From IMG/VR virus record IMGVR_UViG_3300045051_000531: 64,000 nt of DNA; one strand, 5' to 3'. Positions 1-64,000 of this stretch are shown here, piece after piece. The translations under genes were made by a program, and so were the position numbers. The notes beneath the pieces are model-generated. The model made no database searches. It was not told where the DNA came from and was given only the letters and a program-made list of their open reading frames with translations. The DNA is from a virus. Numbering within the stretch: position 1 is the first letter of the stretch; each line of letters starts with the position of its first letter.

Positions 1-5
1 ACACG

Positions 6-131
6 ATGCCCGAAGACACCAATGACAAGGTCCGCAAGACGCTGCTCGGCGGACTCCTGAACCCCTGGGTCGGCGTCGCCGCCCTGGCTGGCGCCATCGT
101 CGGCTACATCATCGGTCGCGTCGTCGGCTAA
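6..131 (+). CDS. small membrane protein (41 aa), not in ORF track
   Basis: ATG at 6, TAA at 129-131; MPEDTNDKVRKTLLGGLLNPWVGVAALAGAIVGYIIGRVVG, one Gly-rich hydrophobic helix. Confidence 0.5.
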   Translation: MPEDTNDKVRKTLLGGLLNPWVGVAALAGAIVGYIIGRVVG

Positions 132-143
132 GAAGCTGACCCC

Positions 144-1367
144 ATGGCAACGACGCCGTTCATCTTGGAGAGGGGTGGGTTCACGCAGATCCTCGGATCT
201 GCGTCATCCCTGGCCTTCGCGGCGCCGTTGTCCAACGGGAGTCGCGATGCAGCGGCTCTGACCGATGCGACTCGCATCGGCTGGTTCTGGGATCGCACGG
301 CATCCTCGGAGAAGGCGGGCCTCGTTGTACAGGGCACCGAGGTCGCGCATCTCGGTGTCTACGGCATCCGGACCATCGCGGGGTCCGAAACGGTCCCATC
401 GCTGTCGTTCATCGCGGATCCCGACACCGGGGTCTATAACGCTGGAACGAACCGGCTCGGACTCATCACAGCTGGTGTCGAGCGGCTCCGGGTCTACGAG
501 GCCGGCGGTGTCGCGTTGCGTGGGCTCGCCGGTTTCGGAGCCGATCCCGGTTCCGGTAACATGCAGGCCATCACGTACCGCGGGAACTCCGGCGGGCTCA
601 CGGAGGCCACCTATACCGTCGCGGGTGACCTGGACACCGGCATCTGGTTCCCTTCGTCAGGTTCCGTCGCCATCACGAATGACGGCACGCTAGGGTTCAG
701 TGTTACAACGACTGCGGTCACGGCGTACCGGCAGCTCCTGACACAAGCGTCGACGACGGCCGCGGCTAGTCTGCGGGCCCCGCATGGAACCGCCCCGACG
801 TCACCTGTGAACGGCGACATCTGGACGACCACGGCTGGCTTCTTCGTGCAGGTCAACGGCGCCACCGTTGGGCCGATCAGCTCCACGATCCTGTTCTCGC
901 AGACCCAGACCGTAACGGTGACCGGAACTACGCCAGGGACACTGCTTGGAACAGGTATCGGCTCTGTCACGATTCCAGCGAACTACTTCGTAGCTGGTAA
1001 GAAGATTCGGATCGCGGCGACCCTGGAAACCGCACGCCCAGCGAACAGCTTCATCGGGACATTCACGCTGACCTTCGGGAGCTGGACCGCTACGATTGCG
1101 TCGTCATCGACGAACGGTACCAGGCCTGTTGTCCTGGTTGCCGATTTTACGGTGAAGACCACTGGGGTAACAGGTACTCTGGCGGGACATCTGACCTGTA
1201 TTATTGGTCCCGGTGGCGGTGGCGCCGCGACGAACACCAATGTGTACTCCAGCACGGTCACTTTTGATACCACCGCCGCAACGACACTGACGTTGGTTGG
1301 TTCCACGAACCAGGCCAACGCCACGACGACGTGTTACGCTCTGACCATCGAATCCCTGTTCTTCTGA
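144..1367 (+). CDS. tail fibre-like structural protein
   Basis: repeated fibre-type motifs (SLSFIADPDTGVY / TVAGDLDTGIWFP; APTSPVNGDIWTTTAG), Gly/Thr-rich beta-type C-terminal domain. Confidence 0.6.
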   Translation: MATTPFILERGGFTQILGSASSLAFAAPLSNGSRDAAALTDATRIGWFWDRTASSEKAGLVVQGTEVAHLGVYGIRTIAGSETVPSLSFIADPDTGVYNAGTNRLGLITAGVERLRVYEAGGVALRGLAGFGADPGSGNMQAITYRGNSGGLTEATYTVAGDLDTGIWFPSSGSVAITNDGTLGFSVTTTAVTAYRQLLTQASTTAAASLRAPHGTAPTSPVNGDIWTTTAGFFVQVNGATVGPISSTILFSQTQTVTVTGTTPGTLLGTGIGSVTIPANYFVAGKKIRIAATLETARPANSFIGTFTLTFGSWTATIASSSTNGTRPVVLVADFTVKTTGVTGTLAGHLTCIIGPGGGGAATNTNVYSSTVTFDTTAATTLTLVGSTNQANATTTCYALTIESLFF

Positions 1368-1374
1368 GGTACCC

Positions 1375-1884
1375 ATGGGTGAACTTCTCGACGAAGTCAC
1401 GACAAACGAATCCATCACGACCTACACGCGGTCGTACGCCGGTGGATTCGAGAACCCCTACAACGGGGCCCCGTCGCTGACGTTCCATATGCACCGGGTC
1501 ACGATCCGGAACGCCGATGACACCGTTATCGCGGCGCAGTCCCTCCCGAACGTCCATGAGCCCTACGTCCCGAACAAGACCTACGCGCTCTACAATCCGT
1601 CCACGGGTTCCAAGATCCCTGGTCAGACCGTGACGTCCGACATGGCTTACGCGGTCATCTATTCCATGATGATGCGTGCTATCCTGGATAGCCGTGTCGC
1701 CGCGGCGCAGGTCACGCTCACGATCGCCAACAACGGTGTCGCCGTTGCCCAGGCCGCCTATGACGCCGCTGTGGTCGGAGGTGACCAGCCAACCATCGAT
1801 GCCGAGCTCGCCGCGCTCACCGCAGCGCAGGCCGCGCAGACGGCTGCCCAGGCTGCCTATGATGCCGCGGTAGCGGAGATCTAA
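1375..1884 (+). CDS. hypothetical, fibre-associated protein with Ala-rich helical C-terminus
   Basis: RBS GAGG, GC3-biased codons, directly follows fibre gene. Confidence 0.55.
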   Translation: MGELLDEVTTNESITTYTRSYAGGFENPYNGAPSLTFHMHRVTIRNADDTVIAAQSLPNVHEPYVPNKTYALYNPSTGSKIPGQTVTSDMAYAVIYSMMMRAILDSRVAAAQVTLTIANNGVAVAQAAYDAAVVGGDQPTIDAELAALTAAQAAQTAAQAAYDAAVAEI

Positions 1885-1886
1885 TC

Positions 1887-2204
1887 GTGGACGTGCCACC
1901 GCTGGCTCCTGCGAGCACCGACAACAACACGGTCATCCTGTGGGTTGTCTTAGTGCTTGTCGCTGCCGTGATCCTCGTTGGCAAGGTGCTCTGGGCCAAG
2001 ATGCAGGAGAACGAGAAGCGGATGCAGGACGAGATCGCCAAGGCCAACGCCAAGGCCGAGGCCGCGAACGCCAAACTGCTCGAAGTCCACGGTGGCACCA
2101 TCATGGAGCAGCAGAAGACTCAGCTCGGGGCCAACGCTGCGATGAACCGCATGGCCGATGTCGCCGAGAAGATGACGGTCATCGTCGAGAAGAGCATGAA
2201 GTGA
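1887..2204 (+). CDS. holin-like single-TM protein with coiled coil
   Basis: TM VILWVVLVLVAAVILVG followed by basic residues and heptad-like MQENEKRMQDEIAKANAKAE. Confidence 0.5.
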   Translation: MDVPPLAPASTDNNTVILWVVLVLVAAVILVGKVLWAKMQENEKRMQDEIAKANAKAEAANAKLLEVHGGTIMEQQKTQLGANAAMNRMADVAEKMTVIVEKSMK

Positions 2205-2789
2205 ATGCCGCTCCTGCTGCCACTGATTCTGCTCGGGCTCCTCGGGTTCACGCTCTGGGGGAACACACAGCCGGCTCCGTCGGAGGACGGCATGACTGTT
2301 GTGAAGCAGAAGGCCAGGTTGCAGTGGGATTCCCAGACCTCGGGTGGGATGGATAAGGCCGATGTCTACACCGAGTTTACGAGCAATAAGTCTGGTGAGC
2401 GTCTTGGCGTTGGGCTCTTTGATGGTGGCCGTGAGCTGCGCATCCGAGACGAGGACGTCGGAAACTGGACCTACGAATCCGCCCGTTACACCTTCCTCTG
2501 GGACACCAGCACCCTCGACATCGGAGCCTGGGTCGCCGCCCGACCCGACGCCGATCCCCCTGCAGACATCGGCATCCGCCTTTCGCCTGTTCGGACCTTA
2601 TATGGGCTCCTCAGCCCCGATCTTCTCGTCGGCTCCCGGTCGGCCGGTGTGGGTGCCAGCATCTACGTCCCGCCGGGGTGGATCCCTCGGAGTTGGGATC
2701 GTTTTGGTCTTGGTCTTGGCTACCTCGTTGATTACGGCGGTGATGGTTCTGGATGGGCGCCGTACGTCTCGCTCTCGACCCGCTTCTAA
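2205..2789 (+). CDS. envelope protein: N-terminal hydrophobic anchor/signal, beta-strand-rich C-terminus ending in Phe (outer-membrane beta-barrel-like)
   Basis: MPLLLPLILLGLLGFTLWG start; alternating strands RFGLGLGYLVDY and WAPYVSLSTRF; C/G-ending codons in mid-gene. Confidence 0.6.
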   Translation: MPLLLPLILLGLLGFTLWGNTQPAPSEDGMTVVKQKARLQWDSQTSGGMDKADVYTEFTSNKSGERLGVGLFDGGRELRIRDEDVGNWTYESARYTFLWDTSTLDIGAWVAARPDADPPADIGIRLSPVRTLYGLLSPDLLVGSRSAGVGASIYVPPGWIPRSWDRFGLGLGYLVDYGGDGSGWAPYVSLSTRF

Positions 2790-2871
2790 CCCCACCCTTC
2801 GACCCCGCGGTACCGATGCCGTGAACGCTGTCGTTGCCTGTATCAAAGCCAAACTCGACTCTAAGGAGTAA
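2362..2871 (+). CDS. overlapping +1-frame lipoprotein with C-terminal TM helix (u-spanin-like architecture)
   Basis: MSTPSLRAISLVSVLALGSLMVAVS-C lipoprotein signal (Cys codon 2437-2439), P/S/T linker, TM LGVGIVLVLVLATSLITAVMVL, basic tail; stop 3 nt before next gene. Confidence 0.6.
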   Translation: MSTPSLRAISLVSVLALGSLMVAVSCASETRTSETGPTNPPVTPSSGTPAPSTSEPGSPPDPTPIPLQTSASAFRLFGPYMGSSAPIFSSAPGRPVWVPASTSRRGGSLGVGIVLVLVLATSLITAVMVLDGRRTSRSRPASNPTLRPRGTDAVNAVVACIKAKLDSKE

Positions 2872-2874
2872 CCC

Positions 2875-3234
2875 ATGGGATTCCTCGCTGACCTCGTCGC
2901 CGCCCGCGCCAAGAGCGCTCAGGAGAAGCTGGAGGCCACGTTGGTCCCCAAGAGCGGCTGGGGCTCCCGGAAGCTCTGGATCTTCGCCGGCATCGCGTTC
3001 TCCCTGGTCTGGCTGGGGCGCGGCAACCTGGTGGTCATCCTCGATGGCCTGATCTACCTCACCGGCGTCTACCTGATCACCCAGGCTGCCCATGACTGCG
3101 TCTCCGACGCCATGACGGCCTGGGTGAAGCGTCAAGAGATCCGGAGCGAGACCGAGCTCGAGATCGCCAAGCTGCAGTACGCCTCGGACACCGATCCGAT
3201 GGGCACGCCTTCCACGACGACAACGAAGCCGTAA
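2875..3234 (+). CDS. holin-like protein, two TM segments
   Basis: GSRKLWIFAGIAFSLVWLG and LVVILDGLIYLTGVYLI; RBS AAGGAG. Confidence 0.6.
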   Translation: MGFLADLVAARAKSAQEKLEATLVPKSGWGSRKLWIFAGIAFSLVWLGRGNLVVILDGLIYLTGVYLITQAAHDCVSDAMTAWVKRQEIRSETELEIAKLQYASDTDPMGTPSTTTTKP

Positions 3235-3258
3235 GTTGCTGGGGTCACGGAGCCCGAG

Positions 3259-4167
3259 ATGCCAGCTGCTGCAACCCTGGGGCGTGTACTTGGAGCTTCT
3301 GAGCACAGGCGCGGGAAGCGTACCCGTACCGCGGAGAAGCCGGAGGAGGACTCCTCGCTTTGGGACGACGTCTGGCCTGTCCTGGCTACGGTCGGAGCTT
3401 CCGCGTTCCTGACCGCTATTCTGCGGAGCCGTGGTGGCGATAGGCGGACGCAGACGACGACGTCAACGAGTACCGTGGTGCCAGAACAGCCCGAGCTGGA
3501 TGCTGGGATTCGTGATAGTCGGGTTCTCAGTACGTATGATCCGAATTCGAATCCTAAGCGAGCTCCGGCGTTGTTTCAGCGACTCGGTTTCCCAGGTCTG
3601 GCCGTAGACCCCGATAAGCCGGACACCGTTGCCGCGTCGGACGTCGAAAAGGCTATTGGCGGCGACATCGAGGTTGTACCGTCAGCGACTAAGCTTGACG
3701 ATGTGCGGGTCGAACTGCGTAGGCAACGGTGGCCGTGGTGGAGCAGGGACATGGCGAAGCCGCTCATGAGACTGCTTCCAGAAACCCCGCGAACGGTGGC
3801 GTACCATGAAACCGGACACGGTTACGACCCCAATGATAAGAGCCTCAGTAGGGCCGAGGACCGAGCAGATCTCCGGAAGGCGTTGATAGCAGGGGCCCCG
3901 CTTCCGCGCGAGAAGATCGATCAGCTCTTCGAGGGTGAGATCCCGGCGATGGCCATCGAGAACTCGGCAGCCATGGCGTCCGGGTTCCCGAAGCCGAGTG
4001 GCTGGGTCTACGACATGATGCAGAAGCAGATCCCCATCGTCAATGACACCAAGCAGGATGCCAAGGCGATTAAAGCGTTCATGAGTGGGCTGCGGAGCCC
4101 AGATACCGAGTTAGGTCGTCGGTACCTGGACTACCTCAAGGCGCAGGGCGTCCAGCCGGCCCCCTGA
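3259..4167 (+). CDS. putative virion protein with HExxH zinc-metallopeptidase-like motif
   Basis: VAYHETGHG, downstream EGEIPA; N-terminal hydrophobic helix VWPVLATVGASAFLTAIL. Confidence 0.55.
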   Translation: MPAAATLGRVLGASEHRRGKRTRTAEKPEEDSSLWDDVWPVLATVGASAFLTAILRSRGGDRRTQTTTSTSTVVPEQPELDAGIRDSRVLSTYDPNSNPKRAPALFQRLGFPGLAVDPDKPDTVAASDVEKAIGGDIEVVPSATKLDDVRVELRRQRWPWWSRDMAKPLMRLLPETPRTVAYHETGHGYDPNDKSLSRAEDRADLRKALIAGAPLPREKIDQLFEGEIPAMAIENSAAMASGFPKPSGWVYDMMQKQIPIVNDTKQDAKAIKAFMSGLRSPDTELGRRYLDYLKAQGVQPAP

Positions 4168-4191
4168 GATAAGCTAGGCTTGGAGAGCCGA

Positions 4192-4219
4192 TGGACGGGG
4201 CCCACATAGTCCGTAACTT
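4192..4219 (+). promoter_or_regulatory. sigma70-like promoter TGGACG-N16-TAACTT
   Basis: in intergenic gap; CCGTAACTT shared with the promoter at 39864-39892. Confidence 0.4.
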
Positions 4220-4246
4220 TGCGGTACCCCCTTTATGAGGTCCCAG

Positions 4247-4666
4247 ATGCCTGACTCCCTGATCCGCAAGCTGGCTGGTGTTCGCAAGCTGGCGTTCATG
4301 ACGATCCCAGGCGCCGTCATCGGGGGTGTTGGTGGCGCCATCGATGACGAGGACCGCTCCGAGGGTACCGGGGACAAGTTCATGCGTGGTGCCGCCACTG
4401 GTGGCATCACCGGGCTCGGCGCCGACATCGGGGCCATCGGGGGTGCCCTGGCTGGGATGCATCTCTCCGACGACAAAAACAAGTTGAGGGGTGCCATCAT
4501 CGGTGGCGGTGCCGGGGCTGTGAGCCTGGGCATCCTGGCGTATCTGCTGGCACGTAAGAAGGACAAGTACAAGCAGACCACGTACCTCGACAAGCCAGCG
4601 CGGCCCCTGGCTGCTGGTAGCGCTGCCGATCTCGGGCTCCTCGGGGCCGGACTCGCGGCTTCCTGA
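4247..4666 (+). CDS. glycine-zipper membrane protein, putative internal head protein
   Basis: MPDSLIRKLAGVRKLA leader, three GxxxG helices; start chosen from GAGG RBS (track starts at 4235). Confidence 0.65.
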   Translation: MPDSLIRKLAGVRKLAFMTIPGAVIGGVGGAIDDEDRSEGTGDKFMRGAATGGITGLGADIGAIGGALAGMHLSDDKNKLRGAIIGGGAGAVSLGILAYLLARKKDKYKQTTYLDKPARPLAAGSAADLGLLGAGLAAS

Positions 4667-4673
4667 GATCATT

Positions 4674-5396
4674 ATGCCGCTGAATCAGAAGGCCAAAAAG
4701 GTTCTGGATTCCATGAAGAAGCAGTACGGCGCCGAAGAAGGCGAGCGGGTCTTCTATGCCACGGCAAATAAGCAGGGGCGCAAGGCGGAGACCTGGACCA
4801 AGGAAGCCGCGGCGTGCTGCGGTTCCAAGTTGAAGAAGCGGCTCAAGAAGCGGGCCCAGAGTCCGCAGGAGCACTTCGCTGGGACCGTCGAGGAGCTCGA
4901 GCACACCGACAAGCCGGTGGTCGCGAAGCGGATCGCTGAGGACCACCTCGACGAGGACAGCAACTATTACAAGAAGCTCGACGAAGCCGGACTCTTCGGG
5001 GACAAGGCTTCGGAGACCAAGCAGGCCGCGTACTACGAGGTCGGGGACCCCGAGGATGACGACAAGCCGTCATTGATGTGGAACGTCCTCGGCGGTGCCG
5101 GTCTTGGTGCCGCTGCCGGTGTCGCCGGTGGCGGCGGTTACGGGGCCCTGAGTGGTTACTCCGATTACAAGACGAACACGGCCCCCGTGCTGAGCGCAGC
5201 CAGGAACCTGGCGACAGAAAACAACCTTCCGCCTCCGTACTTCGAGATGATCGATAGGGCGAACCAGGAAGCCGGTGGATCTCCGAGTGGAGCCGCCTGG
5301 AAGGGGTTCTCCGAGAACAGCTGGAAGCCAGGCCTCTGGGGTGCCGGGATCGGTGCCGGGATCGGTGCCCTGCGTTACCTCCTGAGCCGCGGTTAA
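4674..5396 (+). CDS. modular virion protein: DUF5661-like domain plus glycine-zipper helices
   Basis: GTVEELEHTDKPVVAKRIAEDHLDEDSNYYKKL resembles DUF5661; modules separated by KEAA, KRA, KQAA. Confidence 0.6.
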   Translation: MPLNQKAKKVLDSMKKQYGAEEGERVFYATANKQGRKAETWTKEAAACCGSKLKKRLKKRAQSPQEHFAGTVEELEHTDKPVVAKRIAEDHLDEDSNYYKKLDEAGLFGDKASETKQAAYYEVGDPEDDDKPSLMWNVLGGAGLGAAAGVAGGGGYGALSGYSDYKTNTAPVLSAARNLATENNLPPPYFEMIDRANQEAGGSPSGAAWKGFSENSWKPGLWGAGIGAGIGALRYLLSRG

Positions 5397-5407
5397 CAGG
5401 ATTAGAG

Positions 5408-6985
5408 ATGCCACGTCCGCAGTTCATGCAGACCTACCTGAACGCGTGGCGTGCCAACCCGGTTCGCACGCTGCGCGATACCGGGCTGGTGTCTGGTCTC
5501 GGCATGTTCTCGGCGAATCAGGCCTGGAATCTGCTGAGCCCGGAGCGTCGTCGAGCCAACGCTGATATCGTCAGCAAGAACATGTCCAAGGGCGTCATCG
5601 ACGCCTTGGTCCCTCCGGACATGACGCAGAAGCTTCGGGACCAGGTTTCCGGGCTCCCGCAGGGGATCAGGCAAAGCATGGAGGCCGGTATTCAGGGCGG
5701 CTTCCGGGAAGGTACCAGCGACCTGTTTAAGAGCGTTAAGAACAACACCCCGGCATGGTTGGCGGCTGGTTCCGCGGTTCTCGCGGTTCCCACACTGGCG
5801 TACCTGTTGTCGCAGTGGAGTTCAGAGCGGGAGTCCAAACTCGACGCTGACAAGGCGAAGGCCGATGTAGCCAAGCTCAAGCTGCGCCGTAGTCGGGCGC
5901 TGTCGTTGAAGCGGCGGAAGCGCGACATCGAACGTCGCGCACAGGCTCTCATGGCTGAGCGGCTCGGTACGGTCGGGCTTCCTGGCGAAGCTGGACCCGC
6001 CGCGATCGGGTTGCAGCCCAAGCTGGCTGGTTGGCGTAAGCTGGCAGCACAGCAGAAGCAGGCGATTCGATTCTGGCCGCGCCGGCTTGGCGGCGCCCCG
6101 AGCACACCCCCGAAGCCGGTGGTCCCCGCGGAGCCGCGGGCCTTCTCGAACTCGCTGCTCTGGGGTCTCGGTCTCGGCGGTGCCGGGCTTGGTGCCTACA
6201 ACGTCGGTACCGGCATCCACGGTGGCGTCGGTGTCGCCAAGAAGCTGATCTCGGATCCCGAGGCCGCCTCGGACATCGTGAATCAGTACGCCTCGCGGAC
6301 CGCGGATCTGGTGCGCGAGAACCTCCCGTTGTCTGACATCGGGCGCGTGGCTGGTGAGGCTGCATCGACAACGGCCATCGGGCTGCTGAAGTCACCTTGG
6401 ACCTATGCTGGTATCGGAGCCACAGTTGGCGCTCCGTATCTCCTGGCGTACCTGCTTGGTGGTCGGAAGCGCCGGAAGCCGGCGAAGACGGCTGCGTTAC
6501 TTGATTACGCGCCGGCAGCGGCTGCGCTAGCTCCACTGGGGTTGTTGGCGAATCGGCGGATCCGGCACTACGCCAGGAATCACGCCTGGCCAGCACTTGG
6601 AACTGGTATGGCGTACACCACGGCCGGACTCGGGCTGGCCTCTACGGTGGACCCACAGCTGCCAGCTCGGGTCTATTCGAGTGCGGCGGCCAAGGCGTTG
6701 CCGGCTATGTTCAGCTTGAATGGCGCCATGCGGGAGCGGCTCAGCGAGCCGCTGGCGAGCACGATGCAGAGCACGATTGGCGGGCTGCCATACAAGGTGT
6801 TCCAGACCGCCAAGGATAGCTCGAAGCGCCTGTTCGATACCGTCAAGGACTCCTTCGAGAAGCGCCCCGTGTACTCTGGAACGGTGGTCGGGCTCGGAGC
6901 TACAGCACTGGGGACCCTTGGTTACTTGTTGTGGAAACAGACACGTCGACAGGCTGAGGACATCGCGGAGGACAAACCAACGTGA
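5408..6985 (+). CDS. multi-TM putative internal head protein
   Basis: several Gly/Ala helices ending LAYLL/LGYLL; KLAG, RKLAA, KTAA motifs. Confidence 0.65.
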   Translation: MPRPQFMQTYLNAWRANPVRTLRDTGLVSGLGMFSANQAWNLLSPERRRANADIVSKNMSKGVIDALVPPDMTQKLRDQVSGLPQGIRQSMEAGIQGGFREGTSDLFKSVKNNTPAWLAAGSAVLAVPTLAYLLSQWSSERESKLDADKAKADVAKLKLRRSRALSLKRRKRDIERRAQALMAERLGTVGLPGEAGPAAIGLQPKLAGWRKLAAQQKQAIRFWPRRLGGAPSTPPKPVVPAEPRAFSNSLLWGLGLGGAGLGAYNVGTGIHGGVGVAKKLISDPEAASDIVNQYASRTADLVRENLPLSDIGRVAGEAASTTAIGLLKSPWTYAGIGATVGAPYLLAYLLGGRKRRKPAKTAALLDYAPAAAALAPLGLLANRRIRHYARNHAWPALGTGMAYTTAGLGLASTVDPQLPARVYSSAAAKALPAMFSLNGAMRERLSEPLASTMQSTIGGLPYKVFQTAKDSSKRLFDTVKDSFEKRPVYSGTVVGLGATALGTLGYLLWKQTRRQAEDIAEDKPT

Positions 6986-8520
6986 CCGAGCCGGACCTGA
7001 CTCCGAAGACCAACGCGCCGCCGAGGAACACCGATACCGGTGGTCGCCCGGCGCGCCCGTCGAACGCCGTTCTGATGCGACAGGCCGGGCAGGTCGAACG
7101 CTACAGCGGCGGCACCCCGATCTACGAGAAGCTCGGTGCGTTCATCGTCGATGTCACCGCGGCACGGATCCGGGCTGATCTCCAGAAACGGGCGTCGGCG
7201 GTCCTGCAGTTCCCGACGCGCGAGATCGAGATCCGGCTCACCAAGCTGGCTGGTGTCGCCAATGAGCCCGAGGTCGACGACCACGACTCCGCTCCCACCG
7301 ACAAGATGCGGCCTCGCGCCGAGCTCATCCTGTGGAACCGTGACGGCGTCTACGCCATCGACAGGGGATCCTACATCCTGTTCCCAGGTGGCGGCATCGA
7401 TGATGGCGAACAGCCCAGGGATGCCGCGATCCGGGAGACCTTGGAGGAGTCCAACCGTCACCCCATCAACGTGGTCAACGCGGGCATCGTGGAGTCCGTG
7501 TGGCCGCTGGATTCCGGGAACGAGTTCTGGGATGACTCCGACTTCGATGGCGAGCGGACCTACTTCTTCTCGGGCGTCGACGCCGGTGAAGCCGGGATCA
7601 CGCACGAGGACCGCGAGGACTTCGCAGTCATCGGGTTCGATGAGCTCATCACCAAGCTGGAAGCGCTCATCGAACGTGACGACCAGACCTGGGCGGCTCA
7701 GAACAACCGGACCCGTCTCAAGCTGGTCAAGCACGCCAAGCGGATGGCGGCCTCACGCGTCAACCTGAAGCCGATCAAGCAGGCCGCTGTGGCTGAGCAG
7801 GCCCTGGCTGAGGTCCAGCCTGCTGCGGCTCCAACTGGCCCAGCTCCGATCCCGACGCACCCCACCACCGCGGTTCCCACGAACCCTGGTGAGGCCCCGC
7901 CGCCCGCTCAGGACGGCCAGCCGGAGACCACCGACAACAAGACGTTCGTGGCTGGTCTGGCGCAGAAGTTCGTGCCTGCAGAGGGTGACCAACAGCCTGG
8001 TACCGTTGCCGAGAAGCCGATCGCACCACAGGGCGCCACGGCTCCCGAAGGTGCCACGGCCCCAGAGGGTCAGACTGCTCCGGTCACCAAGACTGCGGAC
8101 GCCGCCAACCTGATGCGGCGGAACCAGTACATCATGGTGACCCCCGATGGCCGCGTCATCGTGCGTCGGCTGCCGAATCGGAGGTTCTCGTTCCCCGAGC
8201 AGGGCACCGGCAAGCGGGCCCCCTACGAGGAGCCCGTGCGTCTGCTGCCGCCAACCGGTGTCCCGGAGCCCGGCTACCATGGCTACGAAGTCGGTCTCCA
8301 TGTCGGTGACGCTCCCGAAGCGATCCCCGAGGGATTCGAGGCGGTGCCCTCAGAGGAAGCTCTCAAGGAGCTCTACGCCTCGATGGGTCTCTCCGCAAAC
8401 CGTCCCTTTCAGGCCTTGGATCGCGCCCGAGCCCGCGCCTTGGTCCGCCTGCTGAGGAAGCGCAAGAAGCCCGAGATCACTCCCACGGTCATCCCAGAGG
8501 TTCCAGGTGCCCCGCTCTAA
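6982..8520 (+). CDS. NUDIX hydrolase domain protein (putative virion cargo)
   Basis: Nudix box FPGGGIDDGEQPRDAAIRETLEES; GTGA overlap with upstream gene; KRAS, KLAG, KQAA, KTAD at module borders. Confidence 0.8.
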   Translation: MTEPDLTPKTNAPPRNTDTGGRPARPSNAVLMRQAGQVERYSGGTPIYEKLGAFIVDVTAARIRADLQKRASAVLQFPTREIEIRLTKLAGVANEPEVDDHDSAPTDKMRPRAELILWNRDGVYAIDRGSYILFPGGGIDDGEQPRDAAIRETLEESNRHPINVVNAGIVESVWPLDSGNEFWDDSDFDGERTYFFSGVDAGEAGITHEDREDFAVIGFDELITKLEALIERDDQTWAAQNNRTRLKLVKHAKRMAASRVNLKPIKQAAVAEQALAEVQPAAAPTGPAPIPTHPTTAVPTNPGEAPPPAQDGQPETTDNKTFVAGLAQKFVPAEGDQQPGTVAEKPIAPQGATAPEGATAPEGQTAPVTKTADAANLMRRNQYIMVTPDGRVIVRRLPNRRFSFPEQGTGKRAPYEEPVRLLPPTGVPEPGYHGYEVGLHVGDAPEAIPEGFEAVPSEEALKELYASMGLSANRPFQALDRARARALVRLLRKRKKPEITPTVIPEVPGAPL

Positions 8521-9811
8521 AGCTCGCATCGCGTTGTGCCGTAAGCTGGCCGCTGTCACCGGGTCAGATGCCCTGTATCGCAAGCTCGCAGCTGCGCGAG
8601 CCGCTGGCTTGTTCCCCAATCAGAAGCAGGCCGCGGAACCGCTGGGGGTCCGGATGTACCAGGCCGGGGACGCCGACCGCGCTGCTCGAGAGGCCGACAA
8701 GAAGGCGTTGCTCGAGGCTCAGAAGATGCGCGGTCAGCGTGACCGCGAGATCAACGCGGCGAAACAGGAAGAAGAGGAAGCCGCGTTCCGCTCGAAGATC
8801 ATGGAACAGTTGGAGCAGAAGAACCCCGAGTTCGCCGCGGCTCGCAAAAACTTGAAGGCGTGGCAGGAGGCCGTAACTGCCTATGAGCACGTCCAAAAGA
8901 CTCGAAGCGGCAGACCGGCGATCACCAAAGGTCAGTACGACGATTACGTCAAGAACATCAACAGTACGCAGAGCATGGTGAACCGGGTTTTCAAACAGGC
9001 CGTGGATGAGGCCAGGGCCGCCGAGGCTGCGCAGCCTTCGCAGGCCGCGCAGGCCACACAGCCCAGCGCACCCCCAACAGCCACTGAACCGGCACAGTCG
9101 GAGACCGCACCGCAACCAGCTCCGGTGGCCCAGACCACGGAGCCCAGCCCGGTCCAGTCCGCACAGCCGGAACCGCCGCCGCAGGCTCCTGTGGTCAAGG
9201 CCCCGGAGCCCGTACAGCCGACGGCTCCAGTTGCCGTAGCTCCTGAACCGGAGCCTCCAGCGGAAGAGGAACCCCAGCAGTTCTCGCCCATGGGTGGCGA
9301 CGATCCCGCTGCGATCACATCGAATGTTCCCGCGAAGCCGCCGACGCCGATCTCGACGCCGTCGCAGTCCATGGCGAAGGCGCCGACTCCGAAGCCACCG
9401 AAGATCGAACCCAGCAAGCCGGCTCCGGTTATCGGTGGGAAGTTCGCTGCGCTGAAGCGCAAGCTGGCCGCCGTGATGCCGTTCACAGCGCTTCGTCGTG
9501 CCCAGCGGATCGGCGGTGGTGAGAAGTTCGACTTCGATGCGCTGCGGAAGGCCTACAACACGGGGCCCTATCAGTGGCTAGCCAAGTCGACCGAACAGCC
9601 TGGGAAGCAGAGCGTCGTGTTCCAAGGCGTCGACACCGGGCTCCCGTTCTCGAAGGCTGGGCTCATCGCGGCTGTGAAGGCTGCGTTGGCTGCGAAGGCT
9701 TCTAAGTCTGGTTCGAAGTCCTGGATGGGCAGAGAGGCTCGGGCTGTGCGTCGCGACGCGAAGACCCACGGCCGCCCGCCCGGTCCGAGCGGCGGCGTTC
9801 TGGGGGACTGA
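8507..9811 (+). CDS. Pro/Ala/Gln-rich putative internal head protein
   Basis: LCRKLAA, YRKLAAA, KQAA leader; low-complexity centre. Confidence 0.6.
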   Translation: MPRSKARIALCRKLAAVTGSDALYRKLAAARAAGLFPNQKQAAEPLGVRMYQAGDADRAAREADKKALLEAQKMRGQRDREINAAKQEEEEAAFRSKIMEQLEQKNPEFAAARKNLKAWQEAVTAYEHVQKTRSGRPAITKGQYDDYVKNINSTQSMVNRVFKQAVDEARAAEAAQPSQAAQATQPSAPPTATEPAQSETAPQPAPVAQTTEPSPVQSAQPEPPPQAPVVKAPEPVQPTAPVAVAPEPEPPAEEEPQQFSPMGGDDPAAITSNVPAKPPTPISTPSQSMAKAPTPKPPKIEPSKPAPVIGGKFAALKRKLAAVMPFTALRRAQRIGGGEKFDFDALRKAYNTGPYQWLAKSTEQPGKQSVVFQGVDTGLPFSKAGLIAAVKAALAAKASKSGSKSWMGREARAVRRDAKTHGRPPGPSGGVLGD

Positions 9812-10620
9812 TGCCGAACCTGGCCCTTGAAGGCGTCCGGGCGGTGACCCCGTTGACACAGGGGGCACGTGATCTGAGCTGGCTGCAACCCAGGCACGTC
9901 GATCACGCCGCTCCGCTGTCGGAGCAGCTCTACGATCAGCTCACCGCGGAAGAGCAGATCGCCAACTTGGACGAGGACCGCCGGAACCCGCTGTGGAAGC
10001 GCACCCTGATGCACGCCGGTATCGGTGCCGGTCTCGGTGGTCTCCTGGCTGGCGGCAAGACCTTGGTGGGAACCCACGGGGACTGGTCCTCGGTTCCCGT
10101 TGGTGCCGGTATCGGTGCCGCTTCAGGCGCCGTGCTGGGTGCCGCGTTCACGGGAGCCAAGGAGCTCCTCGCCGGACTCCTGAGGCGTAACGCGAGGCGC
10201 ACGATCCGGGAGTCCTCGCCAACCGCGAAGCTCGTGATGCGGTCGCCACGGTTCCGGTCGCACGTCAGCGACTACGCGTTGTCCGGCTGGCATCCCTGGT
10301 ACGGCGCCGAGCTCGGCCTGTACGCCGGAGCCCTGGGAACCGCAGCCCATGACTGGGTCTCGGGGACCCCGGTGTCCTGGAAGCGCCCCCTGATCGGTGG
10401 TGGCATCGGGGCCGCCGCTGGCGGCCTGCTCGGCTACATCCTGAGCGAACGGAGGCGTAAGAAGCTCCTGCATCGGATCCGGGACAACTTCGGTCGCCAG
10501 GACCGCGCCAGGACGCGCGCCGAGGTCGAGGCCGCCCGCCAGGCTGGCGGAGAGCTTGCCAACGCGGATACCAGGTTGGAAGCTGCTATGCAGCCCGCGT
10601 TCCCGCAGGTCCAGGGGTGA
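9811..10620 (+). CDS. glycine-zipper membrane protein
   Basis: AGIGAGLGGLLAGG, GAGIGAASGAVLGA, GGGIGAAAGGLLGYIL followed by basic RRRKK. Confidence 0.65.
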   Translation: MPNLALEGVRAVTPLTQGARDLSWLQPRHVDHAAPLSEQLYDQLTAEEQIANLDEDRRNPLWKRTLMHAGIGAGLGGLLAGGKTLVGTHGDWSSVPVGAGIGAASGAVLGAAFTGAKELLAGLLRRNARRTIRESSPTAKLVMRSPRFRSHVSDYALSGWHPWYGAELGLYAGALGTAAHDWVSGTPVSWKRPLIGGGIGAAAGGLLGYILSERRRKKLLHRIRDNFGRQDRARTRAEVEAARQAGGELANADTRLEAAMQPAFPQVQG

Positions 10621-10621
10621 C

Positions 10622-11437
10622 ATGCTGATCTCCAGGCAGGGACAGTTCGGACCCATCGAGCTTCGTGATACCCTCACGACGCGCGAGATCCTGTTGAACG
10701 GGCAGTGCCAGGGCGGCGCCCTGCTGACCCCGTCGGCTCGGTGCGTCGACGACGAGCTCCCTGACGACGCCCCGGGTCCAGTCGCGGCGTCTTCGTACGC
10801 CATGGGATGGCTCCACGCGGGCGTCCACAACCGCAACGGCTCAGGAATCATGATCGGACTGGGTTCCGGGGCCGGTGCCGTACAACTCCTCCAGAACTTC
10901 CCGCAAATCGATCTGACGGTCATCGAGGTTGACCCCGTCATGGTCACCGTGGCCCTGGCTGGGTTCCCCCTGCTGCACTGGTACATGAACCAGGGCAGGT
11001 TGAACATCGTGGTCGCCGATGCCACGAAGTATCTGGAATCCCGGTATGACGTCTGGGACTTCGCGTGCGCCGACGCCTACACCGGTTCGAACGAACTCGT
11101 TCCGGACTACATCCCGCTGCTTTGTGACCGCGCGGACAACATCTACTTCAACGTCATCGACACCCTCGATGGGCCCCTGTTGGAGGGCCTCCAGGACTAC
11201 CTGGCCCGGAAGCGTATGGAGCCCGTGGCTGGGCTCTTCAAGGCGATGCCGTGGGACCGCTACGACAACTACCCCTTCGGGGCTCGTTCGAACTGGATCC
11301 TGACGACGCAGCCCACGGACTGGGCGACCGCGGGTCACTTCCTGCCGTTCGCTGACATCCGGGATCCCAACGTGGCCACGGCACAGCGGACCTGGGATGC
11401 CTTCCTGGCACACGGAGTCACGTCGGATAGCGAATAG
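10622..11437 (+). CDS. spermidine-synthase-like SAM-dependent transferase
   Basis: REILLNGQCQG; IGLGSGAG; LTVIEVDP; NIVVADATKYL; DFACADAY; start taken at ATG 10622. Confidence 0.75.
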   Translation: MLISRQGQFGPIELRDTLTTREILLNGQCQGGALLTPSARCVDDELPDDAPGPVAASSYAMGWLHAGVHNRNGSGIMIGLGSGAGAVQLLQNFPQIDLTVIEVDPVMVTVALAGFPLLHWYMNQGRLNIVVADATKYLESRYDVWDFACADAYTGSNELVPDYIPLLCDRADNIYFNVIDTLDGPLLEGLQDYLARKRMEPVAGLFKAMPWDRYDNYPFGARSNWILTTQPTDWATAGHFLPFADIRDPNVATAQRTWDAFLAHGVTSDSE

Positions 11438-11441
11438 CCTG

Positions 11442-11470
11442 TTGCGAAAAGCTATGGCTACCACTACGAT
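11442..11470 (+). promoter_or_regulatory. sigma70-like promoter TTGCGA-N17-TACGAT
   Basis: spacing counted; ACCACTACG shared with promoter at 43640. Confidence 0.55.
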
Positions 11471-11491
11471 CCTGGCTCACAGGAGTTCCCC

Positions 11492-12442
11492 ATGGCTGAC
11501 CAGCGCCCAGTGATCGATACCCCACGCGCGTTCAGCGAAGGTGAAATCGCGGCTTCCATCGCGGCGGGCTCCGACCTCAGTGTTCCCTTGGAGAGCCGTC
11601 CCGCGACGAGCCCCCGGGTCCAGGGGGTCGTCATCGCCGACGCCGGGCGTCCCACGGAACGCTCCGCGGCCAAGGTCATCGACTTCGACAAGAACGACCG
11701 CTTCAAGCCGAACACCTCGGTGATCTCGCGGTCCTCACAACCCCTGGCCGAGATCCCGGTGCAGCGGGTCTACCTGCCTGAGAAGGGCCAGAAGGGTGAC
11801 ACGGTAATCGAAGATGCTGGCGTCCAGGCCGTCACCACGGGGACCAGGCAGGTCCTCCCGGCCGCTGCGTTGTCGGCGCGTCCGGCTCCAGCTGACGGCA
11901 CCGTCGGTGGCATGACACCCGACGTCGAGATCTCCGAGGCCCCACGGCGTGCCGCGATCCTGAACCCGGGTGCCGAGCACGCCGTTGGGGTCCAGCCCGT
12001 GGTCAGACAGGAGACCCGGTTGAGCTCGTTGACCCCAGTTCGTCCACAGGGGGCCCCCGTGATGCAGAAGCAGGCCGAGGTCCAGCCTGCGGCGCCAGCC
12101 GCGCCGTCGGTTCAGTTGCAGGGTCTCGCTGGCGGTATCGGTATTGCGCAGATGACCCCAGCGGTTCCGCAGAAGCAGCGCGTCACGATCTCGTCGCCGA
12201 CGATCGGGAAGCATCGGATCCGGGTCGATTTCGTCGGTGTGAGCTCATCAGTTGTCGTGTTGGCGTACCTGAACACCGATGACGCCGTGATCTTCGAACC
12301 ACCGGCTGGTGGTGTCGAGAACCCGTTGACCGTCGAGTTCAACGAGAAGTCGTACACCTGCGCGTACCACGGGTTCTCCGTGGAAATGTCGTACGGCCCC
12401 TATGCGGTCTTCCAGGTTGTCCTTACCCGTATCGACGAGTAA
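11492..12442 (+). CDS. hypothetical protein upstream of portal
   Basis: RBS AGGAG; disordered N-terminus, compact beta-rich C-terminal domain. Confidence 0.6.
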   Translation: MADQRPVIDTPRAFSEGEIAASIAAGSDLSVPLESRPATSPRVQGVVIADAGRPTERSAAKVIDFDKNDRFKPNTSVISRSSQPLAEIPVQRVYLPEKGQKGDTVIEDAGVQAVTTGTRQVLPAAALSARPAPADGTVGGMTPDVEISEAPRRAAILNPGAEHAVGVQPVVRQETRLSSLTPVRPQGAPVMQKQAEVQPAAPAAPSVQLQGLAGGIGIAQMTPAVPQKQRVTISSPTIGKHRIRVDFVGVSSSVVVLAYLNTDDAVIFEPPAGGVENPLTVEFNEKSYTCAYHGFSVEMSYGPYAVFQVVLTRIDE

Positions 12443-12445
12443 GCT
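12417..12445 (+). promoter_or_regulatory. sigma70-like promoter TTGTCC-N17-TAAGCT upstream of portal
   Basis: spacing counted; -10 overlaps the upstream stop codon. Confidence 0.4.
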
Positions 12446-12454
12446 GAGGCCCTC

Positions 12455-14326
12455 ATGAGCGGTCTGGATTCACTGATCCCGGCAATGAGCCAGCAGATGC
12501 AGGGCTCAACGACGGCGCCCAACAACAAGCCGTTCATGACGCCGTGGTTGGACTACTCCACCGTCACGGTTCCCGACAACCACGAACTCGTGATGTGGTG
12601 GGCCCAGTACCTCTGGCTCACCGATGGCAACTTCCGTACCGCGATGGAGCGCGTCGCTGCCCACTTCATGACGGTGTTGGAGTTCCCGGATCTGGAGCCC
12701 GATGAGGAATCCAGCTGGAAGGACTTCTTCAACAACGAGATCAACTATCGCCGCGAGCTGATGTCGGTGGCGTACGATTTCCTGGCGTACGGGAACTGCT
12801 TTGTGTCGCCGTACCTGCCGTTCAAGCGGTTCATGCGGTGCCAGAAGTGCTTCCTGGAACAGCCCATCGATCGCGTCGACTACAACCTGGAGTTCTCGGC
12901 TGTGAAGCCGTACGTGAAGTGGCATCGCAAGCACAGCTGCCCGCGCTGTGACGACACCGGGGATTACGAGGTCCTCGATCGTCGGGATCGCACGCTGTCC
13001 AAGATCAAGCTGAACCGCTATGACCCCGCCGAGATCGAGCTCGCCCAGAACCGGTTCAGCCTGCGCAAGGACGTCTACTGGAAGATCCCCGAGGAGACCC
13101 GGCGTGACATCCTGGAGAAAGCCAGGATCCACATCGATGATACCCCGTTGGAGGTTCTCGAAGCCGTTGCCGTGAATGGTCGGCTCTGCTTCGAGGAGGA
13201 CATGATCCTCCACATCGATGAGCCCATCATCTCTGGCGTCAGGTCGCGTGGCTGGGGTCTGCCGCGTTCGATCTCGAACTTCAGGACTGCCTGGCTCCAG
13301 CAGCTCATCAACAAGACCGACCAGGCCGTCGCCATCGACTACACCCTGGGCATGCGCGTCCTGTCGCCGGCTCCGACCCCAGGCGGTCAGGATCCCATGG
13401 TGACCACGGGCATGGAACAGTTCGTGACCCGCATCAAGAGCATGGTGCAGGAACACCGCAACAATCCAGCTAGCTATCACACGGCGCCATATCCGATTCA
13501 GTACCAGTTCCTCGGCGGCGAAGGTGGCACTCTGATGCCGCCCGAGAAGCTGAAGTTCCGTCAGCAGGAGTACCTGAACCAGCTGGGTGTCCCGTTGGAA
13601 TACCACCAGATGAATCTGAGCACGCAGGCCGCCCCGATGGCACTGCGGCTCTTCGAGTCGTACTGGCAGGTCGTCCCGACGGCGTACAACCGTGTCCTGG
13701 ACTGGCTCGTCGATATCCTGAGCAAGGTCTACGGCATGGAGCCGACCAAGGTCAGGATGCAGAAGACCACCATCGCGGACGACATGGAGCGCAAGGCAGT
13801 CCTGCTCCAGCTCATGTCGGCGAACCAGCTCTCCCCACAGACCGCGCTGCAGCCGTTCGGGATCGATGCCCACGACGAGGTCAAGAAGGTCATCCGGCAC
13901 CAGGAGTTCGTGTCGCGTCAGCAGGACGCCCAGGCCGAGAAGGACGCCCAGCGCGAAGAGATGGGTGCCCTGCGCAGCATGACGGCACAGCCCAGCCCGG
14001 CGACCCTGCAGGCCCAGCAGGCCCAGGCTGCCGCTGGGGCGGCTGGTCCAGCGGGCGCCCCCATGGGTGGCATGCCCACAGGCGGCATGCCTGGGGTCCA
14101 GAGCCAGACGCCGTCATCACTTGGCGAGATGTCCGAGCAGGCCCAGGGGATCGCGCAGCAGCTCGTCACCATGGACGACTACAGCCGAAAGGGCGAGCTC
14201 AAGGCGCTGCGCGAGGGCAACAAGGACCTCCACGCCCTCGTCATGCAGAACCTCGACGACCTCCGCAGCCAGGCCAAGAGCCAGGGTGGCCAGATGCTGT
14301 TGAGTGGCGGCATGCCCGCGGCTTAG
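12455..14326 (+). CDS. portal protein (probable)
   Basis: 623 aa, DFLAYGNCFVSP and RGWGLP motifs typical of portals, inserted CxxC..CxxC, position in head module. Confidence 0.65.
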   Translation: MSGLDSLIPAMSQQMQGSTTAPNNKPFMTPWLDYSTVTVPDNHELVMWWAQYLWLTDGNFRTAMERVAAHFMTVLEFPDLEPDEESSWKDFFNNEINYRRELMSVAYDFLAYGNCFVSPYLPFKRFMRCQKCFLEQPIDRVDYNLEFSAVKPYVKWHRKHSCPRCDDTGDYEVLDRRDRTLSKIKLNRYDPAEIELAQNRFSLRKDVYWKIPEETRRDILEKARIHIDDTPLEVLEAVAVNGRLCFEEDMILHIDEPIISGVRSRGWGLPRSISNFRTAWLQQLINKTDQAVAIDYTLGMRVLSPAPTPGGQDPMVTTGMEQFVTRIKSMVQEHRNNPASYHTAPYPIQYQFLGGEGGTLMPPEKLKFRQQEYLNQLGVPLEYHQMNLSTQAAPMALRLFESYWQVVPTAYNRVLDWLVDILSKVYGMEPTKVRMQKTTIADDMERKAVLLQLMSANQLSPQTALQPFGIDAHDEVKKVIRHQEFVSRQQDAQAEKDAQREEMGALRSMTAQPSPATLQAQQAQAAAGAAGPAGAPMGGMPTGGMPGVQSQTPSSLGEMSEQAQGIAQQLVTMDDYSRKGELKALREGNKDLHALVMQNLDDLRSQAKSQGGQMLLSGGMPAA

Positions 14327-14395
14327 TGAAGGTCACCCTTTCCATAGCGTTGGAAGCTGCATAAGGTTGTGGCACCGCACTAAAGGATCCCGCCG

Positions 14396-14989
14396 ATGCC
14401 TACGTCCCCGTTGTGCCGCAAGCTGGCCAGTGTTCTGCAGACCAAGACCGCCGCCAAGTTCCGGTGGAGCGCGGATCCCGCACAGCTGACGGTGCCTGCG
14501 CACCCGCTGAAGCCGGGATCGTACATGCCGGAACCGGAAGGTTCGACCAAGCCGGTCCTGGGTTCCATGAAGATGCCGGACCTCGGACACGGTGGCCCGG
14601 TGCGCCCGTACAGGCCAAGCCTTGGCGACCGCGGTCGTGATGCCGCCAGTCTCGCAATCCTGCTTGGGCTCCCCGTGGCTGGAGCGGCTGGAATCGCTGG
14701 TGCCGGGTACGCAGCTGGTCGAGCTGGCTCAGAAGGTACCCCGGTTGAACCGCCCGTCACGCCGGCAGCGGATCCGCCGGCGAAGCCGAAGCCGCCGGTG
14801 AAGCCGCCTGTCAAGACTCCAGTCGTCCCGGGTGCCGCACTTGAAGAGCCCGGCATGCTGGATCAGGCCTGGAGCTACGCCAAGGAGAACCCGTGGCAGG
14901 CCGCTGGCATCGGCGTCGCTGGTGCCGCTGGTGTCGCCGGAGCCGTCATGCTGCTCAAGAAGCTTCTGAGCAAGAACCGCGACGAGTAA
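14396..14989 (+). CDS. membrane-anchored putative internal head protein
   Basis: LCRKLASVLQTKTAA leader; C-terminal KENPWQAAGIGVAG anchor. Confidence 0.6.
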   Translation: MPTSPLCRKLASVLQTKTAAKFRWSADPAQLTVPAHPLKPGSYMPEPEGSTKPVLGSMKMPDLGHGGPVRPYRPSLGDRGRDAASLAILLGLPVAGAAGIAGAGYAAGRAGSEGTPVEPPVTPAADPPAKPKPPVKPPVKTPVVPGAALEEPGMLDQAWSYAKENPWQAAGIGVAGAAGVAGAVMLLKKLLSKNRDE

Positions 14990-15005
14990 ACGTCGAGAGG
15001 GCTCC

Positions 15006-17912
15006 GTGACCACGAAGCCAGTCCGTCAGGTCGAGCGACCACGACGCGCTACGTTGCGCGGTGTCAGGGAGCGTGACGCCGTTGATCAGATCAACACCCT
15101 GAATCTGCAGGGTCCCAGGTCGGCGAAGCTCGATCTGAACAAGCTCCTCAAGGACGCCTGTGCGAAGGCCGTTAAGCAGGCACAGCAGGCGCCATCGCCG
15201 GACCCCAAGAAGCCCGGTGCCTACGAGGGTCCCGAGGTCCGTGCCCTGTTGGATCGCATCGGGCAGGTCTTCGAGAGCAACGATCAGGATTATTTCACGA
15301 AGAACGGAACGACACGTTCGGCGTGGGTACTGAACACCGCGCAGGACCCCTGGCAGACTGCCTCGGTGTTCAAGAACTTCGGCAGGATCACGCGGACCCC
15401 GTTGTTCGAAGATCTCGCCACGATGATCGCGGGTTACCAGCAGAGCCAGGCCGGTATCGAACATGGTGAAGGTCGACAGCAGCGCATGCAGCGGTTCGCG
15501 GAACCCGAGCAGGCCGTGCAGGCGGGAACCAAGGATTACGGGATCAACCGCAACGCGTATCAAACCAGGATGGCTCAGGAGTCCACGGTCCTGGAAGCTT
15601 TCAACCAGGCCGGTAACGCGGTTGACCTCGTCGTTCCAGGCAAGGTTGTCAGTTTCATCGCCAACTATGGCCCCGATATAGCGGCTGCGACGTGGGCTAA
15701 GGTTCGGGGTGATGCCGTGCATCCCGGGCACGCCGAGTTCGAGCACCCCGAGCTCCGGCCATTCATTCCGTTGGCGAATAGCACGATGGATGTCATCGAG
15801 GCGCGTGAAAGCGTGGCCAGGCTGGAGAACGCGCAACGTCGTGGCGAAGCCATCGATCGGACCGCGTTGGACTCCGCTAAGAAGCGGGAAGCTCTCGCTG
15901 AGCAGGGCGTCGTCGAGGCCTCCAAGCAGGTCCCACAGCGTAAGATCGAGGCATCAAAGGAGAGCGCCTGGAACGGTATCGCAGAGACCGCGTCTAAACT
16001 CGGGGCTCTGCCGACGTTGGCGATGTCGCCAACCGCGATGCCAGCGATCTCGTTTCTGATGGAGTTCACGCTGACTCCGAATCTGGCCAATGCGCAGGCT
16101 TTGAAGGCGCTGGAGTCTGATACCGCGATGCTTGGGCTGCAGGATCCCAAGCTGGCCGGTCGTGTCCTGTTGTCCGAGATCGACGGGATCCCAGCTGGTA
16201 CCGAGTTGACGCCTGAGGTCGTCCAGAAATTGAGCGCGACACATGGAACCGCTCTGATCCCAACGATCACACCAGAAGGATCCAGGCAGCTCCAAGCTGC
16301 TTATCAGGCCAACGCGCCAGATGCCCAGAAGGCTGGAGCCGCCGGGGTCCAGGCGATGTTCGATATCGTCGGTGCCCACATGGTGCGTGGCGCGATGTAC
16401 GATGTCGCCTCGAACATGCGGGTCTCGCGAAACACGTCTCCCATGTTGAAGAGCTTCGTGACGGCGGCGCGTACCCAGCTCGGGCGGGCCACCGCTGGAC
16501 AGCGGGTCGCGACCTGGGCCGGTAACAAGTTGGCTGCGAAGGCGGGTGCCGTGGCGAGGTTCGGGGCTCAGGCGATCGGACATCTTGCCCAGGACGTCCC
16601 GGGTGCGGCGCGCGTCGGTAAGGCGCTCGAGCAGCTCTCCCGGATTGGTAAGCTTCCTGCTGCCGCAGCATCTCGAGCGGAGCGGTTAGCTGCGCTCGGT
16701 CGGCTCGGCGGTGTTGGAGCCCGGCTGGCTACAGGTGGAGCCGTGGTAAGCGCCGGGCTCGCGGCTCGCGAAGCCATCCTGTCTGGTACAGAGCAAGGCA
16801 AGTATCAGCACGAGCAAGGTCTCCGCGACCTCGCGGCCTCCGATGCGGAGACCTCGTGGGGACGCCAGGTTGGCCGAGATCTTGCCGCGATTCCGGAGTC
16901 CCTGTTCTGGAGCACGGAGCACGCCAAGGCCAGGCTTGGTGAATGGATGGGGTCCCGCGGATTCGGAGACCCTGAGTACGCCAGGATCTACAGGGAAGCT
17001 CTCGATGAGGCCCGGTTCAACCAGGATCTCGGGAAGCAGTACGAAGTCGCCCTGGCTGACGTCGAAAAGATGATGCCAGGTCTGAGCCAGACCAGGTACC
17101 ACGAGCTCGCCAGTGAGATGGCATTGAACCGGACCGGCACGGCACGTGGGCTGATTCCGCGGCAGCGTCAGGTCAGTGAGTACGAACGTGCCTTCCTGGA
17201 GTCGCCAGTAGGCGAAGCGTTGCCGCCGGAGAACAAGGCGCGCGCCGTTCAGATCCTGCGTGAAGTCGGCCCAGAGGTGTTCCACAACACATTCTTCTAC
17301 GGGGACAGCATCCCCGACAAGCCGACCTGGGCTGCTCTGCATCACGGGCTCCAGGCCCAGGTCCCCGATCGTCTCGCCGAGTTCAATGTGAGCTGGCGGG
17401 ATCCCGTCGAAGATCGGATCGCGGCTCAGGAAGCCAAGGTTCAGCAGACCAGGCAGGTCGCCCAGAACGCCGCGGAGACCCAGGAGATCAGTGCGGCAAC
17501 CCAGCAGGCCCGAGCGGAGACCCAGCAGTCCGCGGTTCAGTCCCAGCAGCGCGCCCAGCAGTCCGAGGCTGACCTGGCGGCGAGGTCCCAGCAGCAGGCC
17601 GAACAGCTCGCTCGTGATAAAGCTCTGACGCAGCAGAAATTGAGAGCGCAGGAGTCCGAGCAGGCCGCGTTCATGGCTGCACTGGATTCCCAGCAGGCTC
17701 GCTCCGTTCGTCAGGATCAGGCGTTTGCCGCGAAGCACCCCGGGCCAGCCCAGCAGCCCCAGCTTCCCGAGTTGCCGCAGCCAGCTGTTGCGGCCGTTCC
17801 AGGCGCCAGTGTTGATTCAGCCCCTACGGGTACCGATAATCCTACCACGGCGTCGAAACCGGCGCGGCTCGACGTCACGAAGTACCTCCCGAAGACCCCG
17901 GCCCCGATCTAG
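15006..17912 (+). CDS. large helical Ala/Gln-rich virion protein (968 aa; ejection or tape-measure candidate)
   Basis: long ORF, helical composition, KQA after N-terminal segment, coiled-coil Q-rich C-terminus. Confidence 0.6.
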   Translation: MTTKPVRQVERPRRATLRGVRERDAVDQINTLNLQGPRSAKLDLNKLLKDACAKAVKQAQQAPSPDPKKPGAYEGPEVRALLDRIGQVFESNDQDYFTKNGTTRSAWVLNTAQDPWQTASVFKNFGRITRTPLFEDLATMIAGYQQSQAGIEHGEGRQQRMQRFAEPEQAVQAGTKDYGINRNAYQTRMAQESTVLEAFNQAGNAVDLVVPGKVVSFIANYGPDIAAATWAKVRGDAVHPGHAEFEHPELRPFIPLANSTMDVIEARESVARLENAQRRGEAIDRTALDSAKKREALAEQGVVEASKQVPQRKIEASKESAWNGIAETASKLGALPTLAMSPTAMPAISFLMEFTLTPNLANAQALKALESDTAMLGLQDPKLAGRVLLSEIDGIPAGTELTPEVVQKLSATHGTALIPTITPEGSRQLQAAYQANAPDAQKAGAAGVQAMFDIVGAHMVRGAMYDVASNMRVSRNTSPMLKSFVTAARTQLGRATAGQRVATWAGNKLAAKAGAVARFGAQAIGHLAQDVPGAARVGKALEQLSRIGKLPAAAASRAERLAALGRLGGVGARLATGGAVVSAGLAAREAILSGTEQGKYQHEQGLRDLAASDAETSWGRQVGRDLAAIPESLFWSTEHAKARLGEWMGSRGFGDPEYARIYREALDEARFNQDLGKQYEVALADVEKMMPGLSQTRYHELASEMALNRTGTARGLIPRQRQVSEYERAFLESPVGEALPPENKARAVQILREVGPEVFHNTFFYGDSIPDKPTWAALHHGLQAQVPDRLAEFNVSWRDPVEDRIAAQEAKVQQTRQVAQNAAETQEISAATQQARAETQQSAVQSQQRAQQSEADLAARSQQQAEQLARDKALTQQKLRAQESEQAAFMAALDSQQARSVRQDQAFAAKHPGPAQQPQLPELPQPAVAAVPGASVDSAPTGTDNPTTASKPARLDVTKYLPKTPAPI

Positions 17913-17922
17913 GACCTCAGAC

Positions 17923-19197
17923 ATGTCAACGCTGTTGCAAAATCAGGTCAAGCTGGCCCTCGCTCGAGTCGTCGCAGATCGAGTTGCCAAGAAGGTGGCG
18001 GCAGAGGGTGAAGGCTTCTTCGCACCGTTCCAGAAGGCGCTCGATCTGGTCCAGCCCCCGAAGCCCGCTGTTCCGGCTAAGAGCCCCGTGACTCCGGTTC
18101 CGGTGCCGAAGCCGGCAGTTCCAGCGGCGGCTGCCCCGCCAGCGGCTCCTGCGGTTCCCCTGGCTCCGGTCAGCGACCCAGCCCCGGTTCCTCCGGCTCC
18201 AGCTAAGCCGGTCACGGCACCTGGACCAGCTGCCACGACCCCCAGCGACGCGATTGCCGCACAGACCGCAGCGGCGCAGGCAGCGTCGGCTCAGGCTCCG
18301 ATGCGCGGCGGGAAGCCGGCGCCGGCGGAAGCCGCGGCACCGGCCACACCGCCGGTCCCAGCTCCAGCTTCTACCCAGCCGCCGGCGTTGCCTGATGAAG
18401 GGAAAGCTCCGAACACGGTTGCGGCTGCAGTCGAGGCCGCCAATGACCCCAAGCAGTTCGAAGAGGCGCTCAAGCAGCACAAAGCGAAGTTTGATGCTGA
18501 TCGCGGGGCGATCACCCAGGAGACCGCTGCAATCGCGGATGCCGTGGTGAAGAATCCAGCGGGGTCCGGGTTCGGCGACTGGGTGACCAGTAACTGGCAG
18601 AACTTCCTGATCCCAGCCGGCATCCTGGCGTTCGCGTTCGGTGGAACTGTTGGCGGTGAGAAGGGCGACATCATCGGCAAGGTTCTCGGAGCCCTGGCGA
18701 TCGGTGCTGGTGGCTACAACCTGTACAAGCGGTACGGGAACATCACCGAGGACCCCGAGCAGGCCGAACCGGGTTCGGCACGGCGCGCCGAGCTTGAGGA
18801 CATCCAAGCCGGGATCCGGACCGCGCTGTTCCAGCAGAAGGACGACGGCACCAAGGCCCCGTTCTACAATCCAGCCGCGGCCTACGACGAGCTGGTCGCT
18901 GGTGCAGGCGGCAATCCCGAGGTTCTGAAGCGGCTCGAGGCCAACAAGGCCTCGATCATCCAGGGCATCCAGGATGTCAGGCTCGCCGCTGGCCTCGGGT
19001 TCACAGACAAGATCATCGCGAAGCTCAAGCAGGGCGAGCAGGCCGTATTAGGGAGCCTCGACGCAGCCGAGGCTGCTCAGCGTCCGAAGGCCCCTGCCGC
19101 GCCGAAGCCGGTGGCCTCAGCACCGGCTGCGACGGCTGGTACGGGTGCAACGCAGACCCCGCGGGCCGGTGGTCCGGCTACGCGGATTCCTGGCTGA
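17923..19197 (+). CDS. Pro/Ala-rich protein with TM hairpin, putative internal head protein
   Basis: MSTLLQNQVKLAL..KKVAAE leader; FLIPAGILAFAFGG / VLGALAIGAGGY; start at ATG 17923. Confidence 0.6.
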   Translation: MSTLLQNQVKLALARVVADRVAKKVAAEGEGFFAPFQKALDLVQPPKPAVPAKSPVTPVPVPKPAVPAAAAPPAAPAVPLAPVSDPAPVPPAPAKPVTAPGPAATTPSDAIAAQTAAAQAASAQAPMRGGKPAPAEAAAPATPPVPAPASTQPPALPDEGKAPNTVAAAVEAANDPKQFEEALKQHKAKFDADRGAITQETAAIADAVVKNPAGSGFGDWVTSNWQNFLIPAGILAFAFGGTVGGEKGDIIGKVLGALAIGAGGYNLYKRYGNITEDPEQAEPGSARRAELEDIQAGIRTALFQQKDDGTKAPFYNPAAAYDELVAGAGGNPEVLKRLEANKASIIQGIQDVRLAAGLGFTDKIIAKLKQGEQAVLGSLDAAEAAQRPKAPAAPKPVASAPAATAGTGATQTPRAGGPATRIPG

Positions 19198-19203
19198 TAG
19201 CCC

Positions 19204-19920
19204 ATGACGTATTCGGACGCCCTGAACTACTACAACGCCATGCAGGCCCAGGACGACATCGCCCGGGGTCCGGGTGGGCTGCTGGACACGACGGAGGCCA
19301 TGACGGAGTTCCGTCGGCATCTCAATACCCCGGCTCAGCAGCCCAAGCAGCTCACGTTCGGGGACATCTTGCACGGCGCCATCGGTGCCGCCCTCGGGGC
19401 TGGCGTAGCTCGCGGAGCCAGTTCAGCACTTGGGCTCAGTGATCGCTTCTCAGACAAGCTGGAAACCATCGGACTCGGACTCGGAGCTGCTATGAACACA
19501 GGGTACATCAAGAGCGCCGCGGAAGCCGAGGCCTCACTCGCCAAGCAGCTCGACAGGCTCGACGAGCTCGAACCCAAGGTCGCCGCGGCTCGCGTGGATG
19601 CCTTCCGGCTCGGGTTCGTCCGCGGGCTCCAGGACGCCGGGTACTTCGAGAAGGGCGCCGCCGTGATCCCGCTTCCGATCGTCACGCTGGACGCCGCCAA
19701 CATGTTGTCGGTACCTCGCAGCATCGGTAAGGCGATCACGAGTGGTGGCGAAGTCGTCGGTACCGGGCTCGGTGTCGCGGACTCCCTGGATGAGACCGAT
19801 GAAGAGGTCTCCAAGATCAACGTGGAGCGCGCCATCCTGGAAGACAGGCTTGAGCAGCTCAAAGCGGATCGCCGGAATGCCGCGCTGAAAGACATCCTTG
19901 CGAAAAGGCGTGTGAAGTAG
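19204..19920 (+). CDS. glycine-zipper putative internal head protein
   Basis: GAIGAALGAG; KSAA, KVAA, AFRLGF..FEKGAA. Confidence 0.6.
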   Translation: MTYSDALNYYNAMQAQDDIARGPGGLLDTTEAMTEFRRHLNTPAQQPKQLTFGDILHGAIGAALGAGVARGASSALGLSDRFSDKLETIGLGLGAAMNTGYIKSAAEAEASLAKQLDRLDELEPKVAAARVDAFRLGFVRGLQDAGYFEKGAAVIPLPIVTLDAANMLSVPRSIGKAITSGGEVVGTGLGVADSLDETDEEVSKINVERAILEDRLEQLKADRRNAALKDILAKRRVK

Positions 19921-19931
19921 TAGCGTTCGGC

Positions 19932-20282
19932 ATGGTCGACGTACACCCCGCGCTCCGGTTGCCCAAGGGGATCCCGACGTCGCGGTACCGGCCGCCAGCC
20001 CCTGTTGAGATCCCCAAGGGGCTCCAGGAGCTCCCCCTCATCGACAAAGACACCCCGGACTCCGGGAAGGTCCAGGAGCACTGGATCGCCCGAGTTGGCG
20101 TGTTTGATCTCTGCGACGATACCCAACGCGAGGCTTACGAGCGGATCTGGCAGTCGGTATGCGACGGACAGGCCATTATGTCGGAGCACCGGACCGAATA
20201 CGACAGCGCGAAGTGCCGTTTTCTGGCCTTGTTGCGTTGGGCCGACATCAAGTATAAAGTGCCTGACGAACCAAGAGGATAG
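19932..20282 (+). CDS. small hypothetical protein
   Basis: tightly packed ORF with globular C-terminal domain. Confidence 0.55.
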   Translation: MVDVHPALRLPKGIPTSRYRPPAPVEIPKGLQELPLIDKDTPDSGKVQEHWIARVGVFDLCDDTQREAYERIWQSVCDGQAIMSEHRTEYDSAKCRFLALLRWADIKYKVPDEPRG

Positions 20283-20285
20283 AGC

Positions 20286-21179
20286 ATGGTGCTGCCCAAC
20301 ATGGACTGGACCGGCGACGCTGGGTACATCCCGCACGTTGCCTTGGGCGCCCTGGCCGCGGGTGGTGTTGCTCGACTCGGAAAAGGGCTCATCGATCTGT
20401 ACCGTGAGGGCGGCGATGACGACTCCAGGTACCCCGTGAAGGCGATTCGACCGGCGCAGGCCATGATCCCTGTCGAGGTCAGCACAGACGAGGCCAGGGA
20501 GCTCAGGAAGCGTGGTGTCAAGGTCCGCCACGTCCTCGCCAAGCGTGCCGCTGAGGCCCCTCCGAAAACGAATCCGTCGTTCGTGAACGCGCTGCTGTAT
20601 GGCGGTCTCGGTGCTGGCGCCGCCGTGGGTGGCTGGAAGCTCATCGACTACGCCATGGATGCCCAGCGGAAGTCTGAGGCCAAGGCGCGCCTCGACGCGG
20701 TACGGAAGCGCATCGAGAAGATGCTCAACAATGACCCCTACGCGCAGGACGTCGGGGTCTACGAGAGCATGAAGACTGGGGCTGCTCGTCTGCTGAAGGG
20801 CGACGACCTCGTCAAGGAAGCCGGGCTGGCTGACCTCTTCGCGATCGGCGGTCTCCTGGTTGGCGGCGGTGCCACGTTGGCCGGCATTTCAGGCTACCAG
20901 AAGGGTATCGCGTCGAGCCCGTCGCGGGCCAAGGCGAAGGCACTGCAACGTCTCCTGGCCTCGTCGCCGACCGCGGTTCCGCGCGCCACGATGACGCCTT
21001 ATGTTCTCACGGATCCCACGCTGCTCGAAGACGAGGAAGACGAGGACAAGCAGGTCGCCGCGGTGCCAGCGCTCCCGGCTCCGAAGCCGACCTTCGTGCA
21101 GGTCTCCAAGCCGTCGGGAAGCCCGGCTCGACAGGCTGCTGCCACAGGCGCCCAGGCTCCAGTCGCCGTGATGCTCTAA
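20286..21179 (+). CDS. three-helix glycine-zipper protein, putative internal head protein
   Basis: hydrophobic helices separated by KRAA and KEAG. Confidence 0.6.
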   Translation: MVLPNMDWTGDAGYIPHVALGALAAGGVARLGKGLIDLYREGGDDDSRYPVKAIRPAQAMIPVEVSTDEARELRKRGVKVRHVLAKRAAEAPPKTNPSFVNALLYGGLGAGAAVGGWKLIDYAMDAQRKSEAKARLDAVRKRIEKMLNNDPYAQDVGVYESMKTGAARLLKGDDLVKEAGLADLFAIGGLLVGGGATLAGISGYQKGIASSPSRAKAKALQRLLASSPTAVPRATMTPYVLTDPTLLEDEEDEDKQVAAVPALPAPKPTFVQVSKPSGSPARQAAATGAQAPVAVML

Positions 21180-21188
21180 GGGGTACCG

Positions 21189-24100
21189 ATGCCGGCCCCG
21201 ATGGACTCCTTCCTGGACCAGGAACCGGTCGAAGCCGTCAAGTTTCGGCGGTTCGATGACGTCGACACGGAGCGCGACGACATCTACGAGAACGCGAAGC
21301 GCGCCTTCAAGCAGCTCCGTCCTGTTCAGAACGCCACGCACCGACTCGAAGTCGCAGATGTCGACTACGATGGTCCCTTCGAGCCGACGAAGGCTGACGA
21401 GAAAAAGGCTATCCTGCAGGGAACCTCGTTGCACCGTCCGTTGCGCGGAACCGTGCGACTCGTCGACATCGCGTCGAATAAGGTCCTCGACGAACAGAAG
21501 GCCACGCTGGCCAGGATTCCGCATCTGACCTCGCGTGGCCTCTTCATCCGGAACGGGGTGACGTGGTCGCTGCGCAACCAGGCCAGGTTGCGTCCTGGCG
21601 TCTACACCCGGCACCGTGCCGATGGCGGTACCGAATCGCACTTCAACATCAAGCCAGGAACCGGTCGTGGGTTCCGTATCTTCCTGGAGCCCGAGAGCGG
21701 TCTGTTCAAGTTCCAGGTCGGGCAATCCACGACGAAGCTGTACCCCGTGTTGCGGCAGCTCGGTGTCGATGATGACGTCATCAAGCAGGCCTGGGGCGAC
21801 GAGCTCCACAAGAAGAACTTCGTTCCGGAGAGCGGCCACGACATCCAGGACATCCGGAAGCTGGTCCACAAGCTGTCCAGCACGAAGGCTGGTGTGGTGC
21901 CCGATGATCTCCTCAAGGATGCCCTCAAGGATGCCCTGGCTCGTGGCGAGGTCGACGAGGACACCACGGAGCTCACCTTGGGTGAACGGTTCCGGAACCT
22001 GAGCCCGGAGCGGCTCCTGCAGGCCACCACCAAGGTGCTCAAGGTTGCCCGTGGTGAGGACCCCGGTGACAACCGTGACTCCCAGGCCTTCCAGTCCATC
22101 CATAGCTCCGAGGACTACATCCGGGAGCGGCTGAGCCGGGATCAGGCCGGGACGCTGCGTAAGCTGCTCTGGAAGGCTGGCCGCACCGGGAAGCTGGGAC
22201 AACTGCAGCCCGGTGTCATGGACCGCAACCTGGGTTCGATCTTCGAAGGCTCCGGTCTCGCGATGTCCGTCGAAGATATCAACCCGTTCGAGATCCACGA
22301 TCAGCGCCAGGCCATCACCAGGCTCGGCGAAGGTGGCATCAGCTCTGAGCAAGCTGTGAGCCGTGACGCCCGTGGCGTCCAGCCCAGCTACATCGGTGTC
22401 ATCGATGCCGGCCGTGGTCCGGAGTCCAGCAAGCTGGGGCTCGATCTGCGCGTCACCGATGCCGCGCTGAAGGGATCAGATGGGCAGCTCTACACCACGG
22501 TAACGAATCGCGATGGGAAGCCTGAAGTTGTGTCCGCGCGGACACTTTCCACGAAGACGGTAGCGTTCCCTGGTGAGATGGAGCGGGACGCCAAGCGGAT
22601 CCCAGCTATTCGTGACGGCGACATCACGTACGTCACCAAGGACGAAGTCGACTACGTCATCCCGAATCCCAACGCGTTGATGTCGCGGGCCACGGCGATG
22701 ATTCCGTTCCCGGAGTCCGTGAAGGGGCAACGGCTTCTCATGGGCGCCCGGATGACTGCTCAGGCGATGCCGCTGCAGGAACCCGAGGCTCCGCTCGTCC
22801 AGACCGCGGACTCCGACGGGGTCAGCCTGCACGAAAAGATGGGAGCCACCATTGGTGCCGTTCGGGCTCCAGCTGCTGGTGTCGTCACCAAGGCGGACGC
22901 CGACGAGATCCAGCTGTCGTTCCCTGACGGGACCAAGAAGACGTTCTCGCTGTACAACAACTACCCGACGGCGCGGAAGACGGTGGTCCACAACACCGCG
23001 CTGGTGAAACGTGGCGACGTCGTCCAGCCCGGGCAGATGCTCGCCAAGTCGAACTTCACCGATGACAAAGGTGTCGCCGCTATCGGTCGGAACCTCCGGG
23101 TCGCCTTCATGGCGGCTGAGGGTGACACCATCGAAGACGCCTTCGTGATCTCGGAGAGCGCTGCGAAGAAGCTGACCTCGGAGGCCCTGTACAAGTCCGA
23201 CCTCGATCTCAGCGAGATCTCGTCGACGAAGAAGGCCGACTATCAGGCTATCTACGCAGATCGCTTCTCTCCGGATCAGTACGCCAAGATCGATGATGAT
23301 GGCGTCATCCAGGTCGGTGCCGAGGTCCGACCTGGGGATCCGTTGATCCTGGGTTACGGCACCAAGGAGAAGCGGGCTGTTGGCGCCCTGATGAATAGCC
23401 CGCGGGCGATGCACAGCGATCGGGCCCAGACCTGGGAGCACCACGCTCCTGGTGTCGTCACCGACGTCGTCAGGACTCGTGGTGGCATCAAGGTCGCCGT
23501 GAAGTCCTACGACGCCATGCGGGCCGCCGACAAGCTGAGCGGTCGGCACGGCAACAAGGGTGTCATCGCAGCGATTCGCCCCGATGAGCAGATGCCCGTG
23601 GACGCCAACGGGGAACCCGTCGAAGTCATCATGAACTCGCTGGGCATCGTGAGCCGCACGAATCCGGCGGCGCTGGCTGAGGCCATGCTCGGCAAGGTGG
23701 CCCAGCGTACCGGGAAGCCTTACGTGGTTCCTGGGTTCAGCGGGAACGATGTCACCGAGTTCGCCCTGCAGGAGGCCCTGAAGAACGGGGTCATCACGCA
23801 GAACGACAAGGGTGAACTCGTCGACACCGAGACGCTCACGGATCCCAGGGATGGTCGCAAGATCCCCGGGGTCTTCACGGGCAACATGTACTTCATGAAG
23901 CTCCAGCACATGGCGGAGTCCAAGCTGGGTGCCCGTGATACCAGTACATACACCACGGAAGGCTTCCCCGCAAAGGGCGGCAAAGAGGGCAGCAAGCGGA
24001 TCGCGATGCTGGACACCCACGCCTTGCTCGCCGCTGGTGCCACGGACTTCATCAAGGACGCCAAGCTGGTCCGCGGTCAGCGGAACGATGATTACTGGCG

Positions 24101-25595
24101 CGCCATCCGTGCTGGCGAGACCCCTATCGTTCCGACAGAGAGCTTCGCCGACGAAAACTTCAAGACGTTGCTCAAGGCGGCTGGGGTCAACGTGCGTGAG
24201 AAGGGGACCAGGAGCCAGCTGGCCCCGCTGCTGGATCGTGACGTCGACGCCTTGGCACAGCACGAGATCGATAACCCGGGCACCTTCGATTTCGAAAGCA
24301 TGGAGCCCATCAAGGGTGGCCTCTTCGATGTCAGCAAGACCGGCGGCGCCGAAGGCAACCGGTTCACCAAGATCACGCTGCCCCAGAAAATCCCACATCC
24401 CTTGTTCGTGGAGCCGATTCAGCGGCTCCTCGGGCTCACGGGTAAAGAGTTCGAGGCGGTTCTCTCGGGCAAAGAGGAGCTCCACGGTAAGACAGGCCCA
24501 GGTGCCGTTGAGGCCGCGCTCTCAGGCATCGACGTGGACCGCGACATCGCGCTCGCCAAGGAACAGATCCGTACTGGCCGTGGGCAGAAGCGCGACGACG
24601 CCGTGAAGCGTCTGAACTATCTCACCGGGTTGAAGAAGACGGAAACCACACCGAGCGATCTCTTGATCAGCAAGATCCCGGTGATCCCGCCGCGGTACCG
24701 CCCCGTGACGAAGAGCCGTGGCACCGACATGGTGCATGATCTCAACTACCTGTACCACGATCTCCTCGAGGCCCGGAACAACTACAGCGACGCCACCAAG
24801 GAGTTCGGTGATGCCGGCGATGAGTACCTCACGATGTGGAACGCGGTTCGGGCGATCAGCGGGGTCCGGGATCCCGTGAACCCGAAGACCGCTGAGCAGG
24901 GCGTCAAAGGGGTCCTCCGGTACGCCATCGGCGTCGGCGACACCCCCAAGGGCGCCTTCTACCAGCGCAAGGTCATCGGTACCGCAGTGGACACCGTTGG
25001 TCGTGGCGTCATCGCGGCGGACAAGGATCTCGACATCGACGAGGTCGGTCTTCCCAAGGACATGGCGGTTAAGATCTTCAGGCCGTACGTGATCCGTCGG
25101 TTGACCAGGATGGGACTCCCGGCAACGGAGGCCATCGAGGCGATCAAGACGGAGACCCCGATGGCGATGAAGGCGCTGGAAGAGGAGATGAAGGCGCGCC
25201 CCGTGGTCTACAACCGGGCCCCGGCGTTGCACCGCTACGCCTACGTGGGCGCCTGGGCCAAGCTGCGTGACGACGACGCCATCGGGATGCCGTACCATAC
25301 CCTGAAGGGTCTTGGCGGCGATTTCGACGGTGACCAGATCAACATCCATGTCCCATCGACTGAGGAAGCCGTTGCCGACGCCACTGATAAGTTGATGCCG
25401 TCCAAGAACCTGTTCTTCACGGGGTCCTTCGAAACCCACCTGGAGCCCGTGCAGGACTACCTCGCCGGACTCTACCTTGCCAGCACCCCGAAGTCCGGAG
25501 AAGCTGTACGGACCTTCGCGAGTGCCGAGGAAGCCAAGGCTGCCTACGCTCGTGGTGAGATCAGCGCCAGAACCCCGATCAGGATACTGACCTAA
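21189..25595 (+). CDS. rpoB/rpoC: DNA-directed RNA polymerase: beta subunit fused to N-terminal half of beta' (both double-psi barrels)
   Basis: beta motifs QRLLMGARMTAQAMPL, GDTIEDAFVISE, DKLSGRHGNKGVI, YFMKLQHMAESKL; beta' motifs IPVIPPRYRP, YNRAPALHR, GGDFDGDQINIHVP. Confidence 0.95.
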   Translation: MPAPMDSFLDQEPVEAVKFRRFDDVDTERDDIYENAKRAFKQLRPVQNATHRLEVADVDYDGPFEPTKADEKKAILQGTSLHRPLRGTVRLVDIASNKVLDEQKATLARIPHLTSRGLFIRNGVTWSLRNQARLRPGVYTRHRADGGTESHFNIKPGTGRGFRIFLEPESGLFKFQVGQSTTKLYPVLRQLGVDDDVIKQAWGDELHKKNFVPESGHDIQDIRKLVHKLSSTKAGVVPDDLLKDALKDALARGEVDEDTTELTLGERFRNLSPERLLQATTKVLKVARGEDPGDNRDSQAFQSIHSSEDYIRERLSRDQAGTLRKLLWKAGRTGKLGQLQPGVMDRNLGSIFEGSGLAMSVEDINPFEIHDQRQAITRLGEGGISSEQAVSRDARGVQPSYIGVIDAGRGPESSKLGLDLRVTDAALKGSDGQLYTTVTNRDGKPEVVSARTLSTKTVAFPGEMERDAKRIPAIRDGDITYVTKDEVDYVIPNPNALMSRATAMIPFPESVKGQRLLMGARMTAQAMPLQEPEAPLVQTADSDGVSLHEKMGATIGAVRAPAAGVVTKADADEIQLSFPDGTKKTFSLYNNYPTARKTVVHNTALVKRGDVVQPGQMLAKSNFTDDKGVAAIGRNLRVAFMAAEGDTIEDAFVISESAAKKLTSEALYKSDLDLSEISSTKKADYQAIYADRFSPDQYAKIDDDGVIQVGAEVRPGDPLILGYGTKEKRAVGALMNSPRAMHSDRAQTWEHHAPGVVTDVVRTRGGIKVAVKSYDAMRAADKLSGRHGNKGVIAAIRPDEQMPVDANGEPVEVIMNSLGIVSRTNPAALAEAMLGKVAQRTGKPYVVPGFSGNDVTEFALQEALKNGVITQNDKGELVDTETLTDPRDGRKIPGVFTGNMYFMKLQHMAESKLGARDTSTYTTEGFPAKGGKEGSKRIAMLDTHALLAAGATDFIKDAKLVRGQRNDDYWRAIRAGETPIVPTESFADENFKTLLKAAGVNVREKGTRSQLAPLLDRDVDALAQHEIDNPGTFDFESMEPIKGGLFDVSKTGGAEGNRFTKITLPQKIPHPLFVEPIQRLLGLTGKEFEAVLSGKEELHGKTGPGAVEAALSGIDVDRDIALAKEQIRTGRGQKRDDAVKRLNYLTGLKKTETTPSDLLISKIPVIPPRYRPVTKSRGTDMVHDLNYLYHDLLEARNNYSDATKEFGDAGDEYLTMWNAVRAISGVRDPVNPKTAEQGVKGVLRYAIGVGDTPKGAFYQRKVIGTAVDTVGRGVIAADKDLDIDEVGLPKDMAVKIFRPYVIRRLTRMGLPATEAIEAIKTETPMAMKALEEEMKARPVVYNRAPALHRYAYVGAWAKLRDDDAIGMPYHTLKGLGGDFDGDQINIHVPSTEEAVADATDKLMPSKNLFFTGSFETHLEPVQDYLAGLYLASTPKSGEAVRTFASAEEAKAAYARGEISARTPIRILT

Positions 25596-26683
25596 TGCTC
25601 GGACATCTTTACATGACCAAGGTGGCCGTCGATTGGACGGACCCAGCTGAGGTCCAGCAGTTCCGGGCCGGGGCCGAGAAGGCGTATTCGGACGCCGTAA
25701 AGTCTAAAGATTTCGCCGGGATCAACGAAGCCCTGAACCGGATCCGGACGTACGAACACAAGACGAAGCAGAAGATGGTTCCGAAGGACGGCTACGACGG
25801 GTTACTGCGCGTCATGCGGATGCTGCACGTCGACGCCGTACGTACGCGCGACGCAACGAAGCTCAGCGCGTTGCAGGATCAGATCGAGTTCCTGGAGTCC
25901 CACACCAACAAGAAGTGGGAGTCCCCCAACGTCAATGCACGCGGCAAGGGTCCATCCGGCGGCACGCTTCCGGATCCCAAGGCGCCGGCTCCGACACCAG
26001 CGCCGAAGCCAGCCGCTCCGGCACCGCCAGCAACGGGTAGCAGCGCCGCCCCGAAAACACCCATGGTTGATTCGGGAAAGTTCAAGGAGCTCAAAGAGCG
26101 GCTCAAGGCCGAGGCCAAGGCTAAGCTGGGCCCAGGCCCAGTCGCCCCAGCGAGTCCGGCTGCGCCGCCCCCGCCTCCTGGTGGCGGAACCGCGGCTAAG
26201 GTCCCGCCAGCACCGGCTCGTGGTGGGGCCGGGGCTCCTCCAGCGCCTCCTGGTGGCGGAACTCCGGCGCCCCGTAGTCGGGCTGCTGCACCGCCGCCGC
26301 CGCCGAAGCCGCCAGTCGCTGCCCCGCTTGGCGGCGGTCCAAAGCCTCCCAGCGGCGGCACAGCTCCGCGTAGTCGACGTGGGTTCGGAGCGCTGATGCG
26401 CGGCGCGCTGCCGTACGCCGGAGCCTTCGCGGCTGGTGGGGCTGCTGGTTACGGGGCCAAGAGTTACCTGGGCCCCACGTCTAAGAGCGACTCTACTGAG
26501 ACCACAGCAGAGAAGCCCGGTATGCTGGACCAGGTCACGAATTACGTCAAAGAGAACCCCTGGACGTCGGCTGGTATCGGGGTCGGAGCCGCAGGAACCA
26601 CAGCCCTGCTGGCTTACCTGCTGAGCCAGGGCAAAAAGCCGGATGAGCGGCCTGACATGGCTGAGGACGTCGTCCTCGCGTAG
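25595..26683 (+). CDS. Pro-rich membrane-anchored putative internal head protein
   Basis: TKVA leader; C-terminal GMLDQVTNYVKENPWTSAGIG anchor homologous to that of 14396-14989. Confidence 0.6.
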   Translation: MLGHLYMTKVAVDWTDPAEVQQFRAGAEKAYSDAVKSKDFAGINEALNRIRTYEHKTKQKMVPKDGYDGLLRVMRMLHVDAVRTRDATKLSALQDQIEFLESHTNKKWESPNVNARGKGPSGGTLPDPKAPAPTPAPKPAAPAPPATGSSAAPKTPMVDSGKFKELKERLKAEAKAKLGPGPVAPASPAAPPPPPGGGTAAKVPPAPARGGAGAPPAPPGGGTPAPRSRAAAPPPPPKPPVAAPLGGGPKPPSGGTAPRSRRGFGALMRGALPYAGAFAAGGAAGYGAKSYLGPTSKSDSTETTAEKPGMLDQVTNYVKENPWTSAGIGVGAAGTTALLAYLLSQGKKPDERPDMAEDVVLA

Positions 26684-26724
26684 CCGCTGTTCACGTAACG
26701 AACGACACATAGGATATCAACACC

Positions 26725-27450
26725 ATGGACAACAAGATCGCCGCTCGCCTGTTCCGCCGCGGGCTTGACGAGAAACTCGCTGAATACCGGAAGTCAGCTT
26801 TCGTCCCGATGGGGACCCCGGCTGAGAAGACCGGCCAGCAGGCCCCTGGCCCTGGTGGGGCCCCCGTGGATCCCGCCGCAGCCGGTGGTGCTCCTATGGA
26901 CCCCATGGCGGCTGGAGCCCCCATGGATCCCATGGCGGCCATGGGTGGCGCCCCTCCCATGGATCCCGCGGCTGGTGGCGCCCCTCCGATGGACCCCATG
27001 GCTGCCATGGGTGGTGCCCCTCCTGCGGACCCCGCAGCCGGTGGCGCCCCGCCCATGGACCCCATGGCCGCGCTCGGTGGCATGCCGCCGCTGCCGGCTG
27101 ATGCCGGCGCCGGTGGCGAGGCCCCGCCTCCGCCACCCCCGCTGGAAGGCGCTGGCGGTGAAGATGGTGGCGGCGGTGGCCTCACCAAGGCTGACGCGGA
27201 GACCGTCGACACGATCACGCGGCGCACTATGGACATCGTTCGGGAGACCCTGGACATGGTCGGGAAGACCAAGCAGCCCAAGGACGGCGGCTCCGCCGCT
27301 GCCCCGGCTGAGCCCGACCCGAAGTCGCAGCCTGGCCCGGTGACTGGTCAGCCCGGCTTCGACCCCAGCATGCTGTCTGGCCCGCTCAAGATGGCTTCGA
27401 CCATCCTGGCTCGCCAGCTCAAGAAGCGCGCAGAAGCGCCCCGGAAGTAA
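26725..27450 (+). CDS. GGAPPMDP-repeat protein
   Basis: MDNKIAA..EKLA..RKSA leader, tandem peptide repeats. Confidence 0.65.
   Translation: MDNKIAARLFRRGLDEKLAEYRKSAFVPMGTPAEKTGQQAPGPGGAPVDPAAAGGAPMDPMAAGAPMDPMAAMGGAPPMDPAAGGAPPMDPMAAMGGAPPADPAAGGAPPMDPMAALGGMPPLPADAGAGGEAPPPPPPLEGAGGEDGGGGGLTKADAETVDTITRRTMDIVRETLDMVGKTKQPKDGGSAAAPAEPDPKSQPGPVTGQPGFDPSMLSGPLKMASTILARQLKKRAEAPRK
26854..27090 (+). repeat. degenerate in-frame tandem repeat encoding GGAPPMDP(M/A)AA
   Basis: repeated ggtggcgcccctcc(c/g)atgga(t/c)ccc units. Confidence 0.8.
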
Positions 27451-27451
27451 G

Positions 27452-29323
27452 ATGCCCAAGCTGGGCCGCCTCGCGTTCCGCAAGGTAGCCGAGGCTGCTG
27501 AGATCCCTCAGCAGCCCGCTGGGCTGTTTGATCGGATGCTGCAGCAGCACGGCGCCGAGCAGGGCCAGGGGCGGTACACTGGTAGCGGTTCCGTGGGTCC
27601 CTCGCAACAGCAGGGCCAGGGGTTCGTCACCGGCCAGCAGGCCTTGTTGGAGGGTGCCCAGTCGGCGGCTGGACCGCTGGGGGTCTCCCTGGCTATGCTG
27701 GGGATGCCGTGGATCCAGCAGGCCACAGCCGGAACCGGCATCGATCTCGCGAAGCCCTGGCAGATGGGGTACGGCGGCAGCCCGAGGGCGTTCCAAGAGC
27801 AGGGTCGTGTCGCGGCCCAGATGATGTCGGCTCAGCTGACCTCCATGGGTGACTCCGGGCGCCAGCTCGCCGTCGCGGCCATCGAGCAGCTCGGCAAGAC
27901 CGGGATCCCGGTTGAGGGAGTCATCAATTACCTGAAGACGGCGGATCCCAACACGGTCGGAACTATCGTACAGCAGCTCTCCCTGCAGTTCCCGCAGGTC
28001 CAGGCGATCATGTCGCGGCTCGACCCGGCGTTCATCAGCGACTTCACGCCGATCGCGCAGGCCACGTACTTCCAGAACAACGGCGATTTCGACGAAGCCC
28101 TGTTCCAGAAGACCATGCAGCGGTTCCAGTCGGATTACCGTTCCGGCAAGTACGGGCAGGTTCCCGCTCAGATCGCGGCGCACTCCGTGGCGTTCGTAGC
28201 TGAGAAGGGCCTCCCGCCTGGTGCCATTCCCGATGCGTCGAAGAACGTGGCTCAGGCCGCGAACTCGCTCGTCGACCGTGGCCTGGCCCCGAGCTTCGGA
28301 GCCGCGATGGAGCTCGCGCAGTCCATCAGCCCGGAGGTCATGCAGAACCCGAAGTCGGTTCAGCAGTTCGCGAACTACACCGATAACCTCGCCAGGCGCG
28401 GCTTCCTGAGCCGGGATCAGATCTACTCGGCGGCCCAGTACGCCATGCATAATGGTCTCGACGTGGCCTCCACGATGACGGCTGTCGGGCATAGCGGGCG
28501 ACTGAAGCGCCTCATGGGGCAGCACGCCGGCAAGCTCCCGGATCTCGCGGCGACATCGCTGGCCGGATTCCAGAAGTCCGAGCAGGCCTCCGTGCTGGGG
28601 GCCGCGCGTCAGATCAGCAAGTCGCTTCGTCACACCATCGATACCGCGATCTCCAAGGGTGACGTCGCTGCGTTGACCAGGGTCTACAAGCAGGTCGCCA
28701 GCAACCCGGACATCCTCAACATTGCTCGGCAGAACCCGAACGTCGGAGTCAGCTTGGCGAAGCAGATGTCGGCGAAGAACCCGGCGATGCTGGGACAGCT
28801 GATGACGGCGCAGTTCGCAGAGCAGGGCAAGAATGATCCCTCGATGCGGAAGTTGCTGCGGAACCCCACCGAGATCAGGCGGCGCATCATCCAGCAGGAT
28901 CTCAGCGGGCTGTCACCTGCAGCGCGCGACTTCATGCTGCGGAACGGTGGCGCCGACGCCGCAGCTGTCCTGGCTTCGAAGTCTCCGGACTACGAAGGTG
29001 CTCCGCTGCCGCCCGGTGTCGACGAGGTCAAGGCGTCGCGCATCGGACTCCAGTACCCGGATGCCCAGTCGGACCGTCCAGCTCCACTGGTGCGCGGTGA
29101 GGCTGAGGTGCCTGAGAACCTGGCCGAACCGGTCCGCACGGGTTCCCGCCCGGCTGCGTTGCCGCGCGGCAACTTCGTACCCGATGGGGTCGAACAGCCG
29201 CCCGGGCTCGGTGAGCTCGCGTTCGGTGATCGTAGCGTGGTTGACCCGAATCGCGGGGTCCGGGCGCCGCCGACGAAGCAGCCCTGGAAGCCGACGAAGC
29301 CTGCCCTGACCCGCGGGATCTAG
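27452..29323 (+). CDS. helical Gln/Ala-rich virion protein (623 aa)
   Basis: MPKLGRLAFRKVAE leader; no Cys seen. Confidence 0.6.
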   Translation: MPKLGRLAFRKVAEAAEIPQQPAGLFDRMLQQHGAEQGQGRYTGSGSVGPSQQQGQGFVTGQQALLEGAQSAAGPLGVSLAMLGMPWIQQATAGTGIDLAKPWQMGYGGSPRAFQEQGRVAAQMMSAQLTSMGDSGRQLAVAAIEQLGKTGIPVEGVINYLKTADPNTVGTIVQQLSLQFPQVQAIMSRLDPAFISDFTPIAQATYFQNNGDFDEALFQKTMQRFQSDYRSGKYGQVPAQIAAHSVAFVAEKGLPPGAIPDASKNVAQAANSLVDRGLAPSFGAAMELAQSISPEVMQNPKSVQQFANYTDNLARRGFLSRDQIYSAAQYAMHNGLDVASTMTAVGHSGRLKRLMGQHAGKLPDLAATSLAGFQKSEQASVLGAARQISKSLRHTIDTAISKGDVAALTRVYKQVASNPDILNIARQNPNVGVSLAKQMSAKNPAMLGQLMTAQFAEQGKNDPSMRKLLRNPTEIRRRIIQQDLSGLSPAARDFMLRNGGADAAAVLASKSPDYEGAPLPPGVDEVKASRIGLQYPDAQSDRPAPLVRGEAEVPENLAEPVRTGSRPAALPRGNFVPDGVEQPPGLGELAFGDRSVVDPNRGVRAPPTKQPWKPTKPALTRGI

Positions 29324-29326
29324 GCC

Positions 29327-29551
29327 ATGCAGGTCATCCTGAACCATCCGAACGGTAAGCAGTACCGGCTCCCGGCCACACAGGTCGTCGTCTACAATGA
29401 CGACGGCCACCCAGTCGCGGTGACCTACGAGCACGGCGGTCTCCTGATCCACTCAGACGCCAGCCACAACGACTTCGACCGTACCCTGTTCTCGCTCAAG
29501 GTAGCCTCGATCGGCCCGATGCCGAAGGCTGAGGAGGCCAGCGGTGGCTGA
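29327..29551 (+). CDS. small protein coupled to beta'(C) gene
   Basis: 74 aa, overlaps start of 29544 by 8 nt. Confidence 0.55.
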   Translation: MQVILNHPNGKQYRLPATQVVVYNDDGHPVAVTYEHGGLLIHSDASHNDFDRTLFSLKVASIGPMPKAEEASGG

Positions 29552-31430
29552 CGTCACCACAGTCGGAACCCTGTTGATCAACGACGCCCTCCCTGAGGAG
29601 CTCCGGAAGGATCAGCACAAGCTCGACAAGAAGGGCGTCCACAAGCTCTTCATGGAGCTCGCTGAGAAATACCCGGACCGCTACAAGGAGGTCCTGAAGT
29701 CGTTGTCTGATGTCGGCAGGACCGCGGTGTGGACCGAAGGGCTCTCTGTGAGCCTGGCTGGGCTGCGGAAGTCGAAGGCCAAGGGGGCCATCCTGGGACC
29801 CGTGATGCAGCGTGTCCGAGCCATCATCGATGACGACACCCTGGATCCCAAGGAGCGCAAAGCCGCCATCATCAACGAGCTCATCCCGATCTCGGGTCCG
29901 CTCCAGGATGCCGTGTTGGAAGAGGCCCGCTCGGAGAACTCGCCGTTCGCCGTTCAGATCGATTCTGGTGCTCGTGGCAACAAGAGTGCCTTTGCGTCGC
30001 TTCGTGGCGCCGACCTGCTCACCACAGATCAGCGTGGTGACCTGATCCCGGTTCCGTTGGAGCACAGCTACGCCGAAGGTTTCACACCTGCGGAGTACTT
30101 CGCGGCGAGCTATGGTCAGCGGAAAGGCCAGCTGAGCGTCAAGCTGGCCACAGCTGACGCCGGGTTCCTGAACAAGCAGCTCGTCAATGCGGCGCACCGT
30201 CAGGTCATCACACGTGAGGTCCCCGAGCCTCGCCGGCTCCTGACCGGGCTTCCTGTCGACATCAACGACAAGGACAACATCGGAGCTGTGCTGGCGACAC
30301 AGATCGGTGATTACCCAGCGGGTACGGTCATCACCGATCGGATCCTTGAAGATCTCAAGGACAAGGATCACGACGAGATCCTGATCCACAGCCCGCTGAC
30401 GGAAATCAGCGAGGACGGCGGCATCAGCGCCTGGGCGGCTGGTCGGAGAACCCGCCAGGGCCTCCACGTCATCGGCGACAACATCGGGATCCCGGCTGCG
30501 CAGGCCATCGGTGAGCGGCTCAGCCAGGGTTCCCTGAACGCGAAGCACAGCGCCGGTGTCGGTGACCGGATCAAGAAGTCCGGTATGGAGTACATCAACC
30601 GGCTCATCCAGGCCCCCGAACACTTCCCCGAGGCTGGTCCCTTGGCGAACGCCGATGGCATCGTCAGCGACATCCGGGTCGCCCCGCAGGGTGGTCACTA
30701 CATCAAGATCGGCGAGGAAGAGCACTACGCCGGTCCCGACCTCGGTGTCACCGTCAAGGTCGGCGACAACGTCGAGCAGGGCGACGACCTCACCGATGGG
30801 GTCCCTCACCCAACCCAGCTCATCCGGCTGCGTGGGATCGGCGAGGCCCGCCGGGTCTATACGTCAGCGCTGCGGGACGCCCTGAACGATTCCGGGGCTC
30901 CGGCGCACCGCCGGAACGTGGAATCCGTGGTGGCTGGTCTGATGAACTGGGCCGAGATCCAGGATCCAGATGGTGTCGGTGACGCGATTTACGGCGACGT
31001 GGTCCCCTATGGGCGCCTCGCGGCGACCTACGAGCCCCGGCCTGATGCCAAGGAAGCCGACCCTGAGAAGCTCGTCGGGAACTACCTCGAAGAGCCCGCC
31101 CTGCACTACACCCCTGGTACCCGGATCACCAAGAAGGTCGCCAAGCGCCTCAAGAAGTGGGGCATCAACGGGGTCCGGGCGCACGTCGATCCCCCGGCCT
31201 TCGAACCGTACATGGTCCGTGGTCTCCACAGCGTTTACCACGACCCTGACTGGAAAGTCCGGCAAGCCGGCTTCTACACGGCCAGGGCCTTCGAGAAGTC
31301 CGTGCACCGCGGACTGGAGTCCGACACACAGTCCACCAGCTTCGTTCCGGCCCTGACGACCCCGAAAGTGCTTGGGCGTTCCCTGGGGACCCTGGGCAAG
31401 TACGGTGGCACCCCAGGCCAGAGCCGGTAA
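29544..31430 (+). CDS. rpoC: RNA polymerase beta' C-terminal subunit (bridge helix, trigger loop)
   Basis: DSGARGN; bridge helix YAEGFTPAEYFAASYGQRKG..ATADAGFLNKQLVNAA; trigger loop IPAAQAIGERLSQGSLNAKHSAG. Confidence 0.92.
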   Translation: MADVTTVGTLLINDALPEELRKDQHKLDKKGVHKLFMELAEKYPDRYKEVLKSLSDVGRTAVWTEGLSVSLAGLRKSKAKGAILGPVMQRVRAIIDDDTLDPKERKAAIINELIPISGPLQDAVLEEARSENSPFAVQIDSGARGNKSAFASLRGADLLTTDQRGDLIPVPLEHSYAEGFTPAEYFAASYGQRKGQLSVKLATADAGFLNKQLVNAAHRQVITREVPEPRRLLTGLPVDINDKDNIGAVLATQIGDYPAGTVITDRILEDLKDKDHDEILIHSPLTEISEDGGISAWAAGRRTRQGLHVIGDNIGIPAAQAIGERLSQGSLNAKHSAGVGDRIKKSGMEYINRLIQAPEHFPEAGPLANADGIVSDIRVAPQGGHYIKIGEEEHYAGPDLGVTVKVGDNVEQGDDLTDGVPHPTQLIRLRGIGEARRVYTSALRDALNDSGAPAHRRNVESVVAGLMNWAEIQDPDGVGDAIYGDVVPYGRLAATYEPRPDAKEADPEKLVGNYLEEPALHYTPGTRITKKVAKRLKKWGINGVRAHVDPPAFEPYMVRGLHSVYHDPDWKVRQAGFYTARAFEKSVHRGLESDTQSTSFVPALTTPKVLGRSLGTLGKYGGTPGQSR

Positions 31431-31457
31431 GCTGCTACCCAGGAACGGGATCCCACT

Positions 31458-33755
31458 ATGCCTGCACCCAATGAGACCGCACTGGAGAAGACGTTCTCGG
31501 ACCTGGCTTACAGCCATCTCCGCGACAAGAGCCAGGCGCTGCTGGACTACCTCGTCGGCTTCCAGCTCCTCAAGCAGGAGAACGATGGCCAGCGTGCCGT
31601 CGGCATCTTCGGCTTCGAGATCGACGAGGACTACTACTACGCCCCGATCTTCTTCCTGAACGGCGAGATTCGCGGCCTGGACTGCCTGTACTCGGTGAAG
31701 TCAGACATCTTCATGCCGCTGACCGATGACTGGGTCAACACGGTCATCAACCGTCGCCAGCTCTCCCTGGGCGAGAAGGACACCAGGTCCCGCGCCGAGC
31801 GCGGCACCCGTGTCCCGAACTACAGCCGGCTCAAGATCATCCCGGGCGGTGGCGGTGGCACCTCGCTGAAGCTGGGATCCGCTCAGCTCCAGAAGCTGAG
31901 CTCCGCCATGATGGGCGAGAACGCCGATCTGGCCGCGGTCCGCAAGATCGATCTGACCCACGAGATCGCTGCTGTCGGCGCCGGCCCGTTCTTCAAGGCT
32001 GCCATGGACCGGAACCCCCGGTTCCGCGCCGCCTTCGAAGACTTCGGCTACAACTACCTGGATCTCGCTGGGGCCCCAGTTCAGCAGGAGAAGGTCGCCG
32101 CTGAGGACGCCGTTGTCCTGATCAACTCGGTCACCGACGAAGGCGTCGACGAGCTCACCGACGAGCAGCGCACCACGGTTCTCGAAGGCGGCACTGCCGT
32201 CATCGACAATCGTCCCGAGGTCGCCAAGGCGATCCTGTACCGAAAGGAAGTCGAGCGCGAGCTCGAGAACCCGACTACGGGCGCCCTCTACGATGTCCTG
32301 TGGTCAGACGGTGCCGTGGCCCCAGCCCTGGTCTGCCCGATCGCCAATGGCGAAAACGAGGTCTTCGTCTTCCGTCCCAACGATGGCGACAAGTACTGCA
32401 GCATCGATCGCCGCAAGGTCTTCGTGACCCGGATGTACAGCGCCAACGAGCTCAACGACTGGCTCAAGAAGAACACCAAGGAAGCCTCGGCCATCAAGCC
32501 GCAGGAAGTCGTCGTCTTCATCGGTTGCGAGGGCGACGCTACCGCAGCGTTCTGCATCTCCGATGTTCGCACCGGGATCGATGGCATCACGGTGGCCACC
32601 GTGAATGATCGGCACCACATGGACGCCGGGAACAACTGCAGCAGCGCTCCGTGCATCAGCAGTGGCTACGCTCGCGGCAACAACGGCGACCCGGAGCCGA
32701 ATCAGTACAACAACCTGCCGATCGATGGGATGTGTGATCGGGGAACCCGTCAGCGCGATCCCACGGTCTTCACCAAGGAAGTCATCATCACCGAGGCCGG
32801 TGGTCGCTCGCCTCGGTTCTCCAAGACGCAGGTCATCGTCAACGACAAGCACTTCTACGCTCTGAAGGTGAACACCTTCAAGCTGGTCTCGACCAGCGAG
32901 CTCTACGAGGGCGAAGTCGAGAAGTACGGTGAGCCCAGGAAGGACGCCCAGCTCAAAGAGTCCGACTTCGGCTGCTACTCCACGGTCTACGAGGCCCTCG
33001 ACAAGGTCGCGGCTGAGTTGAAGACTTGGAAGACGGGTCGCGATCTCACCGTGAAGACCGCGGGTCTCCTGGAGACCGTGGCTTCGGAGCGCGACGCCCT
33101 GGCTGTTCTGATGCAGAAGCTCGGGATGTCGGAGACCGATGCGCGCGTCGTCATCGCTGAGGCTGGTCCAACGGTTCAGTACTACAAGCTGAGCCCGACC
33201 ACCAAGGCCGCGGCTGCCATGCTGGATCTCCCTGAGATCAGGGACACCGATCTCGGTGGTTTCATGAACAGCTACCACCAGTCCCAGGTGCCCTACGCGA
33301 CCACGAACAAGCGGGCCCCCGAGGACAACCGCGAGTTCTACCGGTACTACAGCCCGTTCGCGGGCGGCGCCCCGGACAGCGAGGGCGGCAATGATGGCGG
33401 CGAGGACACCTTCGGGATCGTCGACGAAGCCGCCAAGACGGGTGAGAAGGAAGTCTTCGATGCCGCCGCGTTGGGTTCCCTGATCAAGGCCCACAACCCG
33501 ACGGATCTCGTGGATCGCTTCCTGCCCACGATCACCTCAGGCATGGATCGCATCGGCCGCATGCTGTTCCTGATCTACTGGCACTACGAGGACTTCGAGG
33601 AGCGCTACGGCGAGGACGAGCTCAGCGAGTTCATGGACAACCTGCGCACCGTCTTCGAGCAGCTCGGCGACATCGTGATCTTCGCCAAGAAGCGCACCCT
33701 GGCTGGGGACCCCGAACACTACGGTCTCGGGGCCGCCCCGAACATGGAGGGCTGA
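31458..33755 (+). CDS. prohead core-type protein (765 aa)
   Basis: strongly GC3-biased ORF between RNAP and head genes; KVAA, KTAG, KAAA motifs. Confidence 0.55.
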   Translation: MPAPNETALEKTFSDLAYSHLRDKSQALLDYLVGFQLLKQENDGQRAVGIFGFEIDEDYYYAPIFFLNGEIRGLDCLYSVKSDIFMPLTDDWVNTVINRRQLSLGEKDTRSRAERGTRVPNYSRLKIIPGGGGGTSLKLGSAQLQKLSSAMMGENADLAAVRKIDLTHEIAAVGAGPFFKAAMDRNPRFRAAFEDFGYNYLDLAGAPVQQEKVAAEDAVVLINSVTDEGVDELTDEQRTTVLEGGTAVIDNRPEVAKAILYRKEVERELENPTTGALYDVLWSDGAVAPALVCPIANGENEVFVFRPNDGDKYCSIDRRKVFVTRMYSANELNDWLKKNTKEASAIKPQEVVVFIGCEGDATAAFCISDVRTGIDGITVATVNDRHHMDAGNNCSSAPCISSGYARGNNGDPEPNQYNNLPIDGMCDRGTRQRDPTVFTKEVIITEAGGRSPRFSKTQVIVNDKHFYALKVNTFKLVSTSELYEGEVEKYGEPRKDAQLKESDFGCYSTVYEALDKVAAELKTWKTGRDLTVKTAGLLETVASERDALAVLMQKLGMSETDARVVIAEAGPTVQYYKLSPTTKAAAAMLDLPEIRDTDLGGFMNSYHQSQVPYATTNKRAPEDNREFYRYYSPFAGGAPDSEGGNDGGEDTFGIVDEAAKTGEKEVFDAAALGSLIKAHNPTDLVDRFLPTITSGMDRIGRMLFLIYWHYEDFEERYGEDELSEFMDNLRTVFEQLGDIVIFAKKRTLAGDPEHYGLGAAPNMEG

Positions 33756-33758
33756 GCT

Positions 33759-34928
33759 GTGAAGAACACGGCCAAGATCTTGCAGCGTGCTGTCATTAAG
33801 ACAGCCGAGACTTGGGCTGACTACGAGCAGTCGAACCCGGACTGGACCGATGAAGAGAAACGGCGGTATTTCTTAGCCTATCTCGGGAAGCTTCAGGGCG
33901 ACGATAAGCTGCCGAAGGGTGTGAAAACGAAGCGCTGGGCCCGCTGGCTTCTGGGTGGTGTCCCGTACGTTCCGGGCAGCGAAGGTAAGCGACTCTACCC
34001 GAACCGGTTGACGTTCGAGAAGTCGGCGGTGATGGGCGCCATGCCGGTGTCCCTGCAGCCCAATGCTGACGTCAACGGGGTCATCGCGAATCAGCCCCGT
34101 GCATCGGTATCCAAGGCGGCAAGCCCGGCCCCGACCAAGGGGAACGTGGGTACGTTGCCACAGCAGCGCGGCCCAGGCTCTTCGACACTGACTGAGTCGT
34201 TGCGCAAGCTGAACGCGGCTCCGGGTGTCGGAACTCTTCCGGCGCCGAAGCCGACGGTGTCTCCTGGCGTCAGCTCGGTGAAGCAGACCTCGATGACGAA
34301 GAACGTGGGTAACACCGGCGCCCCGCAGATCGGCGGCAATGGACCTACAGCCCCCAGCAGCGCTCAGCAGAACCTCAACGATCTGTCGAGTGTGACGCCG
34401 TCGGGGTCCGGGGCATCCAATGACTCCATGCCGCTCATCAAGACGGAGTCCGCCAAGCTGGCTTGGTTCCTGAACCGGAAGACCGCGCTGAGCACCGGGG
34501 TCGGCGGCGGCACGGACCCCGTGTACCGCAACGACCAGCCGGCCAGCAAGAACCCGGCAGCACCACCGTTGCAGGAGAAGAGCGAGACCGGGCTCATGGC
34601 GGCCAGCAATAAGACGTCAGCGTTGACCAAGAAACTGGCGGCCTCCCTGGACCTCCTGACCAGGCTGGCCCCGCTGGTTAATAAGCGCTTCCTGCCGTTT
34701 GATGGCGGGCCCAAGGTTACCCCGACGTATCTGGCGCAGGCCCTGGCAGAGGGTGGCGCAGACTACGTTGGTGCGGCCGTGGAGACCACGGGAAAGGCTG
34801 CTAAGTCTTTGGCCGCACCTCCTTGGCCGGTACCCATGAAACTCAGGATTCTGCAGGCTGCTCGGAAGCTCCAGCGGACCGGAGAAGGCATAAGGCAATC
34901 CTGGCCCCTCGGTAGCTCGCTCCGGTAA
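33759..34928 (+). CDS. Ser/Thr/Pro-rich putative internal head protein
   Basis: IKTAE, EKSA, SKAAS, AKLA, RKTA, KKLAA. Confidence 0.6.
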   Translation: MKNTAKILQRAVIKTAETWADYEQSNPDWTDEEKRRYFLAYLGKLQGDDKLPKGVKTKRWARWLLGGVPYVPGSEGKRLYPNRLTFEKSAVMGAMPVSLQPNADVNGVIANQPRASVSKAASPAPTKGNVGTLPQQRGPGSSTLTESLRKLNAAPGVGTLPAPKPTVSPGVSSVKQTSMTKNVGNTGAPQIGGNGPTAPSSAQQNLNDLSSVTPSGSGASNDSMPLIKTESAKLAWFLNRKTALSTGVGGGTDPVYRNDQPASKNPAAPPLQEKSETGLMAASNKTSALTKKLAASLDLLTRLAPLVNKRFLPFDGGPKVTPTYLAQALAEGGADYVGAAVETTGKAAKSLAAPPWPVPMKLRILQAARKLQRTGEGIRQSWPLGSSLR

Positions 34929-34945
34929 CCTGCCAGACCCCTATC

Positions 34946-34973
34946 TAGCGAATCAGCTCGAACCCGATAACCT
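34946..34973 (+). promoter_or_regulatory. possible promoter TAGCGA-N16-TAACCT
   Basis: intergenic; GCGAA..AGCT resembles 11442 region. Confidence 0.3.
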
Positions 34974-35010
34974 GACCCACGTCAAGCAGCCATCCTGAAG
35001 GACCCCTACC

Positions 35011-35205
35011 ATGCCCGCTCCCCAGACGAAGCAGATCAAGCTCAGCGCTGACCAGCAGAAGAAGCTCGCCGCTGTCGACCAGTTCGACCGCGAGCAGGCC
35101 TTCGAAGTTGGCTTCGCGAAGTGCGCCAAGGACCTCGGCCTGAACGACACCGAGTTCAAGCAGTTCTACGAGGCCGCCTGCGAGAAGCTGGCTGCCGCGA
35201 AGTAA
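35011..35205 (+). CDS. small helical protein (64 aa)
   Basis: RBS GAAGGA; AFEVGFAKCA and EKLAA motifs; strong GC3 bias. Confidence 0.65.
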   Translation: MPAPQTKQIKLSADQQKKLAAVDQFDREQAFEVGFAKCAKDLGLNDTEFKQFYEAACEKLAAAK

Positions 35206-35218
35206 GTCCGAGTAGGAC

Positions 35219-36019
35219 ATGCTTCCTAGGCTGCTGGCCCCAGATCGGCCGGACTGGCGCTGGGCCCGTGTAGCCGATCTCTCGCAGTTCTCCAATACCC
35301 AGGCCACGGCGCGACTTCGTTCCGAGGACGAAGCAACGCGCCGTGCATACATGTTCCGGCGTGCCCTGGATCGCGGCACCCCGGACGACTTCCCGGATCT
35401 CCACGCCGCACATCATGTCTTCCACACCAGGCCACACGCCAGGTTCTTCCTGGAGGGCATGTTGCTGGCTGGTGCCGACAACGAGCGCATCGCGTCGGTG
35501 TCCGCTGATGTCGATGCGGTCTCCGTGGTCCAGGCCTACCATGACCTGTTCTTCGCGGTTCGGCCTTATCTGAAGAAGCCGGCTTGGGTTGTGGCCTCCG
35601 TCTTCCAGGGCCCCGTGTACCGGACCCACGCCATGGATCGCTCCGGGATCATGCTGCGGGTCGCCTGGATCCTGGGACCACAGGCGTTCGAGACGATGGT
35701 CTGCCGCGGCAACGCCACAGAGTTGGACCGGAATCAGATCCGGACCATGGTGGAAACCATCCTGCACTCCCAGCTCGCCGAAGTCGCGTTCTCCGCGGCT
35801 ACCCGGCAGGATCTCCCCGACTGGATCACCGCGTTCCTGGCCAAGGTCGACGACGCCAAGGCGCCGGGTTCCTCGGACGCCGAGGTCTCCGGACACGTGG
35901 TCTCGTTCCTGGACGGCTTAGCGCTGTCTGTTGCTGACCCCACCGACACCCGTAACTTGAACCTGCCGGCGCGTGAAGCGCGTGCCATCGCCATACCCGA
36001 GGTAGCAACCAATGCCTGA
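35219..36019 (+). CDS. hypothetical protein
   Basis: 266 aa ORF, tightly packed, GC3-biased. Confidence 0.6.
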   Translation: MLPRLLAPDRPDWRWARVADLSQFSNTQATARLRSEDEATRRAYMFRRALDRGTPDDFPDLHAAHHVFHTRPHARFFLEGMLLAGADNERIASVSADVDAVSVVQAYHDLFFAVRPYLKKPAWVVASVFQGPVYRTHAMDRSGIMLRVAWILGPQAFETMVCRGNATELDRNQIRTMVETILHSQLAEVAFSAATRQDLPDWITAFLAKVDDAKAPGSSDAEVSGHVVSFLDGLALSVADPTDTRNLNLPAREARAIAIPEVATNA

Positions 36020-37394
36020 ATCTCTGATGAGTGAGGCCCGTCATGAGTGCCTCATCAAAGCCGCTGAGGAGACCATCGGGCTCATGAACATCGGTGTCGA
36101 TGGCAACGCTGCTCTCGCCAAGGTGGCCGAGGACTCCGATCTCAACGACCACGAGGTCGAGATCGTGGCTCACGCCATCAACAACTCCAAGCAGCTCGCT
36201 CACCTGCAGTCCTCGAAGCCCGAGGACCGCGAGAACGCGTTCCCGCTGGTGGATCCTAAGGCCGTGAAGGTCCATCAGGAGGAACCCACGACGAACGCCG
36301 ACGTCGAGACCGGGAACCGCTATGGCTCCCAGGATACCCCGTCGCAGAGCGCCGAGGATCGCTTCGAGGGGAACGATGCCCTCGACATCCAGAAGGAGGT
36401 CTCCAAGGAGGCCTCGGTTCAGGACTTCCGCACCGCTGGGACCAAGGTCGACCACGCCGCCGCGCTCCGCGAAGGCTGGGGACTCCAGCAGGCCAAAGTG
36501 GCCCAGGCCCAGGTCAAGCCGAACCAGGACGTCTGGGCTCCGTTCCGGAAGCTGAGCGGCGACGCCCACGTCCTCCAGGACGCCAGCCGAGCCATCCTGG
36601 AACTCCGGGAGGCCGCCGAGGGTGTCCTGGCCAAGCTGGCCTACGAGCTCCGCCGGACCGATGCTCCGAAGTGGGCCGGGATCGAGAAAGCCGCAGCCGC
36701 CAGTGGTGTCAGTTCAGACACCATCGACCTGGTCTACAACACGGCCGGGCTGGAGAAGTTCGGCGAGGCCCGGGCTGACCTCACCAAGACGGCGTCCGAT
36801 CGGATCTTCGTCTCGGCTCGGGAGGCTGCGATCGTCGAACTTTGTGTCCGCGCGGACACCATCATCAAGGAAGCCGGCGAGCTCGTCGCGACACGGGATG
36901 CCGCGCAGAACAGCTCCAGCGCCGCTGAGCTGGATCTCCTCGGGGTCAAGACCGCTGGTGAAGCCCAGTCGTACGCCCCAGGAGCCTTCGTGGAAGGCGG
37001 CTCGATCAAGTTCGATCCTGGTGCCATCAGCAAGGAGTTCGAAACGGCCCCGCAGGACATCCTGTCCCCGGACAACATGATGATTGCGGCTGGTGGCAAG
37101 CCGACCGGAGCCGAGGCTCCTGAGCTGAGCTACGATAATGCCGTTGGTCAAGGCTTCAGGCAGGACGTCGCCAACATCGATGCCAGGGGTCAGATCGAGG
37201 GGCTCATGAAGGATGACTACATCGGTGGTCACGAGCTCCCGGAAGTCATCGAGGCCTACAACGCCGCGATGTCGGTGAACCCGAACTTCGGTCGCGCTGA
37301 ACTCGTCAGCTATATCCGGCAGCACCTCGCCACGAAGGGCGGCGTCCCGCTGGATCTCCAGATCAGGGCGCGCAACAAGGGTCAGTCGGCATGA
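36012..37394 (+). CDS. putative prohead core protein
   Basis: KAAE, KVAE, KEAS, KTAS, KTAG motifs; acidic/Ala-rich. Confidence 0.6.
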   Translation: MPESLMSEARHECLIKAAEETIGLMNIGVDGNAALAKVAEDSDLNDHEVEIVAHAINNSKQLAHLQSSKPEDRENAFPLVDPKAVKVHQEEPTTNADVETGNRYGSQDTPSQSAEDRFEGNDALDIQKEVSKEASVQDFRTAGTKVDHAAALREGWGLQQAKVAQAQVKPNQDVWAPFRKLSGDAHVLQDASRAILELREAAEGVLAKLAYELRRTDAPKWAGIEKAAAASGVSSDTIDLVYNTAGLEKFGEARADLTKTASDRIFVSAREAAIVELCVRADTIIKEAGELVATRDAAQNSSSAAELDLLGVKTAGEAQSYAPGAFVEGGSIKFDPGAISKEFETAPQDILSPDNMMIAAGGKPTGAEAPELSYDNAVGQGFRQDVANIDARGQIEGLMKDDYIGGHELPEVIEAYNAAMSVNPNFGRAELVSYIRQHLATKGGVPLDLQIRARNKGQSA

Positions 37395-38572
37395 GTTTCG
37401 CCAAGCAGGCCTCGGAAATCGTCACGGATCGTGTCGCGTGTCTCCTGTTGGCCAAGGAGGCCGAGGCTGTCGTCATCGATCCGGATCGTGAGCTCCAGGA
37501 CGAAGCCACTGAGGACGAGGTCCGGAAGTCGAAGCGGAACCGACTGCTCTGGGCCCTCGGCGGACTCGCGGCGCTTGGTGGCGGCGGGTACCTGGCCCAT
37601 CGTACCGGGATGCTGGACGCGATCGGTGATAAGTTCAGGTCCAAAAATCCTGACACCCAACCAGGCGTGCTCCAGCGCGGTGCTGAGGCCGTATCGCAGG
37701 TCCCAGCTACCGCGTCGCTCGCACTGGGTGCTCTGAACGCATCGCGTGGTTCGCGTCGGATCTCCGAGTTCCTGCCCACAGGCCCGCGGGCACTGCGTCG
37801 GCATGCCCCAGGCAACCCGGCGGACTCCCTGCACGGTACCCTCGGAATGGCCGATCAGCTGCGCGAGGATGTACAGCGGACTCCAACGACCGGTGCTGGT
37901 GATGGGATCTGGTCGACCGTGAGCGGAAACCGTGAGCGGGCCGAATTGCGTGACCGTATGCATAGGATTTTCGAGGGCCTCCCGAAGGGCACGAACCAGG
38001 CGCAGCTCGCCGATCGATTCACGCAGATGTTCGATCGTCAGGGAGCCGCTCCAACTGGGCTTCAGGAAGTCCTGTGGAATCGTGCACGGGCCACGCCCGG
38101 CCCCGGTTCGATGACGCTAGACGATATCGACAAACTCGAGCGCACCGTCGCTGATACCACGCGAGGCGGCCGGTTCGGACGTCTCTTCGCGAATCGTCAC
38201 GTCGATCAAACCGCGCTCAGGCTTCTCGAAGAAGGCCTGCAGAACGACATCGCTGCAGCGAAAGCTGGCGATGCCACCGCGAAGGCGCGCATCGAACGCG
38301 TCGCACGCGAGGACATGGGCTTCGACCCGAAGATGCGAGCAAAGGGAGACCCAGCTATCAGTGAGGCTGACGCGGCTGAAAAGCTGCGCGGCACGCTGCG
38401 GCAGTTCCGTACGCTGCCGACACGCCCTGGTCGTAGTGTTGCGGGTGTACTGCGCCGCGGGCTTCTCCCGCTCGCGATTACACATGGTGTCGCCCCTGTG
38501 ACCGCTGGTGCGCTGCGCTGGTCCGGGCTCGACGCACAACCAGCTCCGAAACCGGAAGAGCAGAAACCGTGA
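37391..38572 (+). CDS. membrane-anchored putative internal head protein
   Basis: MSFAKQAS..AKEAE leader; LLWALGGLAALGGGGYLA TM. Confidence 0.6.
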   Translation: MSFAKQASEIVTDRVACLLLAKEAEAVVIDPDRELQDEATEDEVRKSKRNRLLWALGGLAALGGGGYLAHRTGMLDAIGDKFRSKNPDTQPGVLQRGAEAVSQVPATASLALGALNASRGSRRISEFLPTGPRALRRHAPGNPADSLHGTLGMADQLREDVQRTPTTGAGDGIWSTVSGNRERAELRDRMHRIFEGLPKGTNQAQLADRFTQMFDRQGAAPTGLQEVLWNRARATPGPGSMTLDDIDKLERTVADTTRGGRFGRLFANRHVDQTALRLLEEGLQNDIAAAKAGDATAKARIERVAREDMGFDPKMRAKGDPAISEADAAEKLRGTLRQFRTLPTRPGRSVAGVLRRGLLPLAITHGVAPVTAGALRWSGLDAQPAPKPEEQKP

Positions 38573-39855
38573 TTCCCAAGCTGATCTCGTCGCAGTCGTT
38601 CAACTTCGATGCCCCCGTGGCGTCGCTGGTTCCGCTGCACGGAAATCACGTCGGGCTCACCAAGCACGCCAATCACGGCGTCTTCACGAAGTACCTCAAG
38701 GACTTCAAGGCGCCGCCCAACAAGACCGTGATCCACGTCCTCGCCGTTGGCGACGAAGAGATGTACGGCCCGAACCGCAATGGCGACGGGTTCAGCCGCG
38801 AAGACAATAGAACCGCACATCGTTCTTTCGTCGACATCGGGCACGTCTTCAAGAACCATCAGAACGATGATCCGTTCAAGTCAGTTGGGGATGTCGTTCA
38901 GAGCGGGCATCACGATCTGATGTCGCGCATCGAGCTGCTTCTCGGGCTCGACAACGATAAGTGCCGTCGCGAGATTCAGGCCCTGCACGAGGGCAAGGAC
39001 ATCCCAGTCAGCATGGGATCCATGCAGGACTACGATGTCTGCAGCATCTGCGGGCACCAGGCTCCAACTGCGGCTGACCACTGTTTCCACATCACAGACC
39101 TGCTCGGCCAGATCCTCTCGGATGGCCGCCGGGTCTACATGAAGAACCCGAAGCCGAAGTACTTCGACATCAGCATCGTGTTCAAGCCAGCGGATCGCAT
39201 CGCATACGCGCTGCGCAAGGTAGCCGAGGCGCACGGTCGCGTCATCGGTGGCCACGAACTCGCCGAGCTCGTCGGTATGGGTTCCTGGGCGAACCCGAAG
39301 TTCGCCACGCTGAAGGCGCTGGCTGCGTTCGCGAAGCGGGTCCCTGCCAAGCTGACTGCAGCGGCTCCGAAGAAGCTGACGACGGCTTCCGTCAAGGAGC
39401 TCAGGAAGATCGCTGAACTTCACGGCATCGAGCAGCTCATCGGGTTCCTGAACGCGAACGGCTGGCTCCTCGGCCCCAGCGACTTCGGCGAGGTCATCGG
39501 CCACCCGAACCCGGCTGGCTGCGAGGCCGCTGCCAACGAGTTCGGCAGTCTGGACGCACTTCTCGACGATCACACCCAGGTCGCCGCTCTGGAGCCACCC
39601 GGCGCCCAGGAGTCCCTGAAGATCAGCCCGGACACCGTGTCTGATCTCCGCCGCCAGACCTCCATGGACCCCGGCGCCACCCAGGCCCGCGTCATCCAGA
39701 TCACGATCCAGCAGCCGGTTAGCAAGACCGCGGCGATCATGGATCCCACCGAGGCCCAGGGCTTCGCGCTGCTCTACGGACACTACAAAGTCGCCTTCGC
39801 CCACGTCCACTACGGTCGTCAGGATGTCCTGAGGACCGTGGCGGTCACCTTCTAG
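38569..39855 (+). CDS. prohead maturation protease (probable) with Zn-finger
   Basis: GPNRNGDGF, HVFKNH, IPVSMGS (Ser nucleophile candidate), CSICGH..DHC; directly upstream of scaffold and MCP. Confidence 0.65.
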   Translation: MIPKLISSQSFNFDAPVASLVPLHGNHVGLTKHANHGVFTKYLKDFKAPPNKTVIHVLAVGDEEMYGPNRNGDGFSREDNRTAHRSFVDIGHVFKNHQNDDPFKSVGDVVQSGHHDLMSRIELLLGLDNDKCRREIQALHEGKDIPVSMGSMQDYDVCSICGHQAPTAADHCFHITDLLGQILSDGRRVYMKNPKPKYFDISIVFKPADRIAYALRKVAEAHGRVIGGHELAELVGMGSWANPKFATLKALAAFAKRVPAKLTAAAPKKLTTASVKELRKIAELHGIEQLIGFLNANGWLLGPSDFGEVIGHPNPAGCEAAANEFGSLDALLDDHTQVAALEPPGAQESLKISPDTVSDLRRQTSMDPGATQARVIQITIQQPVSKTAAIMDPTEAQGFALLYGHYKVAFAHVHYGRQDVLRTVAVTF

Positions 39856-39863
39856 TATCACGG

Positions 39864-39892
39864 TTGACGAGTCCATTCGGCACCCGTAACTT
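39864..39892 (+). promoter_or_regulatory. sigma70-like promoter TTGACG-N17-TAACTT for scaffold-capsid operon
   Basis: near-consensus hexamers, spacing counted. Confidence 0.65.
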
Positions 39893-39920
39893 CCACCACG
39901 TACTCCAGAGGAACACAGAC

Positions 39921-41279
39921 ATGGCCGGTAAGAACATCCTCAGCGAACTCGATGGTCTGATCAAGCGCGCCAGCGCGAAGAAGACCGCCGAGCTCACCAA
40001 GGCTGCCCAGGATGGCAGCATCAGCGCCAAGCTCGACAACGCCGAGGACGGCACCTCGCCCGCCAGCACTGGCGAGCAGGCCGCCGCTATGGCGAAGGCC
40101 GAGAAGGAGACCTACGCCGACAACATGGTCGACACGGGCGCCAAGGACAACAAGCCCGGCGAGTCCGTCTCGGCTTCGACCGAGGGTGCCACGGCTGTCG
40201 CCACCGACGGCCAGAGCGGCACCGAAGGCGCCATGCTGGAGCCCAAGAAGGAGGCCGACAACGGCCCCACCCTGGGCGACACCCCCGAGGGCGGCAGCTT
40301 CAACAGCGGCTCCTTCAAGACCGCGGCTGCCGCGATGCGCAAGCAGGCCGCCGAGCTCCACAAGGCCGCCGAGGCCCTGCTGACCCCGCTGGACAAGTTC
40401 CTGGTCAAGGCGGCTCGTTCGAACCCGGATGCCAAGCTGCGCAAGCAGGCCGAGGCCGTGCCGGATGACGAGCTCGCGGGCTCCGCCGCTGACTCCCTGC
40501 TCCAGCAGATCGAGTCCGGCCAGCTCGGCGACGAGGAAGCCGCGCAGATCATCCAGGAGGCCGTCCAGGCTGGCGCCATCACCGAGGCCGAGCTCGCCGA
40601 GGCCGCTCAGGCCACCGGCGGCGCCCCCGCTGGTGACCCCGCTGCCGCTGCTGGCGGAGCCCCCGCTGGTGAGCCGGTCTCCGAAGAGCAGCTCATGGAG
40701 GCCAAGCTGGCCGCTGCCGATGTCGGCCCGAATGATCCCCGCTACATCAACAAGCTGGCCTCGTTCTACCCGGCCGAGATCAACGCGGGCTACGCCTTCG
40801 CGATGAAGCTCGCTCAGGACATGAGCGCCGAGGGCGACGTCAAGGAAGAGGCCAAGGCTGAGGGTGAGCCGGTCGCGCAGGAGAAGGAAGAGAAGGAGGA
40901 GAGCGGCGAGAAGGAAGAGGGTGGCGAGGAGAAGGAGGAAGGCGAGGAGAAGGAAGAGGGTGGCGAGAAGGAGGAAGGCGGCGAGGCCGCTCCCCCAGCT
41001 GCCGCTGCTCCGCCCGCTGGCGCCCTGCCTCCCGCTCCGGTCGACGACATGGCCGCTCTGGCCCCCGTCAACCCGGATGAGCAGGCCGCTCTCGGCGCCG
41101 TCCAGCAGGAGCTCGGCCTCGATGACGCCTCCCTGGCCCAGCTGATGGCTGCGCCGGCTCCCGAGGCTGCCAAGATCGCCATGGCGAAGGTCGCCAAGGC
41201 GATGAAGGCCGCTGGTGTCGACTACGGCACCCGCGCCCGCACCCTGATCCTCAACAAGGTCGCGGCCGTCCGGCGCTGA
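39921..41279 (+). CDS. scaffolding protein (probable)
   Basis: acidic Ala/Glu-rich, 16 K-x-A sites counted, between protease and capsid genes; RBS GAGGA, ATG 39921. Confidence 0.65.
   Translation: MAGKNILSELDGLIKRASAKKTAELTKAAQDGSISAKLDNAEDGTSPASTGEQAAAMAKAEKETYADNMVDTGAKDNKPGESVSASTEGATAVATDGQSGTEGAMLEPKKEADNGPTLGDTPEGGSFNSGSFKTAAAAMRKQAAELHKAAEALLTPLDKFLVKAARSNPDAKLRKQAEAVPDDELAGSAADSLLQQIESGQLGDEEAAQIIQEAVQAGAITEAELAEAAQATGGAPAGDPAAAAGGAPAGEPVSEEQLMEAKLAAADVGPNDPRYINKLASFYPAEINAGYAFAMKLAQDMSAEGDVKEEAKAEGEPVAQEKEEKEESGEKEEGGEEKEEGEEKEEGGEKEEGGEAAPPAAAAPPAGALPPAPVDDMAALAPVNPDEQAALGAVQQELGLDDASLAQLMAAPAPEAAKIAMAKVAKAMKAAGVDYGTRARTLILNKVAAVRR
40881..40985 (+). repeat. purine-rich in-frame repeat encoding EKEE(G/S)GE
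   Basis: gagaaggaagag/gagaaggaggaa units. Confidence 0.75.
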
Positions 41280-41304
41280 ACCATAGAACCAAAGGAATCC
41301 AGCA

Positions 41305-41730
41305 ATGAGCAAGTACAAGCAGCTCAAGGAAGCCGCCGCCGCTCTGGAAAGCGCCGCGAGCATCCTCGAGAAGCAGGCCGCCGCGGCCGACAACCTCACC
41401 AAGAAGGCTGCCGCCCAGCCTCAGGCCAAGCCTGAGGTCAAGACGGCCGCCGAGAAGGTCAAGCTTGGCCAGCAGGCCAAGGTGGCAGCCGCCAAGCTGC
41501 TGGAGGTCGGTCTGCTGAGCAACCAGAAGCAGGCCGATGTCTTCGCTTCGCAGCTCCTCGATCATGGCCAGGCGATCCAGAAGATCGCCCAGTTGACGCA
41601 ACACGTCACGGCCACGAAGATGGGCCGTGTCGTGATCGACGAGACCAAGACCAAGACCGCCGAGACGGCGACCGAGGTCTACGACGCCAGGGCTCGCGCA
41701 GTTCTTTCCAAGCTCAACCTCAAAGCCTGA
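41305..41730 (+). CDS. small scaffold/core protein
   Basis: at least 8 K-x-A sites in 141 aa; RBS AAGGA. Confidence 0.65.
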   Translation: MSKYKQLKEAAAALESAASILEKQAAAADNLTKKAAAQPQAKPEVKTAAEKVKLGQQAKVAAAKLLEVGLLSNQKQADVFASQLLDHGQAIQKIAQLTQHVTATKMGRVVIDETKTKTAETATEVYDARARAVLSKLNLKA

Positions 41731-41775
41731 CGGTTCGCCGATCAGACCAACCCCTCAGACCAAGGAACTCACACC

Positions 41776-42546
41776 ATGCTGCAGTCATCGATGGGCAAGC
41801 ACAAGCTGGACGTCCGCTACGGCGACCGGAACACGCTCCCCTACTACAACGGCGTTCTGGACACCACGATCCTGAACAACGTCAACAAGGGCGTCATCGC
41901 CACCGCGGGCAAGGTCATGACGCTGACCACCGCGAAGCGCCTCACGGTCGGCCTCAGCGTGCAGGGCGCCGTGCCCTACTACAGCTGGTCGGGCCTCGAC
42001 GCCAACAACTACCCGGACGTCGACCGTGTCCGCGGCATGCCGGGCTACCTGGACAAGCCGGCGGCCGGCATCGGCGCCCCGGGCTCGCCCGGCTGGGCCG
42101 GCATCCCCACGGGCTCCGTGCTCGCGGGCGGCTGGGCCACGATCCAGCACATCGCGGCGGCCGAGCTGTCCTCGACGGCGATGCTGATCACCCCGACCAC
42201 GGCGGCTGAGTGGGCCTTCAATGGCCTCGTCACGCCTCCGGCCACCATCACGGCTGCGGACTACGCCCCGGGCACCCCGCTGACCGTGCTGTGCTACAAC
42301 GAGACCACGACCCCGACCACGACTGACGAGCTCGCCTCGGTCGGTCTCCTGGTCCCGGTCAACGCCGCCGGCGGCGCCGCGGCGACCTCGGTCGTCGTCG
42401 GCTACGTGGCTCCCGCGGGCGTCTTCCTGGGCCCCGAGGGCTACCTGACCGTCGCCTTCACCCCGGCCTTCGTCGCGGGCACCACGGTTCCCGTGCTGAA
42501 CGCTGGCGCCCTGGCCAACGGCGCCGCCGGCGTCGTGATCCCGTGA
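41776..42546 (+). CDS. capsid decoration/cement protein (probable)
   Basis: Gly/Ala/Thr-rich beta protein immediately before MCP, extreme codon bias. Confidence 0.5.
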   Translation: MLQSSMGKHKLDVRYGDRNTLPYYNGVLDTTILNNVNKGVIATAGKVMTLTTAKRLTVGLSVQGAVPYYSWSGLDANNYPDVDRVRGMPGYLDKPAAGIGAPGSPGWAGIPTGSVLAGGWATIQHIAAAELSSTAMLITPTTAAEWAFNGLVTPPATITAADYAPGTPLTVLCYNETTTPTTTDELASVGLLVPVNAAGGAAATSVVVGYVAPAGVFLGPEGYLTVAFTPAFVAGTTVPVLNAGALANGAAGVVIP

Positions 42547-42553
42547 TGAACTA

Positions 42554-42581
42554 GGGGCCCCGGTCATCTGACCGGGGCCCC
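42554..42581 (+). other. perfect 13-bp GC-rich inverted repeat in MCP leader
   Basis: GGGGCCCCGGTCA-TC-TGACCGGGGCCCC, no U-tract. Confidence 0.8.
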
Positions 42582-42626
42582 GCCCCCAGCCTCCAGATCC
42601 ATCCAAGAACAGCAGAGGAACATAAC

Positions 42627-43565
42627 ATGTCGCAGCAGAAGCTCAGCGCGGCCCAGTCCAACAAGGCCTTCTTCGGTCTCCTGCAGAACGGGCAGACCAA
42701 GGAAGCTCAGGACATGGTGACCGACTTCACCCGGATTCGTATCCGCGAATCCAGCGTGTTCGAGAAGGTCATGCCGTCGGTCAAGATCGCCGACGACGAG
42801 CTCACCCCGCAGCTCGGCACCGACAAGAACGTGAAGCTGGTGGAGCGCGAGCCGAACTCGCCCGCCGCCATCACGATCCCGCTCGGCACCCAGCCGATCC
42901 AGTACTACTTCCGCGGCGACCGCTACCCGGTCTTCTTCGACCGGATCGTGACCCCGAAGTTCACCAAGGATGTCTCCGAGCTCCGTACGTACGGCATGGA
43001 CATCCGCCAGGTCATCAGCGACAACGCGATCCTGGACATGGACTTCGAGTTCGACCGCAAGATGATCGCTGCCGCGCAGTCGATCGTCGGCACCGAGGGC
43101 TCGACTGTTCCCGAGACCGGCGTCATCCAGAACCGCAAGATCGTCGACCCGCTCGGCATCACCCGCAACTCGCTCTTCGAGATGCGCAAGATCCTGCCGT
43201 CGACCTTCGCGCACCTGGAAGGCGTCACCATCCTGGTGAACAACATCACGATCCACGACATCGCCAAGTTCGGCCGTGACGAGGTCGGTGGTGAGCTCTC
43301 CGAGAGCATGTTCGTCGAGGGCTTCCAGCAGAAGCGCCTCCTGGGCATGAACTGGATCGTGACCAACAAGACCGAGCTGGTCGAGAACGACACCTTCTGG
43401 ATCTTCGCCTCGCCCGAGTTCATCGGCAAGTCGTTCGTCCTCGAGGACGTCACCCTGTACCTCGACAAGAAGGCCTACAACCTGGAGTTCTTCGCCTACA
43501 CGGAGCGTGGTGCCACCATCGGCAACCCGGCCGCCATCGCGAAGGCCCGCATCGCGACTGCCTGA
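42627..43565 (+). CDS. major capsid protein (HK97-fold, probable)
   Basis: 312 aa, extreme GC3 bias, strong RBS GAGGA, YPVFFDRIVTPKFTKDVSELRTYGMDI segment, followed by terminator. Confidence 0.75.
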   Translation: MSQQKLSAAQSNKAFFGLLQNGQTKEAQDMVTDFTRIRIRESSVFEKVMPSVKIADDELTPQLGTDKNVKLVEREPNSPAAITIPLGTQPIQYYFRGDRYPVFFDRIVTPKFTKDVSELRTYGMDIRQVISDNAILDMDFEFDRKMIAAAQSIVGTEGSTVPETGVIQNRKIVDPLGITRNSLFEMRKILPSTFAHLEGVTILVNNITIHDIAKFGRDEVGGELSESMFVEGFQQKRLLGMNWIVTNKTELVENDTFWIFASPEFIGKSFVLEDVTLYLDKKAYNLEFFAYTERGATIGNPAAIAKARIATA

Positions 43566-43588
43566 GCGCAGTTCCGGTACTGGTTGCG

Positions 43589-43622
43589 AGAACCCCGGTC
43601 GAAAGGCCGGGGTTCTTCGTTT
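43589..43622 (+). terminator. intrinsic terminator after MCP
   Basis: 12-bp stem AGAACCCCGGTC-GAAA-GGCCGGGGTTCT then TCGTTT. Confidence 0.75.
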
Positions 43623-43639
43623 CCAGCTGTCACAAGCTA

Positions 43640-43667
43640 TTGACGATCGGTCAGGCACCACTACGGT
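43640..43667 (+). promoter_or_regulatory. promoter TTGACG-N16-TACGGT giving a probably leaderless mRNA
   Basis: ATG at 43674 is 6 nt after -10; no RBS. Confidence 0.55.
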
Positions 43668-43673
43668 TCTGAC

Positions 43674-45578
43674 ATGGATGCCCTCGAGAAGCTCAAGCAC
43701 GCCAGGAACCTCTCCGATGCCGGGCGCTACGATGACGCCATAGCCCTGTTCAAGGAGCTCATAGGGGCCGGCAAGGAGCTCGATAACGCCCATCTTGGCG
43801 TCGGGGTCGCCTTGCTCCGAGCGGGCCGGAATCAGGCCGCTGGGGACTACCTGAAGGGCTGCGGCAGCACAGCCGCTGAGATCTTCATCAACGCGGCCAC
43901 CGCTTACAGCCTGGTCGGTGACGACGAAGCCGAGATCGAAGCGCTCCTGGGAGTCCTGAAGTCCCGGCAGCGGGTCCACGAGAACCCGTACCGCAGGCTG
44001 ACCCAGCTCGCCGTCGAGAAGAAGCAGTGGAACGTGGCCTACGAGGCCCTCATGCTGCTCTTCGAAATCAACTCCGAGGACTTCGCGGTCTGCAACCAGC
44101 TCGCCCAGGCCTGCAAGGAGCTCAAGCGGCACAAGCAGGCCGTGACGTTCTACCTGAAGGCTTACGAGCTCACCGAGGACCCCACCCACAAGGCCAACCT
44201 GCATGCCGCGTTGGCTGGTCTCTACAAGGACACCGCGGAGCAGAAGAAGGCGTACAGCCATTTCCGTGAGGCCTACGAGCGCCACCCGAACCCGAACACC
44301 TGTTCGAACTTCATCATGACGGCGCAGTACACCGCCGGGGTCAACCTGTCGGACTTCTACAATCTGTGTCGGGAGTACAGCGCCAGGTTCCTGAGACACA
44401 CCCCGCACTACCAGTTCCCGCTGGAGCGCTTGGATTCCACGAAGGCGGAACGCGGGCTCCGCATCGGATTCATGTCCGGCGATTTCATCGCGCACTCCCT
44501 GGCCAACCTGCTGCTGGAGCCGTTCAAGGCGTTCCGCAAGGTGGCTCCGCAGCACGACATCATCTGCTACGCGAACCGAGAAACCGACAAGGAGGACCGG
44601 ATCTCAGACGCCTACAAGACCACGGGGCGCTGGGTCAACCTGTTCGGAAAAACCGATAAAGAGGCCGCAGAAATCATCTATCGTGATGAGGTCGACGTTC
44701 TCATCGATCTCGCCGGGCACACCGCATACAACCGACTCCCTGTGTTCGGGTACAAGCCGGCCCCAGTCCAGGCAGGCTGGGTATCAGGCATGATGACACC
44801 CGCGGCTCTGGCGACCATCAACTACTTCATCACGGATCCCTGGATGAAACCGGTGAGCGCGGATCAGGTCTGTGCTGAGAAGTTCTACGAGATGCCGGCG
44901 GCGTACACGTACTTCCCGTTGGCGATGCCGCCACCGATCGCGCCGCTGCCCGCTGACACCGTGGGCTACGTGACCTTCGGTTCGTTCAACAATCCGTGCA
45001 AGATTCACGACGCCACGTTGGAGGCCTGGGCGCGGTGTCTGCGTGAAGTCCCCAGGAGTCGATTCATCATCAAGGTGTACACCTCGGCGACGGAGCATCA
45101 GATCCGGACGTACATGGCGGCTCGCGGAATCGGTCCCGATCGGCTGACGTTCTCGCAGGGCGTCCCGAGCACGGAAGACGTCATGAAGACGTACACCGAG
45201 AAGATCGACATCGTGATGGATACCTGGCCGTGCACGGGCTGCCTGACCTCAGCTGAGGCGATGTGGATGGGGTGTCCCGTGGTCACCTTGACCGGCGACG
45301 CCTTCCTGTTCCGGCAGACCTGGACGATTCTGAAGCAGATCGGGATGCCAGAGCTCGGTGCCGACACCGTCGATGGCTACGTCAAAGCGGCGGTCGAGCT
45401 CGCCAAGGATCGGAAACGGCTGCGCGACTTCCGTGCCACGATCCGCGACAAGATGAACGCGGCGCCGATCCGGAACCCGGAGCTCATCGCGACCCACGTC
45501 TTGAAGGCCTGCGAGACGTTCTGGGTGGACTGGTGCAGGAGCCGGGCTCCGCTGAAGGCGCTCCAGGCGCACCGCTGA
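43674..45578 (+). CDS. TPR-containing GT41 glycosyltransferase (OGT/SPINDLY family)
   Basis: TPR N-terminus; LRIGFMSGDFIAH, DEVDVLIDLAGHT..RLPVFGYKPAPVQ, TFGSFNNPCKI, DTWP..TSAEAMWMGCPVVTL. Confidence 0.9.
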   Translation: MDALEKLKHARNLSDAGRYDDAIALFKELIGAGKELDNAHLGVGVALLRAGRNQAAGDYLKGCGSTAAEIFINAATAYSLVGDDEAEIEALLGVLKSRQRVHENPYRRLTQLAVEKKQWNVAYEALMLLFEINSEDFAVCNQLAQACKELKRHKQAVTFYLKAYELTEDPTHKANLHAALAGLYKDTAEQKKAYSHFREAYERHPNPNTCSNFIMTAQYTAGVNLSDFYNLCREYSARFLRHTPHYQFPLERLDSTKAERGLRIGFMSGDFIAHSLANLLLEPFKAFRKVAPQHDIICYANRETDKEDRISDAYKTTGRWVNLFGKTDKEAAEIIYRDEVDVLIDLAGHTAYNRLPVFGYKPAPVQAGWVSGMMTPAALATINYFITDPWMKPVSADQVCAEKFYEMPAAYTYFPLAMPPPIAPLPADTVGYVTFGSFNNPCKIHDATLEAWARCLREVPRSRFIIKVYTSATEHQIRTYMAARGIGPDRLTFSQGVPSTEDVMKTYTEKIDIVMDTWPCTGCLTSAEAMWMGCPVVTLTGDAFLFRQTWTILKQIGMPELGADTVDGYVKAAVELAKDRKRLRDFRATIRDKMNAAPIRNPELIATHVLKACETFWVDWCRSRAPLKALQAHR

Positions 45579-45583
45579 GTCGC

Positions 45584-45612
45584 TTGTACGGAGTTCCCCG
45601 CGGGATTAGGAT
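45584..45612 (+). promoter_or_regulatory. promoter TTGTAC-N17-TAGGAT
   Basis: intergenic, spacing counted. Confidence 0.5.
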
Positions 45613-45633
45613 ATTTCCCAGGAGTACTCCACC

Positions 45634-46560
45634 ATGCCTCGCACCCCCAAGGGCCAGACGCAGCGTAGCTACGCTGGCCGATTCCTTTACGGCGCCGTCG
45701 GTAATTACCGGCTCCGCCGAGTTCTGAACACCGTCCTCGATGCTGCCAACCAGATCTCGGCAGCGGTCGCTCCCGGCGAGCCGCCGGTTACGGCGACCGT
45801 CACGATCCCTGCCAAGGATTCCACGGCCCCCGTCGCGCTGAGCGGCGACGTCGCGGTGTCCGCCGGCACGAGGCCGTCGTGGCCCAAGGAAACCGTGGCT
45901 GGCACCGTCAACGTCTCCAAGCTGCCCGTCCAGGGTGGCCGCTGCGGTGACAACTCCACGGTGGATCTGCCTTACCTGGGCACCGGCTCGCCGGCATCGA
46001 TCGCCAACGCGGCGTACCCACGCGTCTCCGGTGCCGTGGCTGCGGCGACCCCAGCACTCGACATCACCTACGGCAACGGGGACTCCGATCTCGGTGTCGC
46101 CTTCGGCACCGTGCAGACCAACCCGTACGTCGCTGGTGGCACCTACCAGATCGACGCCACGCTGACGGATGTCATGGGTCGGGAGACCCCGGCAGTCCTG
46201 GGAACCTTCGTGGTGGCCGGCGTCGTCCTGCCGGTGTTCACGGTGGCCCCGGCCCTGGCGAACATCCTGGCGACCTCGGCCGACGTGCTCGCCACGCTCA
46301 GCGAGAACGGCACGATCTACGTCGTCGTGGTTGCCGATGGCGACCCGGCTCCGTCGGTTGCCGAGATCCTGCTGGGTCAGGAGAGCGGTGGTGGAGCCCC
46401 GGTGGCCGCGGCCAACGGCGCCGCCACGGCGTCCGTCCAGGCCACGGTGCCCGTCACGGGGCTCACCACGGCGACGGCCTACGACGTCTACGTCGCCGCC
46501 AAGGACACCGCGGGCAACCCGGTGGCTGTCGCGGTCAAGCTGGACCTCACGACCGCCTAG
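45634..46560 (+). CDS. virion surface protein with Ig/fibronectin-III-like domains
   Basis: TGLTTATAYDVYVAAKDTAGN Fn3-like end; own promoter and terminator. Confidence 0.6.
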   Translation: MPRTPKGQTQRSYAGRFLYGAVGNYRLRRVLNTVLDAANQISAAVAPGEPPVTATVTIPAKDSTAPVALSGDVAVSAGTRPSWPKETVAGTVNVSKLPVQGGRCGDNSTVDLPYLGTGSPASIANAAYPRVSGAVAAATPALDITYGNGDSDLGVAFGTVQTNPYVAGGTYQIDATLTDVMGRETPAVLGTFVVAGVVLPVFTVAPALANILATSADVLATLSENGTIYVVVVADGDPAPSVAEILLGQESGGGAPVAAANGAATASVQATVPVTGLTTATAYDVYVAAKDTAGNPVAVAVKLDLTTA

Positions 46561-46576
46561 TAGAAGCGGGTCTTGC

Positions 46577-46620
46577 GAATGGAGGGACGGCGGCTACTGT
46601 AGCCGCCGTCCTTTCATTTT
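46577..46620 (+). terminator. intrinsic terminator
   Basis: long stem GAATGGAGGGACGGCGGCTA / TAGCCGCCGTCCTTTCATT ending in a T-run. Confidence 0.8.
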
Positions 46621-46632
46621 CGGAGTACCGCG

Positions 46633-47280
46633 ATGACCTTTGGCGCCACCGTCGACACCAGTCGCCCCCACACCGTCATCGAAGTACATCACCCCGTCGA
46701 CCTCTGGGTTCCCAGACGAGCCCATCTCGCCAAGGGTACCTACCAGTTCCAGGGCGACCTGAGGCCTTGCTTCCGGGATCTCTCGACACGGCGTCTCGTA
46801 GCCGCTGGGGTCGTCTCGGTGCGCTACGTCGCCGTCGATGAGGCCCCCCAGACGGTGTCCGCGCGGACAGAAATGGTCCCGGCGTCGGCCGTGGTGTCCC
46901 CGAAGGCCCTGGATCTGAAGTCACAGATCCCAACCGATTTCGCCCCGACCACGGTGAACACCGTGAACCTGGGTCCCGTGCTCCAGGAGCCCGTTATCGG
47001 GACCTCGGCACCGGAGCAGGCCGAGACCATGGAAACGCCTCCTGAGGCGATCTATACGCAGCCGGAACCGGTTCCGACGGAGACCACTCCTGTGGCCACC
47101 GAACCGGCTGTGATCGCAACGGAACCAGAGCCCGTGGTTACCGAGCAGGCCGCCGTGGCGACGGAGCCCGAACCCGTGGCTACCGAAACCAAGCCGGAGT
47201 CCACGGAGATCGAGCCCGTCACGGCTGACGCCATCGCCGGGGCCGAGCCGGTTCGCCGGCGCCGCCGGAACCAGCTCTAA
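46633..47280 (+). CDS. hypothetical protein with ATEPEPV repeats
   Basis: RBS GGAG; acidic Thr/Pro repeats, RRRRR C-terminus. Confidence 0.6.
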   Translation: MTFGATVDTSRPHTVIEVHHPVDLWVPRRAHLAKGTYQFQGDLRPCFRDLSTRRLVAAGVVSVRYVAVDEAPQTVSARTEMVPASAVVSPKALDLKSQIPTDFAPTTVNTVNLGPVLQEPVIGTSAPEQAETMETPPEAIYTQPEPVPTETTPVATEPAVIATEPEPVVTEQAAVATEPEPVATETKPESTEIEPVTADAIAGAEPVRRRRRNQL

Positions 47281-47285
47281 GTAGA

Positions 47286-47313
47286 TTGCGGCTATCCGGG
47301 GCTCAGGTAAGCT
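47286..47313 (+). promoter_or_regulatory. promoter TTGCGG-N16-TAAGCT, near-leaderless
   Basis: ATG 47321 is 7 nt after -10. Confidence 0.45.
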
Positions 47314-47320
47314 GCGTGCC

Positions 47321-47473
47321 ATGCAGGTCACGCACAACGCGATCCGTCGCGGGCTCGCCAAGCTCGCTGACACCCCGATGTCGAAGACCGCTGCCCGGAG
47401 GCGTTGGCTGGAGGACACCGACCTGGTGAAGCTCTGTCAACTCTTTAAGGCCCAGCAGTCCCGCAAGAAGTAG
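47321..47473 (+). CDS. 50-aa protein missed by ORF track
   Basis: MQVTHNAIRRGLAKLADTPMSKTAARRRWLEDTDLVKLCQLFKAQQSRKK; fills gap exactly. Confidence 0.55.
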   Translation: MQVTHNAIRRGLAKLADTPMSKTAARRRWLEDTDLVKLCQLFKAQQSRKK

Positions 47474-47481
47474 GAGCTCCC

Positions 47482-48504
47482 ATGACGGTTCCCGTGATTC
47501 AGTCCGTTCAGTACTCGAACGTCCTGGTCTACATCTTCTTCGACCGCGCCGTCACGGCGACCCTGGGCCAGGAGCTCAATGGGTTCACGTTCAAGGATGG
47601 TGGGGTCCCGTTCGTACCGACCTTCAGCGCGATCGATGACAACCTGATCACGGCCGTGCTGGCGCTCCCGCTGAGCTCGGATCTCGAGGTCAGCTATGTC
47701 TCCGGGTCCGGTACCGTGGTCGAGGCTGTTGCCCCGAATGATCCCGCAGCCAGCTTCACGGATGCCGTCGGGGTCCCGGTCTACACGGTTCCCGTGTTGC
47801 TGCGCGCCACCGCTGGTGAAGGTTCCAACGACTTCATCAAGGTGTACTTCTCCCAGGCCGTGGGGTCGCCATCTGGCGATCTCGTCACCGGGTTCACGGT
47901 CGAAGTCGACAACGTCGTCCTCGATCTGTCCGCTGCCACGGCGACGCTGAACGAAGACCAGACCGTCCTGACGATCGATACCGGAACGAACTTCGTGTAC
48001 AGCGATGTCGTCGATGTCGACTACGACTCCGGTGTCGGTGATCTCCGGATCTGGCCGGTTGGCACCATCGCCGACTTCACGCTCAACGCGGTCGACAACC
48101 TGAGCACGGACGGACTCCCGAACAGTTCGTACCCGCTCTCGTACGTCATCAAGGAGCCCGTGACGCCCTGCAACGGTGTCGTCACGGCGACCCTGGGCGT
48201 CTCCCTGAACCCGATCGACATCGACATCGTGAATCGCTACGGCCCGCTCGTCGTGTTCACAGGCGGCACCTTCGGGGTCACGATCCAGAACCCGGCTGGC
48301 GTCGTCTTCACGGGCGGCATGGTCGGTGTCGTCGATGGGACCCAGCTCCAGGCCTCCTTTGTGTCCACGAACGTCGCCTGGTCGGTGACCGCGGCTCAGG
48401 ACTGGCAGGCCGTGGTCGCCACGAAGATCGGCATCGAACTCGGCAAGCTCCGCTCCATCGATCAGGGTATCGTCCTCGGCGACCGTACCGTCACGGCGGT
48501 GTGA
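47482..48504 (+). CDS. structural protein with repeated Ig-like (SwmB-type) domains
   Basis: repeats GFTFKDGG..LEVSY and GFTVEVDN..VVDVDY. Confidence 0.55.
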   Translation: MTVPVIQSVQYSNVLVYIFFDRAVTATLGQELNGFTFKDGGVPFVPTFSAIDDNLITAVLALPLSSDLEVSYVSGSGTVVEAVAPNDPAASFTDAVGVPVYTVPVLLRATAGEGSNDFIKVYFSQAVGSPSGDLVTGFTVEVDNVVLDLSAATATLNEDQTVLTIDTGTNFVYSDVVDVDYDSGVGDLRIWPVGTIADFTLNAVDNLSTDGLPNSSYPLSYVIKEPVTPCNGVVTATLGVSLNPIDIDIVNRYGPLVVFTGGTFGVTIQNPAGVVFTGGMVGVVDGTQLQASFVSTNVAWSVTAAQDWQAVVATKIGIELGKLRSIDQGIVLGDRTVTAV

Positions 48505-48507
48505 TCC

Positions 48508-51357
48508 ATGGGTGCCCTCGGATCCAGGCTGTACTACAAGCTGGCAGCGGAAGCCGCAGCTAAAGAGTCCACCGTTGTTGGCGCGTTGAACAAGTACCCG
48601 GGCACACCTGAAGAAAAAGTTCAGGGGTTCCTGAGGGACGCGCCGAAGAATCTTAGGTCTGTTCCTGGGGTCATGTTCAAAATCCTGGCTCCGCAAGCGA
48701 TTCAGGACATGTTGGACTGGTCTGCTCAGCAACCGCCAGAGACCCAGGAGAAGCTTATCGGCTTGGTCAACCAGGCTGTCGGGCCCGAGGGTGAACTCGG
48801 CAAGATCATTCAGCAGAAAGATCCCAGCGGGGCGATCTTCAAGCAGGTCCAGCAGTCCGTGGCCGATACCACGGCGCGTGTTCAGGCCGCAATGAAGGCT
48901 GCGACACAGGCTGCCGCAGCTACAGCCAAACCGGTGACGCCGCCGCCGACTAGCCAGCCGGCGTCAACACCTCCAGCCGCGACACCAGCGGCACCTCCAG
49001 CGGGCCAGGCTCCGCCAGCTACCGAGAAGCCCGCTGCGCCACCAGCGCAGAAGGCTCCGGAGAAGCCGGCGACGACGCCAGCGCCTCCGCAGGAGAAGGG
49101 GTTCGGCGAGAAGATCATGGAGTGGTTCTCCAGCGAGGACGGCCAGAAGCTGCTCAGCTTCATTGGCCCCATGATCGGGAAGCCTGATCTCGCCCAGATG
49201 TTCGGCGGTGCCGCGGCATCGAAGAAGGCGCCACAGCGGGTAGCGCCGCCGAAGCCCATCGACTTGGGTAAAGGTGACGCCGCAACGCCTGAGGCGATCA
49301 ACAAGGCACAAGCTGCGGCGGTACCGCCAGACAGCGTCGCTGGTCTGCAGCCCATTCAGCCTGGCGTCAACGCCTACGACAGCGGTGGCAACCAGTACCA
49401 TGTCTCCGATGACAACCGGGTCTGGCGTCGCTACACGGATCCCACCACGGGGAAGGTCGGCTGGCAACACCTCCCGAATCTCAGTGGTTCCAAGACCCCG
49501 TCCGAAGCCGAGGGTGGCTGGGCGGGTCGGCAGAAGCAGTGGGAAGAGTACGAGATCGGGCAGGTCTACGCCAACAAGCGGTACAACCAGATCTACGAGG
49601 CCAAGGGTGCCGACGCCGCTGAGAAGTGGGCTCAGAACGAGATCGTGCGCGCCAAGCAGCGCGCCGCGAATCGTGTCAACGAGGAGCGCAACCTCGGCAA
49701 GGATGCCAAGGCGATCGGTCTGACACAGTTCAAGCCCGGCGATAAGCCGATGTACATCGGCAAGACCAATGACCCGAACTCGCCGGGAGTCGCGCTTCAG
49801 GAGGCCGACGGTAAGGGTGGCGTGAAGCGGTACGAGGGCGGCGTCTGGACCGCTGGCGACCAGGCATCGGCTGGTCGTACGAAGGAACAGCTCGCGTTGC
49901 AGGAGGCCCAGGCCGTCGAGCGCGACCGTCGCGCCAATCGAGCCCAGGATCCCGCGTACGTCGCCAAGCAGGTCAGGGCCTACCGTATGGCTGGTACGGA
50001 GCCGCCCGCTTGGGTTCTGAACGCGCTGCAGAATCCGGAGTTCGCAGCTCAGGTTGAAGCGCACACCGCTGTGGACGCCATGGCTGCGGACCCCAAGAAC
50101 CAGGGCAAGCCGTTCAATCGTGCCCAGCAGTACGAGATTGCGCTGCAGGAGCAGCGTAAGGCTCGTCAGCTCCAAGGGCCGCCGCCGGTGTTCCGGAAGC
50201 CTGGCGACCCCGTGAAACCAGGGCTCGCGAAGAAGCCGGCACCGCCTGAGGTTCCGGATCCCAACGCGGAGCGCGACGCTGCCAAGGATAGCGGCGACGT
50301 TCCGGACTACGTCAGCGTGGCTGATGCTGCTACGGTTCCAGGTGGCACTGCAGCCGCTAACGAAGGAACGCCAGCCGCCGAGCTCCCGAAGCCGAAGGCT
50401 CCCCAGGCACAGACTCCTGCTCAGCCGCCCGCTGCAAAGACAGACTCAGCGGCAACCGCTGCGAAGCCATCAGAGCCCAAGCCGGTCGACAACCGAGAGG
50501 CCGTCATAAACGGTGCCCTGGATCCGAATCGGAAGGCAGATCCTAACTTCCGGCCTAAGGACGGTCCTTCGGCACCGCCGGCCCCAGGGGATAAGCCAGC
50601 CACGGTAGCCAAGAAGCCGGTGGATCCGGATGCTCCGAAGTTGGCCTCAGCTCGTCTTGGTGCCCTGTTGCTCAAGGCCGCCTCGATGCCGGAACCAGCC
50701 CTGCTTCGTACCAAGCTGGTCGCAGCTAAGACGCGGGCCGCTGAACTGCTGGGAACCAAGTCGGCCGCCGAGGCCATCGGGACTCCGTCAACGGCGGGTT
50801 CAGCTCCGATCGGGACTCCATCGACGAGCTCAGCTCCCACCAAGACGCCGGCGAGCAAGCCGGTCGTCAAGCAGCCCGTACGTGGCTCCGTGAAGCAGAC
50901 CGGGCCAGCACCACGCATGAAGGGAACCCAGAAGGCTCAGGACTTCTCGGCTCGACAGGTCACCGGGTCCGTGGCTGGGCGTCCCATGACGCGTAGTCGT
51001 CCGCAGGGACTCGCGAACCCGACATCGGGTGTCAACGCGGCTCGCGTCGACACCAGAAACGTGAACACGCGCGAGGCCGCTCCCATGGTGATCGGCGGCG
51101 GGCGCCTCGGAGCCATGGCGACCCGCACCAAGGTCGACACCAGGGCTGCTTCGGAGTTGTCCGCGCAGCGCAGTGATGACAGCGGGATGCGCCGCGAAGT
51201 TCACAGCAGCGCCCCGGTCCGGAACTGGGGAACCCCCGGTCTCGGTAGCCTGGCGAGTGGGCGCAGCTACGATGTCGACAGGACCCCTGGTGCCAGGGGT
51301 CGTCACATGCAGCACTACAAGTCTGGTCCCATCAATTCCGCCGTGGTCAGAACCTAA
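48508..51357 (+). CDS. large low-complexity putative virion protein (949 aa)
   Basis: YYKLAAE leader, KLAS, KAAS, KSAA; no Cys seen. Confidence 0.6.
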   Translation: MGALGSRLYYKLAAEAAAKESTVVGALNKYPGTPEEKVQGFLRDAPKNLRSVPGVMFKILAPQAIQDMLDWSAQQPPETQEKLIGLVNQAVGPEGELGKIIQQKDPSGAIFKQVQQSVADTTARVQAAMKAATQAAAATAKPVTPPPTSQPASTPPAATPAAPPAGQAPPATEKPAAPPAQKAPEKPATTPAPPQEKGFGEKIMEWFSSEDGQKLLSFIGPMIGKPDLAQMFGGAAASKKAPQRVAPPKPIDLGKGDAATPEAINKAQAAAVPPDSVAGLQPIQPGVNAYDSGGNQYHVSDDNRVWRRYTDPTTGKVGWQHLPNLSGSKTPSEAEGGWAGRQKQWEEYEIGQVYANKRYNQIYEAKGADAAEKWAQNEIVRAKQRAANRVNEERNLGKDAKAIGLTQFKPGDKPMYIGKTNDPNSPGVALQEADGKGGVKRYEGGVWTAGDQASAGRTKEQLALQEAQAVERDRRANRAQDPAYVAKQVRAYRMAGTEPPAWVLNALQNPEFAAQVEAHTAVDAMAADPKNQGKPFNRAQQYEIALQEQRKARQLQGPPPVFRKPGDPVKPGLAKKPAPPEVPDPNAERDAAKDSGDVPDYVSVADAATVPGGTAAANEGTPAAELPKPKAPQAQTPAQPPAAKTDSAATAAKPSEPKPVDNREAVINGALDPNRKADPNFRPKDGPSAPPAPGDKPATVAKKPVDPDAPKLASARLGALLLKAASMPEPALLRTKLVAAKTRAAELLGTKSAAEAIGTPSTAGSAPIGTPSTSSAPTKTPASKPVVKQPVRGSVKQTGPAPRMKGTQKAQDFSARQVTGSVAGRPMTRSRPQGLANPTSGVNAARVDTRNVNTREAAPMVIGGGRLGAMATRTKVDTRAASELSAQRSDDSGMRREVHSSAPVRNWGTPGLGSLASGRSYDVDRTPGARGRHMQHYKSGPINSAVVRT

Positions 51358-51366
51358 GGAGTCCAG

Positions 51367-52242
51367 ATGATCGCTCCTATCGAAGTGGCTCCGGCCTCGG
51401 CTCCTGGTCAGGTCAAGGTGATCCGCGTCAGCCAGCGGGCCCGGAAGCAGGTCGTCTTCAAGCTGACCGACGACAGCGGGAAAGCTGTAGATCTCTCGCA
51501 GGAAGTCGAGAATCCGCCGGCACCACCACCGAACTTCTCACCGCAGCCTGCCGCCACGGGCATCAACGTCCGGGTCCGCATGGGAACCGTGAATGGTGGC
51601 GAGCTCGGTGGCGTCATCGGCCCGATCAACGGGACCGTCCTGAACCAGGAACAGTTCCGCGGCTTCGTCGAGTTCATCTTGGAGAACAAGGTCACGAACT
51701 GCGCCGGCGTCTACGACATGGCCGTTGAGCGCCTCACTGTCGGCGGCCAGGTCGTCGATCGGTGGCCGGTTCTCATGATCGTGGAGCCACCGGCGATGCA
51801 GCTCATCGCTGGCACCGGCCCCCTGCTGATCCCCGAGATCCGGCTGGCACTGCTGGATCTCGACAACGGCACCGACGGAGCCCCGTTCAGCAATCTGCTC
51901 GATGACGTCGAGTTCAGCGACATCGAGCTCGTCTTCGCGATGCGGCGTGTCGTCCAGAAGTGGAACGAGACCCCGCCTCCGGTGGCGCTGTTCTCCCCGA
52001 TGAACTTCCCGTATCGGTACCGCTGGCTCCAGGCCACCGTCGGTGAGCTTCTCCTCATGGGAGCAGCCAGGTACCGCAGGAACCGTCTCGCTTATCAGGC
52101 CGGCGGCATCGCCATCGACGACCAGTCCAAGGCCACGGAGTACGAGGAAGTCGGTCGACTCAACCTCAAGGAGTTCGATGAGTGGATGCGGACTGAGAAG
52201 TACCGCATGAACATGGAGCGGGCCTGGGCCACGGGGATCTAA
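51367..52242 (+). CDS. head-tail adaptor/neck protein (probable)
   Basis: helical C-terminal domain NLLDDVEFSD..RNRLAYQAGGIAIDD; first gene of neck-tail block. Confidence 0.5.
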   Translation: MIAPIEVAPASAPGQVKVIRVSQRARKQVVFKLTDDSGKAVDLSQEVENPPAPPPNFSPQPAATGINVRVRMGTVNGGELGGVIGPINGTVLNQEQFRGFVEFILENKVTNCAGVYDMAVERLTVGGQVVDRWPVLMIVEPPAMQLIAGTGPLLIPEIRLALLDLDNGTDGAPFSNLLDDVEFSDIELVFAMRRVVQKWNETPPPVALFSPMNFPYRYRWLQATVGELLLMGAARYRRNRLAYQAGGIAIDDQSKATEYEEVGRLNLKEFDEWMRTEKYRMNMERAWATGI

Positions 52243-53058
52243 ATGGCGGAGATCCGCGTCTTCAAGCGACTCGCCATCGACGTCTTCTTCAACCCCATCG
52301 TGACGGGCTCCGTGCTCGTCGAGTGGGCCCTGGAGAAGGACTTCGTCGCTGGTGCCGAGGGTCCCTTCACGTTCATCCTGGAACGTGGCTATGCGGCCAA
52401 TGACGACAACTTCGTTCCGGTTGCCCAGACCACAGATCAGCCCTGGGCCTACGACAACGACCCCCAGCTGCCTGACAAAGGCACCGATGTCTTCTACCGC
52501 GTCAAGCTGATCGACGGAGCTGGTCAGGAGTACCTCTCCCAGGCCACCGCGGTGGGGACCTACTGGAACCGCTACGACTACACCCTGGCTCGGGAGATCA
52601 TTCGGAAGGAGCACCTCCTGCAGCGCAAGCGTGCCGGGGTCCGTGGCTGGCTCCTGAAGCGGCGTGTCTACGGGGAGAGCTGCCCGGTCTGTGTGGATCC
52701 CGATACCGGCCAGATCAACAACCCGCAGTGCCCGGTCTGCTTCGGGACCGGCATCACCGGGGGCTACTACGACGCCTTCGAGTACTGGGTCATCATGAAC
52801 CCATCGCAGCGCCTGGGTAAGGTGGACGCCGAGCAGGGCCTCATCACGGCGACCATGGAGACCGTGCGGGCCATGGCTTATCCGCGTCCCGACATGAACG
52901 ATGTCTGGGTCCACGCGCACACCGATCAGCGGTTCCTGGTCCAGGGCGACGTCACCGCGCTGGCCCGGCACCGCGGCATCGACCTGATCCTGAACCTGCG
53001 TCTCGATGAGCGCGACCGTACCGAGGTCATCTACAAGGTCCCAGTTCCGTGCCAGTAG
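52243..53058 (+). CDS. neck/head-closure protein with Zn-finger
   Basis: CPVC..CPVCFGTGITGGY; position. Confidence 0.5.
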   Translation: MAEIRVFKRLAIDVFFNPIVTGSVLVEWALEKDFVAGAEGPFTFILERGYAANDDNFVPVAQTTDQPWAYDNDPQLPDKGTDVFYRVKLIDGAGQEYLSQATAVGTYWNRYDYTLAREIIRKEHLLQRKRAGVRGWLLKRRVYGESCPVCVDPDTGQINNPQCPVCFGTGITGGYYDAFEYWVIMNPSQRLGKVDAEQGLITATMETVRAMAYPRPDMNDVWVHAHTDQRFLVQGDVTALARHRGIDLILNLRLDERDRTEVIYKVPVPCQ

Positions 53059-53219
53059 CCTACCGGACCCGCAAGAAGGCCCCACCAGCTGGGGACGCTG
53101 GCGAGACTCCGGAGACTCGCCAGAATATGGCGAAGAGCTCGGCGGGCTCCGTTGTTCCTAAGTTGGGTTCCCAGCTCGGGATCAAACGGATCCGGTTGAT
53201 CTCGCGTCTGAGGACCTAA
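53049..53219 (+). CDS. possible small basic protein (56 aa)
   Basis: open frame GTG 53049 (or ATG 53127) to TAA overlapping next ATG (TAATG). Confidence 0.35.
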   Translation: MPVAYRTRKKAPPAGDAGETPETRQNMAKSSAGSVVPKLGSQLGIKRIRLISRLRT

Positions 53220-54064
53220 TGCCGAAGCGGAATGACGGTAACGAACAGGATCTCAGGGTCCGCCCGACCCTCGACGCGAAACCGTTGGAGGCCGATAACC
53301 CGTTCACGGGGGCCAAGCCGCCGGACAAGGGGCCCTGCGATGAGCACGGCACCCAGATCGATCTCCCAGCTCAGCCGCCCTGTGGAACTGGTGGTGGAGT
53401 CGTTACGACCCCATCGGGGGTCACTCCCGTTGGCTTCGACTGGACCGACCCGTCCGACGTGTGCCCCCGCGGCTTCGACAACCAGACCGTCGACAAGCTC
53501 TTCATGCGGATCCTGAAGAACCACTTCAGCAGGACGGACTGCCGGTTCTACGAGGTCACCAAGCAGTTCGTGTACAGCGATGACCCCAAGGTCTCCACGA
53601 TCCGCATCGCCATGAACACCACATTCGACATGGCGTCCGCTGGTCAGATGCCGGCGATCGTGGTTCGGCGTGGTCGCCAGGAGTTCAAGCGGGTCGCCAT
53701 GGGTGACCGCAACGAGAGCATCCCCCAGGATGGCGCCAGCCGCGGCTACAGCCGGTTCCAGACCGGGAGCCATCGGCTCATCTGTGTTTCCTCTGCCAAT
53801 GGATTCGTGGAGCAGTTCGCGTACGAGGTCTTCGACCTGATGAACGCGGTGAGCCCGGTTGTCCGAACCGATCTCCCCATGCACGACTTCCAGGCTGCCG
53901 GGATCTCCGAAGTCGGCATCCTGGACGAGAACGGCAGCGCTTACGGCGTCAGCATCGATGTCGCCTACACCTTCGAGTACTCGTGGACAACACAGTACAT
54001 CGCTCCAACATTGGCCGGCGGCCGTGTCGCTTTGGCCGCCTCCCTGCTTGAGGTCAACCCATGA
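53219..54064 (+). CDS. tail terminator/completion protein (probable)
   Basis: PAIVVRRG motif; position just before sheath. Confidence 0.5.
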   Translation: MPKRNDGNEQDLRVRPTLDAKPLEADNPFTGAKPPDKGPCDEHGTQIDLPAQPPCGTGGGVVTTPSGVTPVGFDWTDPSDVCPRGFDNQTVDKLFMRILKNHFSRTDCRFYEVTKQFVYSDDPKVSTIRIAMNTTFDMASAGQMPAIVVRRGRQEFKRVAMGDRNESIPQDGASRGYSRFQTGSHRLICVSSANGFVEQFAYEVFDLMNAVSPVVRTDLPMHDFQAAGISEVGILDENGSAYGVSIDVAYTFEYSWTTQYIAPTLAGGRVALAASLLEVNP

Positions 54065-56031
54065 CGACTTCGACGGTCCCACGTACTTCACTGCTGCAGA
54101 ACTTCCTGTCGCTGCCTGGGGTCATCACGGACAACCTCAGGACGATCATTGTCGGCCCCGATTACGCGGTCAGGCATGACGGCTTCGTTGGGAACTACGA
54201 TCAGACCCTGGGTACCAACGCTGCGTGGCCTGGGCTTCTGACCGGCGAGACCGTGGATCTCGCGACTCCCGCCGTGTTCATCCGCAATGCGCTGGTCCGG
54301 TACTTCACCGATGGCACCGGGGTTCCCACGGGGGCCAATGGCGTCCAGAGCGGGACCACGGTCAACGCGATCCGGCACAACGCTGGTGCCACGATCTGGA
54401 CGGGCATCAACCGGACCCCAGCCCTGAATGTGGACGTCAAGATCGGCGACTACGTCTACCTGGCGAACTCCGGAGCCACGGTGGTCCTCAGGACCAAGGT
54501 GAAGAACTTCGGGTATCTGACCAATGAACCCAGGATCCTGATCCTGGAGGACAACCTTCCAGCCGGGCTTCAGGGTGGCGTCTTTTTCAACGTCACCATC
54601 GCCGAGATCGTTCCCGAGATCGAGCTGCCCACCGCTGACGTCACCGTGACGTCGACCAACGTGCAGGCCGATCCGGCGATCACCTGGGCGACGACGCGTA
54701 CGGGTTCCGCGTACCCAGTCATCGCAGGCTCCAACTTCTCGGGGTCCACGGCGTACTCCAAGGTCTACACGAACTATCGAGCCCTGCGTGTCGCGAATAC
54801 GACTGCGGTGATCGAGGTCACCTCGGAAACTGAGTTGAATGCTTTGTTCGTGGGCTGGCAGTACCCGGAGTCCGAACTCGGATTCGCGATGGCGCGGGCC
54901 CTGGCTCCACAGCTCACCCCGCCGGTCGTGCGTCCCGTTGTCCTGGGGGCCGCGCTTCCCGGGCTCCTGATCACGGACTGGGAGAACACCTTCAGCAAGC
55001 TGCGTCGTCGCCGGGACTGGTACGAGATCGCCCCGTTGAGCACGGACTCCGCAGTTCTCGCCGCGACGCAGGATCTCCTGGAGTCACGTACAGCGTCGGA
55101 TTACGTCAGCCACGCCACCGTCAGCTTGGTCAGGACCACGGAGGCCGAGCTGTTCTCTGGTTCCCTGGCGGTGACGCTGAGTGGCGGCGACCTCGTCGTG
55201 ACGGTGTCGTCAGGGCAACCGTTCCTGGCTGCGGTGCCTGGCGACGTCATCACGCTGAACAATGGCGACTTCATCGTGGCCAACACGAACAGCTCACAGG
55301 AAGTCGTTGTCACGACTCCGGCTACAGGTGCCACCACGCTGACCGCGGTGACCCACCCGTTCTCGATCCCTGAGCAAGCCGCGGACTACGGGGCCCGGGC
55401 TTCGGCGTTCAACACCAGGACGATGTCGGTGTCGTTCCCGGATCAGCCGACGTGGAATGGTGTCGTGGTTCCCGGGTACCTGCTGTCGGCTGCCATCGCT
55501 GGCCTCCGTGGCTACACGGCACCTCAGCAGGGTCTCCGCGGGGTCCTCCTGGAGACCGGGTGGGCGGTTCCGCAGTGCGCCTACGAGTTCCTGGGCGAAC
55601 TCGAGATCCTCTCCAACATGGGCGTCTTCGTGGTCGAAGCCGTCGAGGAAGCCCCGACGGCAGCGTTCGTGGGGTACACGAACACCACGGATCAAAGCGA
55701 AGCCATCGATGCCTACGAGGCCATGGTCGCCAACGTGGACGCCGTGAGGCGGTACTTCAAGGACGTCCTGTGCGCCTTCGAGGGCCGCAACAAGATCACC
55801 GCGCTGACACTGAGCCAGATCACGACGGCTGCTTCAACGGCGCTGGAGTACCTCCGCACGAACTCCGTGATCTCGCCGTTCGGGGCCATCATCGTCGAGG
55901 GCTCCGTGGCCCCGGCTTACCAGGACCCCAACAACGCGGTTCGCGTCGTGGTCCCGATCGCGGTGTCCATCGCCGCGGAGCTCCAGCGTGTCGACGCCGA
56001 CATCACCGTCACGATCTCAGTGGCAGGATAA
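54061..56031 (+). CDS. contractile tail sheath protein
   Basis: 656 aa, sheath-like C-terminal domain (YLLSAAIAGL..NMGVFVV..TNTTD..VDAVRRYF), followed by tube-sized gene. Confidence 0.7.
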   Translation: MTTSTVPRTSLLQNFLSLPGVITDNLRTIIVGPDYAVRHDGFVGNYDQTLGTNAAWPGLLTGETVDLATPAVFIRNALVRYFTDGTGVPTGANGVQSGTTVNAIRHNAGATIWTGINRTPALNVDVKIGDYVYLANSGATVVLRTKVKNFGYLTNEPRILILEDNLPAGLQGGVFFNVTIAEIVPEIELPTADVTVTSTNVQADPAITWATTRTGSAYPVIAGSNFSGSTAYSKVYTNYRALRVANTTAVIEVTSETELNALFVGWQYPESELGFAMARALAPQLTPPVVRPVVLGAALPGLLITDWENTFSKLRRRRDWYEIAPLSTDSAVLAATQDLLESRTASDYVSHATVSLVRTTEAELFSGSLAVTLSGGDLVVTVSSGQPFLAAVPGDVITLNNGDFIVANTNSSQEVVVTTPATGATTLTAVTHPFSIPEQAADYGARASAFNTRTMSVSFPDQPTWNGVVVPGYLLSAAIAGLRGYTAPQQGLRGVLLETGWAVPQCAYEFLGELEILSNMGVFVVEAVEEAPTAAFVGYTNTTDQSEAIDAYEAMVANVDAVRRYFKDVLCAFEGRNKITALTLSQITTAASTALEYLRTNSVISPFGAIIVEGSVAPAYQDPNNAVRVVVPIAVSIAAELQRVDADITVTISVAG

Positions 56032-56040
56032 GGATACCAC

Positions 56041-56490
56041 ATGGCTACTGCGAACACCTGTGTGCCCCGGACGCTCGAAGGTGTCATCAGGGGAACCAAC
56101 TTCACGATCTCCGGTATGGACGGCACCGCGCAGGCCGGTCTGGTGCAACAGTTCAACCTGGAGTTCAAGCGCAACCTGAGCCGGGTCTACGATCTCGCCT
56201 CGCCGAGCTTCTACTACATCGAGGGTCCCGCTGAGGGCACCGTGTCCTTCACCAAGGTGGTTGGCCCCAAGGGTGCCCCTAAGCTGGACTGCAGCTGTGA
56301 GGCTCGCGACATCATCTTGGATACCGGGCCCATGTTGTGCCAGACCCAGGGTGGCGGACCTCTCGGCGCCGGCGGCACCTTCCAGTACATCCTGAAGAAC
56401 GCGATGCCCTTCGGCCTGAACGGGCAGGGGAGCGCGGACAACTTCCTGATCATCTTCGGGGTCAGCTACCTCTTCAACGATATCCAGTAA
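56041..56490 (+). CDS. tail tube protein
   Basis: 149 aa after sheath; LVQQFNLEFKRNLSRVYDL..YYIEG tube-like pattern. Confidence 0.65.
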   Translation: MATANTCVPRTLEGVIRGTNFTISGMDGTAQAGLVQQFNLEFKRNLSRVYDLASPSFYYIEGPAEGTVSFTKVVGPKGAPKLDCSCEARDIILDTGPMLCQTQGGGPLGAGGTFQYILKNAMPFGLNGQGSADNFLIIFGVSYLFNDIQ

Positions 56491-56503
56491 CCCAGGGGAC
56501 CCG

Positions 56504-58981
56504 ATGTCATATCTCGGGATCACCGGACCGACAAGCGGGCCATCGCAGAACAGCTACCTGTCAGCTGGGTTCTTCAACCAGCCGCATTACCTGGCTATCG
56601 GCACCGTGTTGCTTGGACTGCAGTCCGGGCAGTACTACGACGTCGCGCTCGATGGAAACAACGGACGCGTCCTGGCGTCCTATCTGGGCACAGGCCGCGG
56701 TCTCCTCGGGGTCAGCGAAGCTGGCGGAATCCTGCCAGGTGAGCGTGTCGTCGTAGCGGTATCGTTCGGGTCATCGATGCCTTCCGTCATCGTGGCCAAG
56801 ATGGACTACGCCAAGGCTGGCGACTACAAGTGGCCCTGCCAGCAGCTCACCTATCCGCAGGTCGCCGGCTTCGCAGTTGGCGAACGGATGTCGGGTCGGA
56901 CATACAGCGATTACCCGCGGCTGCAGACCATGACCACGGGGCTCGTCGACGCCCTCGACGGTGAATGGCACCAGCACAACATGTTCGGCGCCGGTGTCGG
57001 TGTCGAGATGTTCCGCAGCTATATCCGCGGTGGCCCAGCCGCGGGGTTGTTCTGCTACTCCGAAGACCAGCACGTCCGCATCATGGGCGCCAAGCTGGAG
57101 TTCGTGACGTTCGGTGAATCGTCAGACGACACCATTGTTGGGACCACGACGTCTAAGGTCGTCAAGCGGTACTTCTACGGTGGCGACCAGCTCGCCGGGT
57201 TCCAGGCACAGGGCTTCGATGCCTTCGGTCCCGTGTTCGGTGGCCACCAGGACATCGTGACGTACCCAGATGGGCTCAATGGTTCCGGCCCCAAGGAAGA
57301 CGGCTCCGTAGGTGAGAGCCGGGTTGCCATGATCCACGAGCATCGTGGGCTCGATGGCAGCTACATCCTGACCGCCGCGAACAGCTTGACGCTGCAGAAG
57401 TGGCTCGAAGTCGCGGTTCCCATCGATATCCGGGAGGCCTCGGCCGTCATTGCCCGCAAGAAGGCTGAAGCCGAGGCCAAGGCTGCAGCTGAGGCAGCAG
57501 CTCAAAGCGGTGAAGAGGAAGTCGTTGTCGAGGATACCTGCGGCTGCGATGCCTGCGAGCTGACCGCTGACCCGATCATCCCAGGGGTCACGGTTCCTGT
57601 CGAGACTCCGACGGAGCCTGGCGAAGAGCCAGAGACCTGTGTCCCGACTCCGAACAAGACCCGATTCACGACGTCGTCGACCCCGAACCCGCTGGCGTTC
57701 GCTATGAATGCGCGTGGGTTCGCGGAACGCCTCGTGATCTGGCAGTCCATCGGCGGCTTCGGCAACCTCTGCGATCAGTGGGGCTACGGGACCACGCCGA
57801 CCAAGCTGTACGGTGGCCGGACCTCCAAGCAGCTGACCTGGAGCAAGTCATCGGCGATGTGGAAGAGCATGCCGCAAACCGTCAAGCTGGCTCTGACGCC
57901 AGATGGTCAGGGCAAGCGGTTCTACTTCGGGCGCGCCCTGATCTCGATCACTGAAGATGGCTCCATCGTGCTCCAGGATGCCCAGGGCAGCCAGATCATG
58001 ATGTCCGGTGGCAACATCTATATGTCGGCGAACCACGACGTGATCCGGGTGGCCGGACGGAACCTGCTCGACATCGCTGGCCGCGACGCCGCACTTCGCG
58101 GTGGTCGTCACGTCGAGATCAACGCCAACGAGGGTCACCTGACTGCGGCTGCCGCTGGGCAGGTCAGCGTGGTTGGTGGCCGGGATGGTCACAGTGGCGT
58201 CATCATTGAATCCCAGGGCAACTACCACGGCACCAACGAGACCGGTGAGAACCCCGCGACGTCTGGTGGCGTCATCATCAAGGCTCGCGGATTCGTCGGG
58301 GTCAGTGCTGGCAACATCACGCTGCGGTCCCGTGTCGAAACCGGGTGGTCCGCGAAGGCCGACGGCTCCGGCTCGATCTCATTGGACTCCGAAGGTCCGA
58401 TCAGCTGGGGCGCCGAGGATAGCGGCGGTGGCTTCGGCAACATGGTGTGGGCCGGTCTCGGCAAGAACTCGTCGGACGGGTTCCGGTTCGGTCGCGGTAC
58501 CGCGGCGTTCAACTTGGACGTCATCACCAACAAGGCCCTGACGTTCCGCACGATGCGGCGCATCGCTGGCCGTGGTGCCGACGTCATCGAGAAGGAGTGC
58601 TACGAGGGCTTCGCGCGCAATGCCGAGCTCCGCGAGGCCTGGTGGGATTTCCAGAACAACCCGCTGTTCATGAAAGACGCGTTCAAGGTGAAGTGGCTGA
58701 CCTCGGCTCAGTACAACATGAACAGCACGTTGTACTTCCAGATCCCGGAGCCGGAGTGGCAGCTCAGGGCGCGGGATCACGTCGATTCGTCATCGACGAT
58801 CCTGAACTCGGTCATGATCGACCAGGACATCGATGGGACCTCACCGCTCCCAGGCAACCAGCGCTGGAACGACGGCATGGCCATCATCGAGTACAGCAGC
58901 CCGAACTTCAACACGACGCCGGTGCTCAAGATCTCCGTGGACAACTACCCGCTCGATGGTTCCCTCCTCAAGGGCATCTGA
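56504..58981 (+). CDS. baseplate spike protein (gp5/VgrG-like)
   Basis: OB-like N-terminus PGERVVVA; beta-helix ISITEDGSIVLQDAQGSQIMMSGGNIYMSA. Confidence 0.65.
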   Translation: MSYLGITGPTSGPSQNSYLSAGFFNQPHYLAIGTVLLGLQSGQYYDVALDGNNGRVLASYLGTGRGLLGVSEAGGILPGERVVVAVSFGSSMPSVIVAKMDYAKAGDYKWPCQQLTYPQVAGFAVGERMSGRTYSDYPRLQTMTTGLVDALDGEWHQHNMFGAGVGVEMFRSYIRGGPAAGLFCYSEDQHVRIMGAKLEFVTFGESSDDTIVGTTTSKVVKRYFYGGDQLAGFQAQGFDAFGPVFGGHQDIVTYPDGLNGSGPKEDGSVGESRVAMIHEHRGLDGSYILTAANSLTLQKWLEVAVPIDIREASAVIARKKAEAEAKAAAEAAAQSGEEEVVVEDTCGCDACELTADPIIPGVTVPVETPTEPGEEPETCVPTPNKTRFTTSSTPNPLAFAMNARGFAERLVIWQSIGGFGNLCDQWGYGTTPTKLYGGRTSKQLTWSKSSAMWKSMPQTVKLALTPDGQGKRFYFGRALISITEDGSIVLQDAQGSQIMMSGGNIYMSANHDVIRVAGRNLLDIAGRDAALRGGRHVEINANEGHLTAAAAGQVSVVGGRDGHSGVIIESQGNYHGTNETGENPATSGGVIIKARGFVGVSAGNITLRSRVETGWSAKADGSGSISLDSEGPISWGAEDSGGGFGNMVWAGLGKNSSDGFRFGRGTAAFNLDVITNKALTFRTMRRIAGRGADVIEKECYEGFARNAELREAWWDFQNNPLFMKDAFKVKWLTSAQYNMNSTLYFQIPEPEWQLRARDHVDSSSTILNSVMIDQDIDGTSPLPGNQRWNDGMAIIEYSSPNFNTTPVLKISVDNYPLDGSLLKGI

Positions 58982-58982
58982 C

Positions 58983-59615
58983 ATGGCTACGATCCCAACT
59001 GAATCCGAGCTCTCCGAGCTCATGACTGCGTCGCCACAGCCAGCCACGGAACAACCCGTGAATCGGCACAAGTTCCTGGATCGCAAGGCGCCTCCGGGCA
59101 TGCCGGATCCAACACCTGAAGTCGTCGAGCGGGCCCAGGTTCTCGTGAATGGTGCCGCCTCAGGTTCCATGGATTCCAAGCAGGTCGTGGAGTCCGTGAC
59201 GACGCAAGACGACAGGCTCCGGTTCCTGGCTCACCTGCTCGGCGGGATCCCGTACCGGAAGACCTACGAGATCCTGGGCGGTGCCCAGGCCGTGACGTTC
59301 ACGACGATCTCCGCTGTGCTCGACACAGCTCTCGCCAAGCTGGCACTCGAAGATGCCAAGGAACACCGCAAGGCGAAGTACCTGGACTACCTGATGCTGG
59401 CGTCGCTGCTGTCCGTGCGAACCGGAGACTCTGTTGTGGAGTTCGCTCCTGATGCCGATCCCAAGGCGTTCCGGGTAGCCTACGAGGCCTGGTTTGTTGA
59501 CCTGAACCGGGAGCAGTACCTCGTCCTGCGCGGCCTCTTCGACCGGTTCCGTGGTGAGCTCGATGCCATGCTCGGGAAGGTCGACGACCCAAGTTTTTGG
59601 CCGACCCCCTCGTAA
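58983..59615 (+). CDS. tail assembly chaperone (G-like)
   Basis: helical, ends DDPSFWPTPS over a T-run; ATG 58983. Confidence 0.55.
   Translation: MATIPTESELSELMTASPQPATEQPVNRHKFLDRKAPPGMPDPTPEVVERAQVLVNGAASGSMDSKQVVESVTTQDDRLRFLAHLLGGIPYRKTYEILGGAQAVTFTTISAVLDTALAKLALEDAKEHRKAKYLDYLMLASLLSVRTGDSVVEFAPDADPKAFRVAYEAWFVDLNREQYLVLRGLFDRFRGELDAMLGKVDDPSFWPTPS
59574..59598 (+). other. candidate -1 programmed frameshift (SD-like GGGAAGG, 10 nt, AAGTTTTT)
   Basis: downstream ORF is in -1 frame and lacks a well-spaced RBS. Confidence 0.55.
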
Positions 59616-59986
59616 CCGCGACCGTTGACGCCGTTACCAGGGGGTACCTGGATCTCAGGACCTACGAGGACACCCCGCGCTGGTGGGCCCAGGCCCGGTT
59701 GCGGATCCGGGCTTCGAAGCGGGTCACCGACATCGCCACGGCGACCCTGGAAGCCCAGCGGCTCATCGCCGAGGTAGCCGTGCCTGGGATCCGCATCGAA
59801 GAGGCTCGCCGCGTCGCCAAGGACGCCGTGCAGGTCGTCCGGGATCTCATGTACCCCTGGGCGAACGGGTTGCCGGCCGGCGGGGGTGACGATCTCGACC
59901 TTTTGGCGCGCTGGTATATCCTGAATGCTCCAGACCGTCTCCGTGCCCTTGGAGTAGACTTTGGCCCGCTTGAACCCACTTCTTGA
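59597..59986 (+). CDS. T-like extension of tail chaperone
   Basis: -1 frame relative to 58983-59615. Confidence 0.5.
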   Translation: MADPLVTATVDAVTRGYLDLRTYEDTPRWWAQARLRIRASKRVTDIATATLEAQRLIAEVAVPGIRIEEARRVAKDAVQVVRDLMYPWANGLPAGGGDDLDLLARWYILNAPDRLRALGVDFGPLEPTS

Positions 59987-60371
59987 CGGAGAGCCTGAGG
60001 ATTACGACCCCTTGGCCGGTGCCGAGGCCCCCTCTGGCGATTCCGCGCCAGCGGCCAAAATGAACCCACTGCTGGATGAGGTCTCCAAGCCCGGAGTTCC
60101 TCAGAAACCAGATATCGAGGTACGTCGTCCCGATGCCAGTAACGCCGCGGCCACGCTCGCCACAGAACTCACACAGCCGGGCACGCGAACGTCGCCCGCG
60201 GAGGCCGCGATGCGTCCGCGCTCAGAACCAGAAGCCGTGAAGCCGGCGCCACCTCAGGAGGCCAAGCCGGATCCCCGCATCGACGCCTTGATGCGCGAGC
60301 AGGTCGGCCTGAACTTCAAACCGCTGATCACGCGACGCGGCTCACTTCGCGAAGGGCCAGGAGTCGGCTAA
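59961..60371 (+). CDS. hypothetical Pro-rich protein
   Basis: TTG with GGAG RBS 6 nt upstream. Confidence 0.5.
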   Translation: MARLNPLLDGEPEDYDPLAGAEAPSGDSAPAAKMNPLLDEVSKPGVPQKPDIEVRRPDASNAAATLATELTQPGTRTSPAEAAMRPRSEPEAVKPAPPQEAKPDPRIDALMREQVGLNFKPLITRRGSLREGPGVG

Positions 60372-60886
60372 TGGCACTCATCACCGGTTGCAGTGGAGCC
60401 AACGGACGCCTGATCCGCGTCAACGCGCAGGTCGCCCTGCCGCTGACGCTGTCGTTGTCGTATCCGTCCACGACGGGTGGGACGACCGAAGGAGTCCCCG
60501 GGACCCAGCTGAACAACAGCGGGCAGACCGTCCTGAGCCAGATCGGTGTGGTCACCAGGTTGCGCGCCAGCCAAGAGGTCGCCGCACAGTTTCAGAACGC
60601 GTTGACCGATGTGATCTACATTACGCCGTTCGGCGACAAGCCTGGAACCATCGAGCTCACGTTTGTCGCCAATAGGTCCTGCGACGGTTCCAACGGCGCC
60701 GGCCTCGGGGTCATCCAGCACTACCTGGATCGTCGCCTGATGCCGTTGGCCAACAAGCGCCCCGCCACCATCATCATTGGCCCCGGCGTGTTCCGGAGCT
60801 ACTTGATCAGCATGGTCATCGACGCTGAGTCCAGCGGAGTCCAGCTCGTCCAGGGAACCCTTGTCTTCCGCGGGTGGCCACAGTGA
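60371..60886 (+). CDS. tube-like baseplate initiator protein (probable)
   Basis: IYITPFGDKPGTIELTFV pattern of tube-fold baseplate proteins. Confidence 0.5.
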   Translation: MALITGCSGANGRLIRVNAQVALPLTLSLSYPSTTGGTTEGVPGTQLNNSGQTVLSQIGVVTRLRASQEVAAQFQNALTDVIYITPFGDKPGTIELTFVANRSCDGSNGAGLGVIQHYLDRRLMPLANKRPATIIIGPGVFRSYLISMVIDAESSGVQLVQGTLVFRGWPQ

Positions 60887-61335
60887 TCAACAGCTTCTTG
60901 GTGACGTTGACGAACACGGAGACCCCGCCGGTGAATCCGAACAGCACAGGCGGCAACGTCCTGTGGCCGGATAACGTGCTCGTGAAGACCTACACGGGTC
61001 CCGCTGAGCTCGCCCGCACCGTGCTGTTCGACAACGAGTCCGACGACCTGAAACGGTTCCTGACTGCGATCCAGCTGCTGTGGGTCGTCGAGAACAGCGT
61101 ACTGGCTCCGCTCATCACAGCTGATGACCCCAGGATCTCGTACACCAAGGAGCAGCTTCTCGGGCAGTTCACCATGGCGGTCTATACGCCGCAGCAGATC
61201 TCCAGGATTCTGGGTTCATTCGACGACATCCCAGCGTTGCAGTTCTTGCAGGGCGACCTCCTGGTGACCTACCGCAGCGCGTTGTCTCGCATGGACAAGC
61301 TGGCCGCCATTATCTCGTACTTCGGGGTTCGCTGA
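60883..61335 (+). CDS. baseplate-module hypothetical protein
   Basis: GTGA overlap with upstream gene. Confidence 0.5.
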   Translation: MINSFLVTLTNTETPPVNPNSTGGNVLWPDNVLVKTYTGPAELARTVLFDNESDDLKRFLTAIQLLWVVENSVLAPLITADDPRISYTKEQLLGQFTMAVYTPQQISRILGSFDDIPALQFLQGDLLVTYRSALSRMDKLAAIISYFGVR

Positions 61336-62849
61336 TGGGGACCTCGGCGACCGTTATCCCAGCCACGGCCCGCCTCGTCACGCGAGGTGGTGCCTACGAT
61401 ATCCAGAGCGTCCAGGCATCGTTCAACTCGAACGGCGTCAACGTCTGCATCGTCAGCCTGGCTGTTGGTCGCAAGGAGACCGGAACCGCGATTGTCTCCG
61501 TTGGGTTCAAGCGCGGTGACGAGGCCCGTGTCGAGATCTCGAATGCGGCTCCTACGACGACACAGAACGTCAGGTTCGGGCTGCCCTTCAACAAGACCGA
61601 GTTCACGCTGTTCGATGGAGTCATCGACGACTTCGGGCCGTCTGATCTCAGCTTCGGCAGCTTTTCGATTCAGGTCAGGATCTTCGGTCGTCTGGCGTAC
61701 CTGGCCTCTGGAGCCCTGGACTCCTCGAACATCGTTCCGAAGTCGAACCAGGACACCGCGATTCTCTGGGCCTACGGGCAAGCCGGAGAGGACTCCCCCG
61801 GTCGCATCAACATGGCTACGGCCAGCCAGGACTTCTGGCACGGGCTCAAGGTGGCCCTGAACAACATCGCGTCGATGCGGCGGGCCCCGAAGAACAGCAC
61901 GACACAGTTCATCCAGGATAAGTTCGGCGAGGACGGCAACATCGAGGCTCAGCAGGTCTTCAGCGAGATCACGGGGTCCCTGCTGTGGCGCGACCAGGCT
62001 GAGGCCTACGCGCCAGGCATCGTCACCAGCATGAACGAGTACATGATGCGGCAGTGGTTCATGGAACCGTTCCTGCACCGCATCGCGGCGTTCGGTGAGA
62101 TGCTGCACTTCCGTATCCTGGAGAACGGGTCCGGTATCAAGGTGGTCCCCTACCACCCATTCTTCCGTCGCCGCGACGCCTACGACATCGGGCCAGACAC
62201 GTTCGACAAGTTCTCCTGGCAGATCGGCGAGTACCGGAGCTACGCTGGTGCCGTGTTGGTCGATGGTTCCGGACATGACCAGTCCCAGATCACCACGGGA
62301 CGGGTCGCCGGGTACTACAAGATGCGTGGGACCCCGCTCGGCCAGGTCCACGTTGGCACCGTGCCTGGGTTCCTCACAGGAATCACGGAAGCCATGAGCA
62401 CCGGCGGCGACGGTGTCAGATCCTTCAATGGATCCCCCGATGACACCGCGGCCCGCGCTGGTGCCATCACGATTCCGAATCGGTTCGCCAAGATCCTGAC
62501 CTGGGATCTGAACTACAGGAACCGTAAGTTCACAGTTGAGTGTCCCTTCATGCGCTCCGACATCGGGCCTCTAACTGCCATCCGGGTCTCGTTTCCGAAT
62601 GTCCCCGAGATCGTGTTCGCGGCAACGACTCCGGCGGTCTACGGGTCCGTGGAGTCCGTGGACATCGTGTTGGATGCCGCGCAGGGCTACGCGAGGACCA
62701 GGTACACCTGCAACTGGGCCCGTTCCTACGATCAGCAGGAGTACCTGATTGACCCCGACCTCGGGGCCGGAGAGCACCCCTTCTTCACCACGAACTACAT
62801 CGGCGGACGCCTGGACTCCACACAGAGTCGCGGCGTCAGTGCGGGGTAA
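61335..62849 (+). CDS. baseplate hub-like protein
   Basis: beta-rich, FTLFDGVIDD and YGSVESVDIVLDA segments typical of gp27-like hubs. Confidence 0.5.
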   Translation: MGTSATVIPATARLVTRGGAYDIQSVQASFNSNGVNVCIVSLAVGRKETGTAIVSVGFKRGDEARVEISNAAPTTTQNVRFGLPFNKTEFTLFDGVIDDFGPSDLSFGSFSIQVRIFGRLAYLASGALDSSNIVPKSNQDTAILWAYGQAGEDSPGRINMATASQDFWHGLKVALNNIASMRRAPKNSTTQFIQDKFGEDGNIEAQQVFSEITGSLLWRDQAEAYAPGIVTSMNEYMMRQWFMEPFLHRIAAFGEMLHFRILENGSGIKVVPYHPFFRRRDAYDIGPDTFDKFSWQIGEYRSYAGAVLVDGSGHDQSQITTGRVAGYYKMRGTPLGQVHVGTVPGFLTGITEAMSTGGDGVRSFNGSPDDTAARAGAITIPNRFAKILTWDLNYRNRKFTVECPFMRSDIGPLTAIRVSFPNVPEIVFAATTPAVYGSVESVDIVLDAAQGYARTRYTCNWARSYDQQEYLIDPDLGAGEHPFFTTNYIGGRLDSTQSRGVSAG

Positions 62850-62850
62850 T

Positions 62851-63621
62851 ATGCCTGACGAGAAACCATACACGATCCACGAGGCCTGGGACGACCGCAC
62901 CAAGAAGCGGAAGCCAACGCTTCCGTCTTACGACACCTGGGTGAAGGAGCAGACTCCGCAGAATCTCAAGGCGGTGATTGCTGACCTGACCCCGGATATC
63001 GACGGAGCCGTCGAACACTTCCTGGGCCCCCAGGCGTCCCCAGTGCTCCGGCAGCGTGCCAAGCTGCTCGCCGCGAAAGCGGTGCGGACCTACGATCCCA
63101 AAATGGGAGCCGCGTTGCGGACCCATGTGACCTCGAACCTCCGAGCTCTGCAGCGCATGGCGCCCGCAGTTACTGATCCCCTGGCGCCGCCTGAGCGGTT
63201 CCGTCGGAACCAGCTCGAGATCTCGAAGGCGTCTGAGCTGCTCAAGGAGCAGCTGCATCGTGACCCGACCGATGAGGAGATCGCTGATCTCACCAAGTTG
63301 CCGGAACGCCGGGTCACCAAGGTCCGGTCCAGGATGCGCGCCAGGATCCCGATGTCGTCGCAGGAGTCCGAGGATGACGACGACGCCCCGGACATCGTGG
63401 GTTCCGAGCACACCGACTACGACACCTGGACTGACGCCGTGTACCACGATCTCGGTGAGCTCGACCGGCTCATCATGATGCATCGCACCGGGTACCGGAA
63501 CGCGGATGTCCTTTCAACGACGGACATCGCGAACAAGCTGAACATGAGTGCGCCAGCGGTGAGCCAGCGGGCCCGTCGGATCCAGCAACGCTTGGACAGC
63601 TTCTATGCCTCTCCACGCTGA
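62851..63621 (+). CDS. sigma70-family factor (FliA/SigF-like regions 2, 3, 4)
   Basis: AVRTYDPKMGAALRTH (region 2), LHRDPTDEEIADLTKL (region 3), LSTTDIANKLNMSAPAVSQ (region 4 HTH); start ATG 62851. Confidence 0.85.
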   Translation: MPDEKPYTIHEAWDDRTKKRKPTLPSYDTWVKEQTPQNLKAVIADLTPDIDGAVEHFLGPQASPVLRQRAKLLAAKAVRTYDPKMGAALRTHVTSNLRALQRMAPAVTDPLAPPERFRRNQLEISKASELLKEQLHRDPTDEEIADLTKLPERRVTKVRSRMRARIPMSSQESEDDDDAPDIVGSEHTDYDTWTDAVYHDLGELDRLIMMHRTGYRNADVLSTTDIANKLNMSAPAVSQRARRIQQRLDSFYASPR

Positions 63622-64000
63622 CACCATCAAGTTCCTGGAGGGCAGGAACAAGTTCAGAAATGAGCTCGCCGCGGCCCTGACCGGGAAGCCGCAGGAGAAC
63701 GCTGATGGCAGCGAGCAGGAGCCCGAGCCTGTAGTGGACCCGGCGACTGCTGATGTCATCTCGGACTCCGATGGTACCGACTACGAGCCCATCCCACCTG
63801 CCACCGAGGAGAACCCGGATCCTGCGGCTGGTTCGGGGTGCGTGCTGCCGGCTCGCGGTGAATCCGATGGTGAAAAGAAGTGCACCAACGTGGTCGTCAG
63901 GCTCGCCGAGGTCACCCCGATCACGATGCTCCGGGACCCCAAGGGTTGGCCGAACTCGGACAAGCTGTACGAGGATCACCGGCTGGCTCTGGACCGCATG
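63605..64000 (+). CDS. partial hypothetical protein running off window
   Basis: ATG 63605, 132 open codons to end. Confidence 0.6.
   Translation, partial: MPLHADTIKFLEGRNKFRNELAAALTGKPQENADGSEQEPEPVVDPATADVISDSDGTDYEPIPPATEENPDPAAGSGCVLPARGESDGEKKCTNVVVRLAEVTPITMLRDPKGWPNSDKLYEDHRLALDRM

What the first reader, a model, noticed from the sequence alone, without database searches (positions are those of the whole stretch)
2205..2871. Dual-coded overlapping envelope genes: TMD/beta-barrel-like protein with a +1-frame lipoprotein/TMD (u-spanin-like) gene
Seen: frame 0 (2205-2789) encodes an N-terminal hydrophobic helix and beta-strands ending in Phe. The +1 frame (2362-2871) encodes a lipoprotein signal (..MVAVS-C), a P/S/T linker, a C-terminal TM helix and a basic tail. 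Frame-0 codons end in T in 11 of 19 codons (2376-2432) and 14 of 21 (2691-2753), exactly where the +1 frame is hydrophobic, but in only 1 of the 40 codons after 2433. This is the signature of selection on both frames. The +1 ORF also fills the apparent gap up to the holin. Established: lambda Rz/Rz1 are overlapped i-/o-spanins, and T1 gp11 is a u-spanin (lipoprotein plus C-terminal TMD). Inference: each product could span both membranes, in opposite orientations, which fits neither known spanin class and implies a diderm host.
Basis: partly seen in the sequence, partly recalled or inferred. Interest (0 to 1): 0.8.

Follow-up and report, generated by a model that had tools for sequence, protein, structure and literature searches.

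The report
Hidden spanin-like lipoprotein gene inside another gene
One stretch of a large uncultured phage genome encodes two membrane proteins in two reading frames. The hidden one, never called by gene finders, has the build of a protein that ties a bacterium's inner and outer membranes together, probably to help burst the cell.

Summary
Frame 0 (2205-2789) belongs to a broad unnamed family (104 cluster representatives). It has an N-terminal membrane helix and an all-beta body ending in a small six-stranded barrel (AF2 pLDDT 93).

The +1 ORF (ATG 2362 to TAA 2871) is open in 13 of 14 homologous loci, whose GC ranges from 31 to 66%. In the AT-rich loci 7-9 stops are expected by chance (P <= 1.5e-4). 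All 14 keep a signal peptide with a lipobox Cys, a 75-107 aa Ser/Thr/Pro/Gln-rich Cys-poor tether and a C-terminal membrane helix. Frame-0 synonymous sites are chosen to make both hydrophobic segments (p <= 0.004 in each of nine loci). Past the frame-0 stop, substitutions fall on +1 third positions.

The +1 stop sits within -4 to +11 nt of the start of a conserved two-helix, holin-like gene. In three loci the two are fused in frame.

This is unimolecular-spanin topology in Rz1-style embedding. No endolysin is nearby, there is no homology to known lysis proteins, and function is untested.

The +1 protein is absent from 5.8 billion predicted proteins. I class it as a new variant of a known kind.

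The parts
2205..2789 (+). Frame-0 gene, 194 aa: an N-terminal membrane helix followed by an all-beta periplasmic body. It belongs to a broad unnamed family.
   Evidence: There are 11 homologues at 55-85% identity and 104 cluster representatives by profile search. AF2 gives mean pLDDT 92.9. No Pfam, PHROG, NCBIfam, PADLOC or PDB sequence match was found.
2214..2261 (+). Frame-0 N-terminal hydrophobic helix (residues 4-19), probably a signal anchor.
   Evidence: AF2 models a helix at 4-19. A hydrophobic N-terminal window is present in 67 of 72 family members. No Ala-x-Ala-type cleavage motif is visible in the family alignment. Cleavage was not tested.
2505..2786 (+). Frame-0 C-terminal small beta-barrel (residues 101-194), six strands, with invariant Gly on one face.
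   Evidence: DSSP strands are given. VIA-align's best hit is 9xzt BBn6 (Z 9.3, rmsd 2.7 A, 83 aligned); OMP barrels score about Z 5. BBn6 is a soluble six-stranded design (PMC12478100).
2346..2358 (+). Purine-rich Shine-Dalgarno-like stretch upstream of the +1 start.
   Evidence: A GGGAAGGA or GGAAAGGA motif lies 8 nt upstream of the conserved +1 ATG in most close loci. The window has GGGATGGA followed by AAGG.
2362..2871 (+). Hidden +1-frame gene, 169 aa plus stop: lipoprotein signal, disordered tether, C-terminal membrane helix and basic tail.
   Evidence: The frame is open in 13 of 14 homologous loci. P(open) is 0.0008-0.03 in four of the nine close loci (53-60% GC) and <=1.5e-4 in the AT-rich loci. 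Hydrophobic peaks exceed synonymous resampling in all 9 close loci. The protein is absent from the predicted-protein database.
2362..2439 (+). +1 signal peptide with lipobox AVSC; Cys26 is codon 2437-2439.
   Evidence: Cys26 is invariant in alignment A1. A lipobox-like Cys is present in all 14 loci and residue +2 is never Asp. A PROSITE-style lipoprotein rule passes in 9 of 13 loci, against 0-5% by chance.
2440..2676 (+). +1 periplasmic tether (residues 27-105), rich in Pro, Ser and Thr, predicted disordered.
   Evidence: The window's 78-residue tether (residues 27-104 as delimited) has 22% Pro, 32% Ser+Thr and no Cys. The tether is 75-107 aa in all loci and Cys-free in 13 of 14. AF2 models no secondary structure and pLDDT is mostly below 50.
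2677..2751 (+). +1 C-terminal membrane helix (residues 106-130), flanked by RR and DGRR.
   Evidence: The 19-residue Kyte-Doolittle mean is 2.75 against 0.88+/-0.41 in synonymous resampling (p<0.0004). AF2 models a helix at 107-134. The helix is conserved in all loci.
2752..2868 (+). +1 basic cytoplasmic tail. The part at 2790-2868 lies beyond the frame-0 stop and includes an amphipathic helix (residues 150-168).
   Evidence: Over 15 aligned codons, window against L010 shows 7 codons with only third-position synonymous changes and 3 replaced codons in the +1 frame. AF2 models a helix at 150-168.
2863..2868 (+). AAGGAG Shine-Dalgarno sequence of the downstream gene, which also forms the last two +1 codons (Lys-Glu).
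   Evidence: Read directly from the sequence. Junctions in 11 loci are shown.
2875..3234 (+). Conserved two-helix membrane protein of 119 aa (holin-like by topology only). It is translationally coupled to the +1 gene and fused to it in three loci.
   Evidence: It is adjacent in all loci. The +1 stop lies -4 to +11 nt from its start. The two are fused in frame in L011, L012 and L018, each with an internal SD and ATG. It has no Pfam, PHROG or NCBIfam match.
1887..2204 (+). Context only: a 105-aa protein with an N-terminal membrane helix and a helical body (i-spanin-like shape).
   Evidence: Sequence. It is conserved only in L001 and its duplicate loci. Family hits are weak and non-specific.

Best explanation
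Window 2205-2871 carries two real genes on one strand in two frames.

Frame 0 encodes a protein anchored by an N-terminal membrane helix, with an all-beta periplasmic body ending in a small six-stranded barrel. The +1 frame starts at its own ATG (2362), behind a purine-rich Shine-Dalgarno-like stretch. It encodes a 169-aa protein with a lipoprotein signal (Cys26), an ~80-residue disordered Pro/Ser/Thr tether, a C-terminal membrane helix and a basic tail. Its stop lies 3 nt before the start of a conserved two-helix membrane protein (2875-3234).

Shown: dual coding; conservation of each +1 feature from 31 to 66% GC; translational coupling or in-frame fusion with the downstream gene.

Inferred: Cys26 is lipidated and sorted to the outer membrane while the C-terminal helix stays in the inner membrane, so the +1 protein bridges the periplasm as a unimolecular spanin does. 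The three genes then form a lysis module of a diderm host. The two-helix protein would act as the holin or an inner-membrane partner. The +1 tether would pull or fuse the two membranes once the wall is cut. Frame 0 would be an inner-membrane-anchored periplasmic partner, holding the position that Rz holds relative to Rz1.

The confidence given (0.5) is for the whole statement including the lysis role; the dual coding alone I put at about 0.95.
For: - Openness: the +1 frame is open in 13 of 14 loci, while the +2 frame is full of stops.
- Chance of openness, given the frame-0 protein and background codon usage: P=0.0008 (L004, L010), 0.012 (L007), 0.029 (L006); 1.5e-4 (L011) and 0 of 20000 (L012, L018).
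- Hydrophobicity: both +1 hydrophobic segments exceed synonymous resampling in all nine close loci, p<=0.004. T3 is enriched exactly there.
- Tail beyond the frame-0 stop: 7 synonymous against 3 replaced codons in the +1 frame.
- Start signals: conserved ATG and SD.
- Lipoprotein features: lipobox Cys in all loci, +2 never Asp, tether Cys-free in 13 of 14 loci (L007 has one Cys), as in the 58 u-spanins of PMC6139136.
- Coupling: the +1 stop lies -4 to +11 nt from the downstream start in 11 loci, with ATGA overlaps in three, whereas the frame-0 stop is 9-105 nt away. Three loci are fused in frame.
- Precedent: embedding of a lipoprotein gene in the +1 frame of a gene for a type-II membrane protein is the lambda Rz/Rz1 architecture. 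The order spanin pair then holin also occurs in the phiKZ lysis cassette (PMC12894885).
Against: - Homology: none of the three proteins matches any spanin, holin or other named family.
- Context: no endolysin is recognisable in the 64-kb window or beside the module in other loci. Only frame 0 and the two-helix gene are syntenic.
- Frame 0 is all-beta, not the coiled coil typical of i-spanins.
- The tether is disordered, unlike the beta-rich T1 gp11 (PMC6139136).
- The lipobox is non-canonical in the window (AVSC), and position -1 is Asn or Thr in two loci.
- Synonymous divergence of frame 0 in the overlap (0.43) is lower than in its non-overlapped start (0.57) but no lower than in the neighbouring gene.
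- Host and expression are unknown.
Confidence: 0.5

Rival explanations
1. The pair is real, but the module is not for lysis. It would be an envelope module with another role: superinfection exclusion, receptor masking, or tethering or remodelling the envelope during infection. Phage lipoproteins such as T5 Llp or Cor, and small inner-membrane proteins such as T4 Imm, work this way (from general knowledge).
For: No endolysin is next to the module in any locus. Its neighbours vary (methyltransferases, helicase, patatin, tail-fibre-like genes), as expected of a mobile accessory cassette. There is no homology to lysis proteins. Frame 0 has an unprecedented all-beta build for an i-spanin.
Against: To my knowledge, no exclusion lipoprotein has a C-terminal membrane helix or is embedded in another gene. 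The +1 embedding together with a holin-like neighbour is the spanin hallmark (PMC6139136). There is no match to defence models.
Confidence: 0.27
2. A two-component reading. Frame 0 is the i-spanin and the +1 lipoprotein is its o-spanin, and they bind each other in the periplasm as Rz and Rz1 do. The +1 membrane helix would be an accessory feature rather than the means of spanning the envelope alone.
For: The gene architecture matches embedded Rz/Rz1: an N-terminal helix protein with a Pro-rich lipoprotein embedded in its +1 frame. Frame 0 is more strongly conserved than +1, at 58-86% against 38-83% identity, so it is needed. L019 has a stop before the +1 helix.
Against: The +1 helix is selected in every locus and kept in AT-rich relatives. 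The +1 tether has no periplasmic Cys for disulfide-linked dimers in 13 of 14 loci. Frame 0 has no coiled coil. The L019 contig has only 2x coverage.
Confidence: 0.2
3. The +1 ORF is not translated. Its openness and features would be by-products of a conserved frame-0 protein in GC-rich DNA.
For: In the window and its two closest relatives, openness is not unusual (P=0.25-0.37). It is not significant under the gene's own codon usage (0.11-0.52). Long alternative ORFs are common in this window.
Against: The frame is open in 31-37% GC relatives where 7-9 stops are expected. The hydrophobic segments depend on frame-0 synonymous choices. The ATG, SD and Cys are conserved. Synonymous-only changes occur beyond the frame-0 stop. 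The +1 ORF tracks an 85-105 nt insertion so that it still ends at the next gene's start.
Confidence: 0.03
4. One reading: frame 0 is an outer-membrane beta-barrel that, through its N-terminal helix, also spans both membranes in the orientation opposite to +1.
For: The strands alternate hydrophobic residues with Gly or polar residues, and the window protein ends in Phe. There are weak structural matches to OmpA, OprF and PagL barrels (Z 4.5-5.1).
Against: The model has six strands, fewer than the eight of the smallest usual monomeric OMPs (general knowledge). The best match, Z 9.3, is a soluble six-stranded design. Terminal Phe occurs in only 32 of 72 members. The compact 80-residue N-domain is too short to bridge a periplasm.
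Confidence: 0.05

Closest known systems
Unimolecular spanins (T1 gp11 type; 58 proteins in 13 families, Kongari et al. 2018, PMC6139136)
   Same: Outer-membrane lipoprotein signal plus a C-terminal membrane helix in one small protein. The periplasmic part is about 80-100 residues and Cys-free in 13 of 14 loci. It lies beside a holin-like gene.
   Different: No sequence similarity. The periplasmic part is predicted disordered and Ser/Thr/Pro-rich, not beta-rich. The gene is almost wholly embedded in another conserved gene. It is fused in frame to the downstream two-helix protein in three loci. No endolysin is nearby and function is untested.
Embedded two-component spanins (lambda Rz/Rz1, T7 18.5/18.7)
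   Same: A Pro-rich lipoprotein gene in the +1 frame, inside a gene for a protein with an N-terminal membrane helix and a periplasmic body.
   Different: The outer gene product is all-beta with a six-stranded barrel instead of a coiled coil. The inner product is longer, carries its own membrane helix and lacks the periplasmic Cys used for dimer disulfides in 13 of 14 loci. The +1 ORF runs past the outer gene's stop (more overlapped than strictly embedded in the window).
phiKZ lysis cassette (gp141/gp141.1 spanins, gp142 holin; PMC12894885)
   Same: A jumbo phage with an overlapping spanin-type pair directly followed by a small membrane protein. The o-spanin there was also missed by annotation.
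   Different: phiKZ has a helical i-spanin, an o-spanin without a membrane helix, a one-helix class III holin and an adjacent endolysin. All were tested experimentally.
Class I and class II holins (lambda S105, S21)
   Same: The 119-aa neighbour has two membrane helices and a charged C-terminus. The fused forms would have three helices with N-out, C-in topology.
   Different: No family match. A holin with a lipid-anchored periplasmic extension of about 100 residues is, to my knowledge, not described.

Membership tests
Unimolecular spanin (topology-defined class, PMC6139136) | N-terminal outer-membrane lipoprotein signal (lipobox Cys, no inner-membrane retention signal) | tested here: met
   The test was pattern-based only. 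A Cys preceded by a hydrophobic helix is present in all 14 loci, residue +2 is never Asp, and a PROSITE-style rule passes in 9 of 13. SignalP and LipoP were not available.
Unimolecular spanin (topology-defined class, PMC6139136) | C-terminal transmembrane domain | tested here: met
   Hydropathy peaks of 2.3-2.75 occur in all loci, p<=0.004 against resampling. AF2 models a helix at 107-134.
Unimolecular spanin (topology-defined class, PMC6139136) | Gene lies in a lysis cassette with holin and endolysin | tested here: inconclusive
   A holin-like two-helix gene is always adjacent. No endolysin family was found in the window or the neighbouring genes.
Unimolecular spanin (topology-defined class, PMC6139136) | Disrupts the outer membrane (complements a lambda Rz/Rz1 defect) | not testable with these tools
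   This needs an experiment.
T1 gp11 u-spanin family | Sequence similarity and a beta-rich periplasmic domain | tested here: not met
   No PHROG, Pfam or NCBIfam hit. The tether is modelled without secondary structure.
Embedded two-component spanin (Rz/Rz1) | Lipoprotein gene in the +1 frame within the gene of a protein with an N-terminal membrane helix | tested here: met
Embedded two-component spanin (Rz/Rz1) | i-spanin periplasmic domain is alpha-helical coiled coil | tested here: not met
   The AF2 model (pLDDT 93) has 13 strands after the membrane helix and only one six-residue helix (82-87); there is no coiled coil.
Embedded two-component spanin (Rz/Rz1) | o-spanin is a short lipoprotein without a membrane helix and with periplasmic Cys | tested here: not met
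   A C-terminal helix is present in all loci, and 13 of 14 have no periplasmic Cys.
Holin (for 2875-3234) | Small protein with at least one membrane helix and a charged C-terminal tail | tested here: met
   Two hydrophobic segments and a charged C-terminus are conserved in 11 loci.
Holin (for 2875-3234) | Membership of a described holin family, or hole-forming activity | tested here: inconclusive
   No Pfam, PHROG or NCBIfam holin match. The nearest atlas clusters are unnamed viral proteins. Activity cannot be tested here.
Eight-stranded outer-membrane barrel (OmpA/OmpX/Lom type, for frame 0) | Closed membrane barrel of at least 8 strands with a conserved C-terminal aromatic signal | tested here: inconclusive
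   The model has six strands. OMP barrels reach Z 4.5-5.1, against 9.3 for a soluble six-stranded design. Terminal Phe occurs in 32 of 72 members.

The most novel reading that the evidence does not exclude
A new class of lysis device. A disordered, lipid-anchored tether with its own membrane helix (an 'embedded u-spanin') is overprinted on a new beta-barrel periplasmic protein. It is translationally coupled, and in some phages covalently fused, to the holin. Hole formation and outer-membrane disruption would then be physically linked in one complex. This would also be the first living example of the proposed o-spanin to u-spanin transition by C-terminal extension.
Probability: 0.3. Interest if true: 0.85.

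Novelty: new variant of a known kind. Interest (0 to 1): 0.7.

Why it matters
Overlapping genes are routinely missed. This one is absent from a database of 5.8 billion predicted proteins, yet it is kept across phages whose GC content runs from 31% to 66%.

If it acts in lysis, it widens the spanin concept in three ways: a u-spanin-type protein nested inside another gene, a disordered rather than folded periplasmic part, and natural spanin-holin fusions. It would also give a concrete candidate for the evolutionary link between o-spanins and u-spanins, which Kongari et al. 2018 called speculative.

It also names a three-gene module that could explain how some 'spanin-less' uncultured large phages open the outer membrane. 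The idea is directly testable in the standard lambda complementation system.

Tried and rejected
- **Codon permutation:** permuting synonymous codons within the gene's own codon usage gave no significant openness (0.11-0.52). I judged this test too conservative, because the gene's own usage is itself shaped by the overlap.
- **Synonymous divergence:** the overlap (0.43) is below the non-overlapped start (0.57) but equal to the neighbouring gene (0.43), so it is not discriminating.
- **Complex prediction:** frame-0 residues 22-194 with +1 residues 26-108 gave no verdict (score 0.00, controls not run).
- **Structure searches of the frame-0 model:** Foldseek against PDB and viral models gave no informative match. 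The atlas shape search was weak. PDB sequence searches found nothing.
- **Searches for relatives:** DNA and tblastn against 50,697 cultured phage records found no match. IMG/VR scans with four queries found no relatives.
- **Whole genome:** none is held for this window.
- **Sequencing runs:** no RNA holder is listed. The full-length holders are rhizosphere metagenomes that may be the source sample.
- **Defence models:** no hit.
- **Earlier scan notes:** no look-alike found by sequence.
- **NCBIfam P2_Rz1 hit:** the L018 +1 signal peptide scored E=0.013, below cut-off. It covers only the lipobox region, so I did not use it as evidence of family membership.
- **Frameshift idea:** I considered that the +1 frame is reached by ribosomal frameshifting from frame 0. 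I rejected this because the +1 frame has its own conserved ATG, SD and signal peptide.

Full report
**Setting.** The window is 64% GC with nearly all long genes on the + strand. It carries phage genes: a head maturation protease, a tail-fibre-like protein and a sigma factor. It has no DNA match among cultured phages. The frame-0 protein occurs on a contig of up to 191 kb, and earlier scan notes describe multisubunit RNA polymerase genes. It is therefore a large uncultured phage. Full-length holders are rhizosphere metagenomes.

**Observation.** Against a background T3 of 0.148 the two enrichments have binomial P of 1.7e-5 and 9.8e-8. Because frame-0 third positions are +1 second positions, T there gives hydrophobic +1 residues and C gives Ser, Pro, Thr or Ala. 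Openness alone is weak evidence in this GC-rich window (P 0.25-0.52), where long alternative ORFs are common.

**Frame 0 is a real gene.**
- It has 11 metagenomic homologues at 55-85% identity.
- A profile search of 1.84 billion representatives finds 104 clusters; nearly all are 180-234 aa, with a few shorter hits.
- The 72-sequence alignment shows an N-terminal hydrophobic helix in 67 of 72 members and a conserved Gly-rich C-terminal domain.
- AlphaFold2 gives pLDDT 92.9: a helix at 4-19 followed by 13 strands.
- Residues 100-194 best match a designed soluble six-stranded barrel (9xzt, Z 9.3, rmsd 2.7 A over 83 residues). Eight-stranded outer-membrane barrels reach only Z about 5 (design described in PMC12478100).
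- No family library or PDB sequence search names it.

**The +1 frame is also a real gene.** I fetched DNA for homologous loci.
1. The +1 frame is open from a conserved ATG to a stop at or beyond the frame-0 stop in 13 of 14 loci, while +2 is full of stops. The exception, L019, is a contig with 2x coverage.
2. I resampled frame-0 synonymous codons from each locus's background usage. P(open) is 0.0008 in L004 and L010, 0.012 in L007 and 0.029 in L006. In distant relatives at 31-37% GC, where 7-9 stops are expected, it is 1.5e-4 (L011) and 0 in 20000 (L012, L018).
3. The same resampling shows that both +1 hydrophobic segments lie far above expectation in each of nine loci (p<=0.004, mostly <0.0004).
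4. The ATG is conserved and preceded by GGGAAGGA-like purines 8 nt upstream. Cys26 is invariant.
5. The window and L010 share an 85-105 nt insertion after the frame-0 stop. The +1 ORF reads through it. In 15 aligned codons there, 7 differ only at the +1 third position and 3 are replaced.
6. The +1 stop lies -4 to +11 nt from the next gene's start in all 11 unfused loci, with ATGA overlaps in three. The frame-0 stop is 9-105 nt away.

One test was not discriminating: frame-0 synonymous divergence is 0.43 in the overlap, 0.57 in the non-overlapped start and 0.43 in the neighbouring gene.

**Anatomy of the +1 product.**
- It begins with a basic n-region and a hydrophobic helix.
- A lipobox-like tetrad follows: AVSC in the window, and LVGC, LAGC, IISC, GASC and others elsewhere.
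- Residue +2 is never Asp.
- The tether is 75-107 residues, rich in Ser, Thr, Pro or Gln. It has no Cys in 13 of 14 loci and is modelled as disordered.
- A 20-25 residue hydrophobic helix follows, with basic residues beside it in most loci, and then a tail that is basic in the window and most close loci.
- A PROSITE-style lipoprotein rule passes in 9 of 13 loci. The failures are a late Arg in two loci, and Asn or Thr at position -1 in two others.
- Neither this protein nor the fused form exists among 5.8 billion predicted proteins, so gene callers have never reported it.

**The neighbour.** The 119-aa gene at 2875-3234 has two membrane helices and a charged C-terminus. Its homologue lies directly downstream in every locus that extends far enough, although L013's copy is only weakly similar. 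Apart from the upstream gene 1887-2204, shared only with the closest relative L001, it is the only other conserved neighbour. In L011, L018 and L012 (two lineages) the +1 ORF continues without a stop into this gene, giving a 271-284 aa lipoprotein with three helices. An internal SD and ATG for the short form are retained. The topologies are compatible: the +1 tail and the neighbour's N-terminus are both cytoplasmic. No holin family matches it.

**Interpretation.** A lipoprotein signal plus a C-terminal membrane helix is the operational definition of a unimolecular spanin. The 58 known u-spanins likewise lack periplasmic Cys (PMC6139136). A lipoprotein gene in the +1 frame of a gene for an N-terminally anchored protein is the Rz/Rz1 architecture. 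The order spanin pair then holin occurs in phiKZ (PMC12894885). I therefore read the three genes as a lysis module of a diderm host, with the +1 protein bridging the two membranes. Kongari et al. speculated that u-spanins arose from o-spanins by C-terminal extension that gained a helix. This locus fits that picture.

The lysis reading remains an inference for these reasons:
- No endolysin is recognisable in the window or beside the module elsewhere.
- The neighbouring genes vary.
- Frame 0 is all-beta rather than coiled coil.
- The tether is disordered rather than beta-rich.
- Nothing is homologous to known lysis proteins.

A non-lysis envelope role, such as superinfection exclusion, stays a serious rival.

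The barrel has six strands and looks like a soluble design, and the terminal Phe is not conserved (32 of 72 members). The diderm host is plausible. The only lead is L014, a 79%-identical copy on a 106-kb contig binned with a Thermoanaerobaculaceae (Acidobacteriota) MAG.

**Verdict.** The dual coding is real (about 0.95). The u-spanin-like topology is well supported by sequence. A lysis function is the best but unproven reading (about 0.5). I class this as a new variant of a known kind: an embedded u-spanin-type gene, coupled or fused to a holin-like gene, overprinted on a new protein family.

Noticed in passing
window 1887-2204: A 105-aa protein with an N-terminal membrane helix and an Ala/Lys/Glu-rich helical body, which is the classic i-spanin shape, lies directly upstream. 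It is conserved only in the closest relative (L001 1244-1561, 64% identity). It could be a separate i-spanin, or a holin or antiholin partner.
   Followed up: partly
window 3259-4167: A 302-aa protein directly after the two-helix gene has a hydrophobic helix near residue 40-55 and an HETGH (HExxH-type) motif. It may be a membrane-tethered metallopeptidase and so a candidate wall-cutting enzyme. It has no Pfam, PHROG, NCBIfam or PDB match and is not conserved in the other loci.
   Followed up: partly
L012 1392-2276: In one AT-rich relative, a patatin-like phospholipase (PF01734, E=5e-27) directly follows the module. A lipid-cleaving enzyme next to envelope proteins would fit membrane disruption.
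   Followed up: no
L019 439-1053: This relative has a stop codon in the +1 frame between the tether and the membrane helix. If real, it would give an o-spanin-like lipoprotein without a helix. The contig has 2x coverage, so this may be a sequencing error.
   Followed up: no
L010 367-, L006 4158-, L004 4167-: Several +1 signal peptides carry a second Cys seven residues (six in L006) upstream of the invariant one. It sits in a more canonical lipobox (LALGC, LVLAC, LALAC), so the lipidated residue may differ between lineages. The window has Ser at that position.
   Followed up: partly
L014 (contig DAONEV010000001.1, 106 kb): A 79%-identical copy of the module sits on a contig binned into a Thermoanaerobaculaceae (Acidobacteriota) MAG. 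It is probably a phage contig co-binned with its host, and it is the only host lead.
   Followed up: no
window 4235-4666, 4674-5396, 5408-6985: A run of proteins carries glycine-zipper or repeated hydrophobic C-terminal segments (weak PF05433 in 4235-4666; DUF5661 in 4674-5396; DUF883_C in one window protein, not located). Together with the module, this region of the genome is rich in membrane proteins.
   Followed up: no
L006 2949-3935, L009 20-691, L013 3-161: The gene upstream of the module in three loci ends in a shared motif (Y-Q/K-K/R-T-K-S-S/N-x-E-I/L-P/Q). It is a second, partly syntenic neighbour of unknown function.
   Followed up: no

Follow-up and report, generated by a model that had tools for sequence, protein, structure and literature searches.

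Ejection proteins of podoviruses (P22 gp7, gp16 and gp20; T7 gp14, gp15 and gp16) are housed in the head, leave it ahead of or together with the DNA, and build a trans-envelope channel with their hydrophobic helices. In gp7*, the channel form of P22 gp7, a C-terminal helical hairpin is embedded in the membrane. The inner-body proteins of Chimalliviridae (phiKZ, Goslar) are a paralogous or shuffled head-block set encoded near the virion RNA polymerase (RNAP); the prohead protease processes them, they are co-injected, and early infection involves a membrane structure, the EPI vesicle. In T4, diverse head-block cargo proteins carry short tags at the N-terminus that end in a protease motif. In the literature searched, neither inner-membrane passage nor shaping of the EPI vesicle has been ascribed to a phage membrane protein, and no membrane anchors have been reported for the injected proteins of Chimalliviridae. 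Among bacterial proteins, E. coli ElaB, YqjD and YgaM have the DUF883_C anchor, in which a helix-breaking Pro followed by Trp precedes a Gly-rich transmembrane-type helix with conserved glycines and a basic C-terminal patch; this helix anchors the proteins in the inner membrane and drives their dimerisation (bioRxiv 10.1101/2024.08.16.608256).

The locus described here belongs to a 191-kb uncultured soil phage (IMG/VR IMGVR_UViG_3300045051_000531), of which a stretch of 64,000 nucleotides, referred to as the window, was analysed. One short glycine-rich, anchor-like module is found on six otherwise unrelated proteins of this phage, encoded among its portal, RNAP and head-protease genes. Judged from sequence, this suggests that the phage head may carry membrane-inserting proteins that are delivered at infection.

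A glycine-rich module on six proteins

The module comprises about 35 residues; eight strong copies and two weak ones are spread across ORFs 4235, 4674, 5408, 9811, 14396 and 25595 (Table 1). It consists of a helix-breaking P/S-W, a Gly zipper (G-I/L-G-A/V), LL(A/G)Y(L/I)L and a Lys/Arg patch, and is C-terminal in 4674, 14396, 25595 and the third copy of 5408 (5408c), and internal in 4235, 5408a, 5408b and 9811. The pattern L[AG]Y[LI]L is found six times among the 55 called proteins of the window, each time with a Gly-rich uncharged stretch upstream and K/R downstream. GxxxGxxx[GAS] zippers (22, against 7.0±2.7 in shuffles) are concentrated in 4235 (5 versus 0.34 expected), 9811 (6 versus 0.18) and 4674.

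An HMM built from the eight strong copies recovers all of them and the two weak ones in 9811, with E-values of 2e-17 (4235, domain), 1e-13 (4674), 5e-39 (5408, three domains), 1.6e-16, 4e-4 and 0.04 (9811, domains) and 4e-12 (14396). When each gene was dropped in turn from the HMM and then ranked against about 880 other six-frame ORFs, each of the six outranked all of these, with E-values from 2e-11 (25595) through 3e-4 (4235) to 0.16, the weakest being 4674 (domain E 0.003). The module is very rare: a search of 1.84 billion proteins gave 17 matches, of which six belong to the window itself, and 5408 has no homologue but itself among 5.8e9 proteins.

The initial annotation had put at least ten ORFs into one GxxxG/L(A/G)YLL family, the first starting at 4247, and had spoken of a dozen membrane proteins. 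Six ORFs survive as a family, the longest form of the first beginning at 4235; a dozen is too many. The other four (17923, 19204, 20286 and 37391) give no match to the module HMM and have just generic Gly/Ala-rich hydrophobic segments, which in the first three are retained in homologues of 26-45% identity. In an alignment of 17923 with its homologues in two related loci (L027 and L028, the latter the closest relative found), 12 of the 27 invariant columns cluster in the hairpin. The homologues of 19204 in L027 and L028 are 45% and 26% identical, and in those of 20286 the Gly positions are conserved, the AF2 model of 20286 being uninformative (pLDDT 36.6).

Table 1. Genes and sequence elements of the locus (nucleotide positions in the window)
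Position	Strand	Length (aa)	Assignment and elements
4235..4666	+	143	several Gly zippers; module 4463-4576; N-terminal double RKLA tag 4265-4300
4674..5396	+	240	conserved ~45-aa N-terminal module, DUF5661, Gly zipper, C-terminal anchor 5298-5393
5408..6985	+	525	modules 5726-5836, 6377-6481, 6848-6958; internal double K-L-A site 6017-6052
9811..10620	+	269	strong module 10354-10467; two weaker Gly-zipper copies 9985-10050, 10084-10200
12455..14326	+		portal; tblastn to Arash gp204 E 5e-49; 66% identical to L028 portal
14396..14989	+	197	post-portal; C-terminal anchor 14870-14986; N-terminal RKLA tag 14417-14452; Pro/Lys-rich linker after first hydrophobic Gly helix (14642-14698)
17923..19197	+	424	N-terminal K-L-A tag, Pro/Ala-rich linker, conserved hydrophobic helical hairpin 18607-18735
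19204..19920	+	238	one Gly/Ala-rich amphipathic stretch 19360-19434
20286..21179	+	297	immediately 5' of RNAP gene; Gly-rich hydrophobic stretches 20583-20639, 20826-20894
21189..25595	+		RNAP chain 1, beta fused to beta'-N; PHROG RNAP-beta families
25595..26683	+	362	K-V-A tag at N-terminus; helical domain; Pro-rich linker of ~150 aa; C-terminal anchor 26540-26647
29544..31430	+		RNAP chain 2, beta'-C; Pfam RNA_pol_Rpb1_5 E 1.4e-13; tblastn to Arash gp216
37391..38572	+	393	overlaps protease gene start; one Gly-rich stretch 37541-37609
38569..39855	+		prohead maturation protease; matches phrog_18299 (head maturation protease) at E 8e-9 and Arash gp222 at 37% identity
39864..41730	+		two Ala/Lys-rich scaffold-like proteins
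42627..43565	+		major capsid protein; tblastn to Arash gp226 E 3e-24; ends K-x-A-rich block

The DUF883_C tail anchor of ElaB and YqjD is similar to the module, which may be a distant relative or a look-alike of it. NPW is found in 14396 and 25595 and SPW in 5408b, with W or P nearby in the other copies; the G-I/L-G core is present, and a K/R patch follows the helix in all copies but that of 4674 (a single Arg). 25595 is the sole copy at the Pfam threshold of PF19029 (DUF883_C; 27.5 bits, cutoff 27), and 14396 (15.8 bits) is sub-threshold. The other eight of the ten proteins tested have no PF19029 match at E≤1, and the N-terminal, ribosome-binding domain of DUF883 is found in none of the ten at the same limit. 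Among the module proteins from outside the window, P0022 scores 21.3 and P0015 16.2 bits, with no match in the others, and a search with the module profile picks up no bacterial DUF883 proteins at E≤1e-3. Other Pfam matches are DUF5661 in 4674 (28.6 bits, cutoff 27) and a weak Gly-zipper 2TM match in 4235 (20.2 bits, cutoff 24.2).

The module helices thus look like membrane anchors, as is supported indirectly by this likeness. Hydrophobicity is nowhere more than marginal: Kyte-Doolittle values are 1.3-2.0, Gly and Ala make up 37-63% of the helix, and the summed Hessa-type score is +1.1 to +3.1. ORF 1887, by comparison, has a plain transmembrane helix that scores -2.2. Outside the anchor-like helices, uncharged stretches of 19 residues are almost restricted to the membrane-protein genes 1887-3234.

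The head-gene block and its K-x-A motifs

Tblastn matches to Salmonella phage Arash, synteny with it and PHROG families place the portal, RNAP, protease and capsid genes and bear out the reported interleaving of the anchor genes with portal, RNAP and protease genes. Genes 4235-41730 are tightly packed on the same strand, with intergenic gaps of at most 69 nt from 4235 to 34928; the start of 25595 overlaps the RNAP stop codon by 1 nt, and 37391 overlaps each of its neighbouring genes by 4 nt. That the anchor genes avoid tail or lysis genes, as had also been stated, holds only in part: 4235, 4674 and 5408 sit directly 3' of the small membrane-protein gene cluster 1887-3234. RNAP chain 1 shares 31% identity with Arash gp206 over 97% of its length. 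In mass spectrometry (MS) of the Arash virion, gp206 is the most detected protein, and both chains of this RNAP rank among the most abundant (PMC10585845). By analogy, the RNAP of the present phage is probably a virion RNAP, virion MS support being limited to the Arash homologues.

K[LVI]A is found 42 times in genes 4235-41730, against 16.0±3.8 expected, and elsewhere 8 times against 7.1. Eight proteins, including 4235, 14396, 17923 and 25595, carry it within their first 26 residues (1.5 expected), and RKLA is seen seven times against 0.6. The scaffold-like proteins are among the richest in K-x-A (16 versus 7.7 and 9 versus 4.0 expected), and K-E-A is found at residues 25-29 in the capsid proteins of both this phage and Arash. 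Overall K-x-A density is not raised inside the anchor proteins themselves. K-T-A-A follows the second anchor of 5408 and is also found behind internal anchors in the outside members P0013, P0014 and P0015. The tags are retained in P0022, an ortholog of 14396 that keeps the anchor as well, and in the L028 homologues of 26725 and 27452. K-(L/V/I)-A is a candidate cleavage or targeting signal of the prohead protease.

The module is absent from Arash (~135 of 181 kb examined), from the Vibrio phage D69 locus and from 22 IMG/VR loci. Of the earlier claim of membrane anchors on internal proteins, the anchor-like helices (PF19029 in 25595) and the head-cargo setting are supported indirectly; no homologue of the anchor proteins is found in these relatives. 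The anchor of 4674 is retained in relatives P0003, P0006 and P0008. L028 keeps only the post-portal anchor protein (118 aa, at the position equivalent to 14396), and no homologue of 25595, the RNAP-adjacent one, was found there. Since they are missing from relatives, the anchor proteins are accessory and dispensable.

Proposed packaging and its alternatives

In the reading preferred here, to which somewhat less than an even chance is given, one anchor cassette has spread over six lineage-specific head-block proteins, which are packaged, trimmed at K-x-A, ejected with the RNAP and inserted into the inner membrane. The proteins would be loaded into the prohead and cut there, multi-anchor proteins such as 5408, which looks like a polyprotein of anchor units, being reduced to single units each ending in an anchor; cleavage at K-T-A-A would leave the anchor of 5408b C-terminal. 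The trimmed pieces would leave the head together with DNA and RNAP. Once at the host inner membrane, their Gly-zipper helices, marginal in hydrophobicity, would enter it and self-associate, and could there aid DNA crossing or hold ejected cargo. The analysis shows that the module family exists and is rare, where its genes lie and that the motif is enriched; membrane insertion, proteolysis, packaging and ejection, like any channel or compartment, are inferred. The packing of the module genes with portal, RNAP and protease genes, the shared K-x-A motif and the abundance of RNAP in Arash virion preparations indicate a head-cargo block, the likeness to DUF883_C speaks for anchoring, and the membrane-embedded hairpin of P22 gp7* is a precedent. 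The marginal hydrophobicity, the single copy at the curated threshold, the lack of reach of the module profile to bacterial DUF883 proteins, the absence of the anchor proteins from relatives, their unraised K-x-A density and the position of 4235, 4674 and 5408 beside genes read as lysis genes speak against this reading. In addition, DUF883-type anchors are known to insert from the cytoplasm while in the producing cell, which would compete with prohead loading.

This last point leads to an alternative that is unlikely on balance but a serious contender, namely that the anchor proteins are late-made, tail-anchored inner-membrane proteins of the producing cell and are never packaged. Possible roles are tethering of head assembly or packaging to the membrane, lysis timing and superinfection exclusion, and membrane-tethered head assembly in this lineage would then be indicated. 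The sole experimentally studied anchor relatives (ElaB, YqjD, YgaM) insert in this way, the membrane-protein genes 1887-3234 lie next to three of the anchor genes, the anchor set varies among relatives as is typical of accessory genes, and the Pro/Lys-rich linkers of 14396 and 25595 would suit a tether. On the other hand, the N-terminal K[LVI]A tags are common to other head-block proteins, translational coupling links 25595 with the probable virion RNAP gene and 37391 with that of the protease, and K-T-A-A behind internal anchors is hard to explain without proteolysis.

It is improbable that the module is an oligomerisation or head-interior packing tag that bundles diverse cargo in the capsid, comparable to encapsulin cargo-loading peptides or to a building block of an inner body, instead of a membrane anchor. 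The weakly hydrophobic, Gly/Ala-rich helices, the internal copies, the single copy passing the DUF883_C threshold and the presence of the module on otherwise unrelated head-block proteins would all fit such a tag, but a known membrane anchor has the same build of P-W, Gly zipper and basic patch, and the near restriction of uncharged 19-residue stretches to membrane-protein genes also opposes it.

An extension of the preferred packaging reading, in which the packaged and trimmed anchor proteins of a myovirus unrelated to Chimalliviridae organise an inner-membrane site of entry and early transcription upon ejection, is decidedly improbable. If it were true, phage-built membrane structures of early infection would be commoner than thought, and this would be the first identification of the proteins that shape them. 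The compartment raised in the initial annotation, taken as a closed early-infection structure of host lipid that is gathered by the ejected anchors around DNA and virion RNAP like the EPI vesicle, is more doubtful still. The probably virion-borne RNAP, the coupling of 25595 to its gene and the existence of EPI vesicles in phiKZ-like phages, where shaping of the bilayer is an open question, agree with it; against it, no PF12699 inner-body proteins were found among those tested, the RNAP-adjacent anchor protein is missing from L028, and Arash-like phages with the same RNAP lack the anchor family. Chance resemblance among the Gly/Ala-rich proteins of a 64% G+C genome, which the single, individually non-significant zipper motifs of the four looser ORFs (P ~0.08-0.09) would fit, is hardly credible and is refuted for the six strict members by their leave-one-out recovery and by outside proteins that have the same module with an identical LLAYLLS-plus-basic ending.

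Comparison with known systems

The locus provides concrete, testable candidates for inner-membrane passage of DNA and proteins in large RNAP-injecting phages and for vesicle shaping, and offers a portable anchor cassette, a candidate processing motif and polyprotein-like multi-anchor proteins. Phages can apparently shuffle a bacterial-type tail anchor from gene to gene as a mobile module. Compared with the DUF883 anchor, the phage module has a distinctive LL(A/G)YLL helix end and a longer basic patch, it may be internal or present three times in one protein, and its carriers are head-block proteins without the ribosome-binding domain.

Podovirus ejection proteins share the hydrophobic helices but are unrelated in sequence, PF25688 (P22 gp7-type) having no match at E≤1 in the ten proteins; the relatives of the present phage are myoviruses (Arash), its anchor-bearing proteins are far more numerous, and their packaging is putative. 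The Chimalliviridae set is alike in being a shuffled head-block set near the RNAP, but here the RNAP is differently built (two chains, Arash type), no vesicle is known in this lineage, and a Pfam scan of 40 window proteins gave no match to PF12699 (phiKZ-like internal head proteins). The T4 internal proteins offer a possible parallel in their tags; the T4 capsid-targeting sequence is cut by gp21 at L/I-x-E, whereas the candidate motif here is K-(L/V/I)-A, and the T4 cargo lacks membrane anchors.

Gene context of the anchor genes

The window has a G+C content of 64% and carries nearly all of its long ORFs, named here by their start positions, on the + strand. By the protein database it belongs to a complete contig, about 191.5 kb long, of an uncultured phage. 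A near relative is absent among 50,697 deposited phage records, to which megablast of 13 kb gives no match. The 1468-aa protein encoded by 21189-25595 matches phage RNAP beta families (PHROGs), and its best deposited relatives are found in Salmonella phage Arash, the nearest isolate (31% identity over 97% of the length), and in Vibrio phages D69, D181 and D148. The initial annotation had placed a series of membrane-anchor ORFs among portal, RNAP and protease genes, and this gene context is borne out by tblastn synteny with Arash.

Genes of the window assigned by tblastn of all window proteins against Arash
Feature	Coordinates	Strand	Arash counterpart or other match
Portal	12455-14326	+	gp204
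RNAP beta/beta'-N	21189-25595	+	gp206
RNAP beta'-C	29544-31430	+	gp216
Structural protein	31458-33755		gp218
Prohead protease	38569-39855	+	gp222; also phrog_18299
Major capsid protein	42627-43565	+	gp226
Tail proteins	beyond the capsid gene		tblastn against Arash

Mass spectrometry of the Arash virion detects gp206 more than any other protein and places gp216 in the top five (PMC10585845), from which we reasonably infer a virion-borne RNAP in the lineage of the window. The protein of 62749-63621 is weakly similar (tblastn E 2e-10) to Arash gp10, an annotated RpoS-like sigma factor that is detected in the virion by mass spectrometry. Matches of 40 window proteins to PHROGs and Pfam are limited to RNAP, NUDIX, protease, DUF5661, DUF883_C, GT41/TPR and a single weak tail-fibre PHROG (ORF 144). 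The GT41 (OGT-like) glycosyltransferase, which also has TPR, is encoded directly after the major capsid gene (43674-45578; Pfam Glyco_transf_41, E 2e-43).

The genes are tightly packed, with no intergenic gap of more than 69 nt from 4235 to 34928. The stop codon of the RNAP gene and the start of 25595 overlap, and 37391 shares bases with the gene on either side of it, one of them the protease gene. The three foremost anchor genes (4235, 4674 and 5408) follow immediately on genes for small membrane proteins (1887-3234), which calls for caution in reading the family as head cargo. Promoter and terminator scanning of 1-20000 gives no more sites than in shuffles, and comparison of the 968-aa neighbour 15006 with a protein atlas gives no lead (best score 0.82).

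The glycine-zipper cassette and its distribution

Among the 55 called proteins there are six occurrences of the pentapeptide L[AG]Y[LI]L, and every copy is preceded by a Gly-rich uncharged stretch and followed by Lys/Arg. Alignment extends it to a module of about 35 residues in the order P/S-W, 2-6 residues, G-I/L-G-A/V, 4-8 residues, LL(A/G)Y(L/I)L and a basic patch, with two variants, LRYLL in 4674 and MLLKKLL in 14396. When an eight-copy HMM is searched against 888 six-frame ORFs, only two weaker copies in 9811 are found beyond the input. In a leave-one-gene-out test, in which the copies of each gene are removed from the model and all ORFs are re-ranked, each left-out gene ranks right behind the other five and above every other ORF (E-values: 25595, 2e-11; 5408, 1e-5; 9811, 5e-5; 14396, 2e-4; 4235, 3e-4; 4674, 0.16 with a domain E of 0.003). 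Since both searches recover every member, the six genes are, as judged from sequence, a real family through a common cassette rather than overall homology, and the leave-one-out result rules out chance or composition for these strict members. The initial annotation had counted at least ten such ORFs; six of them share the module, whereas 17923, 19204, 20286 and 37391 give no HMM match. These four carry Gly/Ala-rich hydrophobic stretches, which in 17923, 19204 and 20286 rank with the most conserved regions when the proteins are compared with their homologues in two metagenomic relatives. The helices of all ten are marginally hydrophobic, and GxxxGxxx[GAS] zippers are significantly over-represented in 4235, 4674 and 9811 only. 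Structure prediction by AlphaFold2 is unusable for 5408 (single sequence; all-helical, pLDDT 40.7) and the 20286 family (three sequences; pLDDT 36.6), and the 4235 homodimer scores 0.00, the monomer fold itself being uncertain. Long Pro/Ala/Lys-rich linkers connect N-terminal domains to anchors in 14396-14989 (a K-P/P-V-K run), 17923-19197 and 25595-26683 (about 150 residues), and we take them to be reminiscent of the periplasm-spanning spacer of TonB.

The C-terminus of 25595 matches PF19029, the "DUF883 C-terminal glycine zipper region", at 27.5 bits against the curated Pfam threshold of 27, in agreement with its precomputed database annotation; 14396 scores 15.8 bits. In the C-terminal inner-membrane anchor of E. 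coli ElaB, YqjD and YgaM, a conserved helix-breaking Pro stands just ahead of a Trp, glycines are conserved and the end is Arg-Arg or Arg-Lys (bioRxiv 10.1101/2024.08.16.608256), a build that the phage module shares. In YqjD the anchor drives SDS-stable dimers. The DUF883 N-terminal domain is absent by Pfam from all ten listed proteins. Against 1.84 billion representative proteins the module profile yields only 17 matches at E<=1e-3, six of which are the window's own and none an ordinary bacterial DUF883 protein. Because the N-terminal domain is missing and the profile does not reach the bacterial proteins, the module is best called, on its sequence, a DUF883_C-like anchor and not a DUF883 family member.

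Among outside proteins, P0013 has three anchors, P0014 two, and P0015, annotated at its source as an ElaB/YqjD-family protein, two strong copies and a third, weaker Gly-zipper segment. An ortholog of 14396, P0022, retains both the N-terminal tag and the anchor, and the module is also present in P0020, P0021 and P0023. The N-terminal module of 4674, about 45 residues long, recurs in relatives with differing C-terminal parts, several of them ending in an anchor. The cassette is therefore portable and has been recombined from protein to protein within a limited set of uncultured phages. The conserved N-terminal module (window 4674-4810; ..KKQYG..GERVFYATANKQGRK.ETW.K) is found in P0003-P0008, whose C-terminal halves are quite different; P0005 is on a 209-kb and P0007 on a 98-kb contig. 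No Pfam or PHROG family matches this N-terminal module, which may be a targeting or docking domain. No match to 4674, 14396 or P0013 is obtained by tblastn against the 50,697 phage records, homologue searches with 5408 and with the N-terminal domain of 25595 return only themselves, P0014 is not found in viral and JGI contigs, and P0025 is not found in genome contigs.

Neither the 135 kb of Arash examined, nor the D69 locus, nor any of 22 IMG/VR loci of RNAP relatives contains the module. In the window, portal and RNAP are separated by six genes; in Arash and D69 one open reading frame, about 95 codons long, stands between them. The closest relative found, the metagenomic locus L028 (portal 66% and RNAP 63% identical), keeps an anchor protein of 118 aa immediately behind the portal and lacks a 25595 homologue. 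By these comparisons the anchor proteins are fast-changing accessories rather than core machinery. Three Arash-like IMG/VR contigs encode 84- or 85-aa proteins on the opposite strand upstream of the RNAP gene (L009:1480-1731 (-), L023:6570-6821 (-) and L006:2485-2739 (-)), with a Gly/Val-rich helix and then ..LQAYGKKR at the C-terminal end; they are weak look-alikes of the module (E 0.0075 for L009 and L023, 0.62 for L006). Arash gp4 (L002:2528-5821; 1097 aa), the second most detected virion protein, contains a single Gly-zipper segment, free of charged residues, at residue 196 (TLLGGAGAVAGGLIGSIAM). A Gly-rich hydrophobic helix, though one distinct from the module, is thus present in a virion protein that mass spectrometry detects in the nearest isolate.

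The K-x-A motif and the proposed fate of the anchor proteins

K[LVI]A is found 42 times in genes 4235-41730 against 16.0+-3.8 in shuffles, and 8 times against 7.1 in the remaining genes; RKLA is found 7 times against 0.6. Just ahead of the capsid gene, two scaffold-like Ala/Lys-rich proteins have some of the highest K-x-A contents, and K-E-A stands at residues 25-29 of the capsid protein both in the window and in Arash. Eight proteins, against 1.5 expected, carry K[LVI]A in their first 26 residues, including 4235 (twice), 14396, 17923 and 25595; P0022 retains such N-terminal sites, as do the L028 orthologs of 26725 and 27452. Taken over their full length, the anchor proteins show no raised K-x-A density. 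In window proteins and their L028 orthologs, conservation of K.A exceeds background only modestly (0.34 vs 0.26). Between 36012-37394 and its 35% identical ortholog L028:20963-22240, K-x-A is kept at 6 of 10 sites while the flanks diverge, the clearest sign of selection on the tripeptide itself. By analogy with T4 and phiKZ, we infer that K-x-A is a candidate prohead protease site. K-T-A-A lies a few residues past the basic patch of internal anchors in 5408 (second anchor), P0013 (twice), P0014 and P0015 (twice), and cleavage there would turn multi-anchor proteins into units each ending in an anchor. The K-x-A-rich block also encodes a 512-aa NUDIX-domain protein (6982-8520; Pfam E 5e-10) with a K-L-A-G site about 25 residues ahead of the Nudix domain, possibly an enzyme cargo of the head.

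The reading we tentatively favour, with somewhat less than even confidence, is that the anchor proteins are carried in the head and cut at K-x-A. They would exit the head at infection, and their self-associating Gly-zipper helices would insert into the inner membrane, helping DNA passage or keeping ejected cargo there. Head-cargo status is backed indirectly by the gene arrangement, the K-x-A motif and K-T-A-A after internal anchors. DUF883-type anchors normally insert from the cytoplasm, which by analogy would compete with prohead loading; such cytoplasmic insertion favours the main rival, that these are tail-anchored proteins working in the producing cell, which we consider rather unlikely. 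That the module is a head-interior bundling tag instead of a membrane anchor is improbable. The specific idea of the initial annotation, a lipid compartment resembling the EPI vesicle of Chimalliviridae, fits the data but seems very improbable. A holin or lysis function for the whole family is rejected because most members sit in the head block.

Comparison with known ejection systems

A literature search found no papers tying DUF883-like anchors to phage virion or head proteins. The anchor type and the concept of membrane-inserting ejection proteins are already known; what is new is that the cassette has been shuffled, that proteins with several anchors resemble polyproteins, and that anchors are encoded beside a probable virion RNAP. 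For head cargo that inserts into a membrane, P22 offers a functional parallel: gp7*, the form of the ejection protein gp7 in the channel structure, embeds its C-terminal helical hairpin in the outer membrane, and together with gp20 it forms a 36-helix pore in that structure.

What the first reader, a model, noticed from the sequence alone, without database searches (positions are those of the whole stretch)
21189..31430. Two-chain multisubunit RNAP: beta fused to beta'-N, with beta'-C on a separate gene 4 kb away
Seen: beta ends (LLKAAGVNVRE, about 24170-24200) and runs in frame into beta' (SQLAPLLDRDV..) through the catalytic loop. The bridge helix and trigger loop are in 29544-31430. No alpha or omega gene is recognisable in the window. 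Established: the beta' break point resembles the cyanobacterial RpoC1/RpoC2 split; full beta-beta' fusions occur in Helicobacter and Wolbachia; phiKZ/AR9 split both subunits; metagenomic tailed phages with deep-branching beta/beta' have been reported. Inference: the fusion puts both catalytic barrels on one chain and may remove the need for alpha.
Basis: partly seen in the sequence, partly recalled or inferred. Interest (0 to 1): 0.85.

Follow-up and report, generated by a model that had tools for sequence, protein, structure and literature searches.

The report
Fused-and-split phage RNA polymerase
An uncultured ~191-kb soil phage encodes a bacterial-type RNA polymerase as two proteins (all of beta joined to the front of beta-prime, and the back of beta-prime on its own); hundreds of phages share this layout, including cultured Salmonella phage Arash, and it seems to have arisen by splitting a single-chain beta-beta-prime enzyme that many other large phages still carry.

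Summary
Window 21189-25595 is one 1468-aa ORF holding a complete beta followed, without a linker, by beta-prime up to about 70 residues past the GGDFDGD catalytic loop. Window 29544-31430 (628 aa) holds the rest of beta-prime, including the bridge helix and trigger loop.

It is not an assembly artefact. The layout recurs in Salmonella phage Arash (gp206 + gp216), in Vibrio phages D69/D181/D148, in 210 IMG/VR loci and in over 100 metagenomic protein clusters.

- Related large phages carry a fully fused single chain of about 2000-2150 aa. On a tree rooted with bacterial enzymes the split forms nest inside these, so the split is derived.
- The break is a clean cut just before the TTVG motif. It lies about 40-70 residues upstream of the cyanobacterial RpoC1/RpoC2 break, so it is not the same site.
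- All phage forms lack the N-terminal zinc ribbon. The window's clade also lost the second zinc site and has no cysteine.
- No alpha or omega gene was found in seven related phage genomes or contigs. A conserved sigma-70-family gene is present.
- Two small genes are conserved between the two chains.

Virion packaging is likely but indirect. Other agents of this scan found the same layout on other DNA. I found no paper that describes it.

The parts
21189..25595 (+). Gene for the beta::beta-prime-N chain (1468 aa). Beta is residues 1 to ~1003 (nt 21189-24197); beta-prime-N is residues ~1004-1468 (nt 24198-25592) and holds the clamp helices and the GGDFDGD catalytic loop. No cysteine.
   Evidence: An AAGGGG Shine-Dalgarno-like site lies 6 nt before the ATG at 21189. 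The public gene call starts at 21201.
24170..24330 (+). Beta/beta-prime junction. The beta C-terminus (...LLKAAGVNVRE) runs straight into the beta-prime N-terminus. The zinc ribbon that follows in cellular beta-prime (about 66 residues) is absent.
   Evidence: residues 1025-1046 = B. subtilis beta-prime 26-47; residue 1076 = beta-prime 143. (the same compact junction and the missing four Cys columns in all 42 phage rows).
25595..26683 (+). 362-aa cysteine-free protein with an A/P/G-rich low-complexity middle and a C-terminal glycine-zipper membrane segment (DUF883_C). It is an extra gene of this lineage and is not part of the usual spacer.
26725..27450 (+). 241-aa A/P/G/M-rich repeat protein. 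It is the conserved first gene of the spacer between the two polymerase chains in most relatives.
   Evidence: 45% identity to the L004 homolog; homologous ~210-260-aa gene in the ~1-kb spacers of IMG/VR loci.
27452..29323 (+). 623-aa cysteine-free A/G/Q-rich protein with no family match. It is a lineage-specific extra gene in the spacer.
29327..29551 (+). 74-aa conserved small protein (five strands plus one helix). Its stop overlaps the beta-prime-C start by 8 nt. It is a candidate accessory or assembly factor.
   Evidence: family found in 63 loci; AF2 pLDDT 88; no structural relative; best Z 2.3.
29544..31430 (+). Gene for the beta-prime-C chain (628 aa): TTVG motif at the N-terminus, then the bridge helix, trigger loop and C-terminal clamp part. 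The four ligands of the second zinc site are replaced and there is no cysteine.
   Evidence: A GAGGAGG site lies 6 nt before the GTG at 29544.
31458..33755 (+). 765-aa conserved downstream neighbour, homologous to Arash gp218 (found in the virion proteome) and present in 52 of 80 IMG/VR loci. It is in the same frame as beta-prime-C, after one TAA and 27 nt. Function unknown.
   Evidence: moderate AF2 model, no PDB relative.
62851..63621 (+). Sigma-70-family factor (regions 2-4, SigB/F/G/FliA-like), cysteine-free. It is the homolog of Arash gp10 and of the sigma gene next to the single-chain polymerase in L025. The listed ORF starts at the TTG at 62749; the ATG at 62851 fits the gene packing.
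12455..14326 (+). Portal homolog (context). It places the polymerase genes inside the head-morphogenesis block.
   Evidence: 24% identity over ~460 aa to the Arash gp204 portal and its D69 homolog, E 1e-49 to 1e-52.
38569..39855 (+). Head-maturation-protease-like gene (context); the other side of the head block.
   Evidence: phrog_18299, E 7.7e-9; 36% identity to the D69 homolog.

Best explanation
The two genes encode the catalytic core of the phage's own bacterial-type RNA polymerase.

- Chain 1 is a complete, minimal beta joined head-to-tail to beta-prime through the Mg-binding double-psi barrel.
- Chain 2 is the rest of beta-prime, cut cleanly in a surface loop just before the TTVG motif.
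- Origin (inferred from a tree): this is a secondary split of a single-chain beta-beta-prime polymerase of about 2000-2150 aa that related large phages still encode.
- Promoter specificity (inferred): the core most likely works with the phage's own sigma-70-family factor (62851-63621).
- Other subunits (absence of genes shown; independence from them inferred): it works without phage-encoded alpha or omega and without zinc.
- Timing and delivery (inferred): in this subclade the genes sit in the head-morphogenesis block. The enzyme is probably made late, packaged in the capsid and delivered with the DNA to start early transcription.
- Candidate partners: the conserved ~240-aa A/P/G-rich protein and ~75-aa protein encoded between the chains are candidate assembly, packaging or accessory partners. 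Their role is unknown.
For: Identity and completeness:
- Pfam, PHROG and PDB alignments cover beta 42-1045, beta-prime 26-554 and beta-prime ~590 to the end.
- The catalytic GGDFDGD, beta GRHGNKG, PPRYRP, the clamp-helix motif, the bridge helix and the trigger-loop His can all be read directly.

Conservation:
- One-piece matches in Arash and Vibrio D69.
- The top 120 metagenomic hits are all fused.
- 34 loci in MAG contigs.
- 210 IMG/VR loci; in 61 of the 80 kept, beta-prime-C lies downstream on the same strand, 0.9-7.4 kb away, median 1.0 kb.

Split derived from a full fusion:
- L025 and P0278-P0391 are single chains holding Rpb2_6 + Rpb1_2 + Rpb1_5.
- In a 52-row tree the bacteria separate at 100* and the basal phage branches are all full fusions. 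Every split form lies in one 100* clade.
- The AU test rejects 'full fusions form one clade' (p 0.0059). It does not reject a single origin of the split (p 0.145).
- Basal full forms read straight through the break point.

No alpha or omega:
- None at E<=1 in the complete Arash and D69 genomes.
- None on five further 131-199-kb phage contigs.
- Arash and D69 each hold only one Rpb2_6.

Sigma:
-. Homologs are Arash gp10 and a gene immediately downstream of the single-chain polymerase in L025.

Packaging:
- In Arash virion mass spectrometry gp206 was the most detected protein (3516 spectra, 100% coverage), gp216 gave 1210 spectra and sigma gp10 had 100% coverage (PMC10585845).
- The window genes lie between the portal and the prohead protease in a gap-free co-directional block.
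Against: - There are no expression, proteome or activity data for this phage, and no RNA run was listed.
- The Arash virion list also holds primase, helicases and ribonucleotide reductases. Its authors allow carry-over of abundant proteins, so packaging is not proven.
- The two full-fusion relatives whose neighbourhoods I saw lie among replication and nucleotide-metabolism genes, not head genes. Packaging may therefore not be general.
- The tree is a quick LG+G4 search on a fast MAFFT alignment. Many rows were flagged for unusual composition, only 10 bacterial rows were used, and the root is assumed.
- Seven full forms sit inside the split clade, so either a re-fusion occurred or the branch order there is unresolved.
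- Host alpha or omega could still be recruited.
- The sigma could instead serve the host core enzyme.
Confidence: 0.75

Rival explanations
1. The polymerase is not carried in the virion. Host RNA polymerase transcribes the early genes, including these, and the phage enzyme takes over middle and late transcription, as in T7-like logic.
For: Full-fusion relatives sit in non-structural neighbourhoods. The Arash virion list includes obvious non-structural enzymes. No promoter or terminator signal above chance was found around the genes.
Against: The genes are embedded between portal and prohead protease in the window, Arash and D69. gp206 tops the spectral counts in Arash, and sigma and gp216 were also detected. 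There is only one polymerase set per genome.
Confidence: 0.22
2. The two chains are not the whole core. Host alpha2 and/or omega, or the conserved interposed proteins, are obligatory subunits, so 'two-chain, alpha-free' is wrong.
For: Only the absence of phage genes was shown. A ~240-aa and a ~75-aa gene are conserved between the chains, and the small gene overlaps the beta-prime-C start.
Against: phiKZ/AR9 phage polymerases work without alpha or omega (PMC7598289). The ~240-aa protein is low-complexity and the ~75-aa protein has no omega-like or alpha-like fold. A virion enzyme would have to act before it meets host subunits.
Confidence: 0.2
3. The phage sigma redirects the host core enzyme, as T4 gp55 or SPO1 gp28 do, and the phage polymerase recognises promoters by another means.
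For: Sigma lies about 31 kb from the polymerase genes in the window. Many large phages without a polymerase encode sigma factors (PMC7824862).
Against: The sigma homolog is directly adjacent to the single-chain polymerase in L025. A sigma-like gene is near P0287. Sigma is conserved in Arash and D69 and detected in Arash virions together with the polymerase. The beta-prime clamp-helix motif, the main sigma dock, is retained.
Confidence: 0.15
4. The two parts are rejoined into one chain or one message: the 4-kb spacer is an intron, or the ends carry a split intein.
For: Mobile elements are frequent in this gene family. There is a group I intron plus homing endonuclease in Vibrio phage D181 and inteins at eight or more sites in homologs.
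Against: Rfam finds nothing in 25400-29700 at E<=0.1. The spacer holds four ORFs with their own ribosome-binding sites, two of them conserved as genes. P0001 aligns to beta-prime up to its last 3 residues and P0002 from residue 5, which leaves no room for intein halves.
Confidence: 0.02
5. The fusion is an assembly or frameshift artefact, or a decaying pseudogene.
For: The window comes from a metagenome contig, and the two full-length holders may be the same data set.
Against: Hundreds of independent contigs and four cultured phage genomes keep the same open frame across the junction at 25-75% identity. Junction residues are highly conserved.
Confidence: 0.01

Closest known systems
Salmonella phage Arash gp206 + gp216 with sigma gp10 (OQ632216; PMC10585845); Vibrio phages D69, D181, D148
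   Same: Same architecture: a ~1525-aa beta::beta-prime-N, a ~606-aa beta-prime-C downstream on the same strand, a sigma homolog, a portal nearby, no alpha or omega, and a single polymerase set. Both chains and sigma were detected in Arash virions.
   Different: Only ~27-31% identity to the window. Arash and D69 keep the four Cys of the second zinc site, whereas the window has none. The spacer content differs: 0.6 kb in D69, 4.8 kb with opposite-strand genes in Arash. The small 74-aa gene is not recognisable there. The paper labels the two proteins beta and beta-prime and mentions neither the fusion nor the split.
Single-chain beta-beta-prime polymerases (~2000-2150 aa) of uncultured large phages
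   Same: Same compact beta/beta-prime junction, same loss of the N-terminal zinc ribbon, same minimal size, and sigma genes nearby. They form one group with the split forms against bacteria.
   Different: Beta-prime is uninterrupted. Most keep the second zinc site. The two neighbourhoods I saw are replication or nucleotide-metabolism blocks, not head genes.
Helicobacter / Wolbachia rpoB-rpoC fusions (established knowledge, not tested here)
   Same: The beta C-terminus is joined in frame to the beta-prime N-terminus. This follows the universal rpoB-rpoC gene order, seen in the cellular loci.
   Different: The cellular fusions are full-size (~2900 aa), keep the zinc sites, work with alpha2 and omega, and are not split again.
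Cyanobacterial / plastid RpoC1 (gamma) + RpoC2 split
   Same: Beta-prime is divided after the catalytic barrel and before the bridge helix.
   Different: The position differs. Gamma runs ~65-73 residues beyond the end of P0001 and includes the TTVG motif with which P0002 begins. Beta is separate in cyanobacteria.
phiKZ / AR9 virion and non-virion multisubunit polymerases (PMC7598289)
   Same: Phage-encoded, alpha- and omega-less, beta-prime split after the barrel, and one set packaged in the virion.
   Different: Those enzymes split beta as well (4-5 chains), have no sigma homolog, come as two sets per genome and are far more diverged. Here there is one set, beta is fused rather than split, and a sigma is present.
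mReC: multi-subunit-RNAP-encoding Caudovirales (Weinheimer & Aylward 2020, PMC7481178)
   Same: Metagenomic tailed phages, some over 200 kb, with beta and beta-prime homologs that branch apart from cellular ones. They were drawn partly from IMG/VR, which holds 210 loci of this family.
   Different: The paper describes neither a fusion nor a split of these subunits. I could not test whether its 97 contigs overlap this family.

Membership tests
Bacterial-type multisubunit RNA polymerase (beta/beta-prime core) | Beta-prime double-psi barrel with the DxDGD magnesium-binding loop | tested here: met
   GGDFDGD at P0001 ~1376-1382 lies within Rpb1_2 and aligns to NADFDGD of solved enzymes. The three Asp are invariant in the 21-sequence alignment.
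Bacterial-type multisubunit RNA polymerase (beta/beta-prime core) | Beta barrel and active-site region (Rpb2_6, GNKG lysines) | tested here: met
   Rpb2_6 E 3.5e-51; GRHGNKG present; near full-length alignment to beta.
Bacterial-type multisubunit RNA polymerase (beta/beta-prime core) | Bridge helix and trigger loop | tested here: met
   P0002 residues ~190-230 and ~320-345 align to the bridge helix and trigger loop of M. tuberculosis beta-prime, and the trigger-loop His is kept.
Bacterial-type multisubunit RNA polymerase (beta/beta-prime core) | Alpha dimer and omega subunit encoded or used | tested here: not met
   No PF01000, PF01193 or PF01192 match in window ORFs, in the complete Arash and D69 genomes, or on five related phage contigs. 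Use of host subunits cannot be tested here.
Bacterial-type multisubunit RNA polymerase (beta/beta-prime core) | Two beta-prime zinc sites | tested here: not met
   The zinc-ribbon columns are gaps in all 42 phage rows. The second site (CCCC) is kept in most phage forms but replaced in the window clade. There are 0 Cys in 2096 residues.
Bacterial-type multisubunit RNA polymerase (beta/beta-prime core) | Sigma-70-family initiation factor | tested here: inconclusive
   A sigma gene is present and conserved, and the clamp-helix motif is kept. Binding to this core is not shown.
Arash-like fused/split phage polymerase | Beta and beta-prime-N in one ORF; beta-prime-C a separate downstream gene on the same strand | tested here: met
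Arash-like fused/split phage polymerase | Groups with Arash/D69 in a tree, apart from cellular enzymes | tested here: met
   A 100* clade of 22 rows holds the window, Arash, D69 and all other split forms.
Cyanobacterial-type beta-prime split | Break at the RpoC1/RpoC2 position | tested here: not met
   P0001 ends at gamma ~559 of 624. P0002 starts at the TTVG motif, which is still inside gamma.
phiKZ/AR9-type phage polymerase | Beta split into two or three chains; two polymerase sets; no sigma | tested here: not met
   Beta is intact and fused. Arash and D69 have one Rpb2_6 each. Sigma is present.
Helicobacter-type complete rpoBC fusion | The whole of beta and the whole of beta-prime in one chain | tested here: not met
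   The chain stops 70 residues after the catalytic loop, and the rest is a separate gene 3.95 kb away. Related phages do meet this feature.

The most novel reading that the evidence does not exclude
The window's clade carries a new minimal holoenzyme that is packaged in the capsid and injected. It would consist of two chains totalling 2096 residues, with no zinc, no cysteine and no alpha or omega, and would be directed by a phage sigma. The split of an ancestral single-chain polymerase and the move into the head-gene block would be adaptations to packaging or ejection. The two conserved interposed proteins (~240-aa A/P/G-rich and ~75-aa) would be new polymerase-associated factors that replace the assembly role of alpha and omega or tether the enzyme inside the head.
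Probability: 0.3. Interest if true: 0.8.

Novelty: new variant of a known kind. Interest (0 to 1): 0.62.

Why it matters
If the reading holds, this would be the smallest natural bacterial-type RNA polymerase core that still has a sigma partner. It has about 2100 residues against about 2750 for E. coli beta plus beta-prime, no zinc sites, and no alpha or omega gene in the phage.

That bears on what the assembly platform and the zinc domains are for. It also offers a compact sigma-dependent enzyme for structural and synthetic work.

The family shows subunit boundaries being redrawn in both directions (fusion, then split, possibly re-fusion), with introns and inteins active in the same genes. That is a natural experiment on how split and fused polymerase genes arise.

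Salmonella phage Arash and the Vibrio phages are in culture, so the questions can be tested directly.

Tried and rejected
- **Whole genome:** none is held for the window. Loci from the look-up of encoding contigs cannot be searched as records, so alpha and omega were checked in relatives only.
- **IMG/VR with the single protein:** found nothing; the alignment query worked.
- **Intron or ribozyme in the spacer:** no Rfam hit in the window at gathering score, nor in 25400-29700 at E<=0.1.
- **Split intein:** rejected, because both ends align to beta-prime to within 3-5 residues.
- **Small ORFs before beta-prime-C in Arash and D69:** no similarity to the window's 74-aa protein.
- **74-aa protein:** good AF2 model (pLDDT 88) but no structural relative (Foldseek best E 0.23; VIA best Z 2.3). 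The ESM Atlas gave no lead.
- **765-aa neighbour:** moderate model (pLDDT 68), no PDB match at E<=0.001, and no Atlas lead.
- **Families for the spacer and neighbouring proteins:** Pfam, PHROGs and NCBIfam gave nothing beyond DUF883_C.
- **241-aa protein as a hidden alpha:** rejected; it is low-complexity repeat sequence.
- **Promoter and terminator scan of 17000-36500:** counts are at shuffle level.
- **tRNAs:** none.
- **L012 as an unfused relative:** rejected. Its in-frame TAG lies inside conserved beta sequence, not at the junction, and there is no clear sign of stop-codon recoding.
- **Beta-prime-C tails versus the 765-aa protein:** no similarity.
- **RNA evidence:** no RNA holder was listed.
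- **Alignment and tree:** MAFFT --auto timed out, so a faster mode was used. A careful mixture-model tree was not feasible in the time allowed.
- **Literature:** searches for a description of phage beta-beta-prime fusions with sigma found none.

Full report
**What is there.** The window is 62-69% G+C, and nearly all long ORFs lie on the + strand. ORF 21189-25595 encodes 1468 residues with Pfam Rpb2_6 (563-922, E 3.5e-51), Rpb1_1 and Rpb1_2 in one frame. ORF 29544-31430 encodes 628 residues with Rpb1_5. PHROGs gives the same picture. The first protein covers a beta family and positions 163-539 of a 1216-position beta-prime family; the second covers positions 615-1096 of that family.

Against solved structures:
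- Residues 45-996 of the first protein align to nearly the whole of a 1100-aa beta.
- Residues 1076-1465 align to beta-prime 143-538.
- Residues 5-475 of the second protein align to M. tuberculosis beta-prime 666-1170.

Motifs that can be read directly are GRHGNKG (beta), PPRYRP, the clamp-helix motif, GGDFDGD, the bridge helix and the trigger-loop His.

**The junction and the break.**
- Beta ends at about residue 1003. Residues 1025-1046 align to beta-prime 26-47, so the two subunits are joined head to tail without a linker.
- About 66 residues that hold the N-terminal zinc ribbon in cellular beta-prime are absent.
- The first chain ends at E. coli beta-prime ~554, which is position ~559 of the 624-residue cyanobacterial gamma. 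The second chain begins at the TTVG motif, M. tuberculosis 666.
- In many bacteria only 9-18 residues separate these two points, so the cut is clean and lies in a loop.
- Cyanobacterial gamma runs ~65-73 residues further and contains the TTVG motif. The break is therefore near the RpoC1/RpoC2 site but not at it.
- Both genes have good ribosome-binding sites.
- Nothing in the 3.95-kb spacer looks like an intron, and there is no room for split-intein halves.

**Not an artefact, and widespread.**
- The contig is a 191,422-bp assembly from a rhizosphere metagenome run. Two run assemblies hold the 10.6-kb stretch without any difference at depth ~40, though they may be one data set.
- Salmonella phage Arash (gp206, 1525 aa; gp216, 606 aa) and Vibrio phages D69, D181 and D148 have the same layout at 27-31% identity.
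- The best 120 metagenomic proteins (42-75% identity, contigs up to 221 kb) all combine Rpb2_6 with Rpb1_2.
- MAG contigs binned to many phyla carry the layout.
- IMG/VR has 210 loci. In 61 of the 80 kept, beta-prime-C lies downstream on the same strand, 0.9-7.4 kb away with a median of 1.0 kb.
- The junction region is among the best conserved parts of a 21-sequence alignment.

**A larger family of complete fusions.** One MAG-binned contig (L025) has a single 2028-aa ORF with beta, beta-prime-N and beta-prime-C, and a sigma homolog immediately downstream. A search with that protein found many single chains of about 2000-2150 aa carrying Rpb2_6, Rpb1_2 and Rpb1_5, on phage-like contigs up to 217 kb.

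I built a tree from 15 split forms (8 with both chains concatenated), 27 full fusions and 10 bacterial beta + beta-prime pairs taken from MAG genomes.
- Bacteria separate from all phage forms (SH-aLRT 100).
- Rooted on bacteria, the basal phage lineages are all full fusions.
- Every split form lies in one fully supported clade of 22 rows, which also holds seven full forms.
- An AU test rejects the full fusions forming one clade (p 0.0059).
- It does not reject a single origin of the split (p 0.145).
- The alignment shows the same compact beta/beta-prime junction in all phage forms, and basal full forms read straight through the break point. The L025 group lacks ~40-60 residues there, which would fit a secondary re-fusion.

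The window's layout is therefore best read as a split of an ancestral single-chain enzyme. Caveats: a fast alignment, a quick LG+G4 search, compositional heterogeneity, few bacterial rows and an assumed root.

**Zinc and cysteine.**
- Both chains have no cysteine, against 0.43% for the window's ORFs.
- The ORF just upstream (20286-21179), the four spacer ORFs and sigma have none either.
- 70 of 78 intein-free homologs have none.
- The tree alignment refines this. All phage forms lack the zinc ribbon, and most, including Arash, D69 and nearly all full fusions, have exactly four Cys, the ligands of the second zinc site. The window's clade has replaced these too.

Cysteine poverty is thus a trait of the whole phage family, not only of forms encoded in head-gene blocks. 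This tempers another first-stage note of this scan, which reads it as a hallmark of an injected enzyme.

**Partners.**
- No alpha or omega family matches the window's ORFs, the complete Arash and D69 genomes, or five further 131-199-kb phage contigs. The MAGs' own alpha and omega lie on other contigs.
- Arash and D69 have a single polymerase set.
- A sigma-70-family gene (62851-63621; regions 2-4) is present. Its homologs are Arash gp10, a D69 gene and the gene next to the L025 polymerase.
- The usual ~1-kb spacer between the chains holds two conserved genes. One is a ~210-260-aa A/P/G-rich protein (window 26725-27450). The other is a ~70-90-aa protein (window 29327-29551) found in 63 loci, whose stop overlaps the beta-prime-C start.
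- The small protein folds confidently into five strands and a helix and has no recognisable structural relative.
- The window carries two extra spacer genes (25595-26683 and 27452-29323), both cysteine-free and low in complexity.
- A ~750-aa gene follows beta-prime-C in 52 of 80 loci and is homologous to Arash gp218. Its model found no relative.

**How it probably works.**

Shown:
- The two genes encode a complete, conserved beta/beta-prime catalytic core with intact active-site elements.
- No alpha or omega gene was found in the relatives searched.
- A conserved sigma gene is present.

Inferred:
- The core assembles from two chains and uses the phage sigma.
- It is packaged and injected for early transcription.

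The packaging inference rests on three things: the position between the portal (12455-14326) and the prohead protease (38569-39855) in a gap-free block; the same placement in Arash and D69; and Arash virion mass spectrometry, where gp206 gave the most spectra and gp216 and sigma gp10 were also found. That list also contains non-structural enzymes, so the evidence is suggestive only.

**Literature and novelty.**
- The Arash paper names the proteins beta and beta-prime and mentions neither the fusion nor the split.
- The mReC paper, the jumbo-phage polymerase review and the jumbo-phage comparative study do not describe such forms.
- Other searches found nothing.
- Other agents of this scan reported the same layout on other genomes and reached similar verdicts.

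I rate it a new variant of a known kind. Its interest is moderate to high because cultured representatives make it testable.

Noticed in passing
Homologs P0008-P0121 (positions given in P0001 numbering) and P0127-P0276 (P0002 numbering): Inteins sit at eight or more different sites of the fusion protein in relatives (about 362, 413, 523, 650, 784, 824, 935, and 1382 inside the DFDGD loop). Two or three more sit in beta-prime-C (about 197-210 and 331-333). These make proteins of 1600-2500 aa. The window's genes have none.
   Followed up: partly
L052 (Vibrio phage D181) 4931-5842: A group I intron (RF00028, 100.7 bits, E 1.4e-26) followed by a homing-endonuclease gene interrupts the fusion gene in D181 and D148. 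The records annotate the pieces as separate hypothetical proteins.
   Followed up: yes
P0145-P0276 (beta-prime-C relatives at 40-45% identity): 91 of the best 150 cluster representatives carry a 350-1150-aa cysteine-poor (0-2 Cys per intein-free protein) G/A/P/Q-rich tail after the beta-prime-C part. Some tails hold DUF5661-like or NUDIX-like modules that the window encodes as separate genes (4674-5396, 6982-8520). A shared C-terminal motif (FATPxEIW) has no match in the window.
   Followed up: partly
window 20286-31430: Seven consecutive ORFs (3693 residues, including both polymerase chains) contain no cysteine, although about 20 would be expected from the rest of the window. Several are A/P/G/Q-rich with glycine-zipper segments.
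   Followed up: partly
window 31428-31460; L004 18981-19013: Beta-prime-C and the ~750-aa downstream gene are in the same frame, separated by one stop (TAA in the window) and 27 nt, both in the window and in L004. I did not test whether this means anything, such as readthrough.
   Followed up: no
L012 10815-10817: An in-frame TAG lies inside conserved beta sequence of a gut-MAG phage contig. It could be a sequencing error, a nonsense mutation or a suppressed stop. ORF statistics gave no clear sign of recoding.
   Followed up: partly
P0080-P0095, P0114 (P0001 positions ~211-246): A variable 250-470-aa insertion in the beta lobe region of some relatives. In single cases it carries GNAT acetyltransferase (P0087) or SET-domain (P0095) Pfam matches.
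   Followed up: no
window 43674-45578: A 634-aa protein with N-terminal TPR repeats and a family-41 glycosyltransferase domain (O-GlcNAc-transferase-like; E 1.8e-43). It is cysteine-rich compared with its neighbours.
   Followed up: no
L008-L027 (genome contigs): Phage contigs with this polymerase are binned into MAGs labelled as many unrelated phyla, and each MAG also has its own normal rpoB on another contig. Host labels from these bins are therefore unreliable.
   Followed up: partly
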